Positions 1 through 64,000 of a stretch of DNA of 64,000 nt are shown here, one piece after another. The translations under genes were made by a program, and so were the position numbers. Location of the stretch: the NCBI GenBank assembly GCA_964016885.1, contig OZ024742.1, positions 295,430,001 through 295,494,000 of the forward strand. Reading direction: 5' to 3'. Numbering within the stretch: position 1 is the first letter of the stretch; every line of letters starts with the position of its first letter. The notes under the pieces were generated by a model. It was not told the origin of the DNA. It did not search any database and saw only the letters and a program-made list of their open reading frames with translations. The stretch is from Eledone cirrhosa (lineage: Eukaryota).

Positions 1-229
1 TGATAAAATACATCCAATACACTCCATAAAATGGTTAATGTTAGGAAGGGCAACAGTTGTAGAAACCATGCCCAAAAGGGTTGTGAGGACTCTTTAGTTG
101 TGTCAAGGACTTGACAATCCCACTAAGGTTGGTGCCGTAATCAAATGTTTTCAGTAAATTTTGTAAAGTGGTTGTTTTTAGAAAAGGCATCCAGTAGTAG
201 AAACTATACCCAGAACAGAACATATGAGC

Positions 230-935
230 AAGACATGGTTCTCCAGTCTATCCAGGAGGGTAGTAACTTTGATTAAAAATTCATACTATGATGACCCACC
301 CAACCCATGTCAGCATAGAAGGTGGACATAAAATGATGATAATGATGATGGAGGATCAAATAATGGAATTGCTTCATCTAGGAATCAAAAGTTGTATTAT
401 CATTATGATGTCATTTAGTCTCTGAATGGAGGGTAGATTGTATGATGACTGCATATAAAGTATGATGTTGAATGGTACTTAGACACGGGCAGTGAATGCA
501 TGAATGCAAAAGACATACAAAGGTTAGAGAAAAAAAAATCCAGTATGCTGTGTTTGATGTGTAATGCTAGTGTGCATAATGACATAAAAAGATGAGCTGA
601 GAGAACAACAGGACATATGAGGAATTAGATGTAGCATGCAAAAGATTGCACTGGTTTGGACAAATGATACATATGAATGATGATTGTTTTGGGGGTACAA
701 GTGCCAGGAAATTCACAGTGGAAGGAGCAGAAGAGGAGAACCAAGGAAAACTTGGACAGAAGTGGTGAGAGGTGAACATCGCAGAGGAGATGAAAAAATG
801 CAACAAGCTGAAATGCATAGATGATGATCATTAAGTGAAGAAGTGCCAAGAGTTCCTAGTAGAAGGAAGCTGGTTGAGATGACAAAGAAATGCAACAAAT
901 GGAGAGAAGTTGTGCTAGAGAAGTCCTGTTCAATA
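230..935 (+). mobile_element. Degenerate RTE LINE 3' ORF end and SINE/RTE tail remnants
   Basis: Decayed similarity to the RTE C-terminus (RLHWFG..M, GR..RKTW) and to the 'acccatg..catgga..ggac..aaatgatgat' tail seen in better copies. Part of it recurs at ~1855-2110. Confidence 0.6.
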
Positions 936-939
936 CATA

Positions 940-1838
940 CGAGGTGTGTCAGAAAAGTTCCAGGACTGATGTCACAAAAGATTTATTTCAAACCCAAACT
1001 TCACACTAAGAGTTTTCTCCTTCAAAGTAATCCCCCTGGAGTATGTAACTGTAATCTTAGCTCTCTGCAGCGATCAAACTTTTTTCTTCATAATTTTATA
1101 TACATGTCCTCTGTTTCAGGTCGTCAAGCAATGAGCACAGAGCAACGAACAAACTTGAAGTTTCTGGTACGGTTGGGGAAATCTCCACTGCAGCAAGTGT
1201 ATGGAGATGAGACGATGTCATGCTCACGTGTTTTTGAGTGGTGCAAGAGGTTTAAAGAAGGACGCAAGGACGTGGAAGATGACCCCAGAAGCGGAAGGCC
1301 CTCAACAACCAGGACTGAGGTCAATGTTGAGCATGTCAGGCAGATGGTGCGTAGCGATCATCGGCTGACTGTTCGACTGATGGCAAATGAGCTGGGCATG
1401 AATCGGGACAGCGTCTGGAAGATTCTCACTGAAGATTTGGACATGCGGAAAGTCTACGCGAAGATGGTGCCAAAACTGCTGAACGATGACCAGAAGGGTC
1501 GACGCATGAAAGTGTGCCAGGACATCCTCGAGTATCTTGAAACCGAACCAGACTTGCTAGGGACAGTCATCACCAGTGATGAGTCATGGATCTTCGAGTA
1601 CGACTCGGAGGGGACCCGTTTTGAAGACGTGGACGACATCAAAAAGGCCGTGATGATGGAACTGCGGAGGATCCCGGTAGAATCCTTCCATGAGTGCATG
1701 CAAGCATGGCAGAAAAGGATGGAAAAGTACATTAGACTCCAGGGGGATTACTTTGAAGGAGAAAACTCTTAGTGTGAAGTTTAGGTTTGAAATAAATCTT
1801 TTGTGACATCAGTCCTGGAACTTTTCTGACACACCTCG
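940..1838 (+). mobile_element. Mariner DNA transposon, internally deleted (non-autonomous)
   Basis: TA|cgaggtgtgtcagaaaagttccaggactg at the left end and its reverse complement ...cctcg|TA at the right end. Inverted repeats extend ~100 bp. Transposase remnant inside. Confidence 0.95.
1131..1772 (+). pseudogene. Mariner transposase with in-frame deletion of most of the DD34D catalytic domain
   Basis: Motifs EQRTNLKF, W..RFK.G..VED.PRSGRP, MVPKLL (WVPHEL box) and TSDESWIFEYD, jumping directly to C-terminal GTRFED...GDYFEG. The HDNA and YSPDL motifs are missing. Confidence 0.9.
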
Positions 1839-2489
1839 TATAAATACTGAAACATATAGATGATGATCATTAAGTGAAGAAGTGTTAAGAGTTCCCAGTG
1901 GAAGGAAGCTTCAGTAGAGGAAAACCAAGGAAAACCTGGGTGAGATGACAAAGAAATGCAGCAAGTTGAGGGAAGTTGTGCTGGAGCTGACCCATCCAAA
2001 CTATACGGGCATTGAAAAGTGGATGTAAAAACGATAATGAGACTGATGAGTGAAATGGAATGGCTTCATCTAAGGAATCAAAAGTTGTATTATCAATATG
2101 ATACCATGTGTAATGAAAGTAAAGGAAACAGCACACAAATCAATATTTAATCAGATCAATAAATTCTGGTATTTATTATTGAAGGCTATAATTAATTTAA
2201 TGTATAACATTCTTAGTTTTTATTAAAACAGTCCAATACAAGATATTCCAATCAATTTGATATATATTTGTTATTTATTTATTTATCATCATCATCATCA
2301 TTATCATCATCATCATTATCTTCATCATTATTATTATTATCGTTATTATTATTCAAAGTAATTAGTAATTATGATTTTATCACTTCAAAGCTTACTATTT
2401 CAAAGTAAGAGAGTGGTACACACACACACACTAGATAAAGCTAAATATTAGAAGGTAAATTATATCATTACAAAATGTTGGCAAATATC

Positions 2490-2775
2490 AACACATACAT
2501 ACATGCATACAGATACACACATACATCCATGCACACATACATACACACACACACATACATACATACACACACACACACGCACACACACACACATACATGC
2601 ATACATACATACACACACAAACATACACAAACATACATACATACATACACACACAAACATACATACACACACAAACATGCATACATACATGCATACATAC
2701 ACACATACACACACATATATACATACATACATACACACACATATACATATAAACACACACATATACATATAAACA
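2490..2775. repeat. (CA)n/(TACA)n compound microsatellite
   Basis: Directly visible. Source of the spurious HT/YI/CV ORFs. Confidence 0.95.
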
Positions 2776-4595
2776 ATCTGAAATCAAATTATATTCTTCA
2801 ACGCCACAGAATGAGAGAACAGAATAAAATAAGATAGAAGATACCCACACCAACACAGCCACACTCATTTATTGAAGATAAATATTAAGCATACAATACG
2901 ATTATCCTGTCTGTCTATCTACCTGTCTATCAGTGTGTGTGTGCATGTGTGTGTGTGTGTGGAATACACTAAATATCAATAAAAGTGAAATTTAAACCAC
3001 TATAGAAATTAAAGAATCTAGATACTGTGTTTCCCATCTTTTACTTAGCTAATTCTAAATAAGTAAAAAAATGATAATGGAATATTTTGAAAAAGAAACA
3101 ATTCTTGTGAAGCAGTGGATATGTTTTGTATACATATCAACATTTGAGTTTATTGTTTGCCAAAAGCTTGAAGAATTTTTGTTTTTACCAAGAGATGTTT
3201 TGAAACATCCAATTCCATAAGGTATTTCTATAATGCTATGAAAGAGCTTTTATCTTATTTTTATTCATTTGGAATTATTTGTACAGTCCTTGGTCTTAGA
3301 AACATAGTTGTAAAGTGTTTTGTTACACAAAATTTAGACCTTAAGTATTTAAAAAACATAAACAGCTTTGAATTACATTAAGTTGTAATAAAGAGTATGG
3401 ATGTGCCTATAAAGTGTAACATTTCTGTTATACTACAACAATAACAACAACCATTTTTACCCTATCCTCCGAATCTATCTTCAACATCTTTAACCATGTT
3501 TTTCTTTATTTTCTTCTTCCTCTATTTCCTTCCAAATTCATTTCCATCACTCTTCTCATCCAAGTCATTTTCATCATTCCTCAACACATACTCCAACTAT
3601 CTCATTTCATTTGGCTTCACAACATACAACACTGGCTCTTTTCATCAGTTGGCTTTGTGGGTCCCCATGACAAGCTTCTCTATTTCTCCCTTTCTCTTGC
3701 ATCTCCATCCCCCAAATTTCCTCCTCTGTCATCTTTAGGCATGTCTTTCTTGTTCTTCCACTTACTCTACTTCCTTCCACATTAATTTCCATCATCCTTC
3801 TCAGCCAATTATTTTCATCTGCACTCAACACATAACCCAACCATTTCATTCCAGGGGTGGTGGAAGCATTTCTGAAATGTAGGGGTGGGATGGGGGGGGG
3901 GACAAATTTGGTCAATTTAGTTGTAAGTGATTAGTTTAGCTGTTATCAAATATTAACCAAGATATAAAAAACTTTGATATGTGATAAACATAACATGTAC
4001 ATAAATTGTAGCTCATATACAAATAGATGTGTGTTTTGGTAGTTTGGAGAGAAAATATATAATCATTGGAGAGGGGGGAAACATGGCCCCCTGGCCTCCC
4101 AGTTCCACTGCCTCTGCATTCCATTTTTCTTCACAACATTCATCACTGGTTCTATTCTCATCATATTTTGCAATTTATAGCTAGTCTTATTCTCCCTAAA
4201 CAATGCTCTGCTCATCTATCAGACCTTTCTTATTTCCAATGTTTCTAGCCTTCTCTGTTGATTCATGTTTATCACCCATGCCTTGCACCCATAAATCATG
4301 GTACTTCTTACACATAAGCATCACTTCTCTGTTCAGTTTTGGTGTCACTCCCCTCTTCATTAGTTCACTGTTCAGTTATGAAAGAGCATTTATTATTTTA
4401 AATTATTTATTCTGTTCTTGGTTTTCAAAATATAAATCGTAAAGTGTTTTGTTATACAATTTGACATTTTAAATATTTAAAGAAAATATAAATTGTGCTG
4501 AGATTTGTTCAGTTGTAATAGTATACACTATGAAATACACATGTGCCTAGATAGTGTAAAATTTCTGGTATTGAATACAACTATCAGCAAGAGTT

Positions 4596-4824
4596 TTAAC
4601 ACTTTAGCATTTACATTACTTACTCTATATTTACAATTGTATTTTTGTGGTAAAGGCTTTACCTCATATAATTATCTCATATAATATCGAATCTCTCAGA
4701 TTTTGATGTTATTTTGAGACCAATATTTTAACATCAGTATGAGTGGCCAGTTACAAGCAGTTTGAACAGAAAGAGGTGAGAGAATTCTGGCTGGATATAG
4801 CTGGTTAAAATGCTAAAGGGTTAA
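4596..4824 (+). mobile_element. piggyBac-like MITE family A
   Basis: TTAA-c(a/c)ctttagcattt ... aaatgctaaaggg-TTAA termini. Further copies at 40094-40341 (+), ~6145-6361 (-) and ~7940-8065 (-, partial). Confidence 0.7.
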
Positions 4825-5529
4825 GACTATCTTTCCAGCTAAAGCAAAGGTGAGTTTTGCAGGGCATCATTGCATGTTTCTCCATTTTGCCTTATCTTCT
4901 ACATCCCTTTCACCAATTCCCTGGCTATCATATATAAACTTGTCCTTAGTTTATCCTTTTCCCTACTTTCTTCCATATTCATTTTCACCCCTTTCACCCT
5001 GTCACTTTCACCCTTCTTCAAAACATGAACCAGACATCACATTCAGTTTTCTTCACAACATTCAACACTGGTTTGATTCCAATATTCCTCTGCAATTAAT
5101 TGTTTCTCTTTTTTTCTCCCTGAGAAATACTCCATTCTTGGTTTTAGAAATATAATTACAAAATGTTTTGTTACACAGAACTTGACATCAAAAGTACTTA
5201 ACCTCTTAATAGAAGTCAGCAAAAGACAGCCCTGTTCTATTATACAAAACCATCTATCTTAATGTATTCATAATTAGATTTTATTTCATTGTATTATTCA
5301 CAGTTGTATAAATAACATTACAAGTTGTATAAATAACATTACAAATTGTTTATAATTTTTACAGAATGAAAATATAAATACATAATAAATACAATTAATT
5401 ATTGCTAGGAACCTCACAAATGTAATGCACAAAAATATATGGTCATGACGAGAAAATAAAAAAAAATAAAAACAACCATCAATTCACCATCAAATATGAC
5501 AATCGGCTGCCCACCACAAGGGTCAATGG

Positions 5530-5965
5530 AAAATTTTAAGGCAAGCCAACATGCTTGCAGTATTACCGTGGGTGATGGTGAGGCTAAGGCACTGAAATAA
5601 ACAGGTACCTTCATGTACATCCCCTGACACCTTGGTAAGGCAAGCTGCTAACGATGATAAGAACTTCACTGTCAGTGATCCAGCTCCACCAAACATCTCG
5701 AATGCCACAAATGGAAAAAATAGTTATTTGATAGTTCCTGGCATTTTAGGATTTCATTCCATTCAGCAATAGAAGCTGTGACTTTCACATTTACTGTAGC
5801 ATTCATGAGATGTGGGAGGGGGCAAAAGTGTCACTGACTGTGGTATCCCAGATGAGACACCTACCTCTTACCCAGGGACAAAGGGTAAGACCATCTGGTC
5901 TTTTCAATCAATTCTGGATAATCCAGCCATTCCCAGAACTGAGGGGATATTTACCCAAGCTAAGG
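5530..5965 (-). pseudogene. CRE-like non-LTR retrotransposon C-terminal restriction-like endonuclease fragment
   Basis: Minus translation [26 protein letters not shown] ... FE(M)FGGAG...GDVHE..LFQCLSLTITHGNTASML matches the RPDG..PW..G..L.WD.T / QRLS.AIQRGNA pattern of CRE-type elements. Confidence 0.75.
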
Positions 5966-6012
5966 CCCACTTAATGATCAGATTTAAATCTATAATAATA
6001 AGATTTTATTTT

Positions 6013-7590
6013 ATTTAGCTATGTTTTAAATACACATATTTAGAATGTTAATTATTTTACAAAAGCCCTCCAAAGTTTTGATTTTTCTAAAAATTAATTG
6101 AAGCCCATGAGTAATAAAATTCCATAAGAAATGTAGTCACATGAGGGTTTAGCACTTAAACCGGCTGTATCCAGTCAGAATTCTCTCACCTCTTTCTGTT
6201 CAAACTGGTTGCCACCAGTGGCTCATATTGATGTTATTCTCAAAATAAATAATATCAAAATCTTGTAGATTCGATATTATATGAGATAATTATGTGAGGT
6301 AAAACCTTTACCATGAAAATATAGTAGTATATATAGAGTAATGTAAATGATAAAGTGTTAAAGAAAAGAAAAACAGTTTTCAGTAAAGCTAAATGGTAAT
6401 ATAGAATACAGAAAGAGCAAAATTTGTGTTATCTCTAGGGTAAAAACAATTATTATTCTATAGAAACAAATACATTTAAGATAAATTCTAACCATCATTA
6501 CCATTGCTACCAAAATTTTACACCTGCTTCCAATATTGGCATAGGTTGGATGGATCATGATGGTCCAAGACTAGATGGATCAAAGAGACCGCATCTCACT
6601 CATACATTCAATGTGGTTTCTACAGCTTGATGCCTTTACTAATGCCAAACACTTTCCCGTGTGTACTGGGTGTATTTTGTTGTGACCCAGTACAGTTGTG
6701 TGTATTTATTTGTGATTCTTTTATATAAGATTGTTTAGGCAACAGAATCAAACAAACTCACAAGAAATTTAAGCTTCTTTTTACCATATTCCTTATGAAG
6801 GACACTGCCTATGCTTTTCACATAATTCTATAAATAATTAAGAATTTCGAGGGACTCAATAATATAACTAACTTTCTCATTATTTTTAAGCTGGTGTTTG
6901 GAACATAACTTAACAAAGGTTCTTATATAAAATTATAATGGAATGATTTTAGATAAATATAAACATTTTAAAATAAGCAGTTTTGTATAAAAAAAAACAG
7001 GCACAGCTTCAAGCAATTTGGTATCAAAAGGTTTAAAGAAAACAGAAAAAAATAGCTTTTAGTTATGCTCGGTTGTGATATAGAGTGCAGAACACAGATG
7101 TGCCTAGAAAATATAAAATTTCTCTTATCTTTGGGACAAAAATAAATTAAAATTTATATACATAAAAAAAAGTTGAAAATAAATTCTAACTATTTGAGTT
7201 GTGTGCATTTATTTATGTGCTTCACTTGTCATATATATACATGATTATTCTGGCAACAGAATCAAACATAAGCATATTAGAACATTCTGGAAACTCATGA
7301 GGAATTCAAACCAATTCCTATAGAAATATATTCTATTTGGTTCAGTCAAAGCATTAGATAAAAACTCCAAGAAGAATAATGGTAAAATAAAACTTATTCT
7401 TTTACAGGGCATATATTACCATTTTTAATCCTTACTGAAACCTACTTTAAAACATGCAAGGAATTCCAGGATATAAACCAAACTTTAACAATATCTTCAT
7501 GCTAAAGTGAAGAATGCTTGCATATTAAGGGTTATGTAAGTCAGGAAAGCTTACATTCTATAAAAAACTCAGTTTAATCTACTGTATATG

Positions 7591-7669
<79 letters not shown>

Positions 7670-8063
7670 GTAGATTGAAAAGTTCATAGGCTTACTATCA
7701 AGGAGTGATGCTTGAACTGTGAAATCTTGCATGCATTAATTTCAACTCTTCTTATTAATAAATGAATTGTTTCTTTCCAAGGTCTATGTTGAAAAATAAA
7801 CCTCATTTAGCTATGTTTTAAATACACATGTTTAGAATGTTAATTATTTTACAAAAGCCCTCCAAAGTTTTGATTTTTCTAAAAATTAATTGAAGCCTAT
7901 GAGTAATAAAATTCCATAAGAAATGTAGTCACATGACGGTTAACCCTTTAGCACTTAAACCGGCTGTATCCAGTCAGAATTCTCTCACCTCTTTTTGTTC
8001 AAACTGGCTGCTACCAGTGGCTCATATTGATGTTAAGGTATTGTTCTCAAAATAAATAATATC
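6013..8063 (+). repeat. Local ~250 bp direct duplication (6013-6260 and 7805-8063)
   Basis: Both copies start atttagctatgttttaaatacaca and are near identical, including part of MITE A. Confidence 0.85.
7585..7667. repeat. (TA)n microsatellite followed by a mariner-like terminus remnant
   Basis: Pure TA run, then tatgggtagattgaaaagttc resembling a mariner TIR. Confidence 0.8.
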
Positions 8064-8394
8064 AACAACTTCCCTAGTGCTGATATCACAATAAAAAGCA
8101 CATCATATACTCTGTAAGGTATTTGATATTAGGAAGAATATCCAGCTGCAAAGAACATGCTAAAATAGAATGTAACTCAGCAAGATAAGGTCCCCTAACA
8201 TGCCTAGAAAAACTATAGCTCCCATTAAGTACAGACCTGGTTTGTAATGACCTGTTATACCTATGCCAACATAGAAAAATGTATGAATAATGTTGATGAT
8301 GATGATTATGACAAGGATGAATCTACTGAGATTTGAATTATCTAACTCAAATTATTTCTTAAGATTATGTAAGAATTAAAAAAATATGCTAGGT

Positions 8395-8680
8395 GTTCAT
8401 ATTGAGAAATCACAACTCTGATACTATGGACATGTGGTTAGAATGTCTCAGGAAAGAATTGCTGGACAGATTTTACGGGCGAAACCAACCGGTAGGAGAC
8501 CCAGGGGTAGATCCTGAGCAAGATGGTTGGATAACATCCATGAACTCAGATGGTCACGCTTGGGGATCCAGATGGATCAATTGGAGATGGCTGTTTCTCA
8601 TAGGACCTGCTGGAAGGAGTGTTTGAGGACTCTGTCCCCACGACCATCTCAGGAATAAGTGGGTGAAAAGGAAGAAGAAA
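8395..8680 (+). mobile_element. Degenerate RTE-clade 3' fragment (different family)
   Basis: Translates ~QL.YYGHVVRMSQERIAGQILRAKPTGRRPRGR..RWLDNI. A related antisense remnant lies at ~15650-15780. Confidence 0.65.
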
Positions 8681-9749
8681 AAAAGAAAGAAAATATTGTA
8701 TGCTACTTAAAAATAAACATATTTTAATGAACAACAATATTTCCACTAAGATGTTTGGAGTCAATTATATAAATTGTTTCTGCCACTATTCGTGAACTTT
8801 CTTTGTGATTCAAAACTCAACGACAGAATCTTAGAAATTGAATTTAATTTCTTTTCTTTTAAAAATATATCCAACTCAAATAAAAGATAAAATACACAAA
8901 AGAACACAATAACAAACAATTTATCTGTAAAGATTTTATAGGTTATCAACATTCCTGCTTTAATTAATTCGTTATATACACGGAGAGACTAATCATTTCT
9001 TTTGCTTTGTTTTCATAGAATAAGCGCAAAAAATTTAATTAATCCACTTAAATGACTTCATTCAATAATTAATCAAACTATTAGTAAGGATTTTGATTAT
9101 TTTGATTCTATAAATGTTATTTAATAATCTTGCAGAGATGTGGAAAATAAATTAAAAACAGAAAATGTTACAAAAAAATATTAAGTATGTATAAGTATCA
9201 TCATCATCATCGTTTCACGTCTATCTTCCACGCTAGCATGGGTTAGATGGGAGTTGTGCCACTTGAGGCAAGGTTGGTCAGGTGACCGTGTCTCGCTCAT
9301 ATAGGACTATCTGGCAGGCTTTCTACGGCTGGATGCCCTTCCTAACACCAACCACATTTACAGTGTGGAACTGGGAACTTTTTACCGTGTTACCTACACG
9401 GCCACATTACAGCGTGGACTGTGAGTATATATATATATATATATAAGTATATATATATAAGTATATATTTAAGTATATATAAGTATATATATAAGTATAT
9501 ATATAAGTATATATATATAAGTATATATATAAGTATATATATATATATATAGAAAGAAAGAGAGAGAGATAAGTAAAATCTTGACCACAATGTCAAGCAG
9601 TGTCAGCTTGTGTGTTCAACAAACTGAAACCACTTGGCACTGCAGTCAAGATTTTACATATCCCTACACCCACTCTACATATCTACATGTATTGAGTACT
9701 CACATGACTAGTGTTCTCTTCAGTCTCAGCACCTCAGACTCTCTCTCTC

Positions 9750-11035
9750 TACATCAAGGTTCTGTCCTCAGCCCACTCTTGTCCTCCAGGCCATAACAGA
9801 GGAGTTAAGACTGGGTGCCCATGGGAACTTCTCTATGCTGATGATCTGGTTCTTATAGTAGAATCAGTAAAGGAGCTAGAGAATAAATTCTGGCTGTGGA
9901 GACAGCAGTTGGAATCAAGAGGCCTGAGAGTGAACATAGCTAAAACAAAGGCGTTGATAAGTAGAAGAGAGGACAATACTCTGATTCCATTAGGGAAATG
10001 GCCATGTTCGATATGTAGGAAAGGATCTGGTGTAAATTCCATAAAATGTACGCAATGCAGATCTTGGGTACACAAGAGATGTAGTGGGATAGCAGGCAAA
10101 CTAACAGGTAGGGAAAACTACGTATACAGTAGATATACAGGGAATGTTGGCAGTAGTAATCGCTGTGATAGACTCATTTTTCCAATGCAGGTGGGTTCTA
10201 TAAAAGTGGTTGATAGCTTCCGGTACCTAGGTGATCAGATTAGCATGGGAGGGGGGTGTTCCGAGGCCATAGTATCTAGAATAAGGACGGGTTGGAAGAA
10301 GTTTAGGGAGCTGCTTCGTCTGTTGATAAAGAAGGGTTTCTCCCTGCGTACAAAAGGACGGTTATATGATGCCTGTGTGAGATGCACGATGCTGCATGGT
10401 AGTGAGACATGGGCAGCAACTGCAGAAGATATGTGACGTCTGGAGAGAAATGAAGCAAGTATGCTCCATTGGATGTGCAATATCAATGACCAAGCATAGA
10501 CAAGTCGAGAAAGAAACTGGGTATAAGAAGGATAAGTTGTGGTGTGCAGGAGAGAAGGCTGAGATGGTATGGACATGTGATGCGCATGGAGGATGACCAA
10601 TGGGTGAAGAAGTGCCAGGAAGTTCCAGTGGAGGGAAGACGCAGTAGAGGTAGACCACGAAAAACATGGGTGGAGGTGGTGCGAGCAGACCTCAGATCGC
10701 TGAAACTCACCGAGGAGATGACGAAGGACTGTGACAAGTGGAGAGATGCTGTGCTGAATAGGACCCATCCAACCCTTGCAAGCAGGGAAAAGCGGACATA
10801 TGATGATGATGATGATGGCCCACACTGTAAAGTGGTTATGTAGGTATCATGACAAAAAGCACCCAGCACACACTGTAAATGTGATTGGCATTAGGAAGGG
10901 TATCCATCCATAGAAACCAAGCCAGAAAGAGTTCCATGTAAACAAGACATGGTCCCTGACCCAACTTGCCTCAAGTGAGACAACCCATGCTAGCATGGAA
11001 AAATGGGATGTTAGACGGTGATGATGATGATGATT
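9750..11035 (+). mobile_element. 5'-truncated RTE LINE with 3' tail and attached SINE/UTR tail
   Basis: HQGSVLSP, LLYADD, FRYLG, LHGSETW, RRLRWYGHV, RGRPRKTW, with frameshifts and stops. Ends in (ATG)n tails. Confidence 0.92.
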
Positions 11036-11037
11036 AT

Positions 11038-11070
<33 letters not shown>

Positions 11071-11214
11071 TATATATACAGTCATTATGTCATTACTACC
11101 ACAGAGACCCGACGAGCTTTTGATTCCAGAGTTGGGTCAGATCAATACCGATTGAACCTTGAGCTGATCAGTAGCGAAACGCGCGTCACCAACCAATAAA
11201 TGTAATGAAGGAGT

Positions 11215-11915
11215 AACCATTCATCCTTAGGTCTTTACGAAGGTCCGACTTCCACACCAATCTCAAGCTGTGGCATGCTGCCCAGGCTTTGCTCTTCCTC
11301 TCAACCACATCATCTTCCGTATTCCCAATCGTTGCTCCCAAATACAGGAAGTTGTCAACCAATTCTAGCGGCTTCCTGCCTACATTAATAATCTTCTCTG
11401 GCTTCTTAATATTCTCTACCAGATATTTCGTCTTAATCTAATACATTCTCAGCCCCACACTCATCGACACAGTCTCAACCTCCTGCATCAAATCCTGAAA
11501 ATCCGCCTCTTCATTGCTGTAGTGGAGTATGTGCTGCTGTACGGGTCTGAGACTTGGACACTGACCAAGAAACTGACTCAGATGGTGGATGGGTGTTACA
11601 CGAGAATACTGAGGATGGCTCTGAACATTAATCAGTATACACTGAGGATGAAAAACTCAGAGCTGTATGGGAGCCTCCCAAAAGTCAGCTCAAAAGTGAC
11701 ACAGAGGAGACGGAGGCTGGCTGGACATGCTCACCGACATCCAGAGTTGACATTGTACTCAGTGGACACACTGGAAGAGGAAGACCAAGGTTAACGTATG
11801 TTGATGCCCTAAGGACAGACACTGGTCTATTGGAGACGCAGGACATGGCAGCGATAATGAGGGACAGGGACCGCTGGAGAGAACTCGTCCATGGATCTTG
11901 GGAATTTTACCCGCC
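11215..11915. mobile_element. RTE-clade LINE fragment with 5' inversion
   Basis: 11215-11520 on minus encodes ..KTKYL..VDNFLYLG..AWAACHSLRLVWKSDL. 11521-11900 on plus continues VEYVLLYGSETWTLT..RRRLAGH. Confidence 0.8.
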
Positions 11916-12445
11916 CTAGATAAATAGATATATATATTCAAAATGGAGGCACACAGGATAACGACAACAGAAAAAACACCGAAAAACGGACAGTCCCATC
12001 TCGTCAGTCAACCTCTGGAAATCACTACAGTAGGACACAACAGCCTCCCTATTACACTCAGTTAGGTAGTTGGTGTTATGAAGGACATCCAGTTGTAAAA
12101 ACCATGGAATGTGTATAAGCATGATGTGGCGCCTGCCCCATCTGGGATGACAGTAGTTCTGACTAAGTAGGAATTGGTCTGTAATGACCCATTCAACTCA
12201 TGTCAGTATGGAAAAACAGACAGGTGATGATGATGATAACAATGATGATGATGATGGTAATGTTGATGAAAGTATTGATTTTTGGTTTGGAACATTGTGT
12301 TGTGTTTCTGTTGGAACTTAATGAGAAAGCTCACACACACACACACATATATGTATATATACACACATATATATACACACACATGCATATGTATATTTAT
12401 ATATATATATACACACACACACACATATATATATGTATATATATA

Positions 12446-12478
<33 letters not shown>

Positions 12479-13169
12479 ATATACATATATATATTCATTC
12501 ACATATATATACATTATACTAGCGATGATCAAGTCAACTTGTCATCAGTTATTCAGAACAGTTAAACTAGTTCTTTTTTCTTCCTCAGTGTAAAACTCTG
12601 TTCCAGTTTTATGTGAAATTAATGCATAAAACCAGTTGACCTAGCATTTTATTGAAATATCCAATGAAATACTTTACTGGGAGGAAAATAGAAATGAAAA
12701 TCAATGCGTTCAGAATCGTAATCTGTTGCCAAAAGTTTTAATGGTTAATAGAAAATAAAATTTGATTGCTTGAAGAAAAGGAAGCAAAACAATTTAAAGT
12801 TTGATTTGCCAATATTTTGTAAGCCATTACATCAGTATTATTGTTTCCACACATTCCATTTATAAATACAGAACTTTCTGTTTTGTTTCCATTTAATCTG
12901 GGAGTGTTGAACCTTTTACTTATGAGAGGCTTGGTCATTCATTCATGCTTCGTCTCTATCTATTTCCTTCTCTCTCTCTCTCTCAGACACAAACATCTTA
13001 TTATCTTTCAAGTGACTGGTGGGCATTAATTATATACCACAGCACAAATCTCAGTAAACTTTTTATTAAGAACTTGGACAGTATAAGTTAAATAACTTGC
13101 CTCTATCCTCCCCCCAAATGACGTAAAAGCACCCAAACTATTTCCATTATGCCTGCAGAAATATTTTGA

Positions 13170-13320
13170 TAATAATAATAATTGTTTCTAGTCAATAAAC
13201 TCGATCCCAGTACTTACTGGTGCTTTATTTTATTGGCCCTGTAAGGATGAACGCCAAAGCTAACCTCGGCGGGATTTGAACTCAGAACGTAAAGGGCCGT
13301 AACTCTATGATGCTTACGAC
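13170..13320 (-). mobile_element. tRNA-derived SINE family 2 (Meta-like central domain), partial
   Basis: Minus strand gttctgagttcaaatcccgccgaggtta.ctttg..ttcatcc...aaataaag.accagt, with B-box GTTCAAATC. The domain name is from memory. Confidence 0.6.
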
Positions 13321-13379
13321 ATGATAATAATAATAATAACACTAACAACACATTTGGGGATAAGTTTTTGACCAATTTT

Positions 13380-14220
13380 GCACATTTACAGTTTCTACAA
13401 TTGACTAAGTAAATACTGTAATGGTCAAACATATCTTCTCTTGCAGAATGGGTTCTTAAGTCCGGTTTCAAATTGGTTGACAAAAAGTGATCTTAAGAGA
13501 GAGACAGAAAGTTTATTGATAGATGCTCAAGAATAATCACTAAACACAAACTCAATAAGAAATGTGTATAAGGCAGATGAAACAAATAAGTGTAGGTTAT
13601 GTGGGAAGAAGATGGAAAGTGTGACACACATCATGAGTGCCTGTGGCATGCTTGCACAGAGGGAATATAAAAGGCATCATGCTAAAGTATGTCTACACCT
13701 CCATTGGTCATTATGCAAGAAATATGGGTTTGCAACCGCTGAGAAATGGTATTGGCACAAACCAGAAAAGGTCCTAGAAAATCAGACTGTGAAACTCTTG
13801 TGGGACATTACAATCTACACAGATAGAGTTCCTGAAAATACAAGACAGACATAACTTTGGTGGAGAAAGGTACTGAAAGGAAGTGTTTGTTGATCGATCA
13901 AACTTGCCCAGGAGACAATTATATCAATGGTAAATAACATGAGAAAATTGTAAAATATGCAGACTTGAGAATAGATGTTGAGAGAATGTGGAATATGAAA
14001 GTAAGAATGGTACGAATTGGGATTGGAGCACTTGTGTTGTTGACAGAATACCTCCAGAAAAACCTGAATAGAATTGGAATTAGCCTCAGCATTACAATGC
14101 AGAAAACAACAGAAAATAATATGCAGAAAGTAGTGTCTATCTGAAGTTAAATAACTTGATAGGGAACCAAATGATCCAGTTTTAATAAGATCTTCACTGT
14201 ACAAATGAAGAATAATAATA
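13380..14220 (+). pseudogene. R4/Dong-like (R2 superfamily) retrotransposon 3' fragment with CCHC knuckle and restriction-like endonuclease
   Basis: ETESLLIDAQE..CRLCGKKMESVTHIMSAC..REYKRH..WYWHKPEKVLEN..KLLWD..TDR. Flanked by (TAA)n-like sequence. Confidence 0.85.
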
Positions 14221-14447
14221 GTTATAATGGTTTCTGATTTAGGCTCAAGGCCAGCAATTGGGGTGGTGGTGGTAGTGGAGAGTGTTCTCCAAATTTCAAA
14301 TGTTCAATGCCTTAGGGACTACATTAGGCGATTTAGCGATCTCTCTATAATTCTTAGTCTTTCTCTTTTTAGATAGATACATACATATAACATCGCGCCC
14401 TTATAATATCTGTCTGTATGTCTGGCTGTCTGCATTACGTCACTTCC

Positions 14448-14802
14448 CTGAGGATGTCTGTTACTTTATGTGAAAAACTGCGTTTTTTAAGCTTTTTAGG
14501 GTTTTTTTGAGGCGTTATGTCAGACCGATTTCCTTGAAATTGTAACTATTTATTAGTCAGTCTCTTCTTCATACCGTGAGCAAAGAAAATCCAACCTTTT
14601 TATGGTATAGGGCCCGCATTAGGTGAAAATCTGCTTTTTTTCTGCTTCATCAAGGAAAATCTTAAAGATTATCCAGCCATCAGAGTATTCGGTTTATTTT
14701 CTTTACATATTCTCCAGGCATGCAGTTTTTCCATGATTAGGTCTGTTGGCGGCCCGCCTTCCAAAATACCTTATCCCATGCAATGCCGGGTACCACTGCT
14801 AG
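14448..14802 (+). mobile_element. Non-autonomous Helitron (3' part)
   Basis: Ends in hairpin cccatgcaatgccggg followed by CTAG|T. Body homologous to 41097-41670. Confidence 0.75.
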
Positions 14803-14869
14803 TACATAATATATATATATTATGCCATGTGCCTCCATATACATATATATATGTATATATATATATCTC

Positions 14870-15173
14870 ATCATCATCATTTTTACGTCCGCTTTTCCAT
14901 GCTTGCAAAGAGGGACAGGAACCGATTCTGGCTTGATTTCTACAGCTGGATGCCCTTCCTAACACCAACCTCATTTACAGTGAGTGCTGCGTGCTTTTTA
15001 TCCGTGGCACCTACATGGCCACTTTGCAGTGGAATGATAGGGACTGGGGTCATAACGCAATGTGAAATAAAGTGTCTTGCTCAAGGAAACAACATATCAC
15101 CCAGTCTGAGAATTGAACTCACAACCTTTCGATTGCAAGGCCAATGCTCTAACCACTAAGCCATGTGCCTCCA
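14870..15173 (-). mobile_element. tRNA/CORE-like SINE family 1 (internally deleted)
   Basis: Same head and tail as the 56524 copy. Confidence 0.85.
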
Positions 15174-15194
15174 TATACATATATATATATACAC

Positions 15195-15240
<46 letters not shown>

Positions 15241-15789
15241 GTGTACATCTATATATATATATATATATAGGAATTCAGAAGAAATTTAAGACAATAAAAC
15301 GCTCCGTGTACTAGGACATGTAGGTATATAGATAGGTAGGTATGTGGGTGGATTTTAGGTAGGTGTGGCAGGAAGGAGTGAGGGAGAGAGACAACACTTG
15401 ACAGAGAATGGTGAATTTGCTTCTCCCTCCTTCTCTAAATAAAAACATTCAGAATTATTTTGACAGATTGGAGCATTTGTGTGAGAGACGGACAAAAAGA
15501 CTTTACAGTTATTATTATATGGATTTTTTTGTTCTTGAAAGATATCAATCTTTTTGTCAGATTATTTTGATGATGATGATGTACATTTTATTTCCTCTAA
15601 AAAATGAGTTTGTGACCTATTTTTTATTTTTGTTTGTTTTTCTTTCATTTTCCATGGACCTATATGCTTCATCTGATTGGATCTTCAAGTGAGACTAGCC
15701 AAGCTCATTGGATGTTATCCAATTATCATGCACAGGGTATACCCCTGGGTCTCCTGATGGCTGGTTTTGCCCATAAAATATGGCATTTC

Positions 15790-15965
15790 TATCATTCAGA
15801 TGTGATATTAGTATTTTCTTTACTCTCCTTATGTATTCAGATATCATGATCTCCATTTTATTGTCCTTAATGTTGTCTACGTCCAAAACACCCAAATAGC
15901 TATATCCTTTTTGGTGTTGATCTCCTTTATCACCTCACCTATTGGTAGCTTGATTCCATTATTAT
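15790..15965 (-). pseudogene. R4/Dong-like RT fragment
   Basis: YLGVLDVDNIKDNKM..EYIRRVKKIL.SHLN motif. Confidence 0.6.
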
Positions 15966-16277
15966 TACTATGGACATTGGATTGGCAGTATCGGTAGAGT
16001 GACGGGCAACATGCTGTGAGGCATAGAGTCACAGCCCTTTATGTTCAGAGTTTCAAATATATATATATAGCATATATATAGCATGGCCTTAGCTGGATGG
16101 CTGGCACAGGTAAAAGAGTAAAAGAGTATATATATATATTATGAGTAAAAGCGTATGTATATATTATGCGTTTTAACATATTGTTTAGCTCTGGTTCTTT
16201 AACTATTGAGCGCTTGCCAGCATAACTCTGATTTTGCGTTTCGTTTTTTCTACCCGCCGAAATGTGATTCTCGCTGA

Positions 16278-16318
<41 letters not shown>

Positions 16319-16606
16319 ATATATATAGCATGGCCTCAGCCGGATGGCTGGGTCAGGTAAAAGAGTATATTATATATTATGTATATATATATATATATAT
16401 ATATTATGTATATATATATATATTTATATATATATTATGTATATATATATTATGTATATATATAAATGAAAGGTATAGAAAGTATTGTAGCAAGAAGCCA
16501 ACAGTATTCCATAATATATATATATAAGTGACTATAGCGTCAAAATGGGAAAATAGTTAACGTAAGATGTGGGAAAAATAATTGAAACTCAATTCAATAT
16601 ATTATG

Positions 16607-16640
<34 letters not shown>

Positions 16641-16727
16641 ATATATTAGTAAAAAGGAAAAGAAAATGCTGACAGATTTTTTCCAGTGAAAAATAGTTTA
16701 ATTAGGAATAAGTATAAGTTAGTAATA

Positions 16728-16925
16728 AGTAATTGTTTCTACTTTTTGGCACAAGGCGAGCAATTACCCAGTACATTACTGGTACTTTATTTTATCGACC
16801 CCGTAAGGATGAAAGGCAAAGTTAACCTCGGCGGGATTTGAAATCAGAATGGCAAAGGCCGTAACTCTATGTGTCAAAGCATGGCGTCCAAACCTCTACC
16901 GGTACTGCCAATTCACTGCCCTAAG
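16728..16925 (-). mobile_element. tRNA-derived SINE family 2, near full length
   Basis: Head ggcagtgaattggcag, B-box-like atttcaaatcc, core gcctttcatcc..ggggtcgataaaataaagtacc, tail ccttgtgccaaaaagtgagaaacaatta. Confidence 0.7.
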
Positions 16926-16967
16926 TTAGTAATAAGTAATGGTTAGTATTCAGTGTTAGTTTTAAGT

Positions 16968-17003
16968 TTTTACCGGTTGCGCATTTCAAATGCTTTTCAA
17001 AAA
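16968..17003 (-). ncRNA. Minimal type-I hammerhead, U3-A8 variant, probably inactive (A13C)
   Basis: ttt TTGAAAA gcatt-tga-aatgc GCAA ccgg TA aaa, downstream of and sense to the PLE ORF. Confidence 0.5.
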
Positions 17004-17299
17004 TAATTTTGAGATAGAGCGTTCGTGATTTGGTTGGTTGTTGAATGTCACGTGAATAAGCACTATAATTTTGATTGGTCGGTAGAAGTCACGTGAATGT
17101 TCAATAATAAAAGAGGTGAAATGATGTATAGTATTGTCATAACACTCAAGGTGTGTGTGTGTCCAGATTGTACATACTGCAAGGGAATCCATTAGGCCCT
17201 GCCGTATGGGATACTTGTGGATAGAAATGTATGTAGGATGTATGTTGATGTAGGTATGTATGTGGACGTGTGTATGTTGTGGGTTCGTCTTAGAGAGAA

Positions 17300-17900
17300 G
17301 TGTTTAGACAGGGTCCGTATTTGTTAATAAAGTGAGATTCCTTGCTGATGCACTGGGTGTGGATGGCATTATCTTAAAATTTTTAGAGGGGAAAGATTCT
17401 AAAGTTGGGATGATTTTGGGCGGCACAGGTATCAATGTGTTCACTCAGTGGTATTTTCCTGTATTCCCGTATTTTGATTTGGGATCTATGGACAGTCATG
17501 CGTTGGCGGAGACTGTTCTTAATCTCGCCTATGTATTGTTCTCAACAACCTGAGCAAGTTAATACATATATTAGGTTTTCTGATGCGCATGTGAAATTGT
17601 GTTTTACTATAAAACGTTGTCCCTGTTTGAAATAGAATTCCGAACCCTCTATTAGGTTGATGCATATGCCACAGTTGGGTCTATCACATTTTTTTACTGT
17701 GGGTTTCATTGTTGTGGTTGGCAGTACCTTGGCATGTGTTAGGATGTTTTTCATTGACTTAGATTGTCTTTTGCTCTTTATGATATCGTGTGTTCGAAGG
17801 ATTTGGTTCATTCTATGGTCCTTTTTCAACACAGGGATGTTCTGGAGGATGGTGTCAAAGGCCTCATTGTTGAGCAGTTGTGTGTGGAGATGTATGGAAG
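17300..17900 (-). pseudogene. Penelope-like element GIY-YIG endonuclease, 5'-truncated
   Basis: C..PNCGIC...FTCASENLIYVLTCSGC*EQYIGE..LRQRMTVHRSQI...H...KESHFINKYGPCLN. Confidence 0.88.
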
Positions 17901-17912
17901 AGCTTTTAGTAC

Positions 17913-17981
17913 AATATATATATATGTATATATATATTATGTATATATATATATATATATATTATGTATATATATATATAT

Positions 17982-18041
<60 letters not shown>

Positions 18042-18186
18042 GTATATGTATATATTATGTATATGTATATATTATATGTATATATATATATATTATATGT
18101 ATATATATATATATTATGTATATATATATATATTATATGTATATATATATATATTATGTATATATATATATATATATTATGTATAA
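17913..18186. repeat. (TA)n/(TATTATG) microsatellite
   Basis: Directly visible. Similar tracts at 19222-19435, 24103-24415, 24685-24836, 47200-47276 and 60083-60230. Confidence 0.95.
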
Positions 18187-18511
18187 ATGATTTTTTAGGT
18201 TTTCAGGAATTTAACCAACATACACCATCTTGTTTATTACATAAATATATATTATCATCATCATCATCATCGTTTAACGTCCATATTCCACGCTTGCATG
18301 GGTTTGGACGGGAGTAGTATGTATATATATACATACAGTAGTATGTATATATATACATACATGCACACATATATATATGCACGTATCGGTTTACCGAACA
18401 TTTATTATAATGCTCGGTTTGTCTGTTTGTAAACAAACAAACAGACCGAATTACGCCATACAGTGTTTAGGCAACCACGTCACCTTTTTGTTCAACACTG
18501 ACACAGGAATG

Positions 18512-18548
18512 ATGTACTAGTTTCAAGCTTATTAGCTATCGTCAGCAT
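18512..18548 (-). ncRNA. Minimal type-I hammerhead ribozyme (canonical core)
   Basis: atg CTGACGA t-agct-aata-agct-t GAAA ctag TA cat. GUA site, with palindromic ACTAGT at helix III. Confidence 0.8.
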
Positions 18549-18877
18549 TGTATATCTTCCTGCCAGATGGTGAACGTCTGAAAGTATATACTTTCCTTAT
18601 GCATATTAATGGCTGAGCAGCCTAATTTGCATATCGAGTGAGTTCAGTCAGCCGGGCACACCGAAAACGATAAATAGAATAGAATGAAACAAAATTTCAT
18701 TTCTCACTCTTAGTACGGCACTTACTTAAATGTAAGTATGTATGTATGTATACGTACATACATATATGTATACAGACGTACAGTAGTATGTATATATATA
18801 CATACATGCACACATATATATATGTACGTATCGGTTTACCGAACATTTATTATAATGCTCGGTTTGTTTGTTTGTTC

Positions 18878-19219
18878 ATCATCATCATTTCATTTTACGT
18901 CCGCTTTTTCCCTGCTTACAAGGGTGGGACGGGAACTGATTCTAGCTTGATTTCTACAGCTGGATGCCCTTCCTAACACCAACCTCATTTACAGTGAGTG
19001 CTGGGTACTTTTTTGCCGTGGCACCTCCATGACCACTTTGCAGTGGAATGATATGGACCCCAGTCCCTATCATCTCATTTCTACAGCTGAGTAAACTGGA
19101 GCAATGTGAAATAAAGTGTCTTGCTCAAGGAAACAACACATCACCAGGTGTGAAAATTGAACTCACAACCTTTCGATTGCAAGGCCAATGCTCTAACCAC
19201 TAATCCATGTGCCTCCATA
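18878..19219 (-). mobile_element. SINE family 1, full length
   Basis: A-box/B-box head, ccttgagcaagacactt core, RTE-type (ATG)n tail. Confidence 0.9.
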
Positions 19220-19434
19220 ATGTTATGTATATATATATATATATATATATTATGTGTATATATATATATATATTATGTATATATATATATATATATATAT
19301 TATGTATATATATATATTATGTATATATATATATTATGTATATATATATATATTATGTATATATATATATATTATGTATATATATATATTATGTAAATAT
19401 ATATATATATATTATGTATATATATATATATATT

Positions 19435-20221
19435 ATCATCATCATCATCGTCGTTTAACATCCATCTTCCACGCTTGCATAGGTTTGGACGGGAATTTTC
19501 CCACTTGAGGCAAGATTGGTTGTCTTGCTCGTATAGGACTGTCTGGCGGGTTTTCTACAGTTGGATGCCCTTCCTAACACCAACCATGTTTACAGTGTGG
19601 ACTGGGAGGTTTTTACTGTGTTACCTACACGACCGCATTACAGTGTGGACTGTGTGTTTTTTTGTCGTGACACCTACACGACCTCATTTATTTAGGACTG
19701 GATGTTGTGGCACCAACATAACTTTACATCAAAAGGGGTGGTGTGGGTGGGGGTAGTGGGACGGGGGTGTATTTTTGTTAAGAGGTGCCTACTGACTTTA
19801 GGTTTCACTTTGTACTTATATATATATATACACCTCTCAAAGACAATGACACACGACCGTGACTTCTGGCGTCACGCAGTAATACAGAGTACCCAACCTC
19901 CCATGGGTACAAGCTGAAGCATATAGACAATATGCCCCCACACCCCCCACCGCAAGGTGGTCGTGGAGGTGCCACGGCAAAAAAGCACCCAGCCCACACT
20001 GTAAAGTGGACGTGTAGGCGCCACGAAAAAGCACCCAGCACTCACTGTAAATGAGGTTGGTGTTAGGAAGGGCATCCAGCTGTAGAAATCAAGCCAGATC
20101 AGTTCCTGTATGAGCAAGGCATGGTCAGCCGACCAGACACTGCCCACAACAGGACAACCCGTCTAACCCATGCTAGCATGGAAGAACGGACGTAAAACGG
20201 TGATGATGATGATGATGATGA
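19435..20221. mobile_element. Two RTE 3' ends in opposite orientation
   Basis: 19435-19815 (-) matches the UTR at 56946-57617. 19830-20221 (+) matches the UTR of the 29370 copy. Confidence 0.85.
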
Positions 20222-20265
20222 TATATATATATATTATGTAATATTTATTAAAATAACAGATTAAA

Positions 20266-20314
20266 GTTTAAGCAAAGAATCGCTGCTTTCACCCTTAACG
20301 GGATCTCCTGAAAC
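20266..20314 (-). ncRNA. Hammerhead-like motif, CAG-core family (additional A6G)
   Basis: gttt CAGGAGA t-ccc-gttaa-ggg-t GAAA gca-gcgattctt-tgc TT aaac. Confidence 0.55.
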
Positions 20315-20599
20315 TAACAAAGTCAATCTGTAAACGCAGAACTGGATATTTCAAAAAACGTTGCAACCGGAGGAAGACAAGAAGACGATACTTTGGTTCG
20401 TGGTAACGTTCGCTGGCAAAGAACGGGAAAAAACGAATAATACGTCATTAATAGGAGCGGTGAAAAACAATTACGCGCAAAGACAAAACCACGTTTATGG
20501 TATAAAAGAGGTCGTAGACTAATGTTCTCTTAGGTGGTGCATAGAGACGTTCTCTGGCAATGAACGAAAAAACGAAGATAATAAGTCATATGTGGAGCG

Positions 20600-21196
20600 T
20601 TTCCCCCTACACATAAATATAGTAAAATTTTTAATAGAAATACTATTAAAATTTCTTACTCTACGACTCCTAACCTTGCACATAACATCACAGCTTCAAA
20701 TTTAGCTAAACTACCTAGCCGTAGGAACACGTGCAACCCTGTAGTTAGTACTAACTGTAATTGTAGGAATCGGGCTGATTGCCCCCTATCCGGGAAATGC
20801 CTCTCTAGTAACATTGTCTACAAATGTAAGGTTGTAACACCCACGTCCCGTAGGGCCTACATAGGGTTAACCGCCAATAGTTTCAAGCAGCGTCTTTACA
20901 TGCATACCCATTCTTTTCGTTACCCTCTAAGAAGGAATATGACGTCACTTTCAGCTTATATCTGGAGTCTAAAAGACAACCACACCCAATATAAGTTACA
21001 CTGGGAGATCCTAGCTAGGGCTAGATCGTATAACGGAAATAAAAGACCATGTGACCTCTGCGCCGCTGAGGCCCTGGAAATACTCTACGCTACAGACCAC
21101 ATCTTAAACAAAAAATCGGAGGCAATTTCGGCTTGTAAACATAAATTGCACAAAACTTTCCTGTATTACAGCCCCACATTATACCCTAACGGATAG
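20600..21196 (+). CDS. PLE C-terminal linker plus GIY-YIG endonuclease (5'-truncated, frame open)
   Basis: FPPTHKYSKIFNRNTIKISYS..CNCRNRADCPLSGKCL..IVYKC..AYIGLTANSFKQRLYMH..LSAYIWSLK..CDLC..LNKKSE..CKH. Confidence 0.9.
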   Translation, partial: FPPTHKYSKIFNRNTIKISYSTTPNLAHNITASNLAKLPSRRNTCNPVVSTNCNCRNRADCPLSGKCLSSNIVYKCKVVTPTSRRAYIGLTANSFKQRLYMHTHSFRYPLRRNMTSLSAYIWSLKDNHTQYKLHWEILARARSYNGNKRPCDLCAAEALEILYATDHILNKKSEAISACKHKLHKTFLYYSPTLYPNG

Positions 21197-22125
21197 CACG
21201 ATCTATACGTGGATATTTTACGTCTTGATGTGGGAGCTAAGTATATGTTTTGTTTATTCCTTTACTTATTTGCATAGGTAAGTATATATTACCCGTATGT
21301 TTTGTGAAGGTATGTATACCTTCTCGTACGTATATTTGACTGTTATAGCGTATAATTTTTACATATCCTGGTATTTAGGGTTTGGCTATGTGTATACGGG
21401 AGTTTTGCGTCCGCGTGAGTGTGCAGGTTCGTACGTATGGTGTGTGTGTGTATATGTGTACTTCTTGTTTTAGTTGACTTTCGTCTCCGAACATGCGTGT
21501 ATTTATATGTAGGTATGCGTGTGCGCTTGTTATATACGTATTTATTTACTTATATACGTTTATATAATTATTTATTTATTTATACACAAGCATACACACA
21601 CACACATATTTATATGTGCGTGGTTTTGTATACCCATGGTAAGGTTTTGCGTATGCTTGTGTATGTACGTATCTGTTTGCGTGTATGTATTTATTTGTTT
21701 CTATTACTTCTGTATTGTATTTATTTACTTTGTTCTTAACTCTGTAGCGGAGATTTATTTGGTCTCCTAGTTAGAATTTTAGTCTACGATTTCTGCTATA
21801 CCATTTACGTTGTTTTGTCTTTGCGTGCTATTGTTCTCTACGCTCCACATATGACTTATTATCTTCGTTTTTTCGTTCATTGCCAGAGAACGTCTCTATG
21901 CACCACCTAAGAGAACATTAGTCTACGACCTCTTTTATACCATAAACGTGGTTTTGTCTTTGCGCGTAATTGTTTTTCACCGCTCCTATTAATGACGTAT
22001 TATTCGTTTTTCCCCGTTCTTTGCCAGCGAACGTTACCACGAACCAAAGTATCGTCTTTCTGTCTTCCTCCGGTTGCAACGTTTTTTGAAATATCCAGTT
22101 CTGCGTTTACAGATTGACTTTGTTA

Positions 22126-22174
22126 GTTTCAGAAGATCCCGTTAAGGGTGAAAGCAGCGATTCTTTGCCTAAAC
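22126..22174 (+). ncRNA. Hammerhead-like motif, CAG-core family (additional U16.1C)
   Basis: gttt CAGAAGA t-ccc-gttaa-ggg-t GAAA gca..tgc CT aaac. Confidence 0.55.
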
Positions 22175-22301
22175 TTTAATCTGTTATTTTAATAAATATT
22201 TGCTCTACGGTTTTATATATTTGATATATATTTTCCTTATCGAGCCCTCTTTGGATTTTAGTCTTCAATTTTATTATTATTACTATATTATGTAATATAT
22301 A

Positions 22302-22359
<58 letters not shown>

Positions 22360-22479
22360 TATAGACATAGAATATTCGAAAATATTCTGTATGTTTATAA
22401 TAAACATTTTGAAGACCTAATCGCTATAGAATAGAATACGTCACGTATTACAATTAGATTCTCGATAAAAGCAAGGGAA

Positions 22480-23142
22480 GTAATCTACGCGTTTCATTCT
22501 TGTTAGAATTCATCAGGACTACATATCCAGTGCTTTTATCGAGAATGACACAGCTAGAGACTTATAGAATACTTAGCTGTGTACAGGAACTGGTTTGAAA
22601 GAGCGGTTGCCGGTCCGGCAGAAATTAGAAATTGGAATAAATGCTCTGAAATAGCGATATATATGTGAATATAGACATAGAATATTCGAAAATATTCTGT
22701 ATGTTTATAATAAACATTTTGAAGACCTAATCGCTATAGAATAGAATACGTCACGTATTACAATTAGATTCTCGATAAAAGCAAGGGAAGTAATCTACGC
22801 GTTTCATTCTTGTTAGAATTCATCAGGACTACATATCCAGTGCTTTTATCGAGAATGACACAGCTAGAGACTTATAGAATACTTAGCTGTGTACAGGAAC
22901 TGGTTTGAAAGAGCGGTTGCCGGTCCGGCAGAAATTAGAAATTGGAATAAATGCTCTGAAATAGCGATATATATGTGAATATAGACATAGAATATTCGAA
23001 AATATTCTGTATGTTTATAATAAACATTTTGAAGACCTAATCGCTATAGAATAGAATACGTCACGTATTACAATTAGATTCTCGATAAAAGCAAGGGAAG
23101 TAATCTACGCGTTTCATTCTTGTTAGAATTCATCAGGACTAC
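22480..23142 (-). ncRNA. Three type-I hammerhead ribozymes (22480-22522, 22790-22832, 23100-23142)
   Basis: Reverse complements of the 23591-23633 motif. Confidence 0.88.
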
Positions 23143-23590
23143 ATATCCAGTGCTTTTATCGAGAATGACACAGCTAGAGACTTATAGAATACTTAGCTGT
23201 GTACAGGAACTGGTTTGAAAGAGCGGTTGCCGGTCCGGCAGAAATTAGAAATTGGAATAAATGCTCTGAAATAGCGATATATATGTGAATATAGACATAG
23301 AATATTCGAAAATATTCTGTGTTAGAAATTGGAATAAATGCTCTGAAATAGCGATATATATGTGAATATAGACATAGAATATTCGAGTCTTCAAAATGTT
23401 TATTATAAACATACAGAATATTTTCGAATATTCTATGTCTATATTCACATATATATCGCTATTTCAGAGCATTTATTCCAATTTCTAATTTCTGCCGGAC
23501 CGGCAACCGCTCTTTCAAACCAGTTCCTGTACACAGCTAAGTATTCTATAAGTCTCTAGCTGTGTCATTCTCGATAAAAGCACTGGATAT

Positions 23591-23633
23591 GTAGTCCTGA
23601 TGAATTCTAACAAGAATGAAACGCGTAGATTAC
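23591..23633 (+). ncRNA. Type-I hammerhead ribozyme (canonical core)
   Basis: gtagtc CTGATGA attct-aaca-agaat GAAA cgcg TA gattac. 6-bp helix I (one G-U), 5-bp helix II, palindromic ACGCGT helix III, GUA site. Confidence 0.9.
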
Positions 23634-23900
23634 TTCCCTTGCTTTTATCGAGAATCTAATTGTAATACGTGACGTATTCTATTCTATAGCGATTAGGTCT
23701 TCAAAATGTTTATTATAAACATACAGAATATTTTCGAATATTCTATGTCTATATTCACATATATATCGCTATTTCAGAGCATTTATTCCAATTTCTAATT
23801 TCTGCCGGACCGGCAACCGCTCTTTCAAACCAGTTCCTGTACACAGCTAAGTATTCTATAAGTCTCTAGCTGTGTCATTCTCGATAAAAGCACTGGATAT

Positions 23901-23943
23901 GTAGTCCTGATGAATTCTAACAAGAATGAAACGCGTAGATTAC
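23901..23943 (+). ncRNA. Type-I hammerhead ribozyme (second plus-strand copy)
   Basis: Identical to 23591-23633. Confidence 0.9.
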
Positions 23944-24139
23944 TTCCCTTGCTTTTATCGAGAATCTAATTGTAATACGTGACGTATTCTATTCTATAGC
24001 GATTAGGTCTTCAAAATGTTTATTATAAACATACAGAATATTTTCGAATATTCTATGTCTATATTCACATATATATCGCTATTTCAGAGCATTTATTCCA
24101 ATATATATATATATATTATGTGTATATATATATATATAT

Positions 24140-24243
<104 letters not shown>

Positions 24244-24414
24244 GTGTATATATATATATATATATATAATGTGTATATATATATTATGTATATATATATA
24301 TAATGTGTATATATATATTATGTATATATATTATGTATATATATATTATGTATATATATATTATGTATATGTATATATATATATATATATATTATGTATA
24401 TGTATATATATACA

Positions 24415-24685
24415 CACCTTTTTATGCAGCTGTCATCCTTCATACACATCACATGTCCATACCAACATAACCTCCTCACCTGCACACAGGAGATTCCTCT
24501 GATGCTCAGTCTCTCTTTCAATTCGGTTATACTTTGCCATTCGTGTATATTACTATTACACATCCATCAGAGCATGCAGGCTTCATTTCTTCCTAATCTG
24601 TGCAAGTCTACAGACAGCGCCCAGATTTCACTTCCATGTAACATTGCTGTTCGTATACATACATCGTATAGTCTGCCTTTCATTT
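24415..24685 (-). mobile_element. RTE internal 3' fragment
   Basis: GRLYD.CIRTAMLHGSE..RRLCWYGHV on minus. Confidence 0.85.
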
Positions 24686-24792
24686 ATATATATATACAAT
24701 ATATATATATATATAATATATAATATATATATATATGTATATATATATTATGTATATATATATATTATGTACATATATATATATACATATAT

Positions 24793-24840
<48 letters not shown>

Positions 24841-24871
24841 TATTGAAGTTTGCTTGAAGCATTGTGGAACA

Positions 24872-25454
24872 ATAAGTAAATATTTATAAGTCGTTTGGAA
24901 GCCTCGACAATGCAAATGGGTAAATCTCCGGGTAACAAGGTCCGGTGGTGGAGAGAGAGATATGTAAGGGGGTGTACGTTGAGATGCGTGGTGTGTATAA
25001 GATGTGTGAGATGTGTAGAATGAAGGGAAGAGTAAAAGAATAAAAAGAATAATAACAACACAAGAGAGAGAGTGTTACCTTGGGAGAGATTTAATAGTCC
25101 CTATATATTTCGGATTCACATCCATCAACTGGGGTTTTTTCCGGGGTGGGGGAAAAGGTTGTCTGTCGGACAACTTGGAACGCGTCTTTCGCTGTCTGTT
25201 GATTTGAATATCTTTCAAATCAACAGACAGCGAAAGACTATTAAATCTCTCCCAAGGTAACACTCTCTCTCTTGTGTTGTTATTATTATTTTTATTCTTT
25301 TACTCTTCCCTTCATTCTACACATCTTATACACACCACGCATCTCAACGTACACCCACTTACATATCTCTCTCTCCACCACCGGACCTTGTTACCCGGAG
25401 ATTTACCCATTTGCATTGTCGAGGCTTCCAAACGACTTATAAATATTTACTTAT
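24872..25454. repeat. Nested foldback: ~220-bp inverted arms (24872-25099 and 25236-25454) with an internal 25-bp hairpin
   Basis: Arms are reverse complements apart from a 9-bp indel. Hairpin at 25184-25238. Confidence 0.92.
25099..25134 (-). ncRNA. Degenerate hammerhead-like motif
   Basis: ccc CAGTTGA t ggat-gtga-atcc GAAA tata TA ggg. Helices intact, two core deviations. Confidence 0.5.
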
Positions 25455-25514
25455 ATATATATATATATATGTATACATATACATATATATACACATATAT
25501 ATGTATACATATAT

Positions 25515-26272
25515 AAGGCTTTTCCCTCAAAATGAAAGGCAGACTGTATGATGCGTGTATATGAACAGCAATGTTACATGGAAGTGAAACCTGGGCGCTG
25601 TCTATAGAAGACTTGCGTAGATTAGAAAGAAACGAAGCCTGCATGCTCTGATGGATGCGAACGGCAAAGCATAAATGAATTGAGAGAGAGATAGAGCATA
25701 AGAGGAATCAAATGCTGTGTGCAGGAGAGGAGCTTGTGTTGGTATGGACATGTGATGCATATGAAGGATGACAACTGCATAAAAAGGTGCAGAGCACTAG
25801 AAGTCGATGGAAACCGCGGAGTGGGAAGACCCCAAAAGACCTGGGATGAGGTGATAACAGCCGACCTTACCTAATTACACCTCTCAAAGGCGATGACACA
25901 TGACCGTGACCTCTGGCATCACGCAGTAATACAGAAGACCCGACCCCCCACAGGTACAAGCCAAAGCTGAAGCATATAGACAATATGCCCTCACACCCTC
26001 CCACTGCAAAGTGGTCATGGAGGTGCCACGGCAAAAAAGCACCCAGCCCACACTGTAAAGTGGACGTGTAGGCGCCATGGAAAAAGGCACCCAGCACTCA
26101 CTGTGAATGAGGTTGGTGTTAGGAAGGGCATCCAGCTGTAGAAATCAAGCCAGAATCTGTTCCCATATGAGCAAGGCATGGTCAGCCGAACGGACACTGC
26201 CCACAACAGGGCAACCCGTCTAACCCATGCTAGCGTGGAAAAACGGACGTAAAACTGTGATGATGATGAAGA
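25515..26272 (+). mobile_element. RTE 3' end with UTR and (ATG)n tail
   Basis: GFSLKMKGRLYDAC..GRPQKTW, then UTR repeats and tail. Confidence 0.9.
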
Positions 26273-26911
26273 TATATATATACATATATATATGTATATA
26301 TATATATACATATATCTCTGTATATATATATGTATACATATATATGTATGTGTATATATATATATACATATATAAATATGTATGTGTATATATAGTCCAG
26401 GAAAAGTTTGGTTTAGAGATGAAATATTACTTATTTCATAGGTAAAAACAATGTAATAATAATACTAGTAATAATAATTTTGATACAATACAAAACTATG
26501 TTTCTGGTATTGCTCTAACAGGGTTACAGCCCTCACCACCCACCAGCAGAGAATATAACACTTTGACAACTGAAGGAAATTGCAGAAAAATGTACATCAA
26601 TGAGTTTGGGTATATAAATAAAAGATATAACAAAAGAAAAAGAAAAAAAAACAATAGATTCAATATTGTAGATAGTGTATTGATTTTATGTTGGTTTCAA
26701 ATGTAAACACACCAGAGATAAAAAGAACAGCATAAAAATATGTAAAATCATAAGAGATAGAAAAGTTTAGTGGCTAGTTACACAACTAGGAAGCCATTAA
26801 AAAGATAGTGGCGCCTCCTATGTCAGGAAGTATCAACAGTTGTTGGAATTATAGAACTAGCTGTTGCCACCAAAAGCGACCCCAGAAAAAATGTTTACAG
26901 CTTAGAACAGG

Positions 26912-26947
<36 letters not shown>

Positions 26948-27023
26948 TTACATAACTATTAAGCTCTGTCACCTACATAGAGCACTCTTTTTTCCTGGAC
27001 CTTCCCGACGGAATTACTTCATT

Positions 27024-27073
<50 letters not shown>

Positions 27074-27101
27074 TGGGGAAAATATATATATATATATATA
27101 T

Positions 27102-27204
27102 ATAGGAAAAAGTATGACACCGACGGCAGAGCTCAAGCCGTTTTGATGGCTATTTCTGGTCGAAACGGCTTGAGCTCTGCCGTCGGGGTCATACTTTTTC
27201 CTAT
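27102..27204. repeat. Foldback palindrome centred on a truncated hammerhead
   Basis: 42-bp arms. Plus strand reads ..TGA t ggcta-tttc-tggtc GAAA cggc-ttgagctct-gccg TC gggg. Confidence 0.8.
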
Positions 27205-27327
27205 TACCCACTCTACTACCCTAAGTATTGAGTACTCTGGTACGTTATGGTCCATCTGGTTCCTTACCACAACTCCTTCGTTATATATATATATATAAAT
27301 AAATATGGGGAAAATATATATATATAT

Positions 27328-27493
27328 AAGTGGTTACACAACAGTTAGTTCATCATACTGAGAACAATTGTTTCACCTCAGCGGATCCTCAGCTTGTAAT
27401 GGACATGTATAACCATGTCTATGATGAGCTGAGGATCCACTAAGGTGAAACAATTGTTCTCGGTATGATGAACTAACTGTTTTGTAACCACTT
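27328..27493. repeat. Foldback palindrome with one hammerhead per arm
   Basis: ~80-bp imperfect arms aagtggttaca.../...tgtaaccactt. Confidence 0.88.
27426..27461 (+). ncRNA. Minimal type-I hammerhead (canonical core)
   Basis: gag CTGAGGA t-cc-actaa-gg-t GAAA caattg TT ctc, with palindromic ACAATTGT. Antisense twin at 27360-27395. Confidence 0.7.
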
Positions 27494-28804
27494 CTACCTA
27501 ACTCGTCCTATGGACTGAGTGCTCTACCACTACGGATATTACCTTCCAGTGTTCTACCACTATATATATATAAATGTGGGGAAATATATAAATATGGTGA
27601 AAATATATATATATATATATGTAAAAATATATGCTGATTGTTTAATCTTATCAGATGATAGCTCAACATTACCTCAATCCTTCCTGAAAGTCTACACCTC
27701 ATATGTTCACAGAGGTGACTTTTCAAATCAACAACAAAATGAAAGAACATGTCCCCCACCTCCAGGCACTGACAACACTCCAGCATAGAACATGTCAGCA
27801 CAGGTCATGTTGGAAATGTGACAGTTCCTGCCTATTCTACATCTTTAGAGGTGATGAAACTACAGAAATAGTGCTATTTCATCGTTGCAAATGTCTGTGT
27901 CACCCCAATAGTTGCAGTAATAGGCCCAATGTCGATATGGTGCCAAGAATTCAGAATCCTGGCCTGTTTTGACTGGAGTAATAGAATGATAGACGAGGAG
28001 ATTGTAAAAGAGACATCTTTATATCATGGATTATAGTGAGAAATGCTTGTACAACAGGAGTGTCACGCTCCAAGTGTCAATGATTGTTATCTGATGACAG
28101 GCCTAAGCAAGATGAACAGTAAACCAGATGACACAAACCAGAGATATTTCTGAGTTCCTGTGCACAGATGGGTTATCATAATTATGATTAAAGAGTCCTG
28201 TATACCCCAGTTGTGAAATCAGAGTGACCATTCTCCTTGTCAGATTGCCACACAAGGCTGACAAATGGAGATGACTCTCTGATGGATGACCAATGGAGTA
28301 AAATTAACTTGCTTTGAGAAACTCAGACTACTTAGGAAGGTATATGCCATGAATTTCATACAGTATATTACACATACACACACACACATATATAAGTAAA
28401 TATATATATGTATATATTCTAGTATTGCTTGATTAACAATTCTGATGAGTAAATTGGGCTGGAGTTGAGTCCATAACACAAATATGGATCCTGAGCCACG
28501 CAACTGTGAAAGGTTCATAACTGAGCCTAAACAGTAAAAAACTCAAGTTTAACTTCATTTTGTTCTTAATATATATAAATATATATGTATTAAAATTTCG
28601 TATTTCTAAAGAAATTCAGGAGACAGAGGCTTTGTTTACAAATGGTGAGCAAATTTGAAAATTAGGTAGTAACGTGGTTACATAGAATTAGTCTGTTAGT
28701 TGGGATTAATTAAAACCCCTCTGAATAGAAAAAAGGATGAGTATTGACGTATATGGGACACAACCTTCATCTTTGGTTTGCCGGACCAATGTGTTACCAT
28801 ATAC

Positions 28805-28835
<31 letters not shown>

Positions 28836-29369
28836 TATATATATATATATATATGAGTGTGTGTGTGTGTGTGTGTGTGTGTATGTAAGCTAAACACACT
28901 AACCACTTAGCTACATCCCTTCACAGATTACATATAATATATTGATTTTGTGTTTGGTTTGAAATGTAAACACATCAGATAAAAAAAAATAACATAAAAA
29001 TATGTAAAATCAAAAGAGATAGAAAGTTTAGTGGCTAGTCACACAACTAGTAAACTATTGAAAAGATCATGGCGCCACCTATGTTAGAAAGTATCAACAG
29101 TTGGTGGAATTACAGAACTAGCAATTGCTACCAAAAGCCACCCCAGAAATATGTTTACAGCTTAGAGCAGCTGAAGATATGGGGGAAGGTGTAAAAGCAG
29201 ACAGTATATATGTGTGTATATACACATATATATAACAACAAAATAGGTACAGCATATGGAAGGAATATATTAGGTTAACGCTTGACATAGTAGGGTGTAA
29301 ACATCAAGTTTAATATAGAAATGGCTTCTACAGGACTAGAACTGTTTCCTTCAAAAGAAATCATATATA

Positions 29370-31028
29370 TATCATCATCACAGTTTTACGTCCGTTCTTC
29401 CACGCTAGCATGGGTTAGACGGGTTGTCCTGTTGTGGGCAGTGTCTGGTCGGCTGACCATGCCTTGCTCATACAGGAACTGATTTGGCTTGATTTCTACA
29501 GCTGGATGCCCTTCCTAACACCAACCTCATTTACAGTGAGTGCTGGGTGCTTTTTCGTGGCGCCTACACGTCCACTTTACAATGTGGGCTGGGTGCTTTT
29601 TTGCCGTGGCACCTCCACGACCACCTTGCAGTGGGGGTGTGGGGGCATATTGTCTATATGCTTCAGCTTGTACCCATGGGAGGTCGGGTACTCTGTATTA
29701 CTGCATGACGCCAGAGGTCACGGTCGTGTGTCATCGCCTTTGAGAGGTGTAATTGGGTAAGGTCGGCTTTTATCACCTCATCCCAGGTCATCTTGGGTCT
29801 CCCCACTCCGCGGTTTCCATCGACTTCTAGTGCTCTGCACCTTTTTATGCAGCTGTCATCCTTCATATGCATCACATGTCCATACCAAATGCAACCGCCT
29901 CTCCTGCATACAGCATTTGATTCCTCTTATGCTCAGTCTCTCTCTCAATTCATTTATGCTTTGTCGTTCGCGTATATTACTATTACACATCCATCGGAGC
30001 ATGCAGGCTTCGTTTCTCTCTAATCTACGTAAGTCTTCCACCTTCAGCGCCCAGGTCTCACTACCATGCAACATTGCTGTTCGGATACACGCATCATACA
30101 GTCTGCCTTTCATTTTGAGGGAGAAGCCTTTTGCAGCTAGCAGTGGTAGTAGTTCCTTAAACTTCTTCCATCCCGTTCTTACCCTAGTTATTGTACTTTC
30201 TGAACACCCACCTCTGCTGCTAATTCGGTCACCTAGGTAGCAGAAGCTGTCTACTGTTTCTACAGAGCCCTCCCAGAGATTGGTGGTACTTGTTTCCTGT
30301 GGCTGTTTGAAGCCTACATTCTTAATTAAGCTTCCTGAGATCCCGCTACATCACTTGTGGACCTATTGTTTGCATTTGGGGCAGAGAATAGAGTTCCTAC
30401 CTAGACCTTTCCTACATACTGAGCAAGGCCATTTCCCTGTGGGGATCTGGGTTCTGTTTTCTCGTCTACTTACAAGGACCTTAGTCTTTGTCATGTTGAC
30501 TTTGAGACCCTTTCTTTCTAGTCCCTGCTTCCAAGTTTGGAATTTCTTCTCTAGTTCTACCATAGATTCAGCTATAAGTGCGAGGTCATCAGCATACAGG
30601 AGTTCCCATGGGCATCCGGTCTTAAACTCCTCCGTTATTGCCTGCAGGACTATGATGAACAGGAGGGGGCTAAGAACAGAGCCCTGGTGAACCCCAACCT
30701 GTACGCTAAATTCCTCGCTATACTCATTGCTAATCCTAACTTTGCTGACTGCTCCCCTATACATGGCTTGTACCGCTTTCACAAGCCATTCATCTACTCC
30801 TAGTTTTCTAAGAGCCCACCAGATTACAGCACGCGGAACTCTGTCAAAGGCTTTCTCAAGGTCGACAAATGCCAGGTAGAGTGGCTTACTTTTAGCTAGG
30901 TACTTTTCCTGTAACTGCCTGACAAGGAAGAGGGCATCAGTGGGGCCTCTTCCTGGTACAAACCCAAATTGCATCTCGTCTAGTTTCAGCTAGTCCCTAA
31001 TCAACTGTGCTATAACTCTTTCTGTTAC
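29370..31028 (-). mobile_element. 5'-truncated RTE LINE
   Basis: QFGFVPG, FVDLEKAFD, HQGSVLSP, YADD, PHD-like finger (broken), UTR and tail. Confidence 0.95.
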
Positions 31029-31084
31029 TTATATATATAAACATGCATACATACAAAGACACACATGCACATATATAGAAATGA

Positions 31085-31131
31085 CTTCTACAGAACTAGA
31101 ACTGTTTCATTCATATGAAATCATCAGGAAA
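31085..31131 (-). ncRNA. Type-I hammerhead ribozyme (canonical core)
   Basis: tttc CTGATGA t-ttc-atat-gaa-t GAAA cag-ttctagtt-ctg TA gaag. Relatives at 29325-29364 (truncated), 55071-55082 and 61022-61068 (degenerate). Confidence 0.75.
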
Positions 31132-31216
31132 TATTGAGTCATCTTTTTAACTGTGGTCACCTCCTGATGCACATTGGAAATTTACCTGTGACACACACAC
31201 AGACGCACATGCCTAT

Positions 31217-33381
31217 ATCATCATCACCGTTTTACGTCTGTTCTTCCACACTACCATGGGTTAGACGGGTTGTCCTGTCGTGGGCAGTAGCCGGTCAGCT
31301 GACCTTGTCTTGCTCATACAGAAACTGATTTTGGCTTGATGTCTACAGCTGGATGCCCTTCCTAACACCAACTGCATTTACTCTGAGTGCTGGGTGCTTT
31401 TTTCCGTGGCGCCTACACGCCCACTTTACAGTGTGGGCTGGGTGCTTTTTTGCCATGGCACCTCCATGACCACTTTGCAGTGGGAAGATGTGGGGGCATA
31501 TTGTCTATATGCTTCAGCTTCGGCTTGTTCCTGTGGGGGGTCGGGTCTTCTGTATTACTGCATGACACCAGAGGTCACGGTCGTGTGTCATTGCCCTTGA
31601 GAGGTGCAATTGGGCTGTTCGCGTATATTACTATTACATATCCATCGGAGCATGCAAGCTTCGTTTCTTTCTAATCTGTGCAAGTCTTCTATAGACAGAG
31701 TCCAGGTTTCACTCCCATATAACATTGTTGTTCATATACACGCATCATACAGTCTGCCTTTCATTTTGAGGGAAAAGCCTTTTGCAGCTAGCAGTGGCAG
31801 TAGCTCCCTGAACTTCTTCCATCCCGTTCTTACTCTAGTTATTGTACTTTCCGAACACCCACCTCTGCTGTTAATTCGGTCACCTAGGTAGCAGAAGCTG
31901 TCTACTGTTTCTACAGAGCCCTCCCAGAGTTTGGTGGTGCTTGTTTCCTGTGGTCGTTCGCTGCTTGCTGTCCCAGCACAGCCGCTACATATGAAGCTTA
32001 CATTCTTAGTTAAACTTCCTGAGATCCCACTACATCTCTTGTGTACCCTTTGTTTGCATTTGGGGTAGAGGATGGAGTTCCTACCTACATCTTTCCTACA
32101 TACTGAGCAAGGCCATTTCCCTGAGTGGATCTGGGTTCTGTTTTCTCGTCTACTTAGAAGGACCTTAGTCTTTGTCAGGTTGACTTTGAGACCCCTTCTT
32201 TCTAGTCCCTGCTTCCAAGTTTGGAATTTCTTCTTTAGTTCTACCATGGATTCAGCTATAAGTGTGAGATCGATCATCCGCATACAGGAGTTCCTATGGG
32301 CATCCGGTCTTAAACTCTTCCATTATTGCCTGAAAAACTATAATGAACAGGAGAGGGCTAAGAACAGAGCCCTGGTGGACACCGACCTGTATGCTAAATT
32401 CCTCGCTATAGTCATTGCTAACTCTAACTTTGCTGACTGCTCCTCTATACATGGCTTGTACAGCTTTCACAAGCCATTCATCTACTCCTAATTTTCTAAG
32501 AGCCCACCAGATTATAGCACGGGGGACTCTGTCAAAGGCTTTTTCCAGATCGACAAATGCCAAGTAGAGTGGCTTACTTTTAGCTAGGTACTTTTCCTCT
32601 AACTGCCTGACAAGGAAGAGGGCATCAGTGATGCCTTTTCCTGGTACAAACTCAAATTGCATCTCATCTAGTTTCACCCAGTCCCTAATCAACTGTGCTA
32701 TAACTCTTTCCGTTACTTTCATGACCTGGTCCATCAGCTTTATACCTCTATAGTTTCCTCTATCTAGTGCATCACCTTTACCTTTGTAGCAGTTGACAAT
32801 GATGCTGCTGCACCAATCCTTTGGTATGATACCCGGTTAACAATTTGTGTGGTTATGGTGTAACCTACCGACCCAGATGCCTTCAGCATCTCGGCATCTA
32901 TACCCGATGGACCGGTTGCCTTCCCTGTCTTCATATGTTTGATTGCCTTACTTACTACGCTGCTGCTGACTTATACTGCTGGCCCCTCTATAGGGTCCAC
33001 TTGGGTTAGGGTCTCTTTTTCCCATGCATTCTCCTCGCTTAGTAATCTTTCATAATGGCTCTTTCACGCAGCTTTCTTCTCAGCACTTGTGAGGGCAAGC
33101 TCACCATTATCATTCTGGATACACTTCTCTCCAATGACATCACAATTCTCTCTGACACACTGCCTCGCAATCTTGAACACCTCCTGTTTCTGGTCCTCAC
33201 GTTGCAAAACATGCTTGAATTTTCTATCCTCTGCTTCTCTTCTAGCTAAGTATACTTGTCGCCTAGCTTCCCTCCTGGTCTCTATGCAATGTACCCTGCT
33301 ACCCCCATTCTTCCATTCTTTCCATGCCTGTCTCTTAGCCTTAACTGCCTCATCTACCTTATTGTTCCACCACCAAGTCAC
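31217..33381 (-). mobile_element. 5'-truncated RTE LINE with internal deletion near the 3' end
   Basis: TWWWN.. through RT and zinc finger, frameshifted. ~240 bp missing near 31610 relative to the 29370 copy. Confidence 0.95.
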
Positions 33382-35424
33382 TCTCTATATATATATTATA
33401 AAAAAAAGAAGAAATATGGTATCACGTATACATTCTCAATTTATTACATCATCAAACAGATTAAAATACACTAACTTTAGCAAGCATACTCATTGTGTAG
33501 TCAGAATATCAGATGTTGTAATGACAAAGGCAGTCTTCAAAGGATGTCAGAAACGATAGTCTACATGGGGTTTTATAAGCTTTGGACAATGTACTGTTGA
33601 AATTGGGAATACAGATGGGGCTAGCACCTTCATATTTAATACCCTAGGCTAGCCCTACAATATGCATCCCCTTCTCACAAATAAAAAAAATATATTCAAC
33701 ATACAATTTGGCAAGCTGAGAAACCCAGTTCATGACACTTCTTGCTTTTACCACATAATTAAAATTACTAAGCCTACATTTTCTACTGCACAGCCCACAC
33801 TTACCCTCACCAAATCATGTCATAGGTCATAACATTATGCAACTCTCTTCACCACATTGGATATTTCCAAAATGCTACTATATGGGAAAGATGTTTAGTG
33901 GCTTATTTATTGATTGCAGGAAATTATATATTTAATTTAATTTAATTATACAAATGTGTATAAAACTGTGACTCTTTAATGTTTACTAATACACCTGTTT
34001 GAAGTGTGTAACTTAAGTGGTTGTCTAATTGGCCTAATGGTAGTGTTGGCTCGGTGTACAGGAGATACAATAGAGAAGATATAAGGAGTTACTGAAAGTG
34101 GAAGCAATTTAAACTGGAGCAACCAACATATATGGGTAAATGATTAATAAGAGAGTAAGATACTACCATCTCTAATGTTCAGTGGAATATAAAATATTCA
34201 TACACATTCTGGATGAATGGTGAAATGGATATTACAACACTTGGTGCTGATCATTAATCAAGAGGACCAATTTAAATTGGTCTTTCTGCTAGACTGCCTA
34301 TGCTTTTCTGATCTTCTCAATATTATCATAGTGAACACTTCAAGGTGTTGCAGGAAATAGTTGGTTTCATATTAGCAGTTACATTCTTATTCTTGTTCAT
34401 CATCACTGTTCACACTGTTGCTGTTGTCTTCACCTCTAACATCACTGCCATCATCATCATTTTCATCTGTTTTTCCATGCTTGCATGGGATGGTTGGGTC
34501 TTTCTTTTTCTAGCACAACCTACCCACTTAATACATTCCCTTGTCATCTCCTATGTGAGGTTCAGCCTTCTGAGATCAGTTCTCACCATTCTCTGCCCAG
34601 GTTGTTATCTACAACAGCTTCTGCACCCTAGGATATCTTGGCCCTTCTACTCTGGGTTCTATTGGTCATCTATGTGTTAAACTCATAATAAAGAAGTGAT
34701 AACGTCTCATCTCAATTTCTTTTCTCAGCAATTTGCAACTGTTGTTTTCACTGGTTAGTCATGGAAGGAAGGGCAGTGCTCATAATTATTTTTAGAGCCT
34801 TTCATGACTCATGGGAGGTAGGTAAGAAGATGGAACAACAACAAACAGGTGTTATTTTTGAAAAGAGTAACCAAATCATGTCCTACTTTTTTTTAAAAAG
34901 GAAGAACATATTAGATAATGTAGTCTTAGATTTACAAAAATATGCGATGGTCATAGTTAGAATACCTTTGAATATAGGTATGTTTGATCAGAACTGACCT
35001 AGGGTTAAACAACATCAACATTCTTTTTTCTTTTTTATTGTTTAGTTAAAGAGGGAACGGCAGTGCCCATCACCCTTATCTGAACTTCTGAAATTAGCAG
35101 AGTGAGGTTATTTTTAAACCAGAGACATGGCCTAAATACTTACAACAAAGTGAGTTCCACTAAAGGCTCCCAAAGGCTAGGTGGTGGTGTCAAACCAGAC
35201 AACTGATCAAATCTGCCATCCAAGTAGATTACAGCAAGATTTGAACTCAGAACATACAGAGCGAGGACAAATACCTAAAGGCATCTTGACTGATGCCTTA
35301 ACAATTCTATCAATCTGGTACTCTTATTTTATCAACCACTAAATGATGAAAAGTGAAATTGATTTTAATGGGATTTGAACTCAGAGCTCAGAAAGTACCA
35401 ATACTGCTCTAATGACTTACAATT

Positions 35425-35773
35425 CATCATCATCATCATCATCATTTCATTTTACGTCCGCTTTTCCCTGCTTGCAAGGGTGGGACGGGAACTGATTCTG
35501 GCTTGATTTCTACAGCTGGATGCCCTTCCTAACACCAACCTCATTTACAGTGAGTGCTGGGTGGTTTTTGCCGTGGCACCTACACGACCACTTTGCAGTG
35601 GAATGATAGGGACCTCAGTCCCTATCATCTCATTTCTACAGCTGAGTAAACTGGAGCAATGTGAAATAAAGTGTCTTGCTCAAGGAAACAACACATCACC
35701 CGGTCTGAGAATTGAACTCACAACCTTTCGATTGCAAGGCCAATGCTCTAACCACTAAGCCATGTGCCTCCAT
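35425..35773 (-). mobile_element. SINE family 1, full length
   Basis: Same structure as the 56524 copy. Confidence 0.9.
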
Positions 35774-36664
35774 CTTAAATATAAATTGTAGTTTAAGTTT
35801 GGAAATGCCCTTATCACATTCATTGTTATATTTCTAATGAAAAACACTGCCTACGATTTCCACATAATCTTGAAAATAATTTAGAATTTGGAGACATTTA
35901 GTAGTGTAACAAAAATGTTCATTATTAAGCTGGAGTTTGAAACATAAAGGTTCTTAGATAAAATTATGTGGGAAGGTTTTCAGATCACTTTGACATAAAC
36001 AATTTTGTATTGTAGAACTGGGTTTGGCTTCAAAAGGGTTAGATTAATTCAATGTTACTCTTAAACTCTTTCATAGCTACCTTTTCATCATTTGCTCCTA
36101 ATGCACTTGAAATTTTAATATACTTTTGTAAGAAATACACCATTTACAATTTTAAAATGTATGTTTAAAATTGTATATATGTTATGTATAAAATTGTAGT
36201 ATTAAAATGTATATAATGCAGTAGTATTGACATGTATTTATAAAATATTTTAATTGATTATTTTATGTTGGCAATCTAAAATTTTGGAAACAGGTGTTTT
36301 TATTAAAAAATCCTATATTAAAAATATTTTAGTGCAAACTGAATAAAAAATAATATTCACAGAGTTCTCTCTCCTTTTTCTTCCTTCACTCTCTCCACTT
36401 CTCTCTTTCTAACTCCCCTCCTAACTCTGCTCTTCTCTTTCTCTCCCTCAGCTCTGCCCTTTCTCTCTTTCTGTGTATATGTATATATATATTACACGTT
36501 CACATGTGAGTCCTTTACTCCGTTATTTTACTATATATATATATAGAGAGAGAGAGAGTGAGGGAAGAAGAAGCTGAGGGAGAGAAAAAGAGCCGAATGA
36601 GAAGGAGAGTGAGAATAAGAAGGAGAGTGAGAATGAGAGAAAGAGATAAAAAGAAAGAAGTTGA

Positions 36665-36704
<40 letters not shown>

Positions 36705-37289
36705 ATAATGCATACACAACATATATGCACATAAATATATAAAAACTCTGTTTTAAATTAAATATTTCCTTCAGCAAATTGAATTGGACATATTTTTGAG
36801 AATATGAAAAAAGTTTTAAAAACTTTTTATGACATGAGAAAACAAAACATTTATAAATAAGGTACATACACTGTATATACCCTATATTTATTCTAAATCT
36901 ATTTGATAGTTCACTGATCATGTAGAAGAAAAATTTTAACAGTTGAAATAAAATATGATGAAATTATTAATAAAAATTAAGTTTGTGGATAAATACAGAC
37001 TTTTGGAAGGAATTACAACTATCAAAAATACATAACAGAAATAACATATATTTACTGCGATATATAGTTTATTTTTGTGCATTCTAAAATATAATTTCCA
37101 TAATCCTGTTAAGTGAAGTGAAATCATCAGCATCATCATCATCAATATCAGTGTAATTTGTAATTTTCTGCCATTTTCTCATGTGTTGGCCAGGTCATCA
37201 GAGATCAAGTGAGTACTTAATTGAAACTACTGTCCTTTAGATAGGTCAGGAGACTGCTCCCATTGAGATACATTCCATTTCGGTATGGT

Positions 37290-37600
37290 TTCTACAGCTG
37301 GCTACCCTTTTTAATGTCAACCACTTTACAGAAAACACTGGGTGTATTTATCATGGCACCAGTACTGGAGGGGTTGGCTACCCTTTTTAATGTCAACCAC
37401 TTTACAGAAAACACTGGGTGTATTTATCATGGCACCAGTACTGGAGGGGTTGGCTACCCTTCTTAATGTCAACCAGTTTACAGAAAACACTGGGTGTATT
37501 TATCATGGCACCAGTACTGGAGGGATTGGCTACCCTTCTTAATGTCAACCAGTTTACAGAAAGTACTGAGTGTATTTATCATGGTACCATTACTAGAGAG
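37290..37600. repeat. 76-bp minisatellite (~4 units) derived from SINE/RTE UTR sequence
   Basis: Unit gctaccctt..taatgtcaaccactttacagaaaacactgggtgtatttatcatggcaccagtactggagggg. Confidence 0.9.
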
Positions 37601-37787
37601 GTTAACTTGTCTTTGGTGCAACTGAAGAAATGGTTTTCACAGCAGAATGTAACTAAGCTGTCAGGGTGGAATGAAGTATTTTCTTGATATCAAGGTAATA
37701 GAAATTATTGTATATAACTAAGTGAATAAATTATGATATCATCCATGTCAACATCCTTTTTACATATGTGTTTCCATGCTGGTATGA

Positions 37788-38030
37788 TATGTTTATCACA
37801 GCCTGTATATTTTAATATCATATTTATCACAGCTTGTATATTTTAATATCATGTTTATCACAGCCTGTATATTTTAATATCATATTTATCACAGCCTGTA
37901 TATTTTAATATCATGTTTATCACAGCCTGTATATTTTAGTATCATGTTTATCACAGCCTGTATATTTTGATACCTTGTTTATCACAATCAATATATTTTG
38001 AAATAATATTTATATCATGTTTATCACAAA
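37788..38030. repeat. 31-bp minisatellite (~7 units)
   Basis: Unit gtttatcacagcctgtatattttaatatcat. Confidence 0.9.
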
Positions 38031-38723
38031 CTGAGAGCAGCTGCATGAGCTAGTTTAATAAGAGAGTGATATAAAATTAGATAAGTAGTCAGTTACATTT
38101 ATGATAAAATGCATCCCATGCTCTCTGTAAAGTTGCCAATTAAGAATAGGACTGAGATGAACCTTAAGTTTTGCCAAGGACATAACAGATTCTCTAGTGG
38201 TGGTGTCATAATTCAATAGACCCTGTAAAGTTAGCAAATGAGTGGAGACAACATTGGTTTGAGAAAATCATATAGTTCTGCCAAGAATATGACATTTCTA
38301 GTCTTAGTGCTATGATAAAATACACCTAATACACCTTGTAAAGTAGTTGGTATTAGGAAGTGTATCATCATTTTACATCCACTTTCCATGCTGGAATGGT
38401 TTGGACAGGCTATCATGAACTAAGACTAGAGGAGTCAGAGCAACTTTATCTTACTCTTATATTTAACATGGATTCTACAGCTGAATGTTCTAACTAGCAC
38501 CAACTACCTTACATGGTGTACTGACTGCATTTTTTCATGGCACCCTCACAACCACTTTACAGAATGGACTAGGTGCATATTTTTCATGTGACCTACACTA
38601 CTACTTTCCAGAGTGTACAGGGTATGTTTTTGTGTTGCACCAACATGTTACATGTTTGTCCAGACTGAAGAATCCTCTCAATCCCTACATTATCTCCATT
38701 CGATTGGCCTCAGCAGATGTAAA

Positions 38724-38755
<32 letters not shown>

Positions 38756-38789
38756 ACAAACATTCTATCTTAGACAGCATACTGGTTTG

Positions 38790-39267
38790 AACTAAAGGAC
38801 AGTTATATGATGCCTGTGTGAGATGCACAATGCAGCATGGTAGTGAGACATGGGCAGCAACTGCAGAAGATATGCGACGGCTGGAGAGAAATGTAGCAAG
38901 TATGCTCCGTTGGATGTGCAATGTCAATGTGCGTGAATGACCAAGCATAGACGAGTTGAGAAAGAAACTGGGTATAAGAGGGATAAGTGTGGTGTGCAGG
39001 AGAGAAGGCTGAGATGGTATGGACATGTGATGCTCATGGAGGATGACCGCTGGGTAAAGAAGTGCCAAGAAATGCCAGTAGAAGGAAGACGCAGTAGAGG
39101 TAGACCACGAAAAACATGGGCGGAGGTGGTGAGAGCAGACCTCAGATCACTGAAACTCACCGAGGAGATGACGAAGGACCATGACAAGTGGAGAGATGCT
39201 GTGCTGAATAGGACCCGTCCAACCCTTGCAAGCAGGGAAAAGTGGACGTAAAATGATGATGATGATA
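38790..39267 (+). mobile_element. RTE 3' end (short-UTR subfamily, like 9750)
   Basis: HGSETWAATAEDMRRLERN..RRLRWYGHV..tail gcaagcagggaaaagtggacgtaaaatgatgat. Confidence 0.92.
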
Positions 39268-41096
39268 ATCATCATCATTTAGTTGACCAACTAGTATTTT
39301 CTCTCAAGAAGTTACAAAGTCAAAAATACTATAAAACCTTTTCATATCAAAGTAAAGAATTACAGTAAATATAAATATAGAATAATAAATATTGTCTGAT
39401 TAATGCCAACAACTAACCCATGCTAGCGTGGAAAATGGACGTTAAACGAAGATGATGATGATGATGAAAATAAGACGAAAATAAATGAAGAAAATATCAG
39501 TATTATCAAAGGAAGAGATTAAATTCTTCACTTAAAATTAAATTTTTATTTCTTATTTTATAAAAGATATGAAGCAATAATGATTCCTTACAAAATAGTT
39601 TTATATTTTAAACCAAAAGTCTTTTTACATGTCATAACAACAATGCTTTCTTTATTCTTTAGAAATTTGCCATCAAAATTTAGATGTATTTTCTGTAATT
39701 TTTCATTTAATTAAAAGTAAATTAGATGTGTTCTGTCGATAAAATCTCAATAGATTTTATCTTTAGGAAATGAAGTGTTCGGGAAAGCAAATTATAGTCT
39801 ATAGAGACAGTAGTTTGTGTATTTAAGAAAAACTAAAGTAACTGTAACTATAAAGTTACTGAAATTGAAAATGACGCGCTCATTCGATGACCAAACTTGA
39901 TGAAAGATAAATCAGGTTTTAGTTAAAGATAACGCACTCATAAATAGTACCTTTTAAATATTTTTGAACAGAAGAGATCAAAATTTAGATGAAAGTTTTC
40001 CGTCTTATCAAAGAATCTTTCTCAAATTACTTAATGATACAATTTATATTACAGTATTACAGTTATTTGTTCTTCTGTTAATATGTTGACGTGTTAACCC
40101 TTTAGCATTTACATTACTCTATATTCACTATTATATTTTCACAGTAAACCTTACACAATTATCTAGCATAATATTGAATCTATGAGATTTTTATATTATT
40201 TATTTTTTTATATATTTTATATATTTATTTATTTTGAAAACAATAACAACATAGGTATGAGTGGATGGTTACAGCTGGTTTGAACAGAAAGAGATGAGAG
40301 AATTCTGGCTGGATACGGCCGGTTTAAATGCTAAAGGATAAAACAAGTTTATGTAAAATAGATGAAATATTCAATTTACAAACATTTCAATGATTTGAAA
40401 AATTCTGTCTGTAAATGTAAATTTTGAACACCATGCACACCAAGTACAACTGCTGTACAATATGTAATGTTAGCTTCTGAGTGTCATTCTACCACAATAT
40501 GTAATGTTTGCTACTCTGTCATTCTACCACAATATATAATGTTAGCTACCACAATATATAATGTTAGCTACTGAGTGTCATTCTACCACAATATTATTTT
40601 GCATATTTACAAGCTTCCACATGGTTTCACCAACCAAATCAACCTACAAAGCAATCATCACTTCCTGGTTATAGTAGAAGGAACTTGCCCAAGGTGGCAC
40701 ACAGTGAGATCAAACCTGAAGCCTAGTTATAAATTTACTTTATTCAATGGGACAAATATATATATGTAAAATGAAAACACTATTATCAACTTAACCCTGT
40801 TCCTGCAAACTGTCAATCTCTTTATTGCAACGTTTCAGCTAGGTCAAATGCTGAGCTAAAGAGTCATCTCAGGGCTCCTATTGGTCTTTAAAATTTGGAA
40901 AACTTGACATGCAGTATCTGTAACTGTCCCTGTAAAAATCCTAGAGGCCTGAAATTACACATATGTGCTCATCGTATGGAATAATGTTGGGACATTTTCT
41001 TTGCTGAAATCTACTAACTCGTTCTTGTCTGGGAACTGCTTTTGCTTTATCTTCTGTTAAACATTCACATGTCATTTTCAACGGGGAACTCCATCA

Positions 41097-41670
41097 TCTA
41101 TATATATAAAACTGAGGATGTCTGTCTGTGTGTGTGTGTGTCTGTGAGTTTGAATCCCTAAAACTCGAGAAGTACCCAACTGATTCTTTTCAAACTTTAC
41201 ATGTGTATTACTTATGTTTCAGGGAGTGAAAAAAAAAATCAACTTTTTGATCTCCTAGGGTGAAAAACTGCATTTTTTCAGCTTTTTAGGTTTTTTTTTT
41301 AGGCGTTACGTCAGACCGATTTCCTTGAAATTGTAACTATGTATTAGTCAGTCTCTTCTTCATATCGTGAGCAAAGAAAATCCAACTTTTTTATGGCATA
41401 GGGCCCGCATTAGGTGAAAACTTAATTTTTTCAGCTTTTTAGGGCTTTTTTGAGGCGTTACGTGAAGTTGATATTCCCAAAATTTCAAGGCATATTATGC
41501 ACATAAAAAAAATTCATTTTCTTGATCCTCTAGGGCCTGCATCAGGAGAAAACCTCCATTTTTCCTGCTTCACCGAGGAAAATCTTAAAGATTATCCAGC
41601 CATCAGAGTATTTGGTTTATTTTCTTTACATATTGTCCAGGCATGCAGTTTTTCCATGATTAGGTCTAGG
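41097..41670 (+). mobile_element. Non-autonomous Helitron, 5' end and body
   Basis: A|TCTATATATATAAAA..tgtctgtctgtgtg start, homologous to the 14448 copy. 3' end not clear. Confidence 0.7.
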
Positions 41671-42344
41671 TTATGGAAGGGGAGATGAAGGTAAAGGTGG
41701 TGCATACCAGATGTATGCTTCAACTTGTGCTCATGGGAGGGGGTATAGATGTGAATTCTATATGTATGTTTCAGTCTGTGCTCTCTCTATTACTGCATAA
41801 CCACTGTTTAGGCAGCTAGGGACGTTTGTTTATGTTCTGCAGTTCAGTGGCTAAATATACAAAGATCAGTACCTTAGTTAAAAAAAGTTTAACATCAGGA
41901 CAAAAAAAAAAAAAAAAAAAAATCCAATCTAACATATGCTAGCATAAACAAATAGATGTAAAACTGATGATGATAATGATGATGATATATTAAAGGGAAC
42001 TTTTAAGTTTGTGACGATAAAGTTTCTATATTTCATAATAAAATTCCATCACAACCACAGACACAAATACAGAATAGTTATTTGCACCATTTTACACTCA
42101 AAGATTTGGTCATATTATTTACTTGCACTGTATATTCCTGGCAATAACATCTGTTAATTCCCTCCAGGATGTTCTTTAACTGTTAGGCTATATTTTTTTC
42201 TCTACAAGAATATGAAATATTCAAAGTTGGAGGTGTCAAACATTTCGTCTAACCAATAAATATATTTGAAAATTTCAATTAATACTAGCTTCCTTCAAGA
42301 AAGAGCTAAGAGGCTATCAATACTAAGATTTATTGAATTTTTAA

Positions 42345-42870
42345 ATTAAGTGGTAGTGCTAGAGTCATAATAAAATGCACCCACTACACTCTGTAAAGTG
42401 GTAGTGCTAGGGACCTGATAAAATGGACTCACTACACTCTGTAAAGTGGTAGTGCTAGGGGCCTTATAAAATGTTAGTACCACAATAAAATAAACTCAGT
42501 ACAAACTTTAAAGTGTTATACAAACTTTAAAGTGTTAGTGCTTGTTACACAATAAAATATACCCACTACATTCTGTAAAGTGTTACTGCTACAATAAAAT
42601 ATACTCAGTACACTCAATAAAGTGTTAGTGTCAGTGCTGTAGTAAAATGCACCTAGTACGCTCTATAATCTGTTAGTGCTAATGCCATTCTAAAATGTAC
42701 CTAATACACTCTATAAAGTGGCAGTACTAGTTCCACAATAACATGCACCCAGTTCATGCTGTAAAGTGGTAGTACTGATGCCATGGTAAAATTCACTCAG
42801 CACATTTTTAAATGTGGTAGTGTTGTTGCCATGATAAAAGGCACCTAATACACTCTGTAAAGTAATTAGT
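42345..42870. repeat. Degenerate ~38-bp minisatellite (UTR unit gcacccag.acactgtaaagtggt)
   Basis: About a dozen decayed units. Related arrays at 49370-49545 and 56150-56345. Confidence 0.8.
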
Positions 42871-45800
42871 GTAGAAATCATGCAAAATGATGACATGTAT
42901 GAGCAAGATGGTATCCTACTGACCTGTCAAGCCTTGGACAATGACAACCTGGCTAACACATGTCAACAGAAAACAAACGTAAGATGATGATGATGAAGGA
43001 GAACATAAACTATTGTTTCTAATTTAGGCACAAGGCCATGGAAGCTGCGTAAAGATTAAACAACAAAAACGTCAAACTGTTTTACAGCTTCCCTTGTTTC
43101 CTTTTTCGTTTCCCTATGCATAATCTGCCTCCCATTGGCCTTCAATATTTGAAATTTTTAAAAAATTTTATTTTTTTCCCTTTATTTAAAATTATTTTTC
43201 TAGTTTATTACTTGTCTCACTAGCTCTTTCTGATTACCAACTGTAAGGAGTACTCATTACTCCCCCTAGTTTGCCATGGCTTACTAGCTTTAGACAGACG
43301 TTTAAATTGAATAAATAAATATTATAGATAAATAGGGAGAGGGGAAAGTCAATTAAAACAGACCCAGTATTTAAAGAAAGTTAAGGAAAGAACCTGATTG
43401 TCAGATTGGACCAATGAAATTATGTTCCTGTAGCTTTTTCAATTGCTGAAATTATCTGCCAGTTGTAACTCCTGATTGATGGGATTTGAACTCAGAATAC
43501 ATACACAGGACTTGAACAGATACCACAATGGTTTCTTAGTAAAATGACTCTTTAACAATTCTGTAAATTCTTGGACTGGTACTTTATCTATTATTTTGTT
43601 CGATATGAAAATTCCGCCAATCCAACAAAATAAATCAATTTAAGTTAGATTGATAGCTTTGAAAATTTAGCTATTTGATTCAAATGATTTCTGTAGAACA
43701 ATTAACGAATGATATTAATAAATGAATTATATGACTATTATCATTTAAAATGATTGTATTTAAATGAGCAAAGCTAAGATATAATACAAAAAGAATAACA
43801 AAGCTAATGAAGTTCTATTTTAATCATTGATGTAACTTAGTGTGATGTAAATCTAATTAATGAAATTTAATAATTGTTGTTATCTAAATATTATCATCAT
43901 CATCATTTTATGTTTGCTTTCCATGCTGGCATGGTTTGGGCAGGTTATCATGGTCCAAAACTAAACAGGTTGGAGTGACTTCCTCTCACTCATATGTTCC
44001 ATGTTTGGCTTGAATTTTACAGCTGGATGTCAGTTCTAACATGAACAACATTACAAAATGTACTGGGTGTGTTTTTTTCCACTATCACTTTATAGAGTGG
44101 ACTGGGTGCATTTTAGATAGGCTCCAGCACTTGAGGAATTGTTACATGCTTGTCCAAACTGAAGAGTCTTCTCAGGCTCTATATTATCTTTGTTCAATCA
44201 CCAAACACTATAACTTTTAGCCTCTCATGTTTAGTATTGCAGTATTTTTACTGGTCTTTTGTATAATACCAAACAACTCATTCACCAGTACAAGCACTTT
44301 GGTACTAAATGTAAACGTGGTGAGACTGAAGGCTACAGTGTTTGGTGATTGAATAGAGACTGTGTATATTCTCAGGGGACTCCTCAGTCTATTTTAACAT
44401 ATCTAATGTTGATACAGTTAATGATATATAACACAAGCATCTTATAACCATTTTCCCTTGCAGGCTCCATGACATGGGGATCATTTTTGAAGCAAAGTTT
44501 TATAGCCAAATGTGCCTATTCTAAGCCAGTAACATTGATTGATACAATGAGAAAATAAATAAATCCTCACAAACCTCTCACACATCCTAAATGCTACAAC
44601 AAAGATGGAGAATGTATACCTGAACAGAATAAGATTACTATTACTATTAATTCTAGAAAATTGGGTAGGCTAATTTGCATATATAAGGATAGGAGCAGAT
44701 TTGATCAAGGACACACTGTTTCTATTCATCTTTTTATTACTGACACTACCTGCTGGTCACAACTCCTGGCACAATCTGAACTCAGAATGCACAGTTCAAT
44801 TCTTTAATAATTCCGTCTAGTCTGGTACTTTATTTATTAATCTCAAAAGGATGAAAAGCAAGGTTAATGTCAGCAGAATTTGAACCCAAACTGTAGTGAA
44901 TCAGAACAAACACAGAGGCACCTAATTTGATGCCCCAAAGACTGTCAATTTGCATATATAATTCATTCTTTTCCTGTCTACAGTGTTTGTTGAAATCTAT
45001 AGATATACAGTTTAACATTAACAGATGTAATATGACTCAATCATTTCTTTATATTTTCTAAATATATGAATTAGATTTAGAATTATAATTTTATAACTAT
45101 TTTCCCATCATTAACATGGGTTGGATGAAGTTTATTTTGGTTTCATAGTCGTGAAGTGATTGAGAATTCAAGGCTTCCCTTTTGGACAGGATGTTTGTCT
45201 GATGCAGTGCTCCTTGACATGGAGTACTTTTAAAGCAATGTTTTGCAGATGTCCTTTCTGATGCCAACCCTATTAATCACCTCTTACAATATGCACGGAT
45301 ACATTGTACTTATTCTAAACCAGATATCATACATGCAACATTAACTTAGAACTAATTATAAAATCATTTTCCTTAATTTAGATACTGCGTAGTTAATTCT
45401 TGTCAGTATAAATAAATATAAAAAAGTATCTTTAAATTTTCAATTAAAAAACAAAATACTATTCATAATTGGTAACATAATTCTTTTCACAGAAAAAATC
45501 TTTTAAAGTTTTGTGTGCATTTTTACTTTATTAATCAAACAATTATCAGATATAAAATTATTCCAAAATATATGAGTTAGATGCATGAACTAACAGAAAG
45601 ATTAAAGAAAAGAGACTTCAATTTAGCAGTAATCTTTGGAATTATAAAATGAATGTTTCCATAAAAAAGACAAAAGAAAGGAACCATAATTGTTTTTTTT
45701 TAATGGCAAATCTTTAACAGTAATTTTTGAGAGCAAAATGTCAAATGAACAATCCTAAAAAAATTAAATAAATAAATAAAATAGAAATAAAGAAAAGTAT

Positions 45801-46604
45801 GTAATTAATGTAGAAATAATTGCTAATGACCTCTGAATGATTAGAAGTTGTGTGAATAGCTTCATTTCACTGCAGACTATATTATTACACGAGCTTATAC
45901 TTGTAAATGCTACAAGGCAAAATAAATGAGTTTTGTCAGAAAGTTTTTCTTGTCTCTTGTCAAAGCTCTTATTAAAAAACAATTTTAGTTCATAAAATAT
46001 GAAAAATCATAAAAATCTGTTCTAAACACCCACTTCTGGAATAGTCTTTTAAAGTCTTTTAGAAAGAATGGCTGAATTTTATGAGAAGAGCAACCTGTAC
46101 ATAAAAGATTTGCTTTTACAAGTTTATTCCCAACAACATGCTTGACATGAAAACAAATACATGAAATATATAGAAACAAAGGATACTTTATCCTCTTCCT
46201 TTCTTGCTTCCCAAGGTTAATTGCACAGCAGTGACACCCTTGACAAGTGTTTGTTATAGAACTTTTGTGGGAAAATGCAAAGATAGTTTCCTGATGCATT
46301 TCTTCAGGTATTTAGCAAGATACAAACAAATTCAGCACACCTGTCTGTGCATGCCTTAAAGTATTTGATCTAAATGCTCTAACAATTCTGTGGTACTAAA
46401 ACTGTCAAAAAAAAAACAAGTCATTGTGTAGTATAGCACAAACCAGCATTAGGAAAGTCATCCAGCTGTAGAAACTATGCTAAAATGGAACATATGAATG
46501 AGATGTGGTCATCCAACCTGTTTAGTCTCAAAACATGACAAGCCATCCAAACTGTTAGCATAGAAAAACGTTGTAAATAATGGTTATATATATATATATA
46601 TATA

Positions 46605-46683
46605 CAGGATGTCCCCCCAAAATGTATACACACTTCAACAACATTCTAATCAAAGTGTGTATACATTGTTTTGGGACACCCTG
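46605..46683. mobile_element. ~80-bp Tc1/mariner MITE
   Basis: TA|cagg.tgtccc..aatgtatacacactt / aagtgtgtatacatt..gggacaccctg. Confidence 0.8.
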
Positions 46684-46926
46684 CATATATACAGACATGG
46701 AAAATAAATGATGGGGATGATAATGGGGATTAAGGTTGGGTTATAAATTTATAGGTATATAAATACCAACAACTGATATGATTACTCAATATTTGTGGTA
46801 GAGTTATATTTATTGGTTGAGAGGTACACGAGTTTCATAAATACTGGCTAGTCATCTATTTTGGATGAATAGCCAGCATTGATAAAATTTGAATACCACT
46901 CAACTGATATATATATATATATATAT

Positions 46927-46971
46927 TGCTTAAACTTTTAATCTGTACTAATAATAAATATTTGTTGTACA

Positions 46972-47003
<32 letters not shown>

Positions 47004-47196
47004 CAACCCTAATTTAGTTCTCTTTGGCTTTTGGTCTTTATATTTATTATTACTATTTGGCTCTTTTGGTAGAGCACTCTTTAAACCTAACCACTATTCA
47101 GAAACTACACCTTAATCTACAGACCTATTTTTCTCAGTTCCAGATGATCCCGTTTAGGGTAAAAGCAGAAGTTTTTGCTTAAACCTTTAATCTGTA

Positions 47197-47200
<4 letters not shown>
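46927..47200 (+). mobile_element. 249-bp PLE pLTR-like monomer with CAG-core hammerhead remnant (47137-47184)
   Basis: Terminal direct repeat tgcttaaac..ttaatctgtactaat. Homologous to 22126-22290. Confidence 0.7.
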
Positions 47201-47280
<80 letters not shown>

Positions 47281-47711
47281 CAATCTGACTATGATCCCTT
47301 ATAAAAGTATTTTTTTCCTGCTGTCATGGCATAAAATATGGCATGACATACACATATGATGCTGATGATACACTCACACCCATTCATAGTAAACAACAGA
47401 TGAATAAATATTTTGAAGTTATAGCAAGACCATTTTTTCATGTAAAGTAAATTAATAAGAGTATTAAAAAACACTGAAAATATATCAAATGAAGAACCAA
47501 CAATAGGTATAGGTAAAACGAAGAGATACTTGGAAATAAAGTGGTGAAGCTACATATGGAGATAGAATATATTTAAAATGCTACTCAGTCTCTGTTATAT
47601 AGTAGACATTTTATTTCAAAGTTACACCACTTGATTTTAGATGTACACATATATCATACACATACATACATGCATATATATACATACACACATACGTATA
47701 TATGTATGTGT

Positions 47712-47745
<34 letters not shown>

Positions 47746-47764
47746 ATATATACATATATATATC

Positions 47765-48110
47765 ATCATTCATCATCATTTCATTTTACGTCAACTTTTT
47801 CCCTGCTTGCAAGGGTGGGACGGGAACTGATGCTGGCTTGATTTCTACAGCTGGATGCCCTTCCTAACACCAACCTCATTTACAGTGAGTGCTGGGTGCT
47901 TTTTTTGCCATGGCACCTCCACGACCACTTTGCAATGGAATGATATGGACCTCAGTCCCTATCATCTCCTTTATACAGCTGAGTAAACTGGAACAATATG
48001 AAATAAAGTGTCTTGCTCAAGGAAACAACACATCACCCGGTCAGAGAATTGAACTCACAACCTTTCGATTGCAAGGCCAATGCTCTAACCACTAAGCCAT
48101 GTGCCTCCAT
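47765..48110 (-). mobile_element. SINE family 1, full length (inverted tail fragment at 48253-48316)
   Basis: Same structure as the 56524 copy. Confidence 0.9.
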
Positions 48111-48111
48111 G

Positions 48112-48157
<46 letters not shown>

Positions 48158-48604
48158 CATATATACATATACCCACATACATACGTAAATATACATATAT
48201 ATATGTACATACATCATACACACACACACGCACATATATATATATATATAAATCCCATCCCACCCTTGCAAGCAGGGAAAAAGCGGACGTAAAATGAAAT
48301 GATGAAATGATGATGATATATATATATTACTATTGCTATGAAGCTATTCCAGTGACTCAAGGGCCATGAATTTCATGCTTAATGAACTTTTTAAAAACCA
48401 GCTATAATATAAATCATTCTATCCATGTATTAAGTTTTATTTCTCTTGTTTGAGCAACAAAATCTCTAAAGCTGATCTAAAAAAACTGAACCTCACAGAG
48501 GAAATGATGAAGGAATATGAATGGTAGTAGTTTGTGCTGGACCAGGCCCATCTAACCCATACAAGCATGGAAATGTGGATGTAAAATGATGATGATGATA
48601 TGCT

Positions 48605-48636
<32 letters not shown>

Positions 48637-48720
48637 CAGGGTGTCCCCCCCCAAAAAAAATGTATACACACTTCAACAACATTCTAATCAAAGGGTGTAT
48701 ACATTTTTTTGAACACCCTG
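48637..48720. mobile_element. ~84-bp Tc1/mariner MITE, second copy
   Basis: TA|cagggtgt...acaccctg|TA with the same spacer caacaacattctaatca. Confidence 0.85.
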
Positions 48721-49724
48721 TACATATATGCATACACACACATTCATATATATGCATATATACATACATATATATACATACACACATACATACATATATA
48801 TGCATATATACATACACACATACATATATATGCATATATACATACACACATACATACATATATATATATATACATATATACATACATGCAGATACATATA
48901 TATACATACACACATACATATATATATACATATATGCATGCATACACATTTATATATAAACAATAATCTCAAGGGACCTTTTGCCAAGAAAAGAAGAGGA
49001 AATGGTTATATAATTTGACATATCTTAATGTTGGAATATTCTCCATTTTTTGTTATATTATTTATGCTATGAAATAGAAGAAATAGTTTAATAATTCAAA
49101 AGTCTAATTCCAATATCACAAAAATCTGCCTTCAGGAAGAATATGAAAGATTAATACACAGCTAAATCAATATCTATAGTTTTCAACAAACTGAGACGAT
49201 GAGACTGTTGACAAAACACTATTTTCTGATGATGTCTGAAGTGAGACTAGTTCTCCATGTATTCTGCGATATTTTAGATACAGAAATCAACAGTTTTAGT
49301 TATAAAAATCTGTTTGTTACCATGTCTTATCAACTATAACGATATGCAATGTGAATTTGTATAGGTGTCATGACAAAAGTGCCCAGTCCACACTGTAAAG
49401 TGGTCTTGTAGGTCTCACAACAAAAAGCACCCAGCCCACACTGTAAAGTTGTCATGTTTGTGACATGACAAAAAGTGCCCAGCCCACACTGTAAAGTGAT
49501 TGTGTAGGTGTCACAACAAAAAGCACCCAGCGCACACTGTAAATGTGTAAATGGCATTATGAAGGGCAGCCAGCTGTAGAAACCAAGCAAAAATCAGTTC
49601 TGTATCAGCAAAACATGGTCCTCCGATCTGATATCTCTCAAAAGGACAGCCTGTCCTACCCATGTTAGCATGGAAAATGGACGTTAAAGAATGATGATGA
49701 TGATGATATATATATATATATATA

Positions 49725-50155
49725 TTAGTTTGATAGCTTCTGCTATCTAGGTGACGTAATTAGCAATGGAGAAGGGTGCTTTGAAAGCATAGTAGCTAGA
49801 ATAAGGATAGGATGGAAAAAGTTGAGAGAGCTACTCCCACTATTGACAACAAAACGTTTCTCCCTACGCACAAGGACAACTGTATGACACCTCTGTGCAA
49901 AGTGCGATGCTGCAAAGCAAGGAAACATGGGCTGTGACTGCAGAGGACATGCATAGACTGAAGAGAAATGAAACAACCATGCTCCTTTGGATGAGCAATG
50001 TAAATGTGAGAGAAAAGCAGAGCTTGGATAAGCTGAAGGAGGAGCTGGGTTTAAGAGGAATCTGAGGTGGTGTGCAGGAGAGACGATTGCATTGGTATGG
50101 ACATGTGATGCGTACAAACAATGATTGTTGGGTGAAGAAGTGCCAGGAATTGCCA
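49725..50155 (+). mobile_element. Degenerate RTE fragment
   Basis: DSFCYLGD..ARIRIGWKK.RELLPLL..RRLHWYGHV. Confidence 0.85.
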
Positions 50156-51054
50156 TCCTTGGATTATCAACATCATCATTAGCATCATCACAGTTTAACA
50201 TCTATTTGCCATACTTGCATAGGTTACACAGGTTATCCCATTATGAGACAAGTCAGGTCAGGTGATCATGTCTAGCTTATATGGAACTGTTTCTGACTTG
50301 ATTTCTATGGCTGAATGCCCTTCTTAACACCAATCCCATTACAACATGGGATGGGTGCTTTTTATTGTGGCACCAAAACAACCATTTGACAGGATAGACT
50401 GCATTCTTTTTCATTGTGGTGCCCACACAACCATCTACAAGGTAGACTAGGTGCTTTTTGTCATGTCACCAGCAAAATTTCAATTACAGGGTAGACTAGG
50501 TGCTTTTTTTTGTTGTGTCACCAGCATGACCACCTTACAGAGTAGATTGGTTCCCTTTTGTATATTCCATGTATATTATTTGATCATATCCATGTGCTGT
50601 GTAGGTGTTATATTTCTATATGCCTACATCTGCTGACAGTATGATTAAACTAAGAGCATGTATTTCTAAGGCAGCAAATTGCTAACAAAGAAAAACATTA
50701 GTTAACTTACTTAGCAATAAACACAAGCAGTTGATTGATAGTAAAGTGAACAAAATATGTTTTGATGCTTGGATTATTAAAAATATTTAAAGCTGATTAA
50801 ATATAGATTGAAAAAATGTAATGATGGAACTAGAATAAAGTAAAAATGACAAAACAAACCAAATCTTTCTCCATCTATATTTCATAATATTTCAAGGTTT
50901 GAACTTCTTTATTAAATGAAGAAAAAACTATGCATTTTGTTCTTACAAGTTATTTTTTGTTGTGTGAGTGATTGTTGGTGGAAATAGGTCACTGAATAGG
51001 TGACATATGCAAACCGGTCACAATAACCAGTTGACCTTATGTAGCTCAGATCAG

Positions 51055-51300
51055 TTGTTAATATTAGGTTTATATCTGTTGATAAGAAGGGCCTCCTTGA
51101 TTTGCAAATTACCAATCTTCCTCTCAATAGCTTCTATGGTGATCTTATCTTGAGTATGGCATTTTTGTAGGTGTTTTTTGATAGAGGAAGTATTCATGTT
51201 CATATTGTGTTGTTTGTCAATTTTACTTTACTCTACTCTAGCTTCACCTCTATATTTCCTATTCATATTGTACTAGTGTTTCTGATACATTTTTGATTAC
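51055..51300 (-). pseudogene. Old Penelope GIY-YIG C-terminal remnant
   Basis: SSIKKHLQKCH..ITIEAIE..LQIKEALLINRYKPNINN on minus. Confidence 0.65.
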
Positions 51301-51839
51301 ACATCCTACAATGATTAAAAAAATATGTATATAATATTATTTGGAGACTAACATTATATATTTTTTATAGGAGAGGAAATCTGTAGAGCCTTTAGAGAGA
51401 TGGTACTTATTCTGACTGATGATGATGATGATGACAACGATGATGATGTATTCACTCTAATTTTAAATTTTGTCAAGGTCTACTTTGACTTTCACCCTTT
51501 CAGGGTCAATAAATGAAGTTTCAGTCTAGGGTGATGGATTGGTGGAATTGTTAGTGTTGGATGAGATTTCTTGCAGTATTTGTTCTGGCTCTTTGCATTC
51601 TGAGTTCTAATTTGTAACTCTGTTTAACCTGAACTTGGCCAGCATAGAAGAGGCTTTAAGAAAAGACTCTTGCCTTAGGTGTCATACAATGAGATCAAAC
51701 ATGAAACCATGTGATTGTAAAGCACATTGTATATCTGGTAAACTTCTATATTTAGAAGAATGCAGTGGAATTCAGAAGAAATTTTTATAAAAGGAAGCTT
51801 CAGGAAGCTTCTTTTAAAGTCACTCAGTTTTAACATTCT

Positions 51840-52392
51840 TTATAAACACATACACTGATATACACGCACAGGCATATACATACAAACACACAGGGACATA
51901 CATACACATTTGTGAAAATACACACAGAGATAGCCATACTTTGACATACTTACACAAGCAAACACACAAACATGCACATAAACAGGCATACAGAGACACA
52001 TATTGAAAGATACAGATATATACACATGGACATATACAGACACTAACACACACACACATACATACATACACATACATACATACATGCACACAGGCATACA
52101 TTTACATAGGCATACATGCACACACAAACAGGCACATAATACATGCACACACACTGACATAATGCACACCCAACATTCAGATACAGACATACACAGCCAT
52201 ATACCCCAAAACAGACATACACACTCACACACAAACAGAGTCCTAGCTACACTGATAGTCACAAATATATACATACATACACATGCATACACACTGAACC
52301 AGACAGACATACACACACATAAACAGATACATATATGCTCTGACATTCACAGACATAAACATACAGACATACACACACAGACATACACACAA
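51840..52392. repeat. Decayed (CA)-rich simple repeat
   Basis: Directly visible. Confidence 0.9.
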
Positions 52393-52753
52393 AAAGACGT
52401 ACCCAAAACAAAATATTTAAAAAACCTGCAACAAATAAATCTAAGAATCGAAAGTAACCAATGAAAATAAATGAAAGACATTATCTAAAAATACTGCCAT
52501 TAACAAAACATTTCTCAATACATGAGAACATAAACAGATATTTAAAGCAAAACCAACACAATGTAATGGCTACATCTAAAATAATACAATTCACTAAAAA
52601 TATAATTATAAAATTAGCTACAGGTAATAGCCATAACTAGTCTGCCCACATCCCTCACTCCTTGTCAGTTTTACCTGACCAAATTGAATTGAAATAATTA
52701 TTCAGAACAAAAGGCTGAAATATTATTATACTTTATTCACTCTTAAAAAATAT

Positions 52754-52971
52754 TTAACCCTTTTGATACCAAACAACCTGAAACCAATTCTAGTTTTATG
52801 ATATAAAGCTGCTTGTTTTAAAGTATTTGTATTTATATTCAAACCTCCCATCATAATTTTATGTAAAATCCTTTGTTGATTATTTCATTACTATAATTAA
52901 TTTAAAACAGCAACAACTATACAACTTAAAACCAAAGGTAGTTTCAAGCAGTTTCATTTCAAAAGGGTTAA
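52754..52971 (+). mobile_element. piggyBac-like MITE family B
   Basis: TTAA-cccttttga ... tcaaaaggg-TTAA. Related decayed sequence at ~6790-7035, ~35810-36042 and ~53300-53740. Confidence 0.6.
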
Positions 52972-54856
52972 GTAATGTTTCAAATATCAGCTTAATAACA
53001 AAAAAGCTAGTTATATTATTAAATTCTTTCAATTTAAAAAAAATATATATATTTTTGAAATTAATTGAAACACATTAGCAGTACCTTTCATTAGAAATGT
53101 GATAATTAAAGAGTTAAAATGAAATGTTTATTCCTTTGTAGAAATAGAATCAAACTTTTGAAAATCATATTTGATAGATTTTACTAAAATTATTACCATT
53201 TACTAGTTAAAAGAATAGACATGTAAAAATACATTGATTTATTCTTAATATGGAAGTTAGTCAAATGATTTTAAATGATTTAACAGTTTTGGTACAAATT
53301 CACCTTAAGCCACCCGTTGTTCAATGATAGAAAACTTTATTTTAAAGTGATTATATTTGTCTAAAACCCTTCCATCAAAACTCTATGTGAGAACCTTTCT
53401 TAAATTTAATAAAAGAAAGCTAGTTATATCACTAAATTCCTTTAAATTCACAATTATTTTCAAAATGATTTGGAAATTGTAGGTAGTGTCTTTCATTGGA
53501 AATATGGTAATGTGTATACTGCTTATTCATTAGAAATATGGTTAAAGTGTATCTATTCATCTCAAAAACTTCCATTCTAGTTTTATGTAAGAACTCTTTT
53601 TAAGATATATTCCAAACACCAACTTAATAATGAGAAAGTTATATTACTAAATTCCTTGAAATACTTGATTATTTTCAAAATTATTGGAAAATCATAGGCA
53701 GTGCCTTTTGTAAGAAATATGGTAACAGAAATGTTAAAATGACCAAACTGAAAACTGATTTTATTTACTTATAAAAAAATACTTAAAACAAAATAACCCT
53801 TCCTTTTAACAACTGTATCAATGTTATGAAATTGATTTTATATCTGATTGATTTTATTGAAATAGCTACCACTTGTTAAACTAAGAGGACATAAAAACAT
53901 ATCATAAATATAGGACGTTATACCTCCTCCAAAATATCGATGTATATATACATATTTACATAAAGGTCATGAACATATGTGTTTGTTTTATTATGCAGGA
54001 GCTTGGGAACAATTGACAATGTAAGATGCAGGCTCACTGTAATGGACTCTTATTTTGGAAGTGATTTTATATGATTAAGAAAAAATATAATTCCCAAAAG
54101 TTTTTTTCTAATTTTTATCTATTCAATTAACTTATAACAGTATAGACCTGAAATGAAGCAAAAATCTTTGAGTGAGAATCTGTATGTTATTATAGAGGGG
54201 GGAAATCTGAATTTACTGATTAAAATAAATATAGAAAATAGATATTGTTTTTTTTTTTATTTTTGTTAATTATTTTACAAGAAGCAGGACCAGTCCAACC
54301 AATATTCTTTCCACTTGAATGTATCACAAATGAGAAATGACTGCACATTGCAATAGTATATTTGGAGCAATATATAAATTATAAAGTAATAAAGATTTAA
54401 AAGTTTTTTTTTTAATTTTCTTACCTGTTAGAAAACCGGGAAAAATGATTTTAGTCCTAGAATGCTCCATGGTTCTCAATAAAAATCTGATGGAATAAAA
54501 TAGAAACCAATAATAGAGAAGAAGAACAACAACAAAACCAAATATACAAAAAAAACCCAGCAAAAAAACACCTAGAACAAATGGAAGAATTCAATAGTCT
54601 TTATACATGTTAGAAATGACTGATTTCAAAGTAATATATAAAGATAGGAAATTGGAAAACTGTTCATGATGAATATATATTTCTGATCAATAATAATAGA
54701 GAAGAGGAGAGAGAAGAAGAACAAATATAAATTAATTCTGTCAAATATCTGTTTCAAGTAGTTTTGATAATACTTTTATCATATATATATATATACATAT
54801 ACGTATGTGGTTGTTGGCTGAGGGAAAAGAGTACTCAATACTGAAGTAGAGTTTAA

Positions 54857-55012
54857 ATATTCTTTTTATTAAACCTAAATAGTGAGTCTTGTTAATCTGG
54901 AGTTTCGCATGTTTATAACAGGGTCATCAGACAAGAACTGAATGACCCTGTGATAAACAGGCAAAACTCCAGAGTAACAAGCCTCACTATTTAACCTTAA
55001 TAAAATGAATAT
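54857..55012. repeat. Foldback palindrome with a hammerhead in each arm
   Basis: Consensus of the arms: cttgt CTGATGA c-cctg-tgataaa-cagg-c GAAA ctc-ca-gag TA acaag (54888-54935 minus, 54938-54981 plus). Confidence 0.8.
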
Positions 55013-55037
55013 ATATAGTCAATACATTAGTAGAGTG

Positions 55038-55109
55038 TATACAACAAATTTAATATAGAAATGGCTTCTAGTCCTGTAGAAGCCATTTCTATATTAAATT
55101 TGTTGTATA
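55038..55109. repeat. Perfect 33-bp-arm hairpin at the cleavage site of the 31085 HHR family
   Basis: tatacaacaaatttaatatagaaatggcttcta-gtcctg-tagaagccatttctatattaaatttgttgtata. Confidence 0.88.
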
Positions 55110-55189
55110 TATATATATATGTTATATGTGGGTACCAAGGGGATTGCCACACACATTAATAGTAAGAACAAGAAACACAGCCCCTGAAC

Positions 55190-55630
55190 AACTACCAGAA
55201 GTCATCACAACAGAAGAAATATCTAACACACTGGAAAAAAAAAAAAAAAGCAAGCAACTAGAAGGCACCAGAATGTGATAAGATGCCAAACTTCTGGTTG
55301 AAATATTTGACTGGGACACACACTGTACTTGCAAAAATGTTTAAAAAGCTGAACCTAAGCACGATTAAGAGAGGAAAAGTTCCAGGGGGATCCCATTCAG
55401 CACTCTGCTTCTTATACCTGTCATTAAGACTTTAATCTGAGATATGTAATATGAGTGGACTTGGATAAAATACTTAGGAATAAATGAACCAGACAGGTTT
55501 CAACACAGAGGAAAGAAAACAATTAGAAAGGAATACTATAGATGGACTAGATTACTACTTAAGGCAGAAATAATGCAAAGAATAAGGTAATAGGCATCAA
55601 TATTCTAGGGATCTCAGGCGTTATTTGTTC
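55190..55630 (+). pseudogene. Highly degenerate R4/Dong-like RT remnants
   Basis: KAP..D...FWLKYL..H..LA, I.RG.FQGD, KYLG and EYYRW-like motifs with deletions. Confidence 0.55.
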
Positions 55631-56523
55631 AATTCTTTTTATTTCTCTTGGGCTTATTTCTCTGATTTATTCAAATATTTTATAATAAGCAATGTAGCTT
55701 TGTAAAGCAAAGCATACTTCAAAAATTTCCTATTTACTTGTCACTTCCTAGACAGTTTATTTATTCAGAATTGCCTCAATGAACTAAAATAAAGTAAGTA
55801 CATATCGTCATATGCTTAAAAATATTTTTTTTATTTACATGTCCTTTCAAAGAAGTGAGTTAGTCTTCAGTTATATTCCTGTCAACACCAATCATTTTTG
55901 GGTAGCTATTTCCAGTATGAACAATGCCACTTTCAGAATCAAAGTGTCAGAGATTTGATATACAAGAACCTAAACTAGTTATACAATGAAGTGGTAGAAA
56001 TCATCACCATTATCGTTTTACATCTGTTTTCCATAATGGTATGGGTTGGATGCATCATGATGGTCCAAGACAAGACATGGTCAGATAACTGTATCTTGCT
56101 CATATATTTCATATTTTGGTATGGTATCTATAGTGGGATGCTTTTCCTAACACCAACCGTTTTACAGAGTGTGCTGCATGCATTTTATTGGGGCTCCAAT
56201 AATAGCATTTTACAGTGTGTACTAGGTGCATTTTATAAAGGCTTCAGCACTACCACATTACTGTGTGTATTGGGTGCATTTCATTCTGGTACTAGCACTA
56301 TTATTTTACAGACTATACTGGGTGCATTTAATCATGGCACAGTACTAGAGAGTTTATCAGAAAGTAAAAGTAAAAATAATAATGTATAAATTTATGTCTG
56401 GGTTCAGGAATTTATACACTTCATTTTTTAGAGTTTTATGTCATGTTTTCTCACATTGTCTTGTTCTAGACAGATCTCTAGGACAACATATTATATATAT
56501 ACATATTATATACATATATATAT

Positions 56524-56848
56524 CATGGCTTAGTGGTTAGAGCATTGGCCTTGCAATCGAAAGGTTGTGAGTTCAATTCTCAGACCGGGTGATGTGTTGT
56601 TTCCTTGAGCAAGACACTTTATTTCACATTGCTCCAGTTTACTCAGCTGTAAAAATGAGATGATAGGACTGGGGTCCCTATCATTCCACTGCAAAGTGGT
56701 CGTGGAGGTGCCACGGCAAAAAAGCACCCAGCACTCACTGTAAATGAGGTTGGTGTTAGGAAGGGCATCCAGCTGTAGAAATCAAGCCAGAATCAGTTCC
56801 CGTCCCACCCTTGCAAGCAGGGAAAAGCGGACGTAAAATGATGATGAT
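56524..56848 (+). mobile_element. SINE family 1 (tRNA head, CORE-like domain, RTE tail)
   Basis: A-box TGGCTTAGTGG, B-box GAGTTCAATTC, ccttgagcaagacactt, tail cccttgcaagcagggaaaagcggacgtaaaatgatgatg. Confidence 0.9.
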
Positions 56849-56870
56849 ATATATATATATATATATATAA

Positions 56871-56922
<52 letters not shown>

Positions 56923-56945
56923 TATTGTATTGTTATTGTATACAT

Positions 56946-59900
56946 ATCATCATCAGGTTTAGCGTCCGTGTTCCATGCTTGCATGGGTTTGGACGGGGGT
57001 TTTCCCACTTGAGGCAAGAGTGGTTGTCTTGCTCGCATAGGACTGTCTGGCGGGTTTTCTACAGTTGGATGCCCTTCCTAACACCAACCACATTTACAGT
57101 GTGGGGCTGGGAGGTTTTTACCGTGTTGCCTACACGGCCATATTACAGCGTGGACTGTCTGGCGGGTTTTCTACAGCTGGATGCCCTTCCTAACACCAAC
57201 CACATTTACAGTGAGTGCTGGGTGCTTTTTTGCCGTGGCACCTCCACGACCACTTTGCAGTGGAATGATAGGGACCCCAGTCCTATCATCTCATTTTTAC
57301 AGCTGAGTAAACTGGAGCAATGTGAAATAAAGTGTCTTGCTCAAGGAAACAACACATCACCCGGTCTGAGAATTGAACTCACAACCTTTCGATTGCAAGG
57401 CCAATGCTCCGTGTTGCCTACACGGCCACATTTACAGCGTGGACTGTGTGTTTTTTTGTCGTGACACCTACACGATCTCATTTGTTTCGGCCTGGATGTT
57501 GTGGGACCAACATAACTTTACATTGAAAGGGGCGGTGTGGATGGGGTGGAGGTGGTGGGACGGGGGTGTGTTTTGATAGAGATGCTTACTGACTGTAGTA
57601 GGTTTTTACTTTGTATTTAGGTAAGGCGGGTCTTCTCTATTACTGAGTACCGCCAAAGGTCTCGGTCCAGTGACATTGTCTTGGAGAGGTGTAAGCGTGT
57701 GAGGTCGGAATTTATCAGTTCGTCCCATGTTTTTCTGGGTCTGCCTACTCCGTGGCTACCGTCTATTTTTATTGCCCTGCACTTTGTTATACAGCTGTCG
57801 TCTTTCATGCGCATCACGTGACCGTACCAATGTAGCCTTCTCTCGAGTAAACAACATCTGATCCCTCTTATTTCTAATTTTTTCCTTAGTTCGTTTATGC
57901 TTTGCCGTTCACGTATATTACTATTGCACATCCAGCGGAGCATGCAAGCTTCGTTCCTCTCTAGTCTGCGTATATCCTCTGCACACAATGCCCAGGTCTC
58001 ACTGCCATGCAGCATTGCTGTTCGTATGCAGGCATCGTATAACCTGCCTTTCATTTTTAGGGAGAACCCTCTAGCGGCTAATAGTGGTATAAGCTCTCTG
58101 AACTTTTTCCATCCAGTTCTGACTCTAGCTACTGTACTTTCAGAGCACCCTCCCCCACTGCTGATTTTGTCACCCAGGTAACGGAAGCTGTCCACTATTT
58201 CTATAGAACCCTCTGCGCAGTTGAAGGAGCTAGTATTTTGTGGGCACTTGCTGCTACTTATTGCACCAGAACACCGGCCACATGTAAAATCTATGTTCTT
58301 AGTTAGCTTACCTGTGATCCCACTACATCTTTTATGCACCCATACTTTGCATTTGGGACATAAAATGGAGTTTCTACCTACGCCTTTCCTACACACTGAG
58401 CATGGCCATTTCCCAGAAGGGACCGCCGCCTTATTTTCTTTCCTACAAACTAGAACTTTAGTCTTAGCCAGGTTAATTTTAAGGCCTTTTGATTCTAGGC
58501 CGTGCTTCCATGTTTGGAATTTCTTCTCTAGTTTGGTCATTGATTCAGCTATGAGCGTTAGATCATCTGCGTATAGGAGTTCCCATGGGCAGCCGGTCTT
58601 GAACTCCTCTGTTATAGCCTGAAGGGCAATAATAAATAGTAGGGGGCTAAGAACAGAGCCCTGATGGACATCAACTTTTACGCTAAACTCTTCACTATAT
58701 TCGTTGTTAATTCTAACCTTACTGACTGTTTCTTTATACATGGTTTGTATAGCTCTCACAAGCCATTCGTCAACACCTAGTTTTCTAAAAGACCACCAGA
58801 TAATGGAACGGGGGACTCTGTCGAAGGCTTTCTCCAAGTCGACGAAAGCTAAGTATAGGGGTTTACTTTTAGCTAGGTACTTCTCCTGTAGTTGTCGTAC
58901 AATGAAAAGAGCGTCTGTGGTACTTTTGCCTGACACAAACCCGAACTGCATTTCATCTAGATCAATTCTCTCTCTGATTAGTTGCGCTATTACTTTTTCC
59001 GTGACCTTCATGACCTGGTCGATTAATTTAATGCCTCTATAGTTACTCCTATCTAGGGCATCTCCTTTTCCCTTATAGCAGTTAACGATGATGCTGCTAC
59101 GCCAGTCCTTCGGAACAACCCCATTCTGTACGACTTGGTTAACTATCCGGGTGACCATGGTGTGTCCCACCGAACCAGATGCCTTCAGCATCTCAGCAAC
59201 TATTTCTGAAGGACCAGCTGCCTTACCCGTCTTCATATCTTTGATTGCCTTGCTTATTGTACTACCCTGGACTAACACTGCTGGTCCCTCTATTGGGTCG
59301 ATGTGGGGGAGACTGTCTTTCTCCCATTTATTCTCCTCATTTAGAAGCCTTTCGTAGTGACACTTACAAGCTACCTTCTTATCAGCACCGGTGATGGCAA
59401 GTATGCCATCATCGTTAAGTACACACTTCTCCCCGACAATATCACGGTTTTCCTTGACACATTGCCTGGCAATCCTGAACACCTCACGTTTTTGGTCCTC
59501 ACGTTGTAGAACATGCTTGAACTTTCTTTCCTCTGCTTCCCTTCTTGCGAAGTACACTTGTCTCCTAGCTTCCCTCCTGGCCACTTGATAGTCTTTTCTA
59601 CTTCCCCCCTCCCGCCATACTTTCCAAGCCTGCTTTTTGGCCTTAATTGACTCCTCCAACTTACTGTTCCACCACCATGTTACTCTCCTCCCACCTACAG
59701 GCCTGCTCCAGCCACAGACTTCGTCTGCCGCCGTCAGCAGGTTTGCTCTCAGGAATTCCCACTGTTCCTCTATATTATACGACTCTAATTGCTCTTCCTT
59801 ACTGTCGAAAGCGTCAAGTAATATGCTTTGAAATTTATTTCTGGCTATGGGGTCCTTTAGCTTCCATATTTTTCTCCTGAGGATAGTCCTCTTCCGCTGT

Positions 59901-60071
59901 CTAGTACGTCTTGTCCTCACTATGAGGTCGCTAATTATCAGTCTATGTTGGGAGGTGAATTCTTCATGGGGGAGGGATTTAGTGTTAACAACAGACACTC
60001 TGTCATGTCTTCTGGTAAGGATATAATCTACCTGGCTTGTGTGTTCCCCCGATCTATAGGTGATCAAGTGA
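56946..60071 (-). mobile_element. Young RTE LINE, 5'-truncated within the AP endonuclease
   Basis: Uninterrupted ORF, ~670-bp 3' UTR with a nested SINE fragment, (ATG)n tail, TA-rich flanks. Confidence 0.95.
57617..60067 (-). CDS. RTE ORF: APE C-terminal part, reverse transcriptase and PHD-like finger (816 aa, no native start)
   Basis: SQVDYIL/SQHRL (APE), KAAGPS, NYRGIKL, QFGF, DLEKAFD, HQGSVLSP, YADD, FRYLG, RRLHWYGHV, GRPRKTW. Confidence 0.95.
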   Translation of the reverse strand: MITYRSGEHTSQVDYILTRRHDRVSVVNTKSLPHEEFTSQHRLIISDLIVRTRRTRQRKRTILRRKIWKLKDPIARNKFQSILLDAFDSKEEQLESYNIEEQWEFLRANLLTAADEVCGWSRPVGGRRVTWWWNSKLEESIKAKKQAWKVWREGGSRKDYQVARREARRQVYFARREAEERKFKHVLQREDQKREVFRIARQCVKENRDIVGEKCVLNDDGILAITGADKKVACKCHYERLLNEENKWEKDSLPHIDPIEGPAVLVQGSTISKAIKDMKTGKAAGPSEIVAEMLKASGSVGHTMVTRIVNQVVQNGVVPKDWRSSIIVNCYKGKGDALDRSNYRGIKLIDQVMKVTEKVIAQLIRERIDLDEMQFGFVSGKSTTDALFIVRQLQEKYLAKSKPLYLAFVDLEKAFDRVPRSIIWWSFRKLGVDEWLVRAIQTMYKETVSKVRINNEYSEEFSVKVDVHQGSVLSPLLFIIALQAITEEFKTGCPWELLYADDLTLIAESMTKLEKKFQTWKHGLESKGLKINLAKTKVLVCRKENKAAVPSGKWPCSVCRKGVGRNSILCPKCKVWVHKRCSGITGKLTKNIDFTCGRCSGAISSSKCPQNTSSFNCAEGSIEIVDSFRYLGDKISSGGGCSESTVARVRTGWKKFRELIPLLAARGFSLKMKGRLYDACIRTAMLHGSETWALCAEDIRRLERNEACMLRWMCNSNIRERQSINELRKKLEIRGIRCCLLERRLHWYGHVMRMKDDSCITKCRAIKIDGSHGVGRPRKTWDELINSDLTRLHLSKTMSLDRDLWRYSVIEKTRLT

Positions 60072-60230
60072 TTGTCTCGTTTTTATATATATATTATATA
60101 TATATCATATACATATATATATATTATATATATACATATATATATATTATATATATATCATATACATATATATATATTATATATATACATATATATATAT
60201 TATATATATATCATATACATATATATATAT

Positions 60231-60910
60231 CATCATCATCATTTCATTTTACGTCCACTTTTTCCCTGCTTGCAAGGGTGGGACGGGAACTGATTCTGGC
60301 TTGATTTCTACAGCTGGATGCCCTTCCTAACATAGTAAACTGGAGCAATGTGAAAGAAAGTGTCTTGCTCAAGGAAACAACACATCATCCGGTCTGAGAA
60401 TTGAACTCACAACCTTTCGATTGCAAGGTCAATGCTCTAACCACTAAGCCATGTGCCTATATTATATATATATCATATACATACATATATATATGTTGTT
60501 TCCTTGAGCAAGACACTTTATTTCACATTGCTCCAGTTTACTCAGCTGTAGAAATGAGATGATAGGGACTGGGGTCCCTATCATTCCACTGCAAAGTGGT
60601 CGTGGAGGTGCCACGGCAAAAAAGCACCCAGCACTCACTGTACATGAGGTTGGTGTTAGGAAGGGCATCCAGCTGTAGAAATCAAGCCAGAATCAGTTCC
60701 CATCCCACCCTTGCAAGCAGGGAAAAAGCGGACGTAAAATGAAATGAAATGGAATGAAATGAATGATATATATATATCATATATATATATATATATAGAT
60801 ATTATCATCATCATCATCATTTCATTTTACGTCCGCTTTTCCCTGCTTGCAAGGGTGGGACGGGAACTGATTCTGGCTTGATTTCTACAGCTGGATGCCC
60901 TTCCTAACAC
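60231..60910. mobile_element. Cluster of three SINE-1 pieces in alternating orientation
   Basis: 60231-60458 (-, deleted), 60494-60766 (+, headless), 60803-60910 (-, tail). Confidence 0.88.
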
Positions 60911-61390
60911 TTCCATTATATATATATATATATCATATACATATATATATATATATAGATATAGATATTATATATACATATATATATATTATATAAATGT
61001 ATATATTTAATATAGAAATGGCTTCTACACGACTAGAACTGTTTCATTTGGGAGAAATCATCAAGAAACCAACTGTCCAAGCAGTATGGTGGTATTTATA
61101 TATTTTCTGGTGATAGGAGAAGGTAGTGATTGGGATATTATATACATTTATTATATGCACATATATATATTCTATACATATATATTATCTACTGAATTTT
61201 GTTAAAAGATTAAAGACATTATTTAAATATTCACTTCTTTAAAATTTCCAATGTCAATACTTCCGGTTATACGTCATTCCTCACTTTTTCTTATGACGTC
61301 GCACAACATTCCCCTCCTTTTCTTAGTCTGTATGTCTGGCTGTCTGCATCAGATAACGTTTTTCGAAATATTTACTTCTGCATTCTTTTA

Positions 61391-61439
61391 GTTTCAGAAG
61401 ATCCCGTTAAGGGTGAAAGCAGCGATTCTTTGCTTAAAC
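61391..61439 (+). ncRNA. Hammerhead-like motif, CAG-core family, otherwise intact
   Basis: gttt CAGAAGA t-ccc-gttaa-ggg-t GAAA gca-gcgattctt-tgc TT aaac. Confidence 0.65.
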
Positions 61440-61524
61440 ATTAATCTGTTATTTTAATATATATATTCGTATACCGATATTTTTGCATACACAAAAACCT
61501 ATTTATTTCACGAAAGCACAGATG

Positions 61525-62335
61525 GCTTATCGTCATTGTTACTGTTTGAAGTTAGAGGACCACAGTCTTTCCAAGATCTGAGAATCATCAATGGCTATCA
61601 ATGTTCCACTTTGGCTTGCCAGATGCGTGGTATATTACATGATGACAGCCATTGGCACCTCACGCTGCAAGAAGCAGCAACTGCTAAAGTCCCTTCTCAG
61701 CTGTGAAAACTTTTTGCTATTATGCTGCACAACTGTGATCTTGCCGACCCTCTCGCACTGTGGAACAACCACCACGAAAGTCTAGCTGAGGACCTCCTCC
61801 ACCGCACACGCAGACACAATCCAAACGTAACATACGATGTCGTTTTCAATGAGGCGCTCATTTGTCTTGAAAACAGTGTCCTGGAGATTGGTGGTAGGCC
61901 TCTAAGTCACTACAGCTTACCTGCTCCTGACAGGAGTGAACAGAGGTCAACGTCTACAGAGCTTCTCCGTGTATGAGCTATGAGATCAGTGATTCTCCCA
62001 TGGTCAATTATATGTAGGATGCTCTAGGGTGAGCTCCCCAAACAATCTCTTCATCTTTGCTCCGGAGGGCCGAACAAAAAATATTGTATACTCTGAGGCT
62101 CTAACAATGTAATTTAAATATTTTCTGTTACTTGGAATTTCCATTATGGTTGTACAAATTATTGTTTGTTAAAAAATGTCTTCTCTGTTCAGCCTTTATT
62201 GTTGTAACTATCAATTTTCTTTAACATACTGTCTGCTGAACTGGGGAAACCTAAAAACTATTCAAACCCAACACCAGAGCACGTTAACCCCCCCCCCCCC
62301 TGCTGACTTGAGAGGGCGTGTGGTATCTTTGCACT

Positions 62336-62369
<34 letters not shown>

Positions 62370-62437
62370 GGGGGGGGGGTTCTGAAAAGATAAAATGCCG
62401 GTTACCTAGCCGGGCGCCAGCCGGACGGGCCAACTAG
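61525..62437 (+). mobile_element. Helitron deletion derivative: RepHel fragments and 3' terminus
   Basis: LLFEVRGPQSFQDLR..DDSHWHLTLQEA..LFAIML..DPLALW..EDL, then C-terminal TKNIVYSEAL, hairpin gccgggcgccagccgg and CTAG|T. Confidence 0.85.
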
Positions 62438-62509
62438 TATAATATATACATGATGATGATACACATATATATACATATATATTATATATATATATATATA
62501 CATATATGG

Positions 62510-64000
62510 CCAATCTGGGCTGTATCAGTGATGTTAATCCCCAACACACTATATCAGACATAACGTTTGGCGCCCCTGATGTCTTAGCGGCAATAAACAA
62601 AATTAAACACAATTCAGCAGTAGTCCCCAACAGGTTCCCTGCTTGAGTTCTGAAGGTGTGTCGACACCAACTTGCATCTCCTCTTGCTAATCTGTGGAGG
62701 AACTCACTGGATACTGGCTATATTCCTGAAAACTTTCTGTCCCAGTACGTTGTACCAGTCTTCAAAAAGGGAAATAAGTCCCTTGCAGTGAATTACCGTC
62801 CAATCTCACTCACCTCTCATATTATCAAGGTATTTGAGAGGGTGGTGAGATCACGAATAACCCACTTTCTTGAAAGCAACAGCCTGCTGTACAACAACCA
62901 ACATGGGTTCCGTAAAGGAAGGGACTGCCTAATGCAGCTCCTGCATCACTTTGACGATGTTTTGAGAGCCTTGGGAGAGGGCTCCAACACTGATGTCATC
63001 TATCTTGATTTCAGCAAGGCCTTTGACAGGGTTGATCATAAGATTCTACTGAAAAAACTATCCAATATTGGTGTCTCTGGAAAGTTACTACAGTGGATCA
63101 AATGTTTCCTGACAGACAGAACCCAACATGTAGCCAAAGGAGTAAAATCAAGCCCTGCCAAAGTCAGCAGTGGCGTTATTATTACTGACATCATCAAGCA
63201 CAGCAACGTAAGAATCTTCGCAGATGATTCCAAGCTCCAAAGGGTCATCAATGAGGTGGGTGACCGGACTTGCCTTTAGTCAGATCTACTGGCTGTTATC
63301 CAATGGGCAGAAAAGAATAATATGCTGTTGAATTAGGATAAGTTTGAATTAATCCACTTTGGAAAAAGGGATGCCCTGAAACTACCATACTCTCTTTCTT
63401 CGGGTGAAACTCTAGTGGCATCCAATAACATCAGAGACCTGGGAGTAATTGTGGACAACAACATAAGCTGGGCCACTCATATAAACAGTAAAGTTGATAT
63501 GGCCCGCAGAGTGTGTTCCTGGATTCTCAGAACTTTCCAGTCGGGAGATATTCACACTATTATCCTTCTCTTCTCCACTTTTGCCCGACCCCCACCTTGA
63601 ATACTGAAAGTATCATGAAAGTTGAAGTACCCTAAAGATCGAATACAAAAAAGATAGATGGCATGACAGGCCATGTCTATTGGAGTAGATTAGAAAAGCT
63701 CAACCATTATTCTCTCCAACGTCACCGTGAACGCTACATTATCTGCATGATGTGAAAAATATTCCATCAGCTTTGCCCAAATGATGTTGGCATCACCTTT
63801 AATGTACACCCAAGTCTTGGGCCCCGTGCTATCCACTCCTGACAAAAATCTCACTCGCATCTTATAACAACAATACAACACAATTATTTCACCTCAATTG
63901 GCCCCGCTCTCTTTAACATTACACCAACACACATTAAAACAGAAACAGACCCCATCAAGTTGAAGAAGTCTTTGGACAAATTCCTTCAATAAATCCCGGA
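62510..64000 (+). pseudogene. CR1/Jockey-group LINE reverse transcriptase, decayed, runs off the window
   Basis: PVFKKG..NYRPISLTS, QHGFRKGR, YLDFSKAFDRVDH, FADDSK, IRDLGV. The PQGSVLGP segment is deleted. Confidence 0.9.

Follow-up and report, generated by a model that had tools for sequence, protein, structure and literature searches.

Introduction

Non-LTR retrozymes of metazoans, as described for coral, mussel and axolotl, are tandem arrays of units of a few hundred nucleotides, low in GC, with one type-I hammerhead per unit, no open reading frame and thousands of copies (PMC7229834). The canonical metazoan type-I hammerhead combines the core CUGANGA/GAAA/NUH with a helix I of 6 bp, a helix II of 4–5 bp and a helix III of 1–2 bp that bears a palindromic loop; it is reported to require a dimer for efficient cleavage and to be a poor cleaver when alone in a circle (PMC4209133). 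The axolotl HHR_Amex1, with one helix III pair and a palindromic tetraloop, likewise cleaves well only as a dimer, and circRNA templates with Penelope-like elements (PLEs) as mobilisers have been proposed for the metazoan retrozymes (PMC7229834). A recent preprint on vertebrate non-LTR retrozymes draws its PLE link from co-occurrence and pLTR homology and favours local amplification of the arrays (Li, Clavereau, Pollet 2026, 10.64898/2026.07.22.740005).

PLE insertions are characterized by an inverted 5'-truncated copy, a one-sided tail of 30–40 bp and (TA)n targets (PMC8557442, PMC3846280; the tail also in PMC11167929). Purified PAc extends both strands and starts internally on its RNA at two sites that bound the tail; in vitro it uses uncleaved RNA and does not need the ribozyme (PMC11167929). 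Retrozyme integration, and the inverted copy and one-sided tail of PLEs, are stated as open questions in this literature (PMC7229834, PMC8557442, PMC11167929). Here we describe a locus of Eledone cirrhosa, and the family to which it belongs, in which the two subjects meet.

Architecture of the locus

The window is the whole 64,000-nt stretch of DNA analysed here, and positions refer to it. TRF reports a period of 310 at 22347–23320 (3.1 copies) and again at 23387–24102 (2.3 copies, 100%), and k-mer mapping reveals one common unit in both arms, read on the minus strand in the left arm and on the plus strand in the right arm. The initial annotation of a 310-bp array that inverts midway, with ribozymes on both strands and about three minus and 2.3 plus units that appeared identical, is thereby confirmed: unit copies inside both arms show no difference, and the sole mismatch lies at an outer junction.

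Unit positions are numbered such that 1 is the first base 3' of the GUA cleavage site. The left arm (22347–23320, minus strand, 3.14 units) has its RNA-sense 3' end at position 130, the upstream start site, and its 5' truncation at 96. The right arm (23387–24102, plus strand, 2.31 units) is truncated at position 70 and ends at 165, the downstream start site; the outer ends of the array are found at two different fixed unit positions. The last 35 nt of the right arm (24068–24102, plus strand, unit 131–165) form a tail that is present at the right end only and resembles the 30–40 bp PLE tail. At the centre (23321–23386, minus strand), one untemplated G is followed by an extra 65-bp piece (23322–23386) that runs from unit position 171 back to 107, i.e. 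restarts beside the downstream start site, and joins the right arm blunt. The array is flanked by a (TA)n tract on the left (22284–22356) and a (TA)n-rich tract on the right (24101–24412), as was first noticed. At the left junction (22348–22356), the target (TA)n and unit positions 132–139 share an 8-nt AT microhomology, with the mismatch at position 131, and this arrangement recurs in 39 of 95 such ends. The central piece, the differing fixed outer ends and the 1–2 bp helix III described below are additions to the initial annotation.

The 310-nt unit has a GC content of 34%, and the whole insertion is made of unit sequence without LTRs. In a trimer of the unit, no open stretch exceeds 59 codons, or 30 aa if counted from an ATG, in agreement with the reported lack of an ORF, and no Pol III B box was found in the unit. 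The locus is best read as a very young, non-coding 310-nt hammerhead repeat insertion, i.e. a non-LTR retrozyme; its recent multimeric cDNA origin, also put forward at the outset, is supported.

Some further observations concern the window and public runs. Tandem repeats of 76, 31 and 48 bp at 37299–38013 and 42348–42872 are unrelated to the array. In runs X1, X3 and X6, which carry different organism codes, the unit (window 22454–23987) appears as a single 340-nt contig with a depth of 12–34; this length equals 310 + 30, i.e. a closed loop for 31-letter words. Runs X1 and X3 carry the window allele, which is minor (about 13%) in run X2. Among the sequencing runs listed as containing the unit, none was of RNA, which carries no information on expression.

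The hammerhead motif

A CUGAUGA...GAAA...GUA motif is present in all five complete ribozyme positions of the array, with cores beginning at 23597 and 23907 on the plus strand and at 23136, 22826 and 22516 on the minus strand. The predicted type-I hammerheads span 23569–23653 (core 23597–23603, 14-bp stem I extension, predicted cut 23627/23628) and 23879–23963 (predicted cut 23937/23938) on the plus strand, and 23080–23164, 22770–22854 and 22460–22544 on the minus strand (predicted cuts 23106/23105, 22796/22795 and 22486/22485, respectively). The motif folds as a type-I hammerhead with z = -7.1, and none of 200 shuffles reached equal stability. Helix I has 6 bp, followed by an internal loop and the 14-bp extension, helix II has 5 bp and a 4-nt loop, and helix III has only 1–2 bp with a palindromic loop; pair probabilities are 0.85–1.0, and the palindrome cofolds at -9.5 kcal/mol. 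Core, helices and palindromic loop agree with the canonical metazoan type-I definition (PMC4209133), and helix III matches that of HHR_Amex1 (PMC7229834). In the Rfam check proposed at the outset, Hammerhead_HH9 was the only hammerhead family listed (overlapping clan hits being collapsed), at 23 bits, which is below the gathering score of 52.

The initial annotation also supposed that transcription from either direction would release a monomer and that read-through would give about 700 bp of dsRNA. The latter holds in the folding prediction. The former is not supported: in the folded read-through RNA, both plus-strand and two of the three minus-strand ribozymes are paired into the duplex, and monomers, according to this model, likely need a transcription start inside an arm.

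In the insertions sampled below, none of the 35 array-wide variants falls in the 12 conserved core positions. Array-wide changes cluster at unit positions 1–3 (window 23628–23630), just 3' of the cleavage site, where one-base insertions occur in 9 and A2G in 3 of 96 insertions, and all of them preserve helix I pairing. Each of these changes sits on one background, so that they are not established as ligation scars. Every unit also contains a hairpin with a UUCG loop at positions 99–116 (e.g. 23726–23743, plus strand), just upstream of the upstream start site, which we infer to be a candidate signal for the reverse transcriptase.

A sister retrozyme family of about 320 nt, about 70% identical, gives 2,706 genome-wide matches to one pattern (e.g. 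L139:3819-4391, L231:640-1150, L150:3119-3376 and L093:6950-7267). It uses the same two end sites, mostly has 1–2 units per arm and is older. Its hammerhead has a U3-A8 core, the core pair 3-8 being switched from C-G to U-A, and a longer helix III; other core variants are found in L093 and L242. An alignment of 14 copies has 96% of its cells paired, and half of the 28 pairs (14) have changed on both sides, among them 7 of 13 in the stem I extension and all four in helix II. The hairpin before the upstream start site is retained as well, through compensatory pairs and with GCAA as its loop. Judged from these alignments, the retrozyme structure is under selection and kept by compensatory change, although the sister sequences are related, so that independent compensatory events are few. 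Another hammerhead element with a similar helix II and two opposed arms in (TA)n was seen at L232:6400-7250, L047 and L225.

The genomic family and its insertion layout

One ribozyme allele alone has 3,924 exact copies genome-wide, which bears out the suggestion of a dispersed non-LTR retrozyme. By exact pattern, 980 arms in the genome end precisely at position 165 followed by TA, and none ends at the cleavage site; the insertions total at least 980, or about 1,600 by rough scaling. Besides the window, we analysed 112 regions of contigs C1 and C2, and together these yielded 115 insertions, of which 13 were picked by the ribozyme, 21 by the upstream end and 81 by the downstream end; the counts below refer to this sample, which is confined to contigs C1–C3 and was mostly chosen by one end type. 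A segmental duplicate (L060b, of L060a) and arms <100 bp were left out.

Two arms of at least 100 bp are present in 94 of the 115 insertions and one such arm in 21. Both 3' ends point outward in all 94 two-armed insertions, and all 83 with both ends visible have one end at each site (125–141 and 150–172). The two fixed sites are about 35 nt apart, and the 35-nt tail is one-sided in 83/83. The ribozyme-picked subset alone gives one end per site in 10/10 (p = 0.001). The inversion is therefore the normal product of the family, and a one-off template switch, as first supposed, is not supported; since the two arms differ in the fixed 3' end with which they meet the target, they were likely primed separately. 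The centres differ in every insertion and mostly consist of short microhomology or short insertions, and 5' truncations are not enriched at the cleavage site (5/209 vs 6.7 expected).

Tracts of (TA)n of at least 10 nt adjoin 77/83 left ends and 71/83 right ends. Target-site duplications, which in non-LTR retrozymes exceed 4 bp when present, did not rise over background (8/83 insertions vs 36/400 shuffled pairs), a comparison in which (TA)n hides them; L037 has a 12-bp candidate. At L060 (G000:C1:303206400-303216000), a tiny two-armed insertion of 0.45 + 0.36 units has the usual two ends and was duplicated together with its flanks, 2.4 kb apart.

Relation to Penelope elements

The inverted 5'-truncated copy, the 35-nt one-sided tail, the two-site ends and the (TA)n target of the retrozyme insertions agree with the PLE footprint, making the use of PLE machinery, which the initial annotation had raised, likely. 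A 5'-truncated Hydra-clade PLE, separate from the retrozyme, lies beside the array at 20240–22286 (plus strand, GIY-YIG frame 20585–21196). It has its own inverted arm at 20240–20600 (minus strand), an 87-nt tail and likewise the two-site layout. Its assignment relies on RWR, DKT and CxCx5C motifs; clade calls were made by motifs from PMC8557442, including the Neptune-type linker, and Pfam gave no match for two PLE fragments. The Hydra family has several intact 713-codon frames elsewhere in the genome, of 709 aa when read from the first ATG, and is young, with 150/150 scored matches at 98–100% identity. The neighbour shows a 13–15 bp target duplication at the window locus and a hammerhead-like motif near 22125–22170 with the core CAGAAGA instead of CUGANGA. 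The Hydra end count (139) was left unused, since the window allele may be minor.

Two more PLE families are represented in the window. A young Neptune-like family has 784-codon frames, a 40-nt tail and the two-site layout; no canonical hammerhead was found in it by pattern search, and a fragment lies at 16650–17961. A third family is present as a stump at 24838–25454, likewise in (TA)n, where inversions are nested and the tail measures about 45 nt; it has 2,536 exact matches and a GIY-YIG frame in L225.

The Hydra-clade copy ends at about 22286, i.e. about 70 bp from the array, as originally noted, but kinship is not supported by this proximity. Compared with the Hydra, Neptune-like and third-family loci, the unit gives no match beyond TA-rich noise, and no pLTR homology was found against these three families. 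Adjacency to Hydra elements relative to other TA-targeting elements is not significant (10/211 vs 1/86 ends, p = 0.19). A CCAAT end common to the Neptune-like family was considered as a partner clue and rejected; it is found at the upstream site of that family and at the downstream site of the retrozyme.

A probable single template per insertion

Before variant calling, each arm was trimmed by 35 nt at its 5' end and 16 nt at its 3' end, and 19 insertions of <3 units were left out of the haplotype count. The remaining 96 insertions carry 37 haplotypes. Among the 65 insertions whose arms have at least two units, the haplotype is common to both arms in 62, vs 7.7% across insertions. The rolling-circle template suggested initially is plausible. 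Changes limited to one lap number 136 and those common to a subset of laps 12, from which it follows that the laps arose together. A circular template should place a new change in every lap, and a linear multimer should place it in the same lap of both arms. An array-wide change that is unique within the set was found in 13/65 insertions (one, G35T, recurs in L035 outside the set), and lap-specific changes are mirrored between arms once and non-mirrored 43 times. The cleavage site is crossed by 954 laps, and no indel confined to one lap lies within 5 nt of it; a reverse transcriptase that jumped end to end from one cut monomer to the next is thereby disfavoured.

A few insertions depart from this pattern. 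In L056, C204T occurs in the first lap of both arms and nowhere else, which fits a linear multimer or conversion between arms. In L139, T51A is present in one arm only. In L132, the haplotype switches within an arm and the arms differ in haplotype over most of their length. Block duplications occur in L058 and L108, whose arms exceed 18 units.

The changes also differ in type. Array-wide A>G changes have 19 origins vs 5 for T>C, compared with 10 vs 17 among single-lap changes (Fisher p = 0.004; the 19 were counted by hand, and the marker set of the script gives 17); counted by distinct sites, the excess is not significant (10 vs 5, p = 0.08). The array-wide A>G changes recur in the ribozyme stem, and several backgrounds show them at A276, A20 and A259; of the 10 A>G sites, 8 lie in paired positions. 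ADAR prefers a 5' U. The template may have undergone A-to-I editing, or G-U wobble may have been selected for; both fit and both act on the sense RNA, and selection accounts for the excess as well as editing does. In L114, A276 is found in the first four laps of the position-165 arm and G276 in its later laps and in the whole other arm, as if one molecule had changed between laps and the 165 arm had been the earlier to start; a jump to a second molecule would fit as well. A wider scheme can be sketched only tentatively, as possible and not as probable. A dimeric PLE enzyme that grips both ends of a (TA)n break might start at two sites on one ribozyme-derived circle and copy it by rolling-circle reverse transcription; each insertion would then be a time-ordered tape, in which A-to-I editing of the circle, even between laps as L114 might show, might be written into the genome and drive change in the family.

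Mechanism and alternatives

Our preferred reading, which we hold to be probable, is that two opposed multi-unit arms with two fixed end sites were made in a single insertion, in which a borrowed PLE enzyme opened the (TA)n target and used the two DNA ends to prime several laps of copying on one RNA, which was probably a circular monomer. Its parts differ in strength: double priming by a PLE enzyme is very likely, and a circular template is reasonably well favoured. A multimeric transcript would self-cleave as a double hammerhead, with the palindromic helix III pairing between neighbouring units, and the cleaved monomer would be ligated into a circle. We propose that this circle, cleaving poorly alone, would survive many laps. 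A PLE-like enzyme would cut the (TA)n target, and both DNA ends would prime cDNA on one RNA, one of them at position 165 via 1–2 nt of homology and the other annealing through its AT end at 132–139. Both cDNAs would stop at random and be joined at the centre by microhomology or short jumps. Counting against this reading, PAc did not need its ribozyme in vitro (PMC11167929), and 8/9 Xenopus retrozyme dimers showed no cleavage (preprint 10.64898/2026.07.22.740005).

The same double priming could act on a linear, uncleaved multimer from an older array, with both start sites in its last unit and the ribozyme a passenger or acting elsewhere. We consider this unlikely, though it has several points on its side. 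PAc inserts unprocessed RNA in vitro (PMC11167929), and helix III is weak; moreover, L056 has its change where a linear multimer would place it, and parent arrays of mixed composition could have given rise to L132 and L114. Against it, the mirrored one-lap changes that it predicts were seen 1 vs 43 times, unique array-wide changes are present in a fifth of the 65 insertions, and the 37 whole-array haplotypes would need repeated single-unit bottlenecks. It is more doubtful still that a short PLE-type insertion, with 1–2 units in each arm, later expanded locally in tandem by unequal crossover or slippage. This route is proposed in the Discussion of the same preprint (10.64898/2026.07.22.740005), and the block duplications in L058 and L108 and the arm-specific change in L139 speak for it; however, local growth predicts changes shared by subsets of laps, which are far outnumbered by singletons (12 vs 136), divergence does not rise with array length (rho = -0.28, 61 insertions), 26 of these 61 insertions have no single-lap change at all, and 151 of 198 complete arms already have at least two units.

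Single priming followed by fold-back, by template switch or by self-priming on antisense RNA would make the second arm a mirror of the first. A self-priming model exists for PLE palindromes (PMC3846280), and 14 of 94 centres are near mirror-symmetric, but 10.3 such centres are expected by permutation (p = 0.14). In addition, the two arms meet the target with different fixed ends, neither arm is consistently the longer one (the position-165 arm is so in 34/57), and the L132 arms differ in haplotype, all of which makes this route very improbable. The thought that the array or its inversion is an assembly artefact arises from the perfect identity of the units, from the difficulty of assembling palindromes and from a read-based look at the central junctions of this locus: among the contigs listed from three runs of one sample, none bridges either junction at 23270–23440 with 31 nt on both sides. 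Yet each insertion has its own centre and unique flanks, haplotypes differ between loci, and contigs of a public run contain 15 different minus-arm/plus-arm joints; we give an artefact hardly any credence.

Comparison with known systems

In L1 twin priming, the second target end primes inside the RNA and produces an inversion with outward 3' ends, the two pieces being non-overlapping parts of one linear RNA. In contrast, both retrozyme arms cover the same sequence many times. An L1-like, non-overlapping form of twin priming was rejected for this family: the first arm stops near the second start site in 9/92 cases vs 7.7 expected.

The family resembles the retrozymes of coral, mussel and axolotl in its tandem units, low GC, single type-I hammerhead per unit, lack of an ORF and thousands of copies. 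The main text of PMC7229834 describes no inverted arrays, fixed start sites, tail or microsatellite target; expression and cleavage were demonstrated there, whereas here the footprint and the single-template pattern are read from the insertions. The vertebrate non-LTR retrozymes are of the same class and also have a PLE link, but our data lack the pLTR homology in the three PLE families compared and favour arrays made in one step, and the words 'tail' and 'inversion' do not occur in the text of that preprint (10.64898/2026.07.22.740005). Endonuclease-bearing PLEs share with our family the inverted copy, the tail, the (TA)n target, two internal starts and extension of both strands (PMC8557442, PMC3846280, PMC11167929); unlike them, the retrozyme has no RT-EN frame, and a single short unit is repeated in both of its arms. 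Head-to-tail multicopies are also formed by non-autonomous Chlamys elements such as MRC1, but these have 3' sequence in common with their partners.

The retrozyme class is known, and its mobilization by PLEs has already been proposed, without insertion-level evidence in the texts concerned (PMC7229834, 10.64898/2026.07.22.740005). What appears to be new here is the two-armed, two-site, single-template layout: no description of an inverted or tailed retrozyme array was found in our literature searches, which covered the main texts of openly accessible papers.

Implications

More than a thousand young insertions that arose independently are available in this family, with start sites that are fixed and haplotypes that can be read for each insertion. 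Its 310-nt non-coding unit could serve in vitro as a substrate for the products of intact PLE frames of the same genome. If the template was indeed a circle, these insertions would be a genomic record of rolling-circle reverse transcription in an animal and would point to a compact route to target-primed insertion from circular RNA. In the genome itself, the arrays seed long palindromes and potential dsRNA.

Follow-up and report, generated by a model that had tools for sequence, protein, structure and literature searches.

Hairpins formed by Penelope-like element ends in Eledone cirrhosa tend to turn at a predicted transcription start and to avoid the hammerhead cleavage site

The window analysed here, a stretch of 64,000 nucleotides of Eledone cirrhosa DNA, contains five palindromes, each of which a preliminary description had associated with a hammerhead ribozyme (HHR). 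Their arms were said to start at or near the predicted cleavage site, which would be expected if RT reached a self-cleaved 5' end or stalled in the HHR and then snapped back or switched template. This raises the question of what the palindromes are and what determines the point at which they turn.

All five are present where they had been placed (24872–25099/25236–25454, 27102–27204, 27325–27496, 54857–55012 and 55038–55109) and each belongs to a different family, as had been stated (E, B, A, C and D, respectively). They consist of 3' ends (pLTRs) of Penelope-like elements (PLEs) from five families, arranged head to head and located in TA runs. In all five, the PLE tail extends beyond one outer end only, a feature absent from the earlier account. 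The elements are as follows, with signed numbers giving positions in nt relative to the predicted cut.

24836–24871, minus strand: family E tail, 36 nt, at one end only, containing the ATG of the family ORF (24862–24860)
24872–25213, minus strand: family E tail-bearing arm (5' end −111), from the tail boundary to the predicted +1 (25213, 111 nt upstream of the cut)
25102–25131, minus strand: family E HHR-like core, non-canonical (CAGUUGA, 4-bp helix II, GAAAUAUAUA), predicted cut 25102/25101
25214–25238, plus strand: 5' stub of the family E tail-less arm (−106 to −82), forming an inner hairpin; true apex 25213/25214
25236–25454, plus strand: remainder of the family E tail-less arm, from cut+3 to the tail boundary
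27052–27101, 27283–27324 and 27563–27590 (diverged), strand not applicable: three copies of a TA-rich target unit of ~40–45 nt
27102–27165, minus strand: family B tail-less arm, 5' end −43 (predicted +1 at −39/−40)
27159–27282, plus strand: family B tail-bearing arm, 5' end −25, with a 78-nt tail (27205–27282); GAAAC-helix III-GUC at 27162–27184, no CUGANGA core
27325–27407, minus strand: family A tail-less arm, 5' end −44
27408–27562, plus strand: family A tail-bearing arm, 5' end −50, with a 66-nt tail (27497–27562); full HHR core 27429–27458, cut after 27458
54805–54939, minus strand: family C tail (54805–54856) and tail-bearing arm, 5' end −46, exactly the predicted +1 (54939; TATA-like box +30); full HHR, core 54930–54893
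54942–55012, plus strand: family C tail-less arm, 5' end −34
55018–55070, minus strand: family D short tail (55018–55037) and tail-bearing arm, 5' end −1
55066–55109, plus strand: family D tail-less arm, 5' end −12, supplying a 6-nt loop; cut after 55078

An HHR at each palindrome, as had been claimed, was recovered in part. The full core CUGANGA...GAAA...UH with three helices is found in the palindromes of A (27429–27458, plus strand) and C (54930–54893, minus strand; read by eye), but not in those of B and E. The family D palindrome retains the helix III loop and the cut triplet only, and an intact HHR of this family lies elsewhere in the window (31127–31089). The pLTRs of A, C and D carry a full core and that of E a variant one, whose CAGUUGA is in register with helix I. 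The 5' core is missing in B; GAAAC-helix III-GUC stands alone and the native upstream sequence has no CUGANGA. CUGAUGA-like letters at 27102 were rejected as an HHR core, being on the antisense arm and matching CpG-decayed native sequence. An Rfam scan of the five sites gave no hammerhead match at E≤1; its matches to miRNA families were far below gathering scores and are due to the hairpin shape.

Membership of the EN+ PLEs is indicated by the one-end tail in all five families and, in family E, by the coding sequence and the tandem or partial tandem pLTR arrangement. A full-length copy of E has a single ORF with RVT_1 (E 3.5e-10) and GIY-YIG (E 5.5e-5) domains, their order with a C-terminal EN excluding Naiad/Chlamys, and two pLTRs are found ~3.3 kb apart in two copies (L251 and L252). 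Autonomous partners were shown for family E alone. The three TA-rich unit copies are likely nested target-site duplications of A and then, in the order that we infer, of B. Two head-to-head cases had not been listed before:

20240–20600, minus strand: family F tail-less arm of a sixth case (20240–22283)
20585–21193, in the sixth case: family F GIY-YIG-like ORF remnant, with no Pfam match
to 22283, plus strand: family F tail-bearing arm of the sixth case
22347–24102: seventh case, a head-to-head array of a 310-nt HHR unit, with three HHRs on the minus and two on the plus strand

The outer ends of the array are at unit positions 139 and 165, and its apex is 70–96 nt downstream of a cut. Tandem HHR-bearing units, by which non-LTR retrozymes are defined, occur in this array and not in the five palindromes.

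The main count was made on 1.38 Mb of position-picked DNA with nine families and gave 50 pairs, 49 of which were scored for their apex; four of 54 head-to-head pairs had been dropped because an arm reached the reference edge, and the tail boundary of family G was reset after the first pair count. Loci retrieved with long-arm or palindrome queries were left out, because such queries select for long arms or palindromes. Loci from the later C and A searches overlap partly with earlier loci, and BLAST-derived arm ends are accurate to a few nt. The hairpin density is about 36 per Mb for the nine families, corresponding to about 100,000 hairpins in the genome if extrapolated to 3.0 Gb. A de novo search of the 1.38 Mb returned 128 palindromes, a number that includes repeated calls within tandem arrays; a CUGANGA..GAAA-like string is present in 37. 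Palindromes are not equally frequent in other repeats, with 54 head-to-head pairs among 306 PLE matches vs two among 690 for RTE, SINE, mariner and L2/CR1-type references. As had been proposed, hairpins derived from PLEs by 5' truncation do form a class that recurs, and the class is specific to these elements.

The same cannot be said of its placement at the ribozyme cut. Arms start at or near the predicted cut in one of the five palindromes only, 55038, which does turn there (−1/−12), the junction coinciding with an inverted micro-repeat of 5 nt that surrounds the cut triplet in the native sequence. In 24872 the right arm had been described as beginning ~2 nt after the cut; sequence does resume at this point, but here an internal deletion of ~84 nt in the tail-less arm ends, with 3-nt microhomology, before 25236, and the true apex is 111 nt upstream. 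The inner hairpin 25184–25238 was rejected as a second family, as it belongs to family E and holds the real apex of this palindrome. Among the 49 position-picked pairs none has an apex ≤6 nt from the cut, and tail-bearing copies of this set end within that distance in 3/120 cases vs 7.1 expected. Likewise, no apex was near the cut (0/53 over A, C, D and E) with queries holding only post-cut sequence, and only 9/334 arms end within −9 to +6. Copies with the post-cut motif retain the native pre-cut bases in all 27 cases of E, and lack them in 1/42 for A and 1/23 for C, both due to point changes. Six apparent family G copies starting from cut+2 and one from −3 proved spurious, having matched the AT-rich ends of other sequences. 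Because the arms pass through the cut site, the template RNA was uncleaved; the genomic copies show no sign of templates cleaved at the predicted site.

Judged from sequence, the turning points cluster at a likely transcription start instead. The apex is ≤6 nt from the predicted +1 in 28/49 position-picked pairs vs 4.6 expected, a count for which knowledge of the arm ends entered the choice of +1 in E and F, the idea of a start site having come from B, C and D; for families with +1 set by the TATA-like box alone the figure is 25/38. TATAWAW (≤1 mismatch) occurs 24–34 nt upstream of the modal apex in six of nine families (background 0.10–0.22), a spacing that fits an RNA polymerase II core promoter, A, E and F having no TATA-like box. 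With post-cut-only queries the apex was near +1 in 16/22 (D), 4/8 (E) and 3/10 (C) cases, and all 19 family C copies ended at or downstream of +1. The apex is far from the HHR in E (−111), G/G2 (−71/−75) and H (+101, with the HHR outside most arms), and tail-bearing copies of these families end near +1 in 10/38 cases and never near the cut. Relative to the cut, the apex edge is at −40 in B, −46 in C, −44 in D, −111 in E, −71 in G and +96 to +101 in H. In B, C, D and F, the predicted +1 coincides with the helix I 5' strand, so that start site and fold edge are indistinguishable there. Arm ends showed no pyrimidine-purine preference (25/133, background 0.20), and extra bases at arm ends, inspected for a cap-derived G, gave no clear G excess (T 27, C 16, G 14, A 3).

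Exactly one tail per pair was found in 46/50 position-picked cases and in 112/117 from search loci and the window (total 158/167), and the tail-less arm begins ≤3 nt from the fixed tail boundary in 29/46 position-picked pairs. Simple snap-back of the first cDNA, as had been suggested, leaves a second arm starting at this boundary unexplained. In the window the loop is supplied by the tail arm in A, C and E and by the tail-less arm in B and D; in family D search loci the numbers are 12 vs 14. Loops of 0–2 nt, too tight for a fold-back primer, account for 38/151 rows, four of these being TA-run false calls. Junctions nearly all differ among position-picked pairs. Arm pairs share non-majority variants beyond shuffled pairs in A, B and C (0/300) and F (1/300), weakly in D (14/300) and E (7/300), and not in H.

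These data are explained best, we think with somewhat better than even confidence, by hairpins being pLTR stumps for which RT on uncleaved RNA is primed from the two ends of a cut TA target, the cDNAs being joined at or short of the predicted start. The pLTR promoter would begin the RNA 40–110 nt upstream of the HHR cut. In vitro, and for another PLE, the RT-endonuclease has been shown to cut and extend both strands, with RT beginning at a pair of adjacent internal sites by which the tail is bounded. The genomic pattern suggests that one DNA end takes the inner site and the other the outer, resulting in a single tailed arm. Both arms traverse the cut site, as seen here. Synthesis would then end at or before the 5' end of the RNA, and the cDNAs would be joined nearly bluntly or by short microhomology, often from HHR helices. 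The HHR would thus be near the apex because it is near the RNA start, and not because it cleaves.

An unlikely alternative is that a leading tail-less cDNA extends to the 5' end of the RNA and then serves, by folding back, as its own template, and that a second priming at the opposite DNA end adds the tail and anneals; the apex would still mark the transcript start. This fits the tail-less arm being usually the longer one (25 position-picked pairs, 18 equal and three with a longer tail-bearing arm), the variants common to both arms and the native inverted micro-repeats at several junctions. It is at odds with loops coming from the tail arm in 3/5 window cases and 12/30 D pairs, and with about 34/151 loops of only 0–2 nt. 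Rather improbable is a template switch by RT stalled at the folded HHR (helix I edge or helix III/GAAA), for which the start site would be irrelevant. The apex edge does equal helix I in B, C, D and F, and 6/19 C copies end at −8 to −10 and 4/17 A copies at −4 to −9, so that the stalling already proposed receives weak support. But an equally sharp edge is found far from the HHR in E, G, G2 and H, and in the core-less B, and the position-picked set has no excess near the cut. Antisense-transcript self-priming, proposed in PMC3846280, accounts for head-to-head orientation and junction palindromes; we consider it very unlikely, as it explains neither why both outer ends coincide with the two RT start sites of the sense RNA nor why the apex edge follows a sense TATA-like box by 30 nt. 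Snap-back at a self-cleaved 5' end is already contradicted as the main route by the apex, arm-end and pre-cut-base counts given above, and is highly improbable in spite of 55038, a few D copies with one arm end at −1 to 0 (L192, chosen by the query's loop, and L106) and one of four retrozyme-array apices near the cut. That whole palindromes are copied as autonomous-like, MITE-type mini-elements is scarcely credible: two junction strings recur six times each among 30 B loci, with a query that selects for them, but junctions differ among position-picked pairs, the tail is one-sided, arm lengths vary, and in place of uniform length, fixed terminal inverted repeats and a short TSD there is a TA-rich duplication of ~40–45 nt.

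Twin priming on uncleaved RNA may extend to PLE integration as a whole. We see an even chance that integration is symmetric, with one RT-endonuclease dimer that extends both ends of a double-strand cut on one uncleaved RNA from two fixed starts, both cDNAs reaching the transcription start in the 5' pLTR. If so, a single reaction would account for the tail, the inverted pLTR and the junction palindrome, the approximately 100,000 hairpins would preserve, as a fossil record, where PLE transcription starts, and the hammerhead would be uncut during retrotransposition in vivo. How inverted pLTRs and one-sided tails form is named as an open question in PMC8557442. For the in vitro system of PMC11167929 the prediction is that the apex tracks the RNA 5' end and ignores the ribozyme. 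The literature searched, mostly open-access main texts, yielded no paper that connects the inverted junction of PLEs with the start site or with twin priming. The hairpins would also be a very large source of short inverted repeats and, if transcribed, could matter for double-stranded RNA and editing.

In LINE-1 twin priming, both target ends prime RT and the cDNAs are joined by microhomology, giving a 5' inversion. LINE-1 arms copy non-overlapping parts of the RNA, whereas the hairpin arms here copy one part twice, from fixed starts.

The head-to-head pLTR layout with a one-sided tail is already published. In the passages of PMC3846280 and PMC8557442 that concern them, EN+ PLE insertions have an inverted 5'-truncated pLTR and a tail on one arm only, and share with the present cases the head-to-head pLTRs, junction palindrome, TA-run targets, one-arm tail, and TATA plus initiator-like pLTR motifs. 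Unlike in those passages, most insertions here consist of two stumps only, and tails of A–D are 50–80 nt vs 30–40 nt; the passages do not connect the junction with the start site. Minimal type I HHRs of PLEs and non-LTR retrozymes, described in the parts considered of PMC4209133 and bioRxiv 10.64898/2026.07.22.740005 as cleaving poorly as monomers, resemble those found here in pLTR location, unpaired helix II base, palindromic loop III and opposite-strand pairs. They differ in that the cores of E and F carry A at position 4 and B lacks the 5' core; unlike the retrozymes of these sources, the five palindromes are not tandem arrays, whereas 22347–24102 is one. With PAc, the Anolis Poseidon element, both strands are cut and extended in vitro, RT has two starts, a dimer is predicted and HHR cleavage is dispensable (PMC11167929). 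The families described here would likewise have two internal RT starts delimiting the tail, an ORF start inside the pLTR/tail and an uncleaved RNA template; cDNA joining and inverted products were outside the scope of the PAc work, and the present hairpins resemble the finished genomic product.

The five palindromes named in the preliminary description are present in the sequence at the positions it gave, and they represent, as it held, five separate repeat families (A to E), for each of which a first look at the 3.0-Gb genome of this species gave hundreds to thousands of candidates. All five lie in TA runs and carry a tail, i.e. sequence past a single outer end only. Family E is an endonuclease-bearing Penelope-like element (PLE), and A to D probably belong to the same type, judged by their layout of terminal repeat (pLTR) end, hammerhead ribozyme (HHR)-type motif, tail and TA target. 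Arm 5' ends are numbered from the predicted HHR cleavage site (the cut), with minus for upstream; two further head-to-head elements of the window are included.

24872-25454, family E palindrome, arm 5' ends at -111/-106
27102-27204, family B palindrome, arm 5' ends at -43/-25
27328-27493, family A palindrome, arm 5' ends at -44/-50
54857-55012, family C palindrome, arm 5' ends at -46/-34
55038-55109, family D palindrome, arm 5' ends at -1/-12
22347-24102, 310-nt retrozyme-like units with canonical HHRs, arrayed head-to-head and ending on the outside at unit positions 139 and 165
20240-22283, family F, a larger PLE insertion whose head-to-head arms flank a GIY-YIG-like remnant, HHR core CAGAAGA

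The claim of an HHR at every palindrome was borne out in part. A descriptor search returned a full core for A and one at 31127-31089 that belongs to family D, and a full core was read by eye in C; but the core of E is a variant, no CUGANGA was found in the native upstream sequence of B, and an Rfam search gave no hammerhead match at any of the five. Family B shows the 3' half of the core only. In the cores of E (25102-25131) and F (22125-22175), both predicted HHRs, position 4 is A, not U, in register with helix I.

Arms starting at the cut are not a general rule in the window, as the ends of A, B, C and E show. The right arm of E does resume just past it, at cut+3, but because of a deletion with 3-nt microhomology; the apex (turning point) lies at 25213, since native sequence of the family makes up the inner hairpin 25184-25238. 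The D junction lies at the cleavage triplet and uses a native 5-nt inverted repeat surrounding that triplet, with the loop supplied by the tail-less arm.

Nine PLE families (A to F, G, G2 and H), with real copies as references, were mapped onto 138 stretches of 10 kb picked by position, 20 contiguous adjoining the window and 118 across nine contigs. This gave 54 head-to-head pairs, 50 of them clean, and exactly one tail was present in 46 of these 50. The longer arm ended within 6 nt of the cut in none of 49 scored pairs and within 6 nt of the predicted transcription start (+1) in 28, where uniform ends would give 4.6. Among 120 tail-bearing copies, long enough for detection even with a start at the cut, starts near +1 numbered 37 and those near the cut three, where 7.1 would be expected. 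Queries of post-cut sequence only, used as a cross-check, placed 0/53 apices at the cut, in agreement with the pair count; neither count shows a peak of apices at the cleavage site. With these queries all 19 C copies ended at or downstream of +1, and E apices fell at -111, -111, -110, -106, -98, +12, +38 and +101. Palindromes were not equally frequent outside PLEs: 54 pairs among 306 PLE matches compare with two among 690 non-PLE matches, which are partly redundant through overlapping references, one of the two being a self-palindromic match. The hairpins are real and abundant, at about 36 pairs per Mb for the nine families.

A TATA-like box (at most one mismatch; background 0.10-0.22) lies thirty bases upstream of the apex edge in B, C, D, G, G2 and H, of which the first three prompted the start-site idea and the last three, with few pairs (4, 3 and 8), were inspected later; none was found there in A, E and F. 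In four families (B, C, D and F) this edge falls on the 5' strand of HHR helix I as well. No such overlap exists in E, G, G2 and H; most H arms do not reach the HHR, which is situated about 100 nt upstream of the edge. A pyrimidine-purine preference at arm ends was tested and is absent, and an extra G gave no clear signal. The Drosophila virilis Penelope is described as having its start site inside the pLTR (PMC2377424). From the sequence pattern we infer that the edge would be a transcription start. In C, D and F, where the helix I 5' strand sits at the predicted +1, cleavage would take off the cap and first 45 nt, possibly as a translation off-switch.

A PLE protein studied in vitro cuts and extends both strands and uses uncleaved RNA as its main template; its reverse transcriptase (RT) starts at two internal positions, which set the limits of the tail (PMC11167929). 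On this model, the two DNA ends would each use one of these positions for priming, the two cDNAs would be extended across the uncut HHR toward the 5' end of the RNA, and joining of their ends would yield the hairpin. We count in favour of such two-ended priming the single tail of 158/167 pairs, loops from either arm, numerous loops of 0-2 nt, junctions distinct from one another, and variants common to both arms in A, B, C and F, which point to a single template; in D, E and H this signal is weak. The tail-less arm tends to exceed the other in length (25:3 in the position-picked set), a bias that fold-back of the leading cDNA would fit as well. Some room is left for RT stalls or microhomology at helix III by a small C cluster at -8 to -10 (6/19 copies). 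Ribozyme cleavage as the main route is not supported by the apices. Transcript start with two-ended priming is the better supported reading compared with a link to ribozyme cleavage, and is judged more likely than not. A literature search of limited coverage found no paper tying PLE hairpin junctions to transcript start.

The 310-nt unit array has the one-tail asymmetry of the PLE hairpins, and such arrays recur at two other loci of this genome, L143 (outer ends 170/139) and L188 (139/164), which suggests that PLE protein moves them using the same two start sites. The tails of B, C and D (27205-27282, 54805-54856, 55018-55037) have in common the motif CTCTAC...GTATTGAGTAC, which may act as a signal for protein binding or for the start of reverse transcription. 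Around B and A (27052-27590) a target unit of ~40-45 nt occurs in three copies, probably long, nested target-site duplications. At three other loci (L232, L237, L247) E pLTRs are fused via short microhomology to inverted or direct pieces of E's own ORF, presumably by template jumps. Inverted non-PLE repeat pairs with RTE-type ends (60653-60910 and 56540-57409) stand tail-to-tail around simple repeats and are of a different origin from the PLE hairpins. The frames at 828-1769, 57620-60082 and 62647-63276 we take, from their translations, to be a mariner-like transposase remnant and RTE-like and L2/CR1-like RT frames. Taken together, the repeats probably resemble those of an octopus genome.

The hairpin layout itself is already known. 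In their inverted 5'-truncated pLTRs, one-sided tail and junction palindrome, the window hairpins resemble PLE insertions as described in two publications (PMC3846280; PMC8557442), and opposite-strand HHR pairs are likewise described in another (PMC4209133). Set against the two-strand reaction of the PLE protein studied in vitro (PMC11167929), the window hairpins fit as its finished product.
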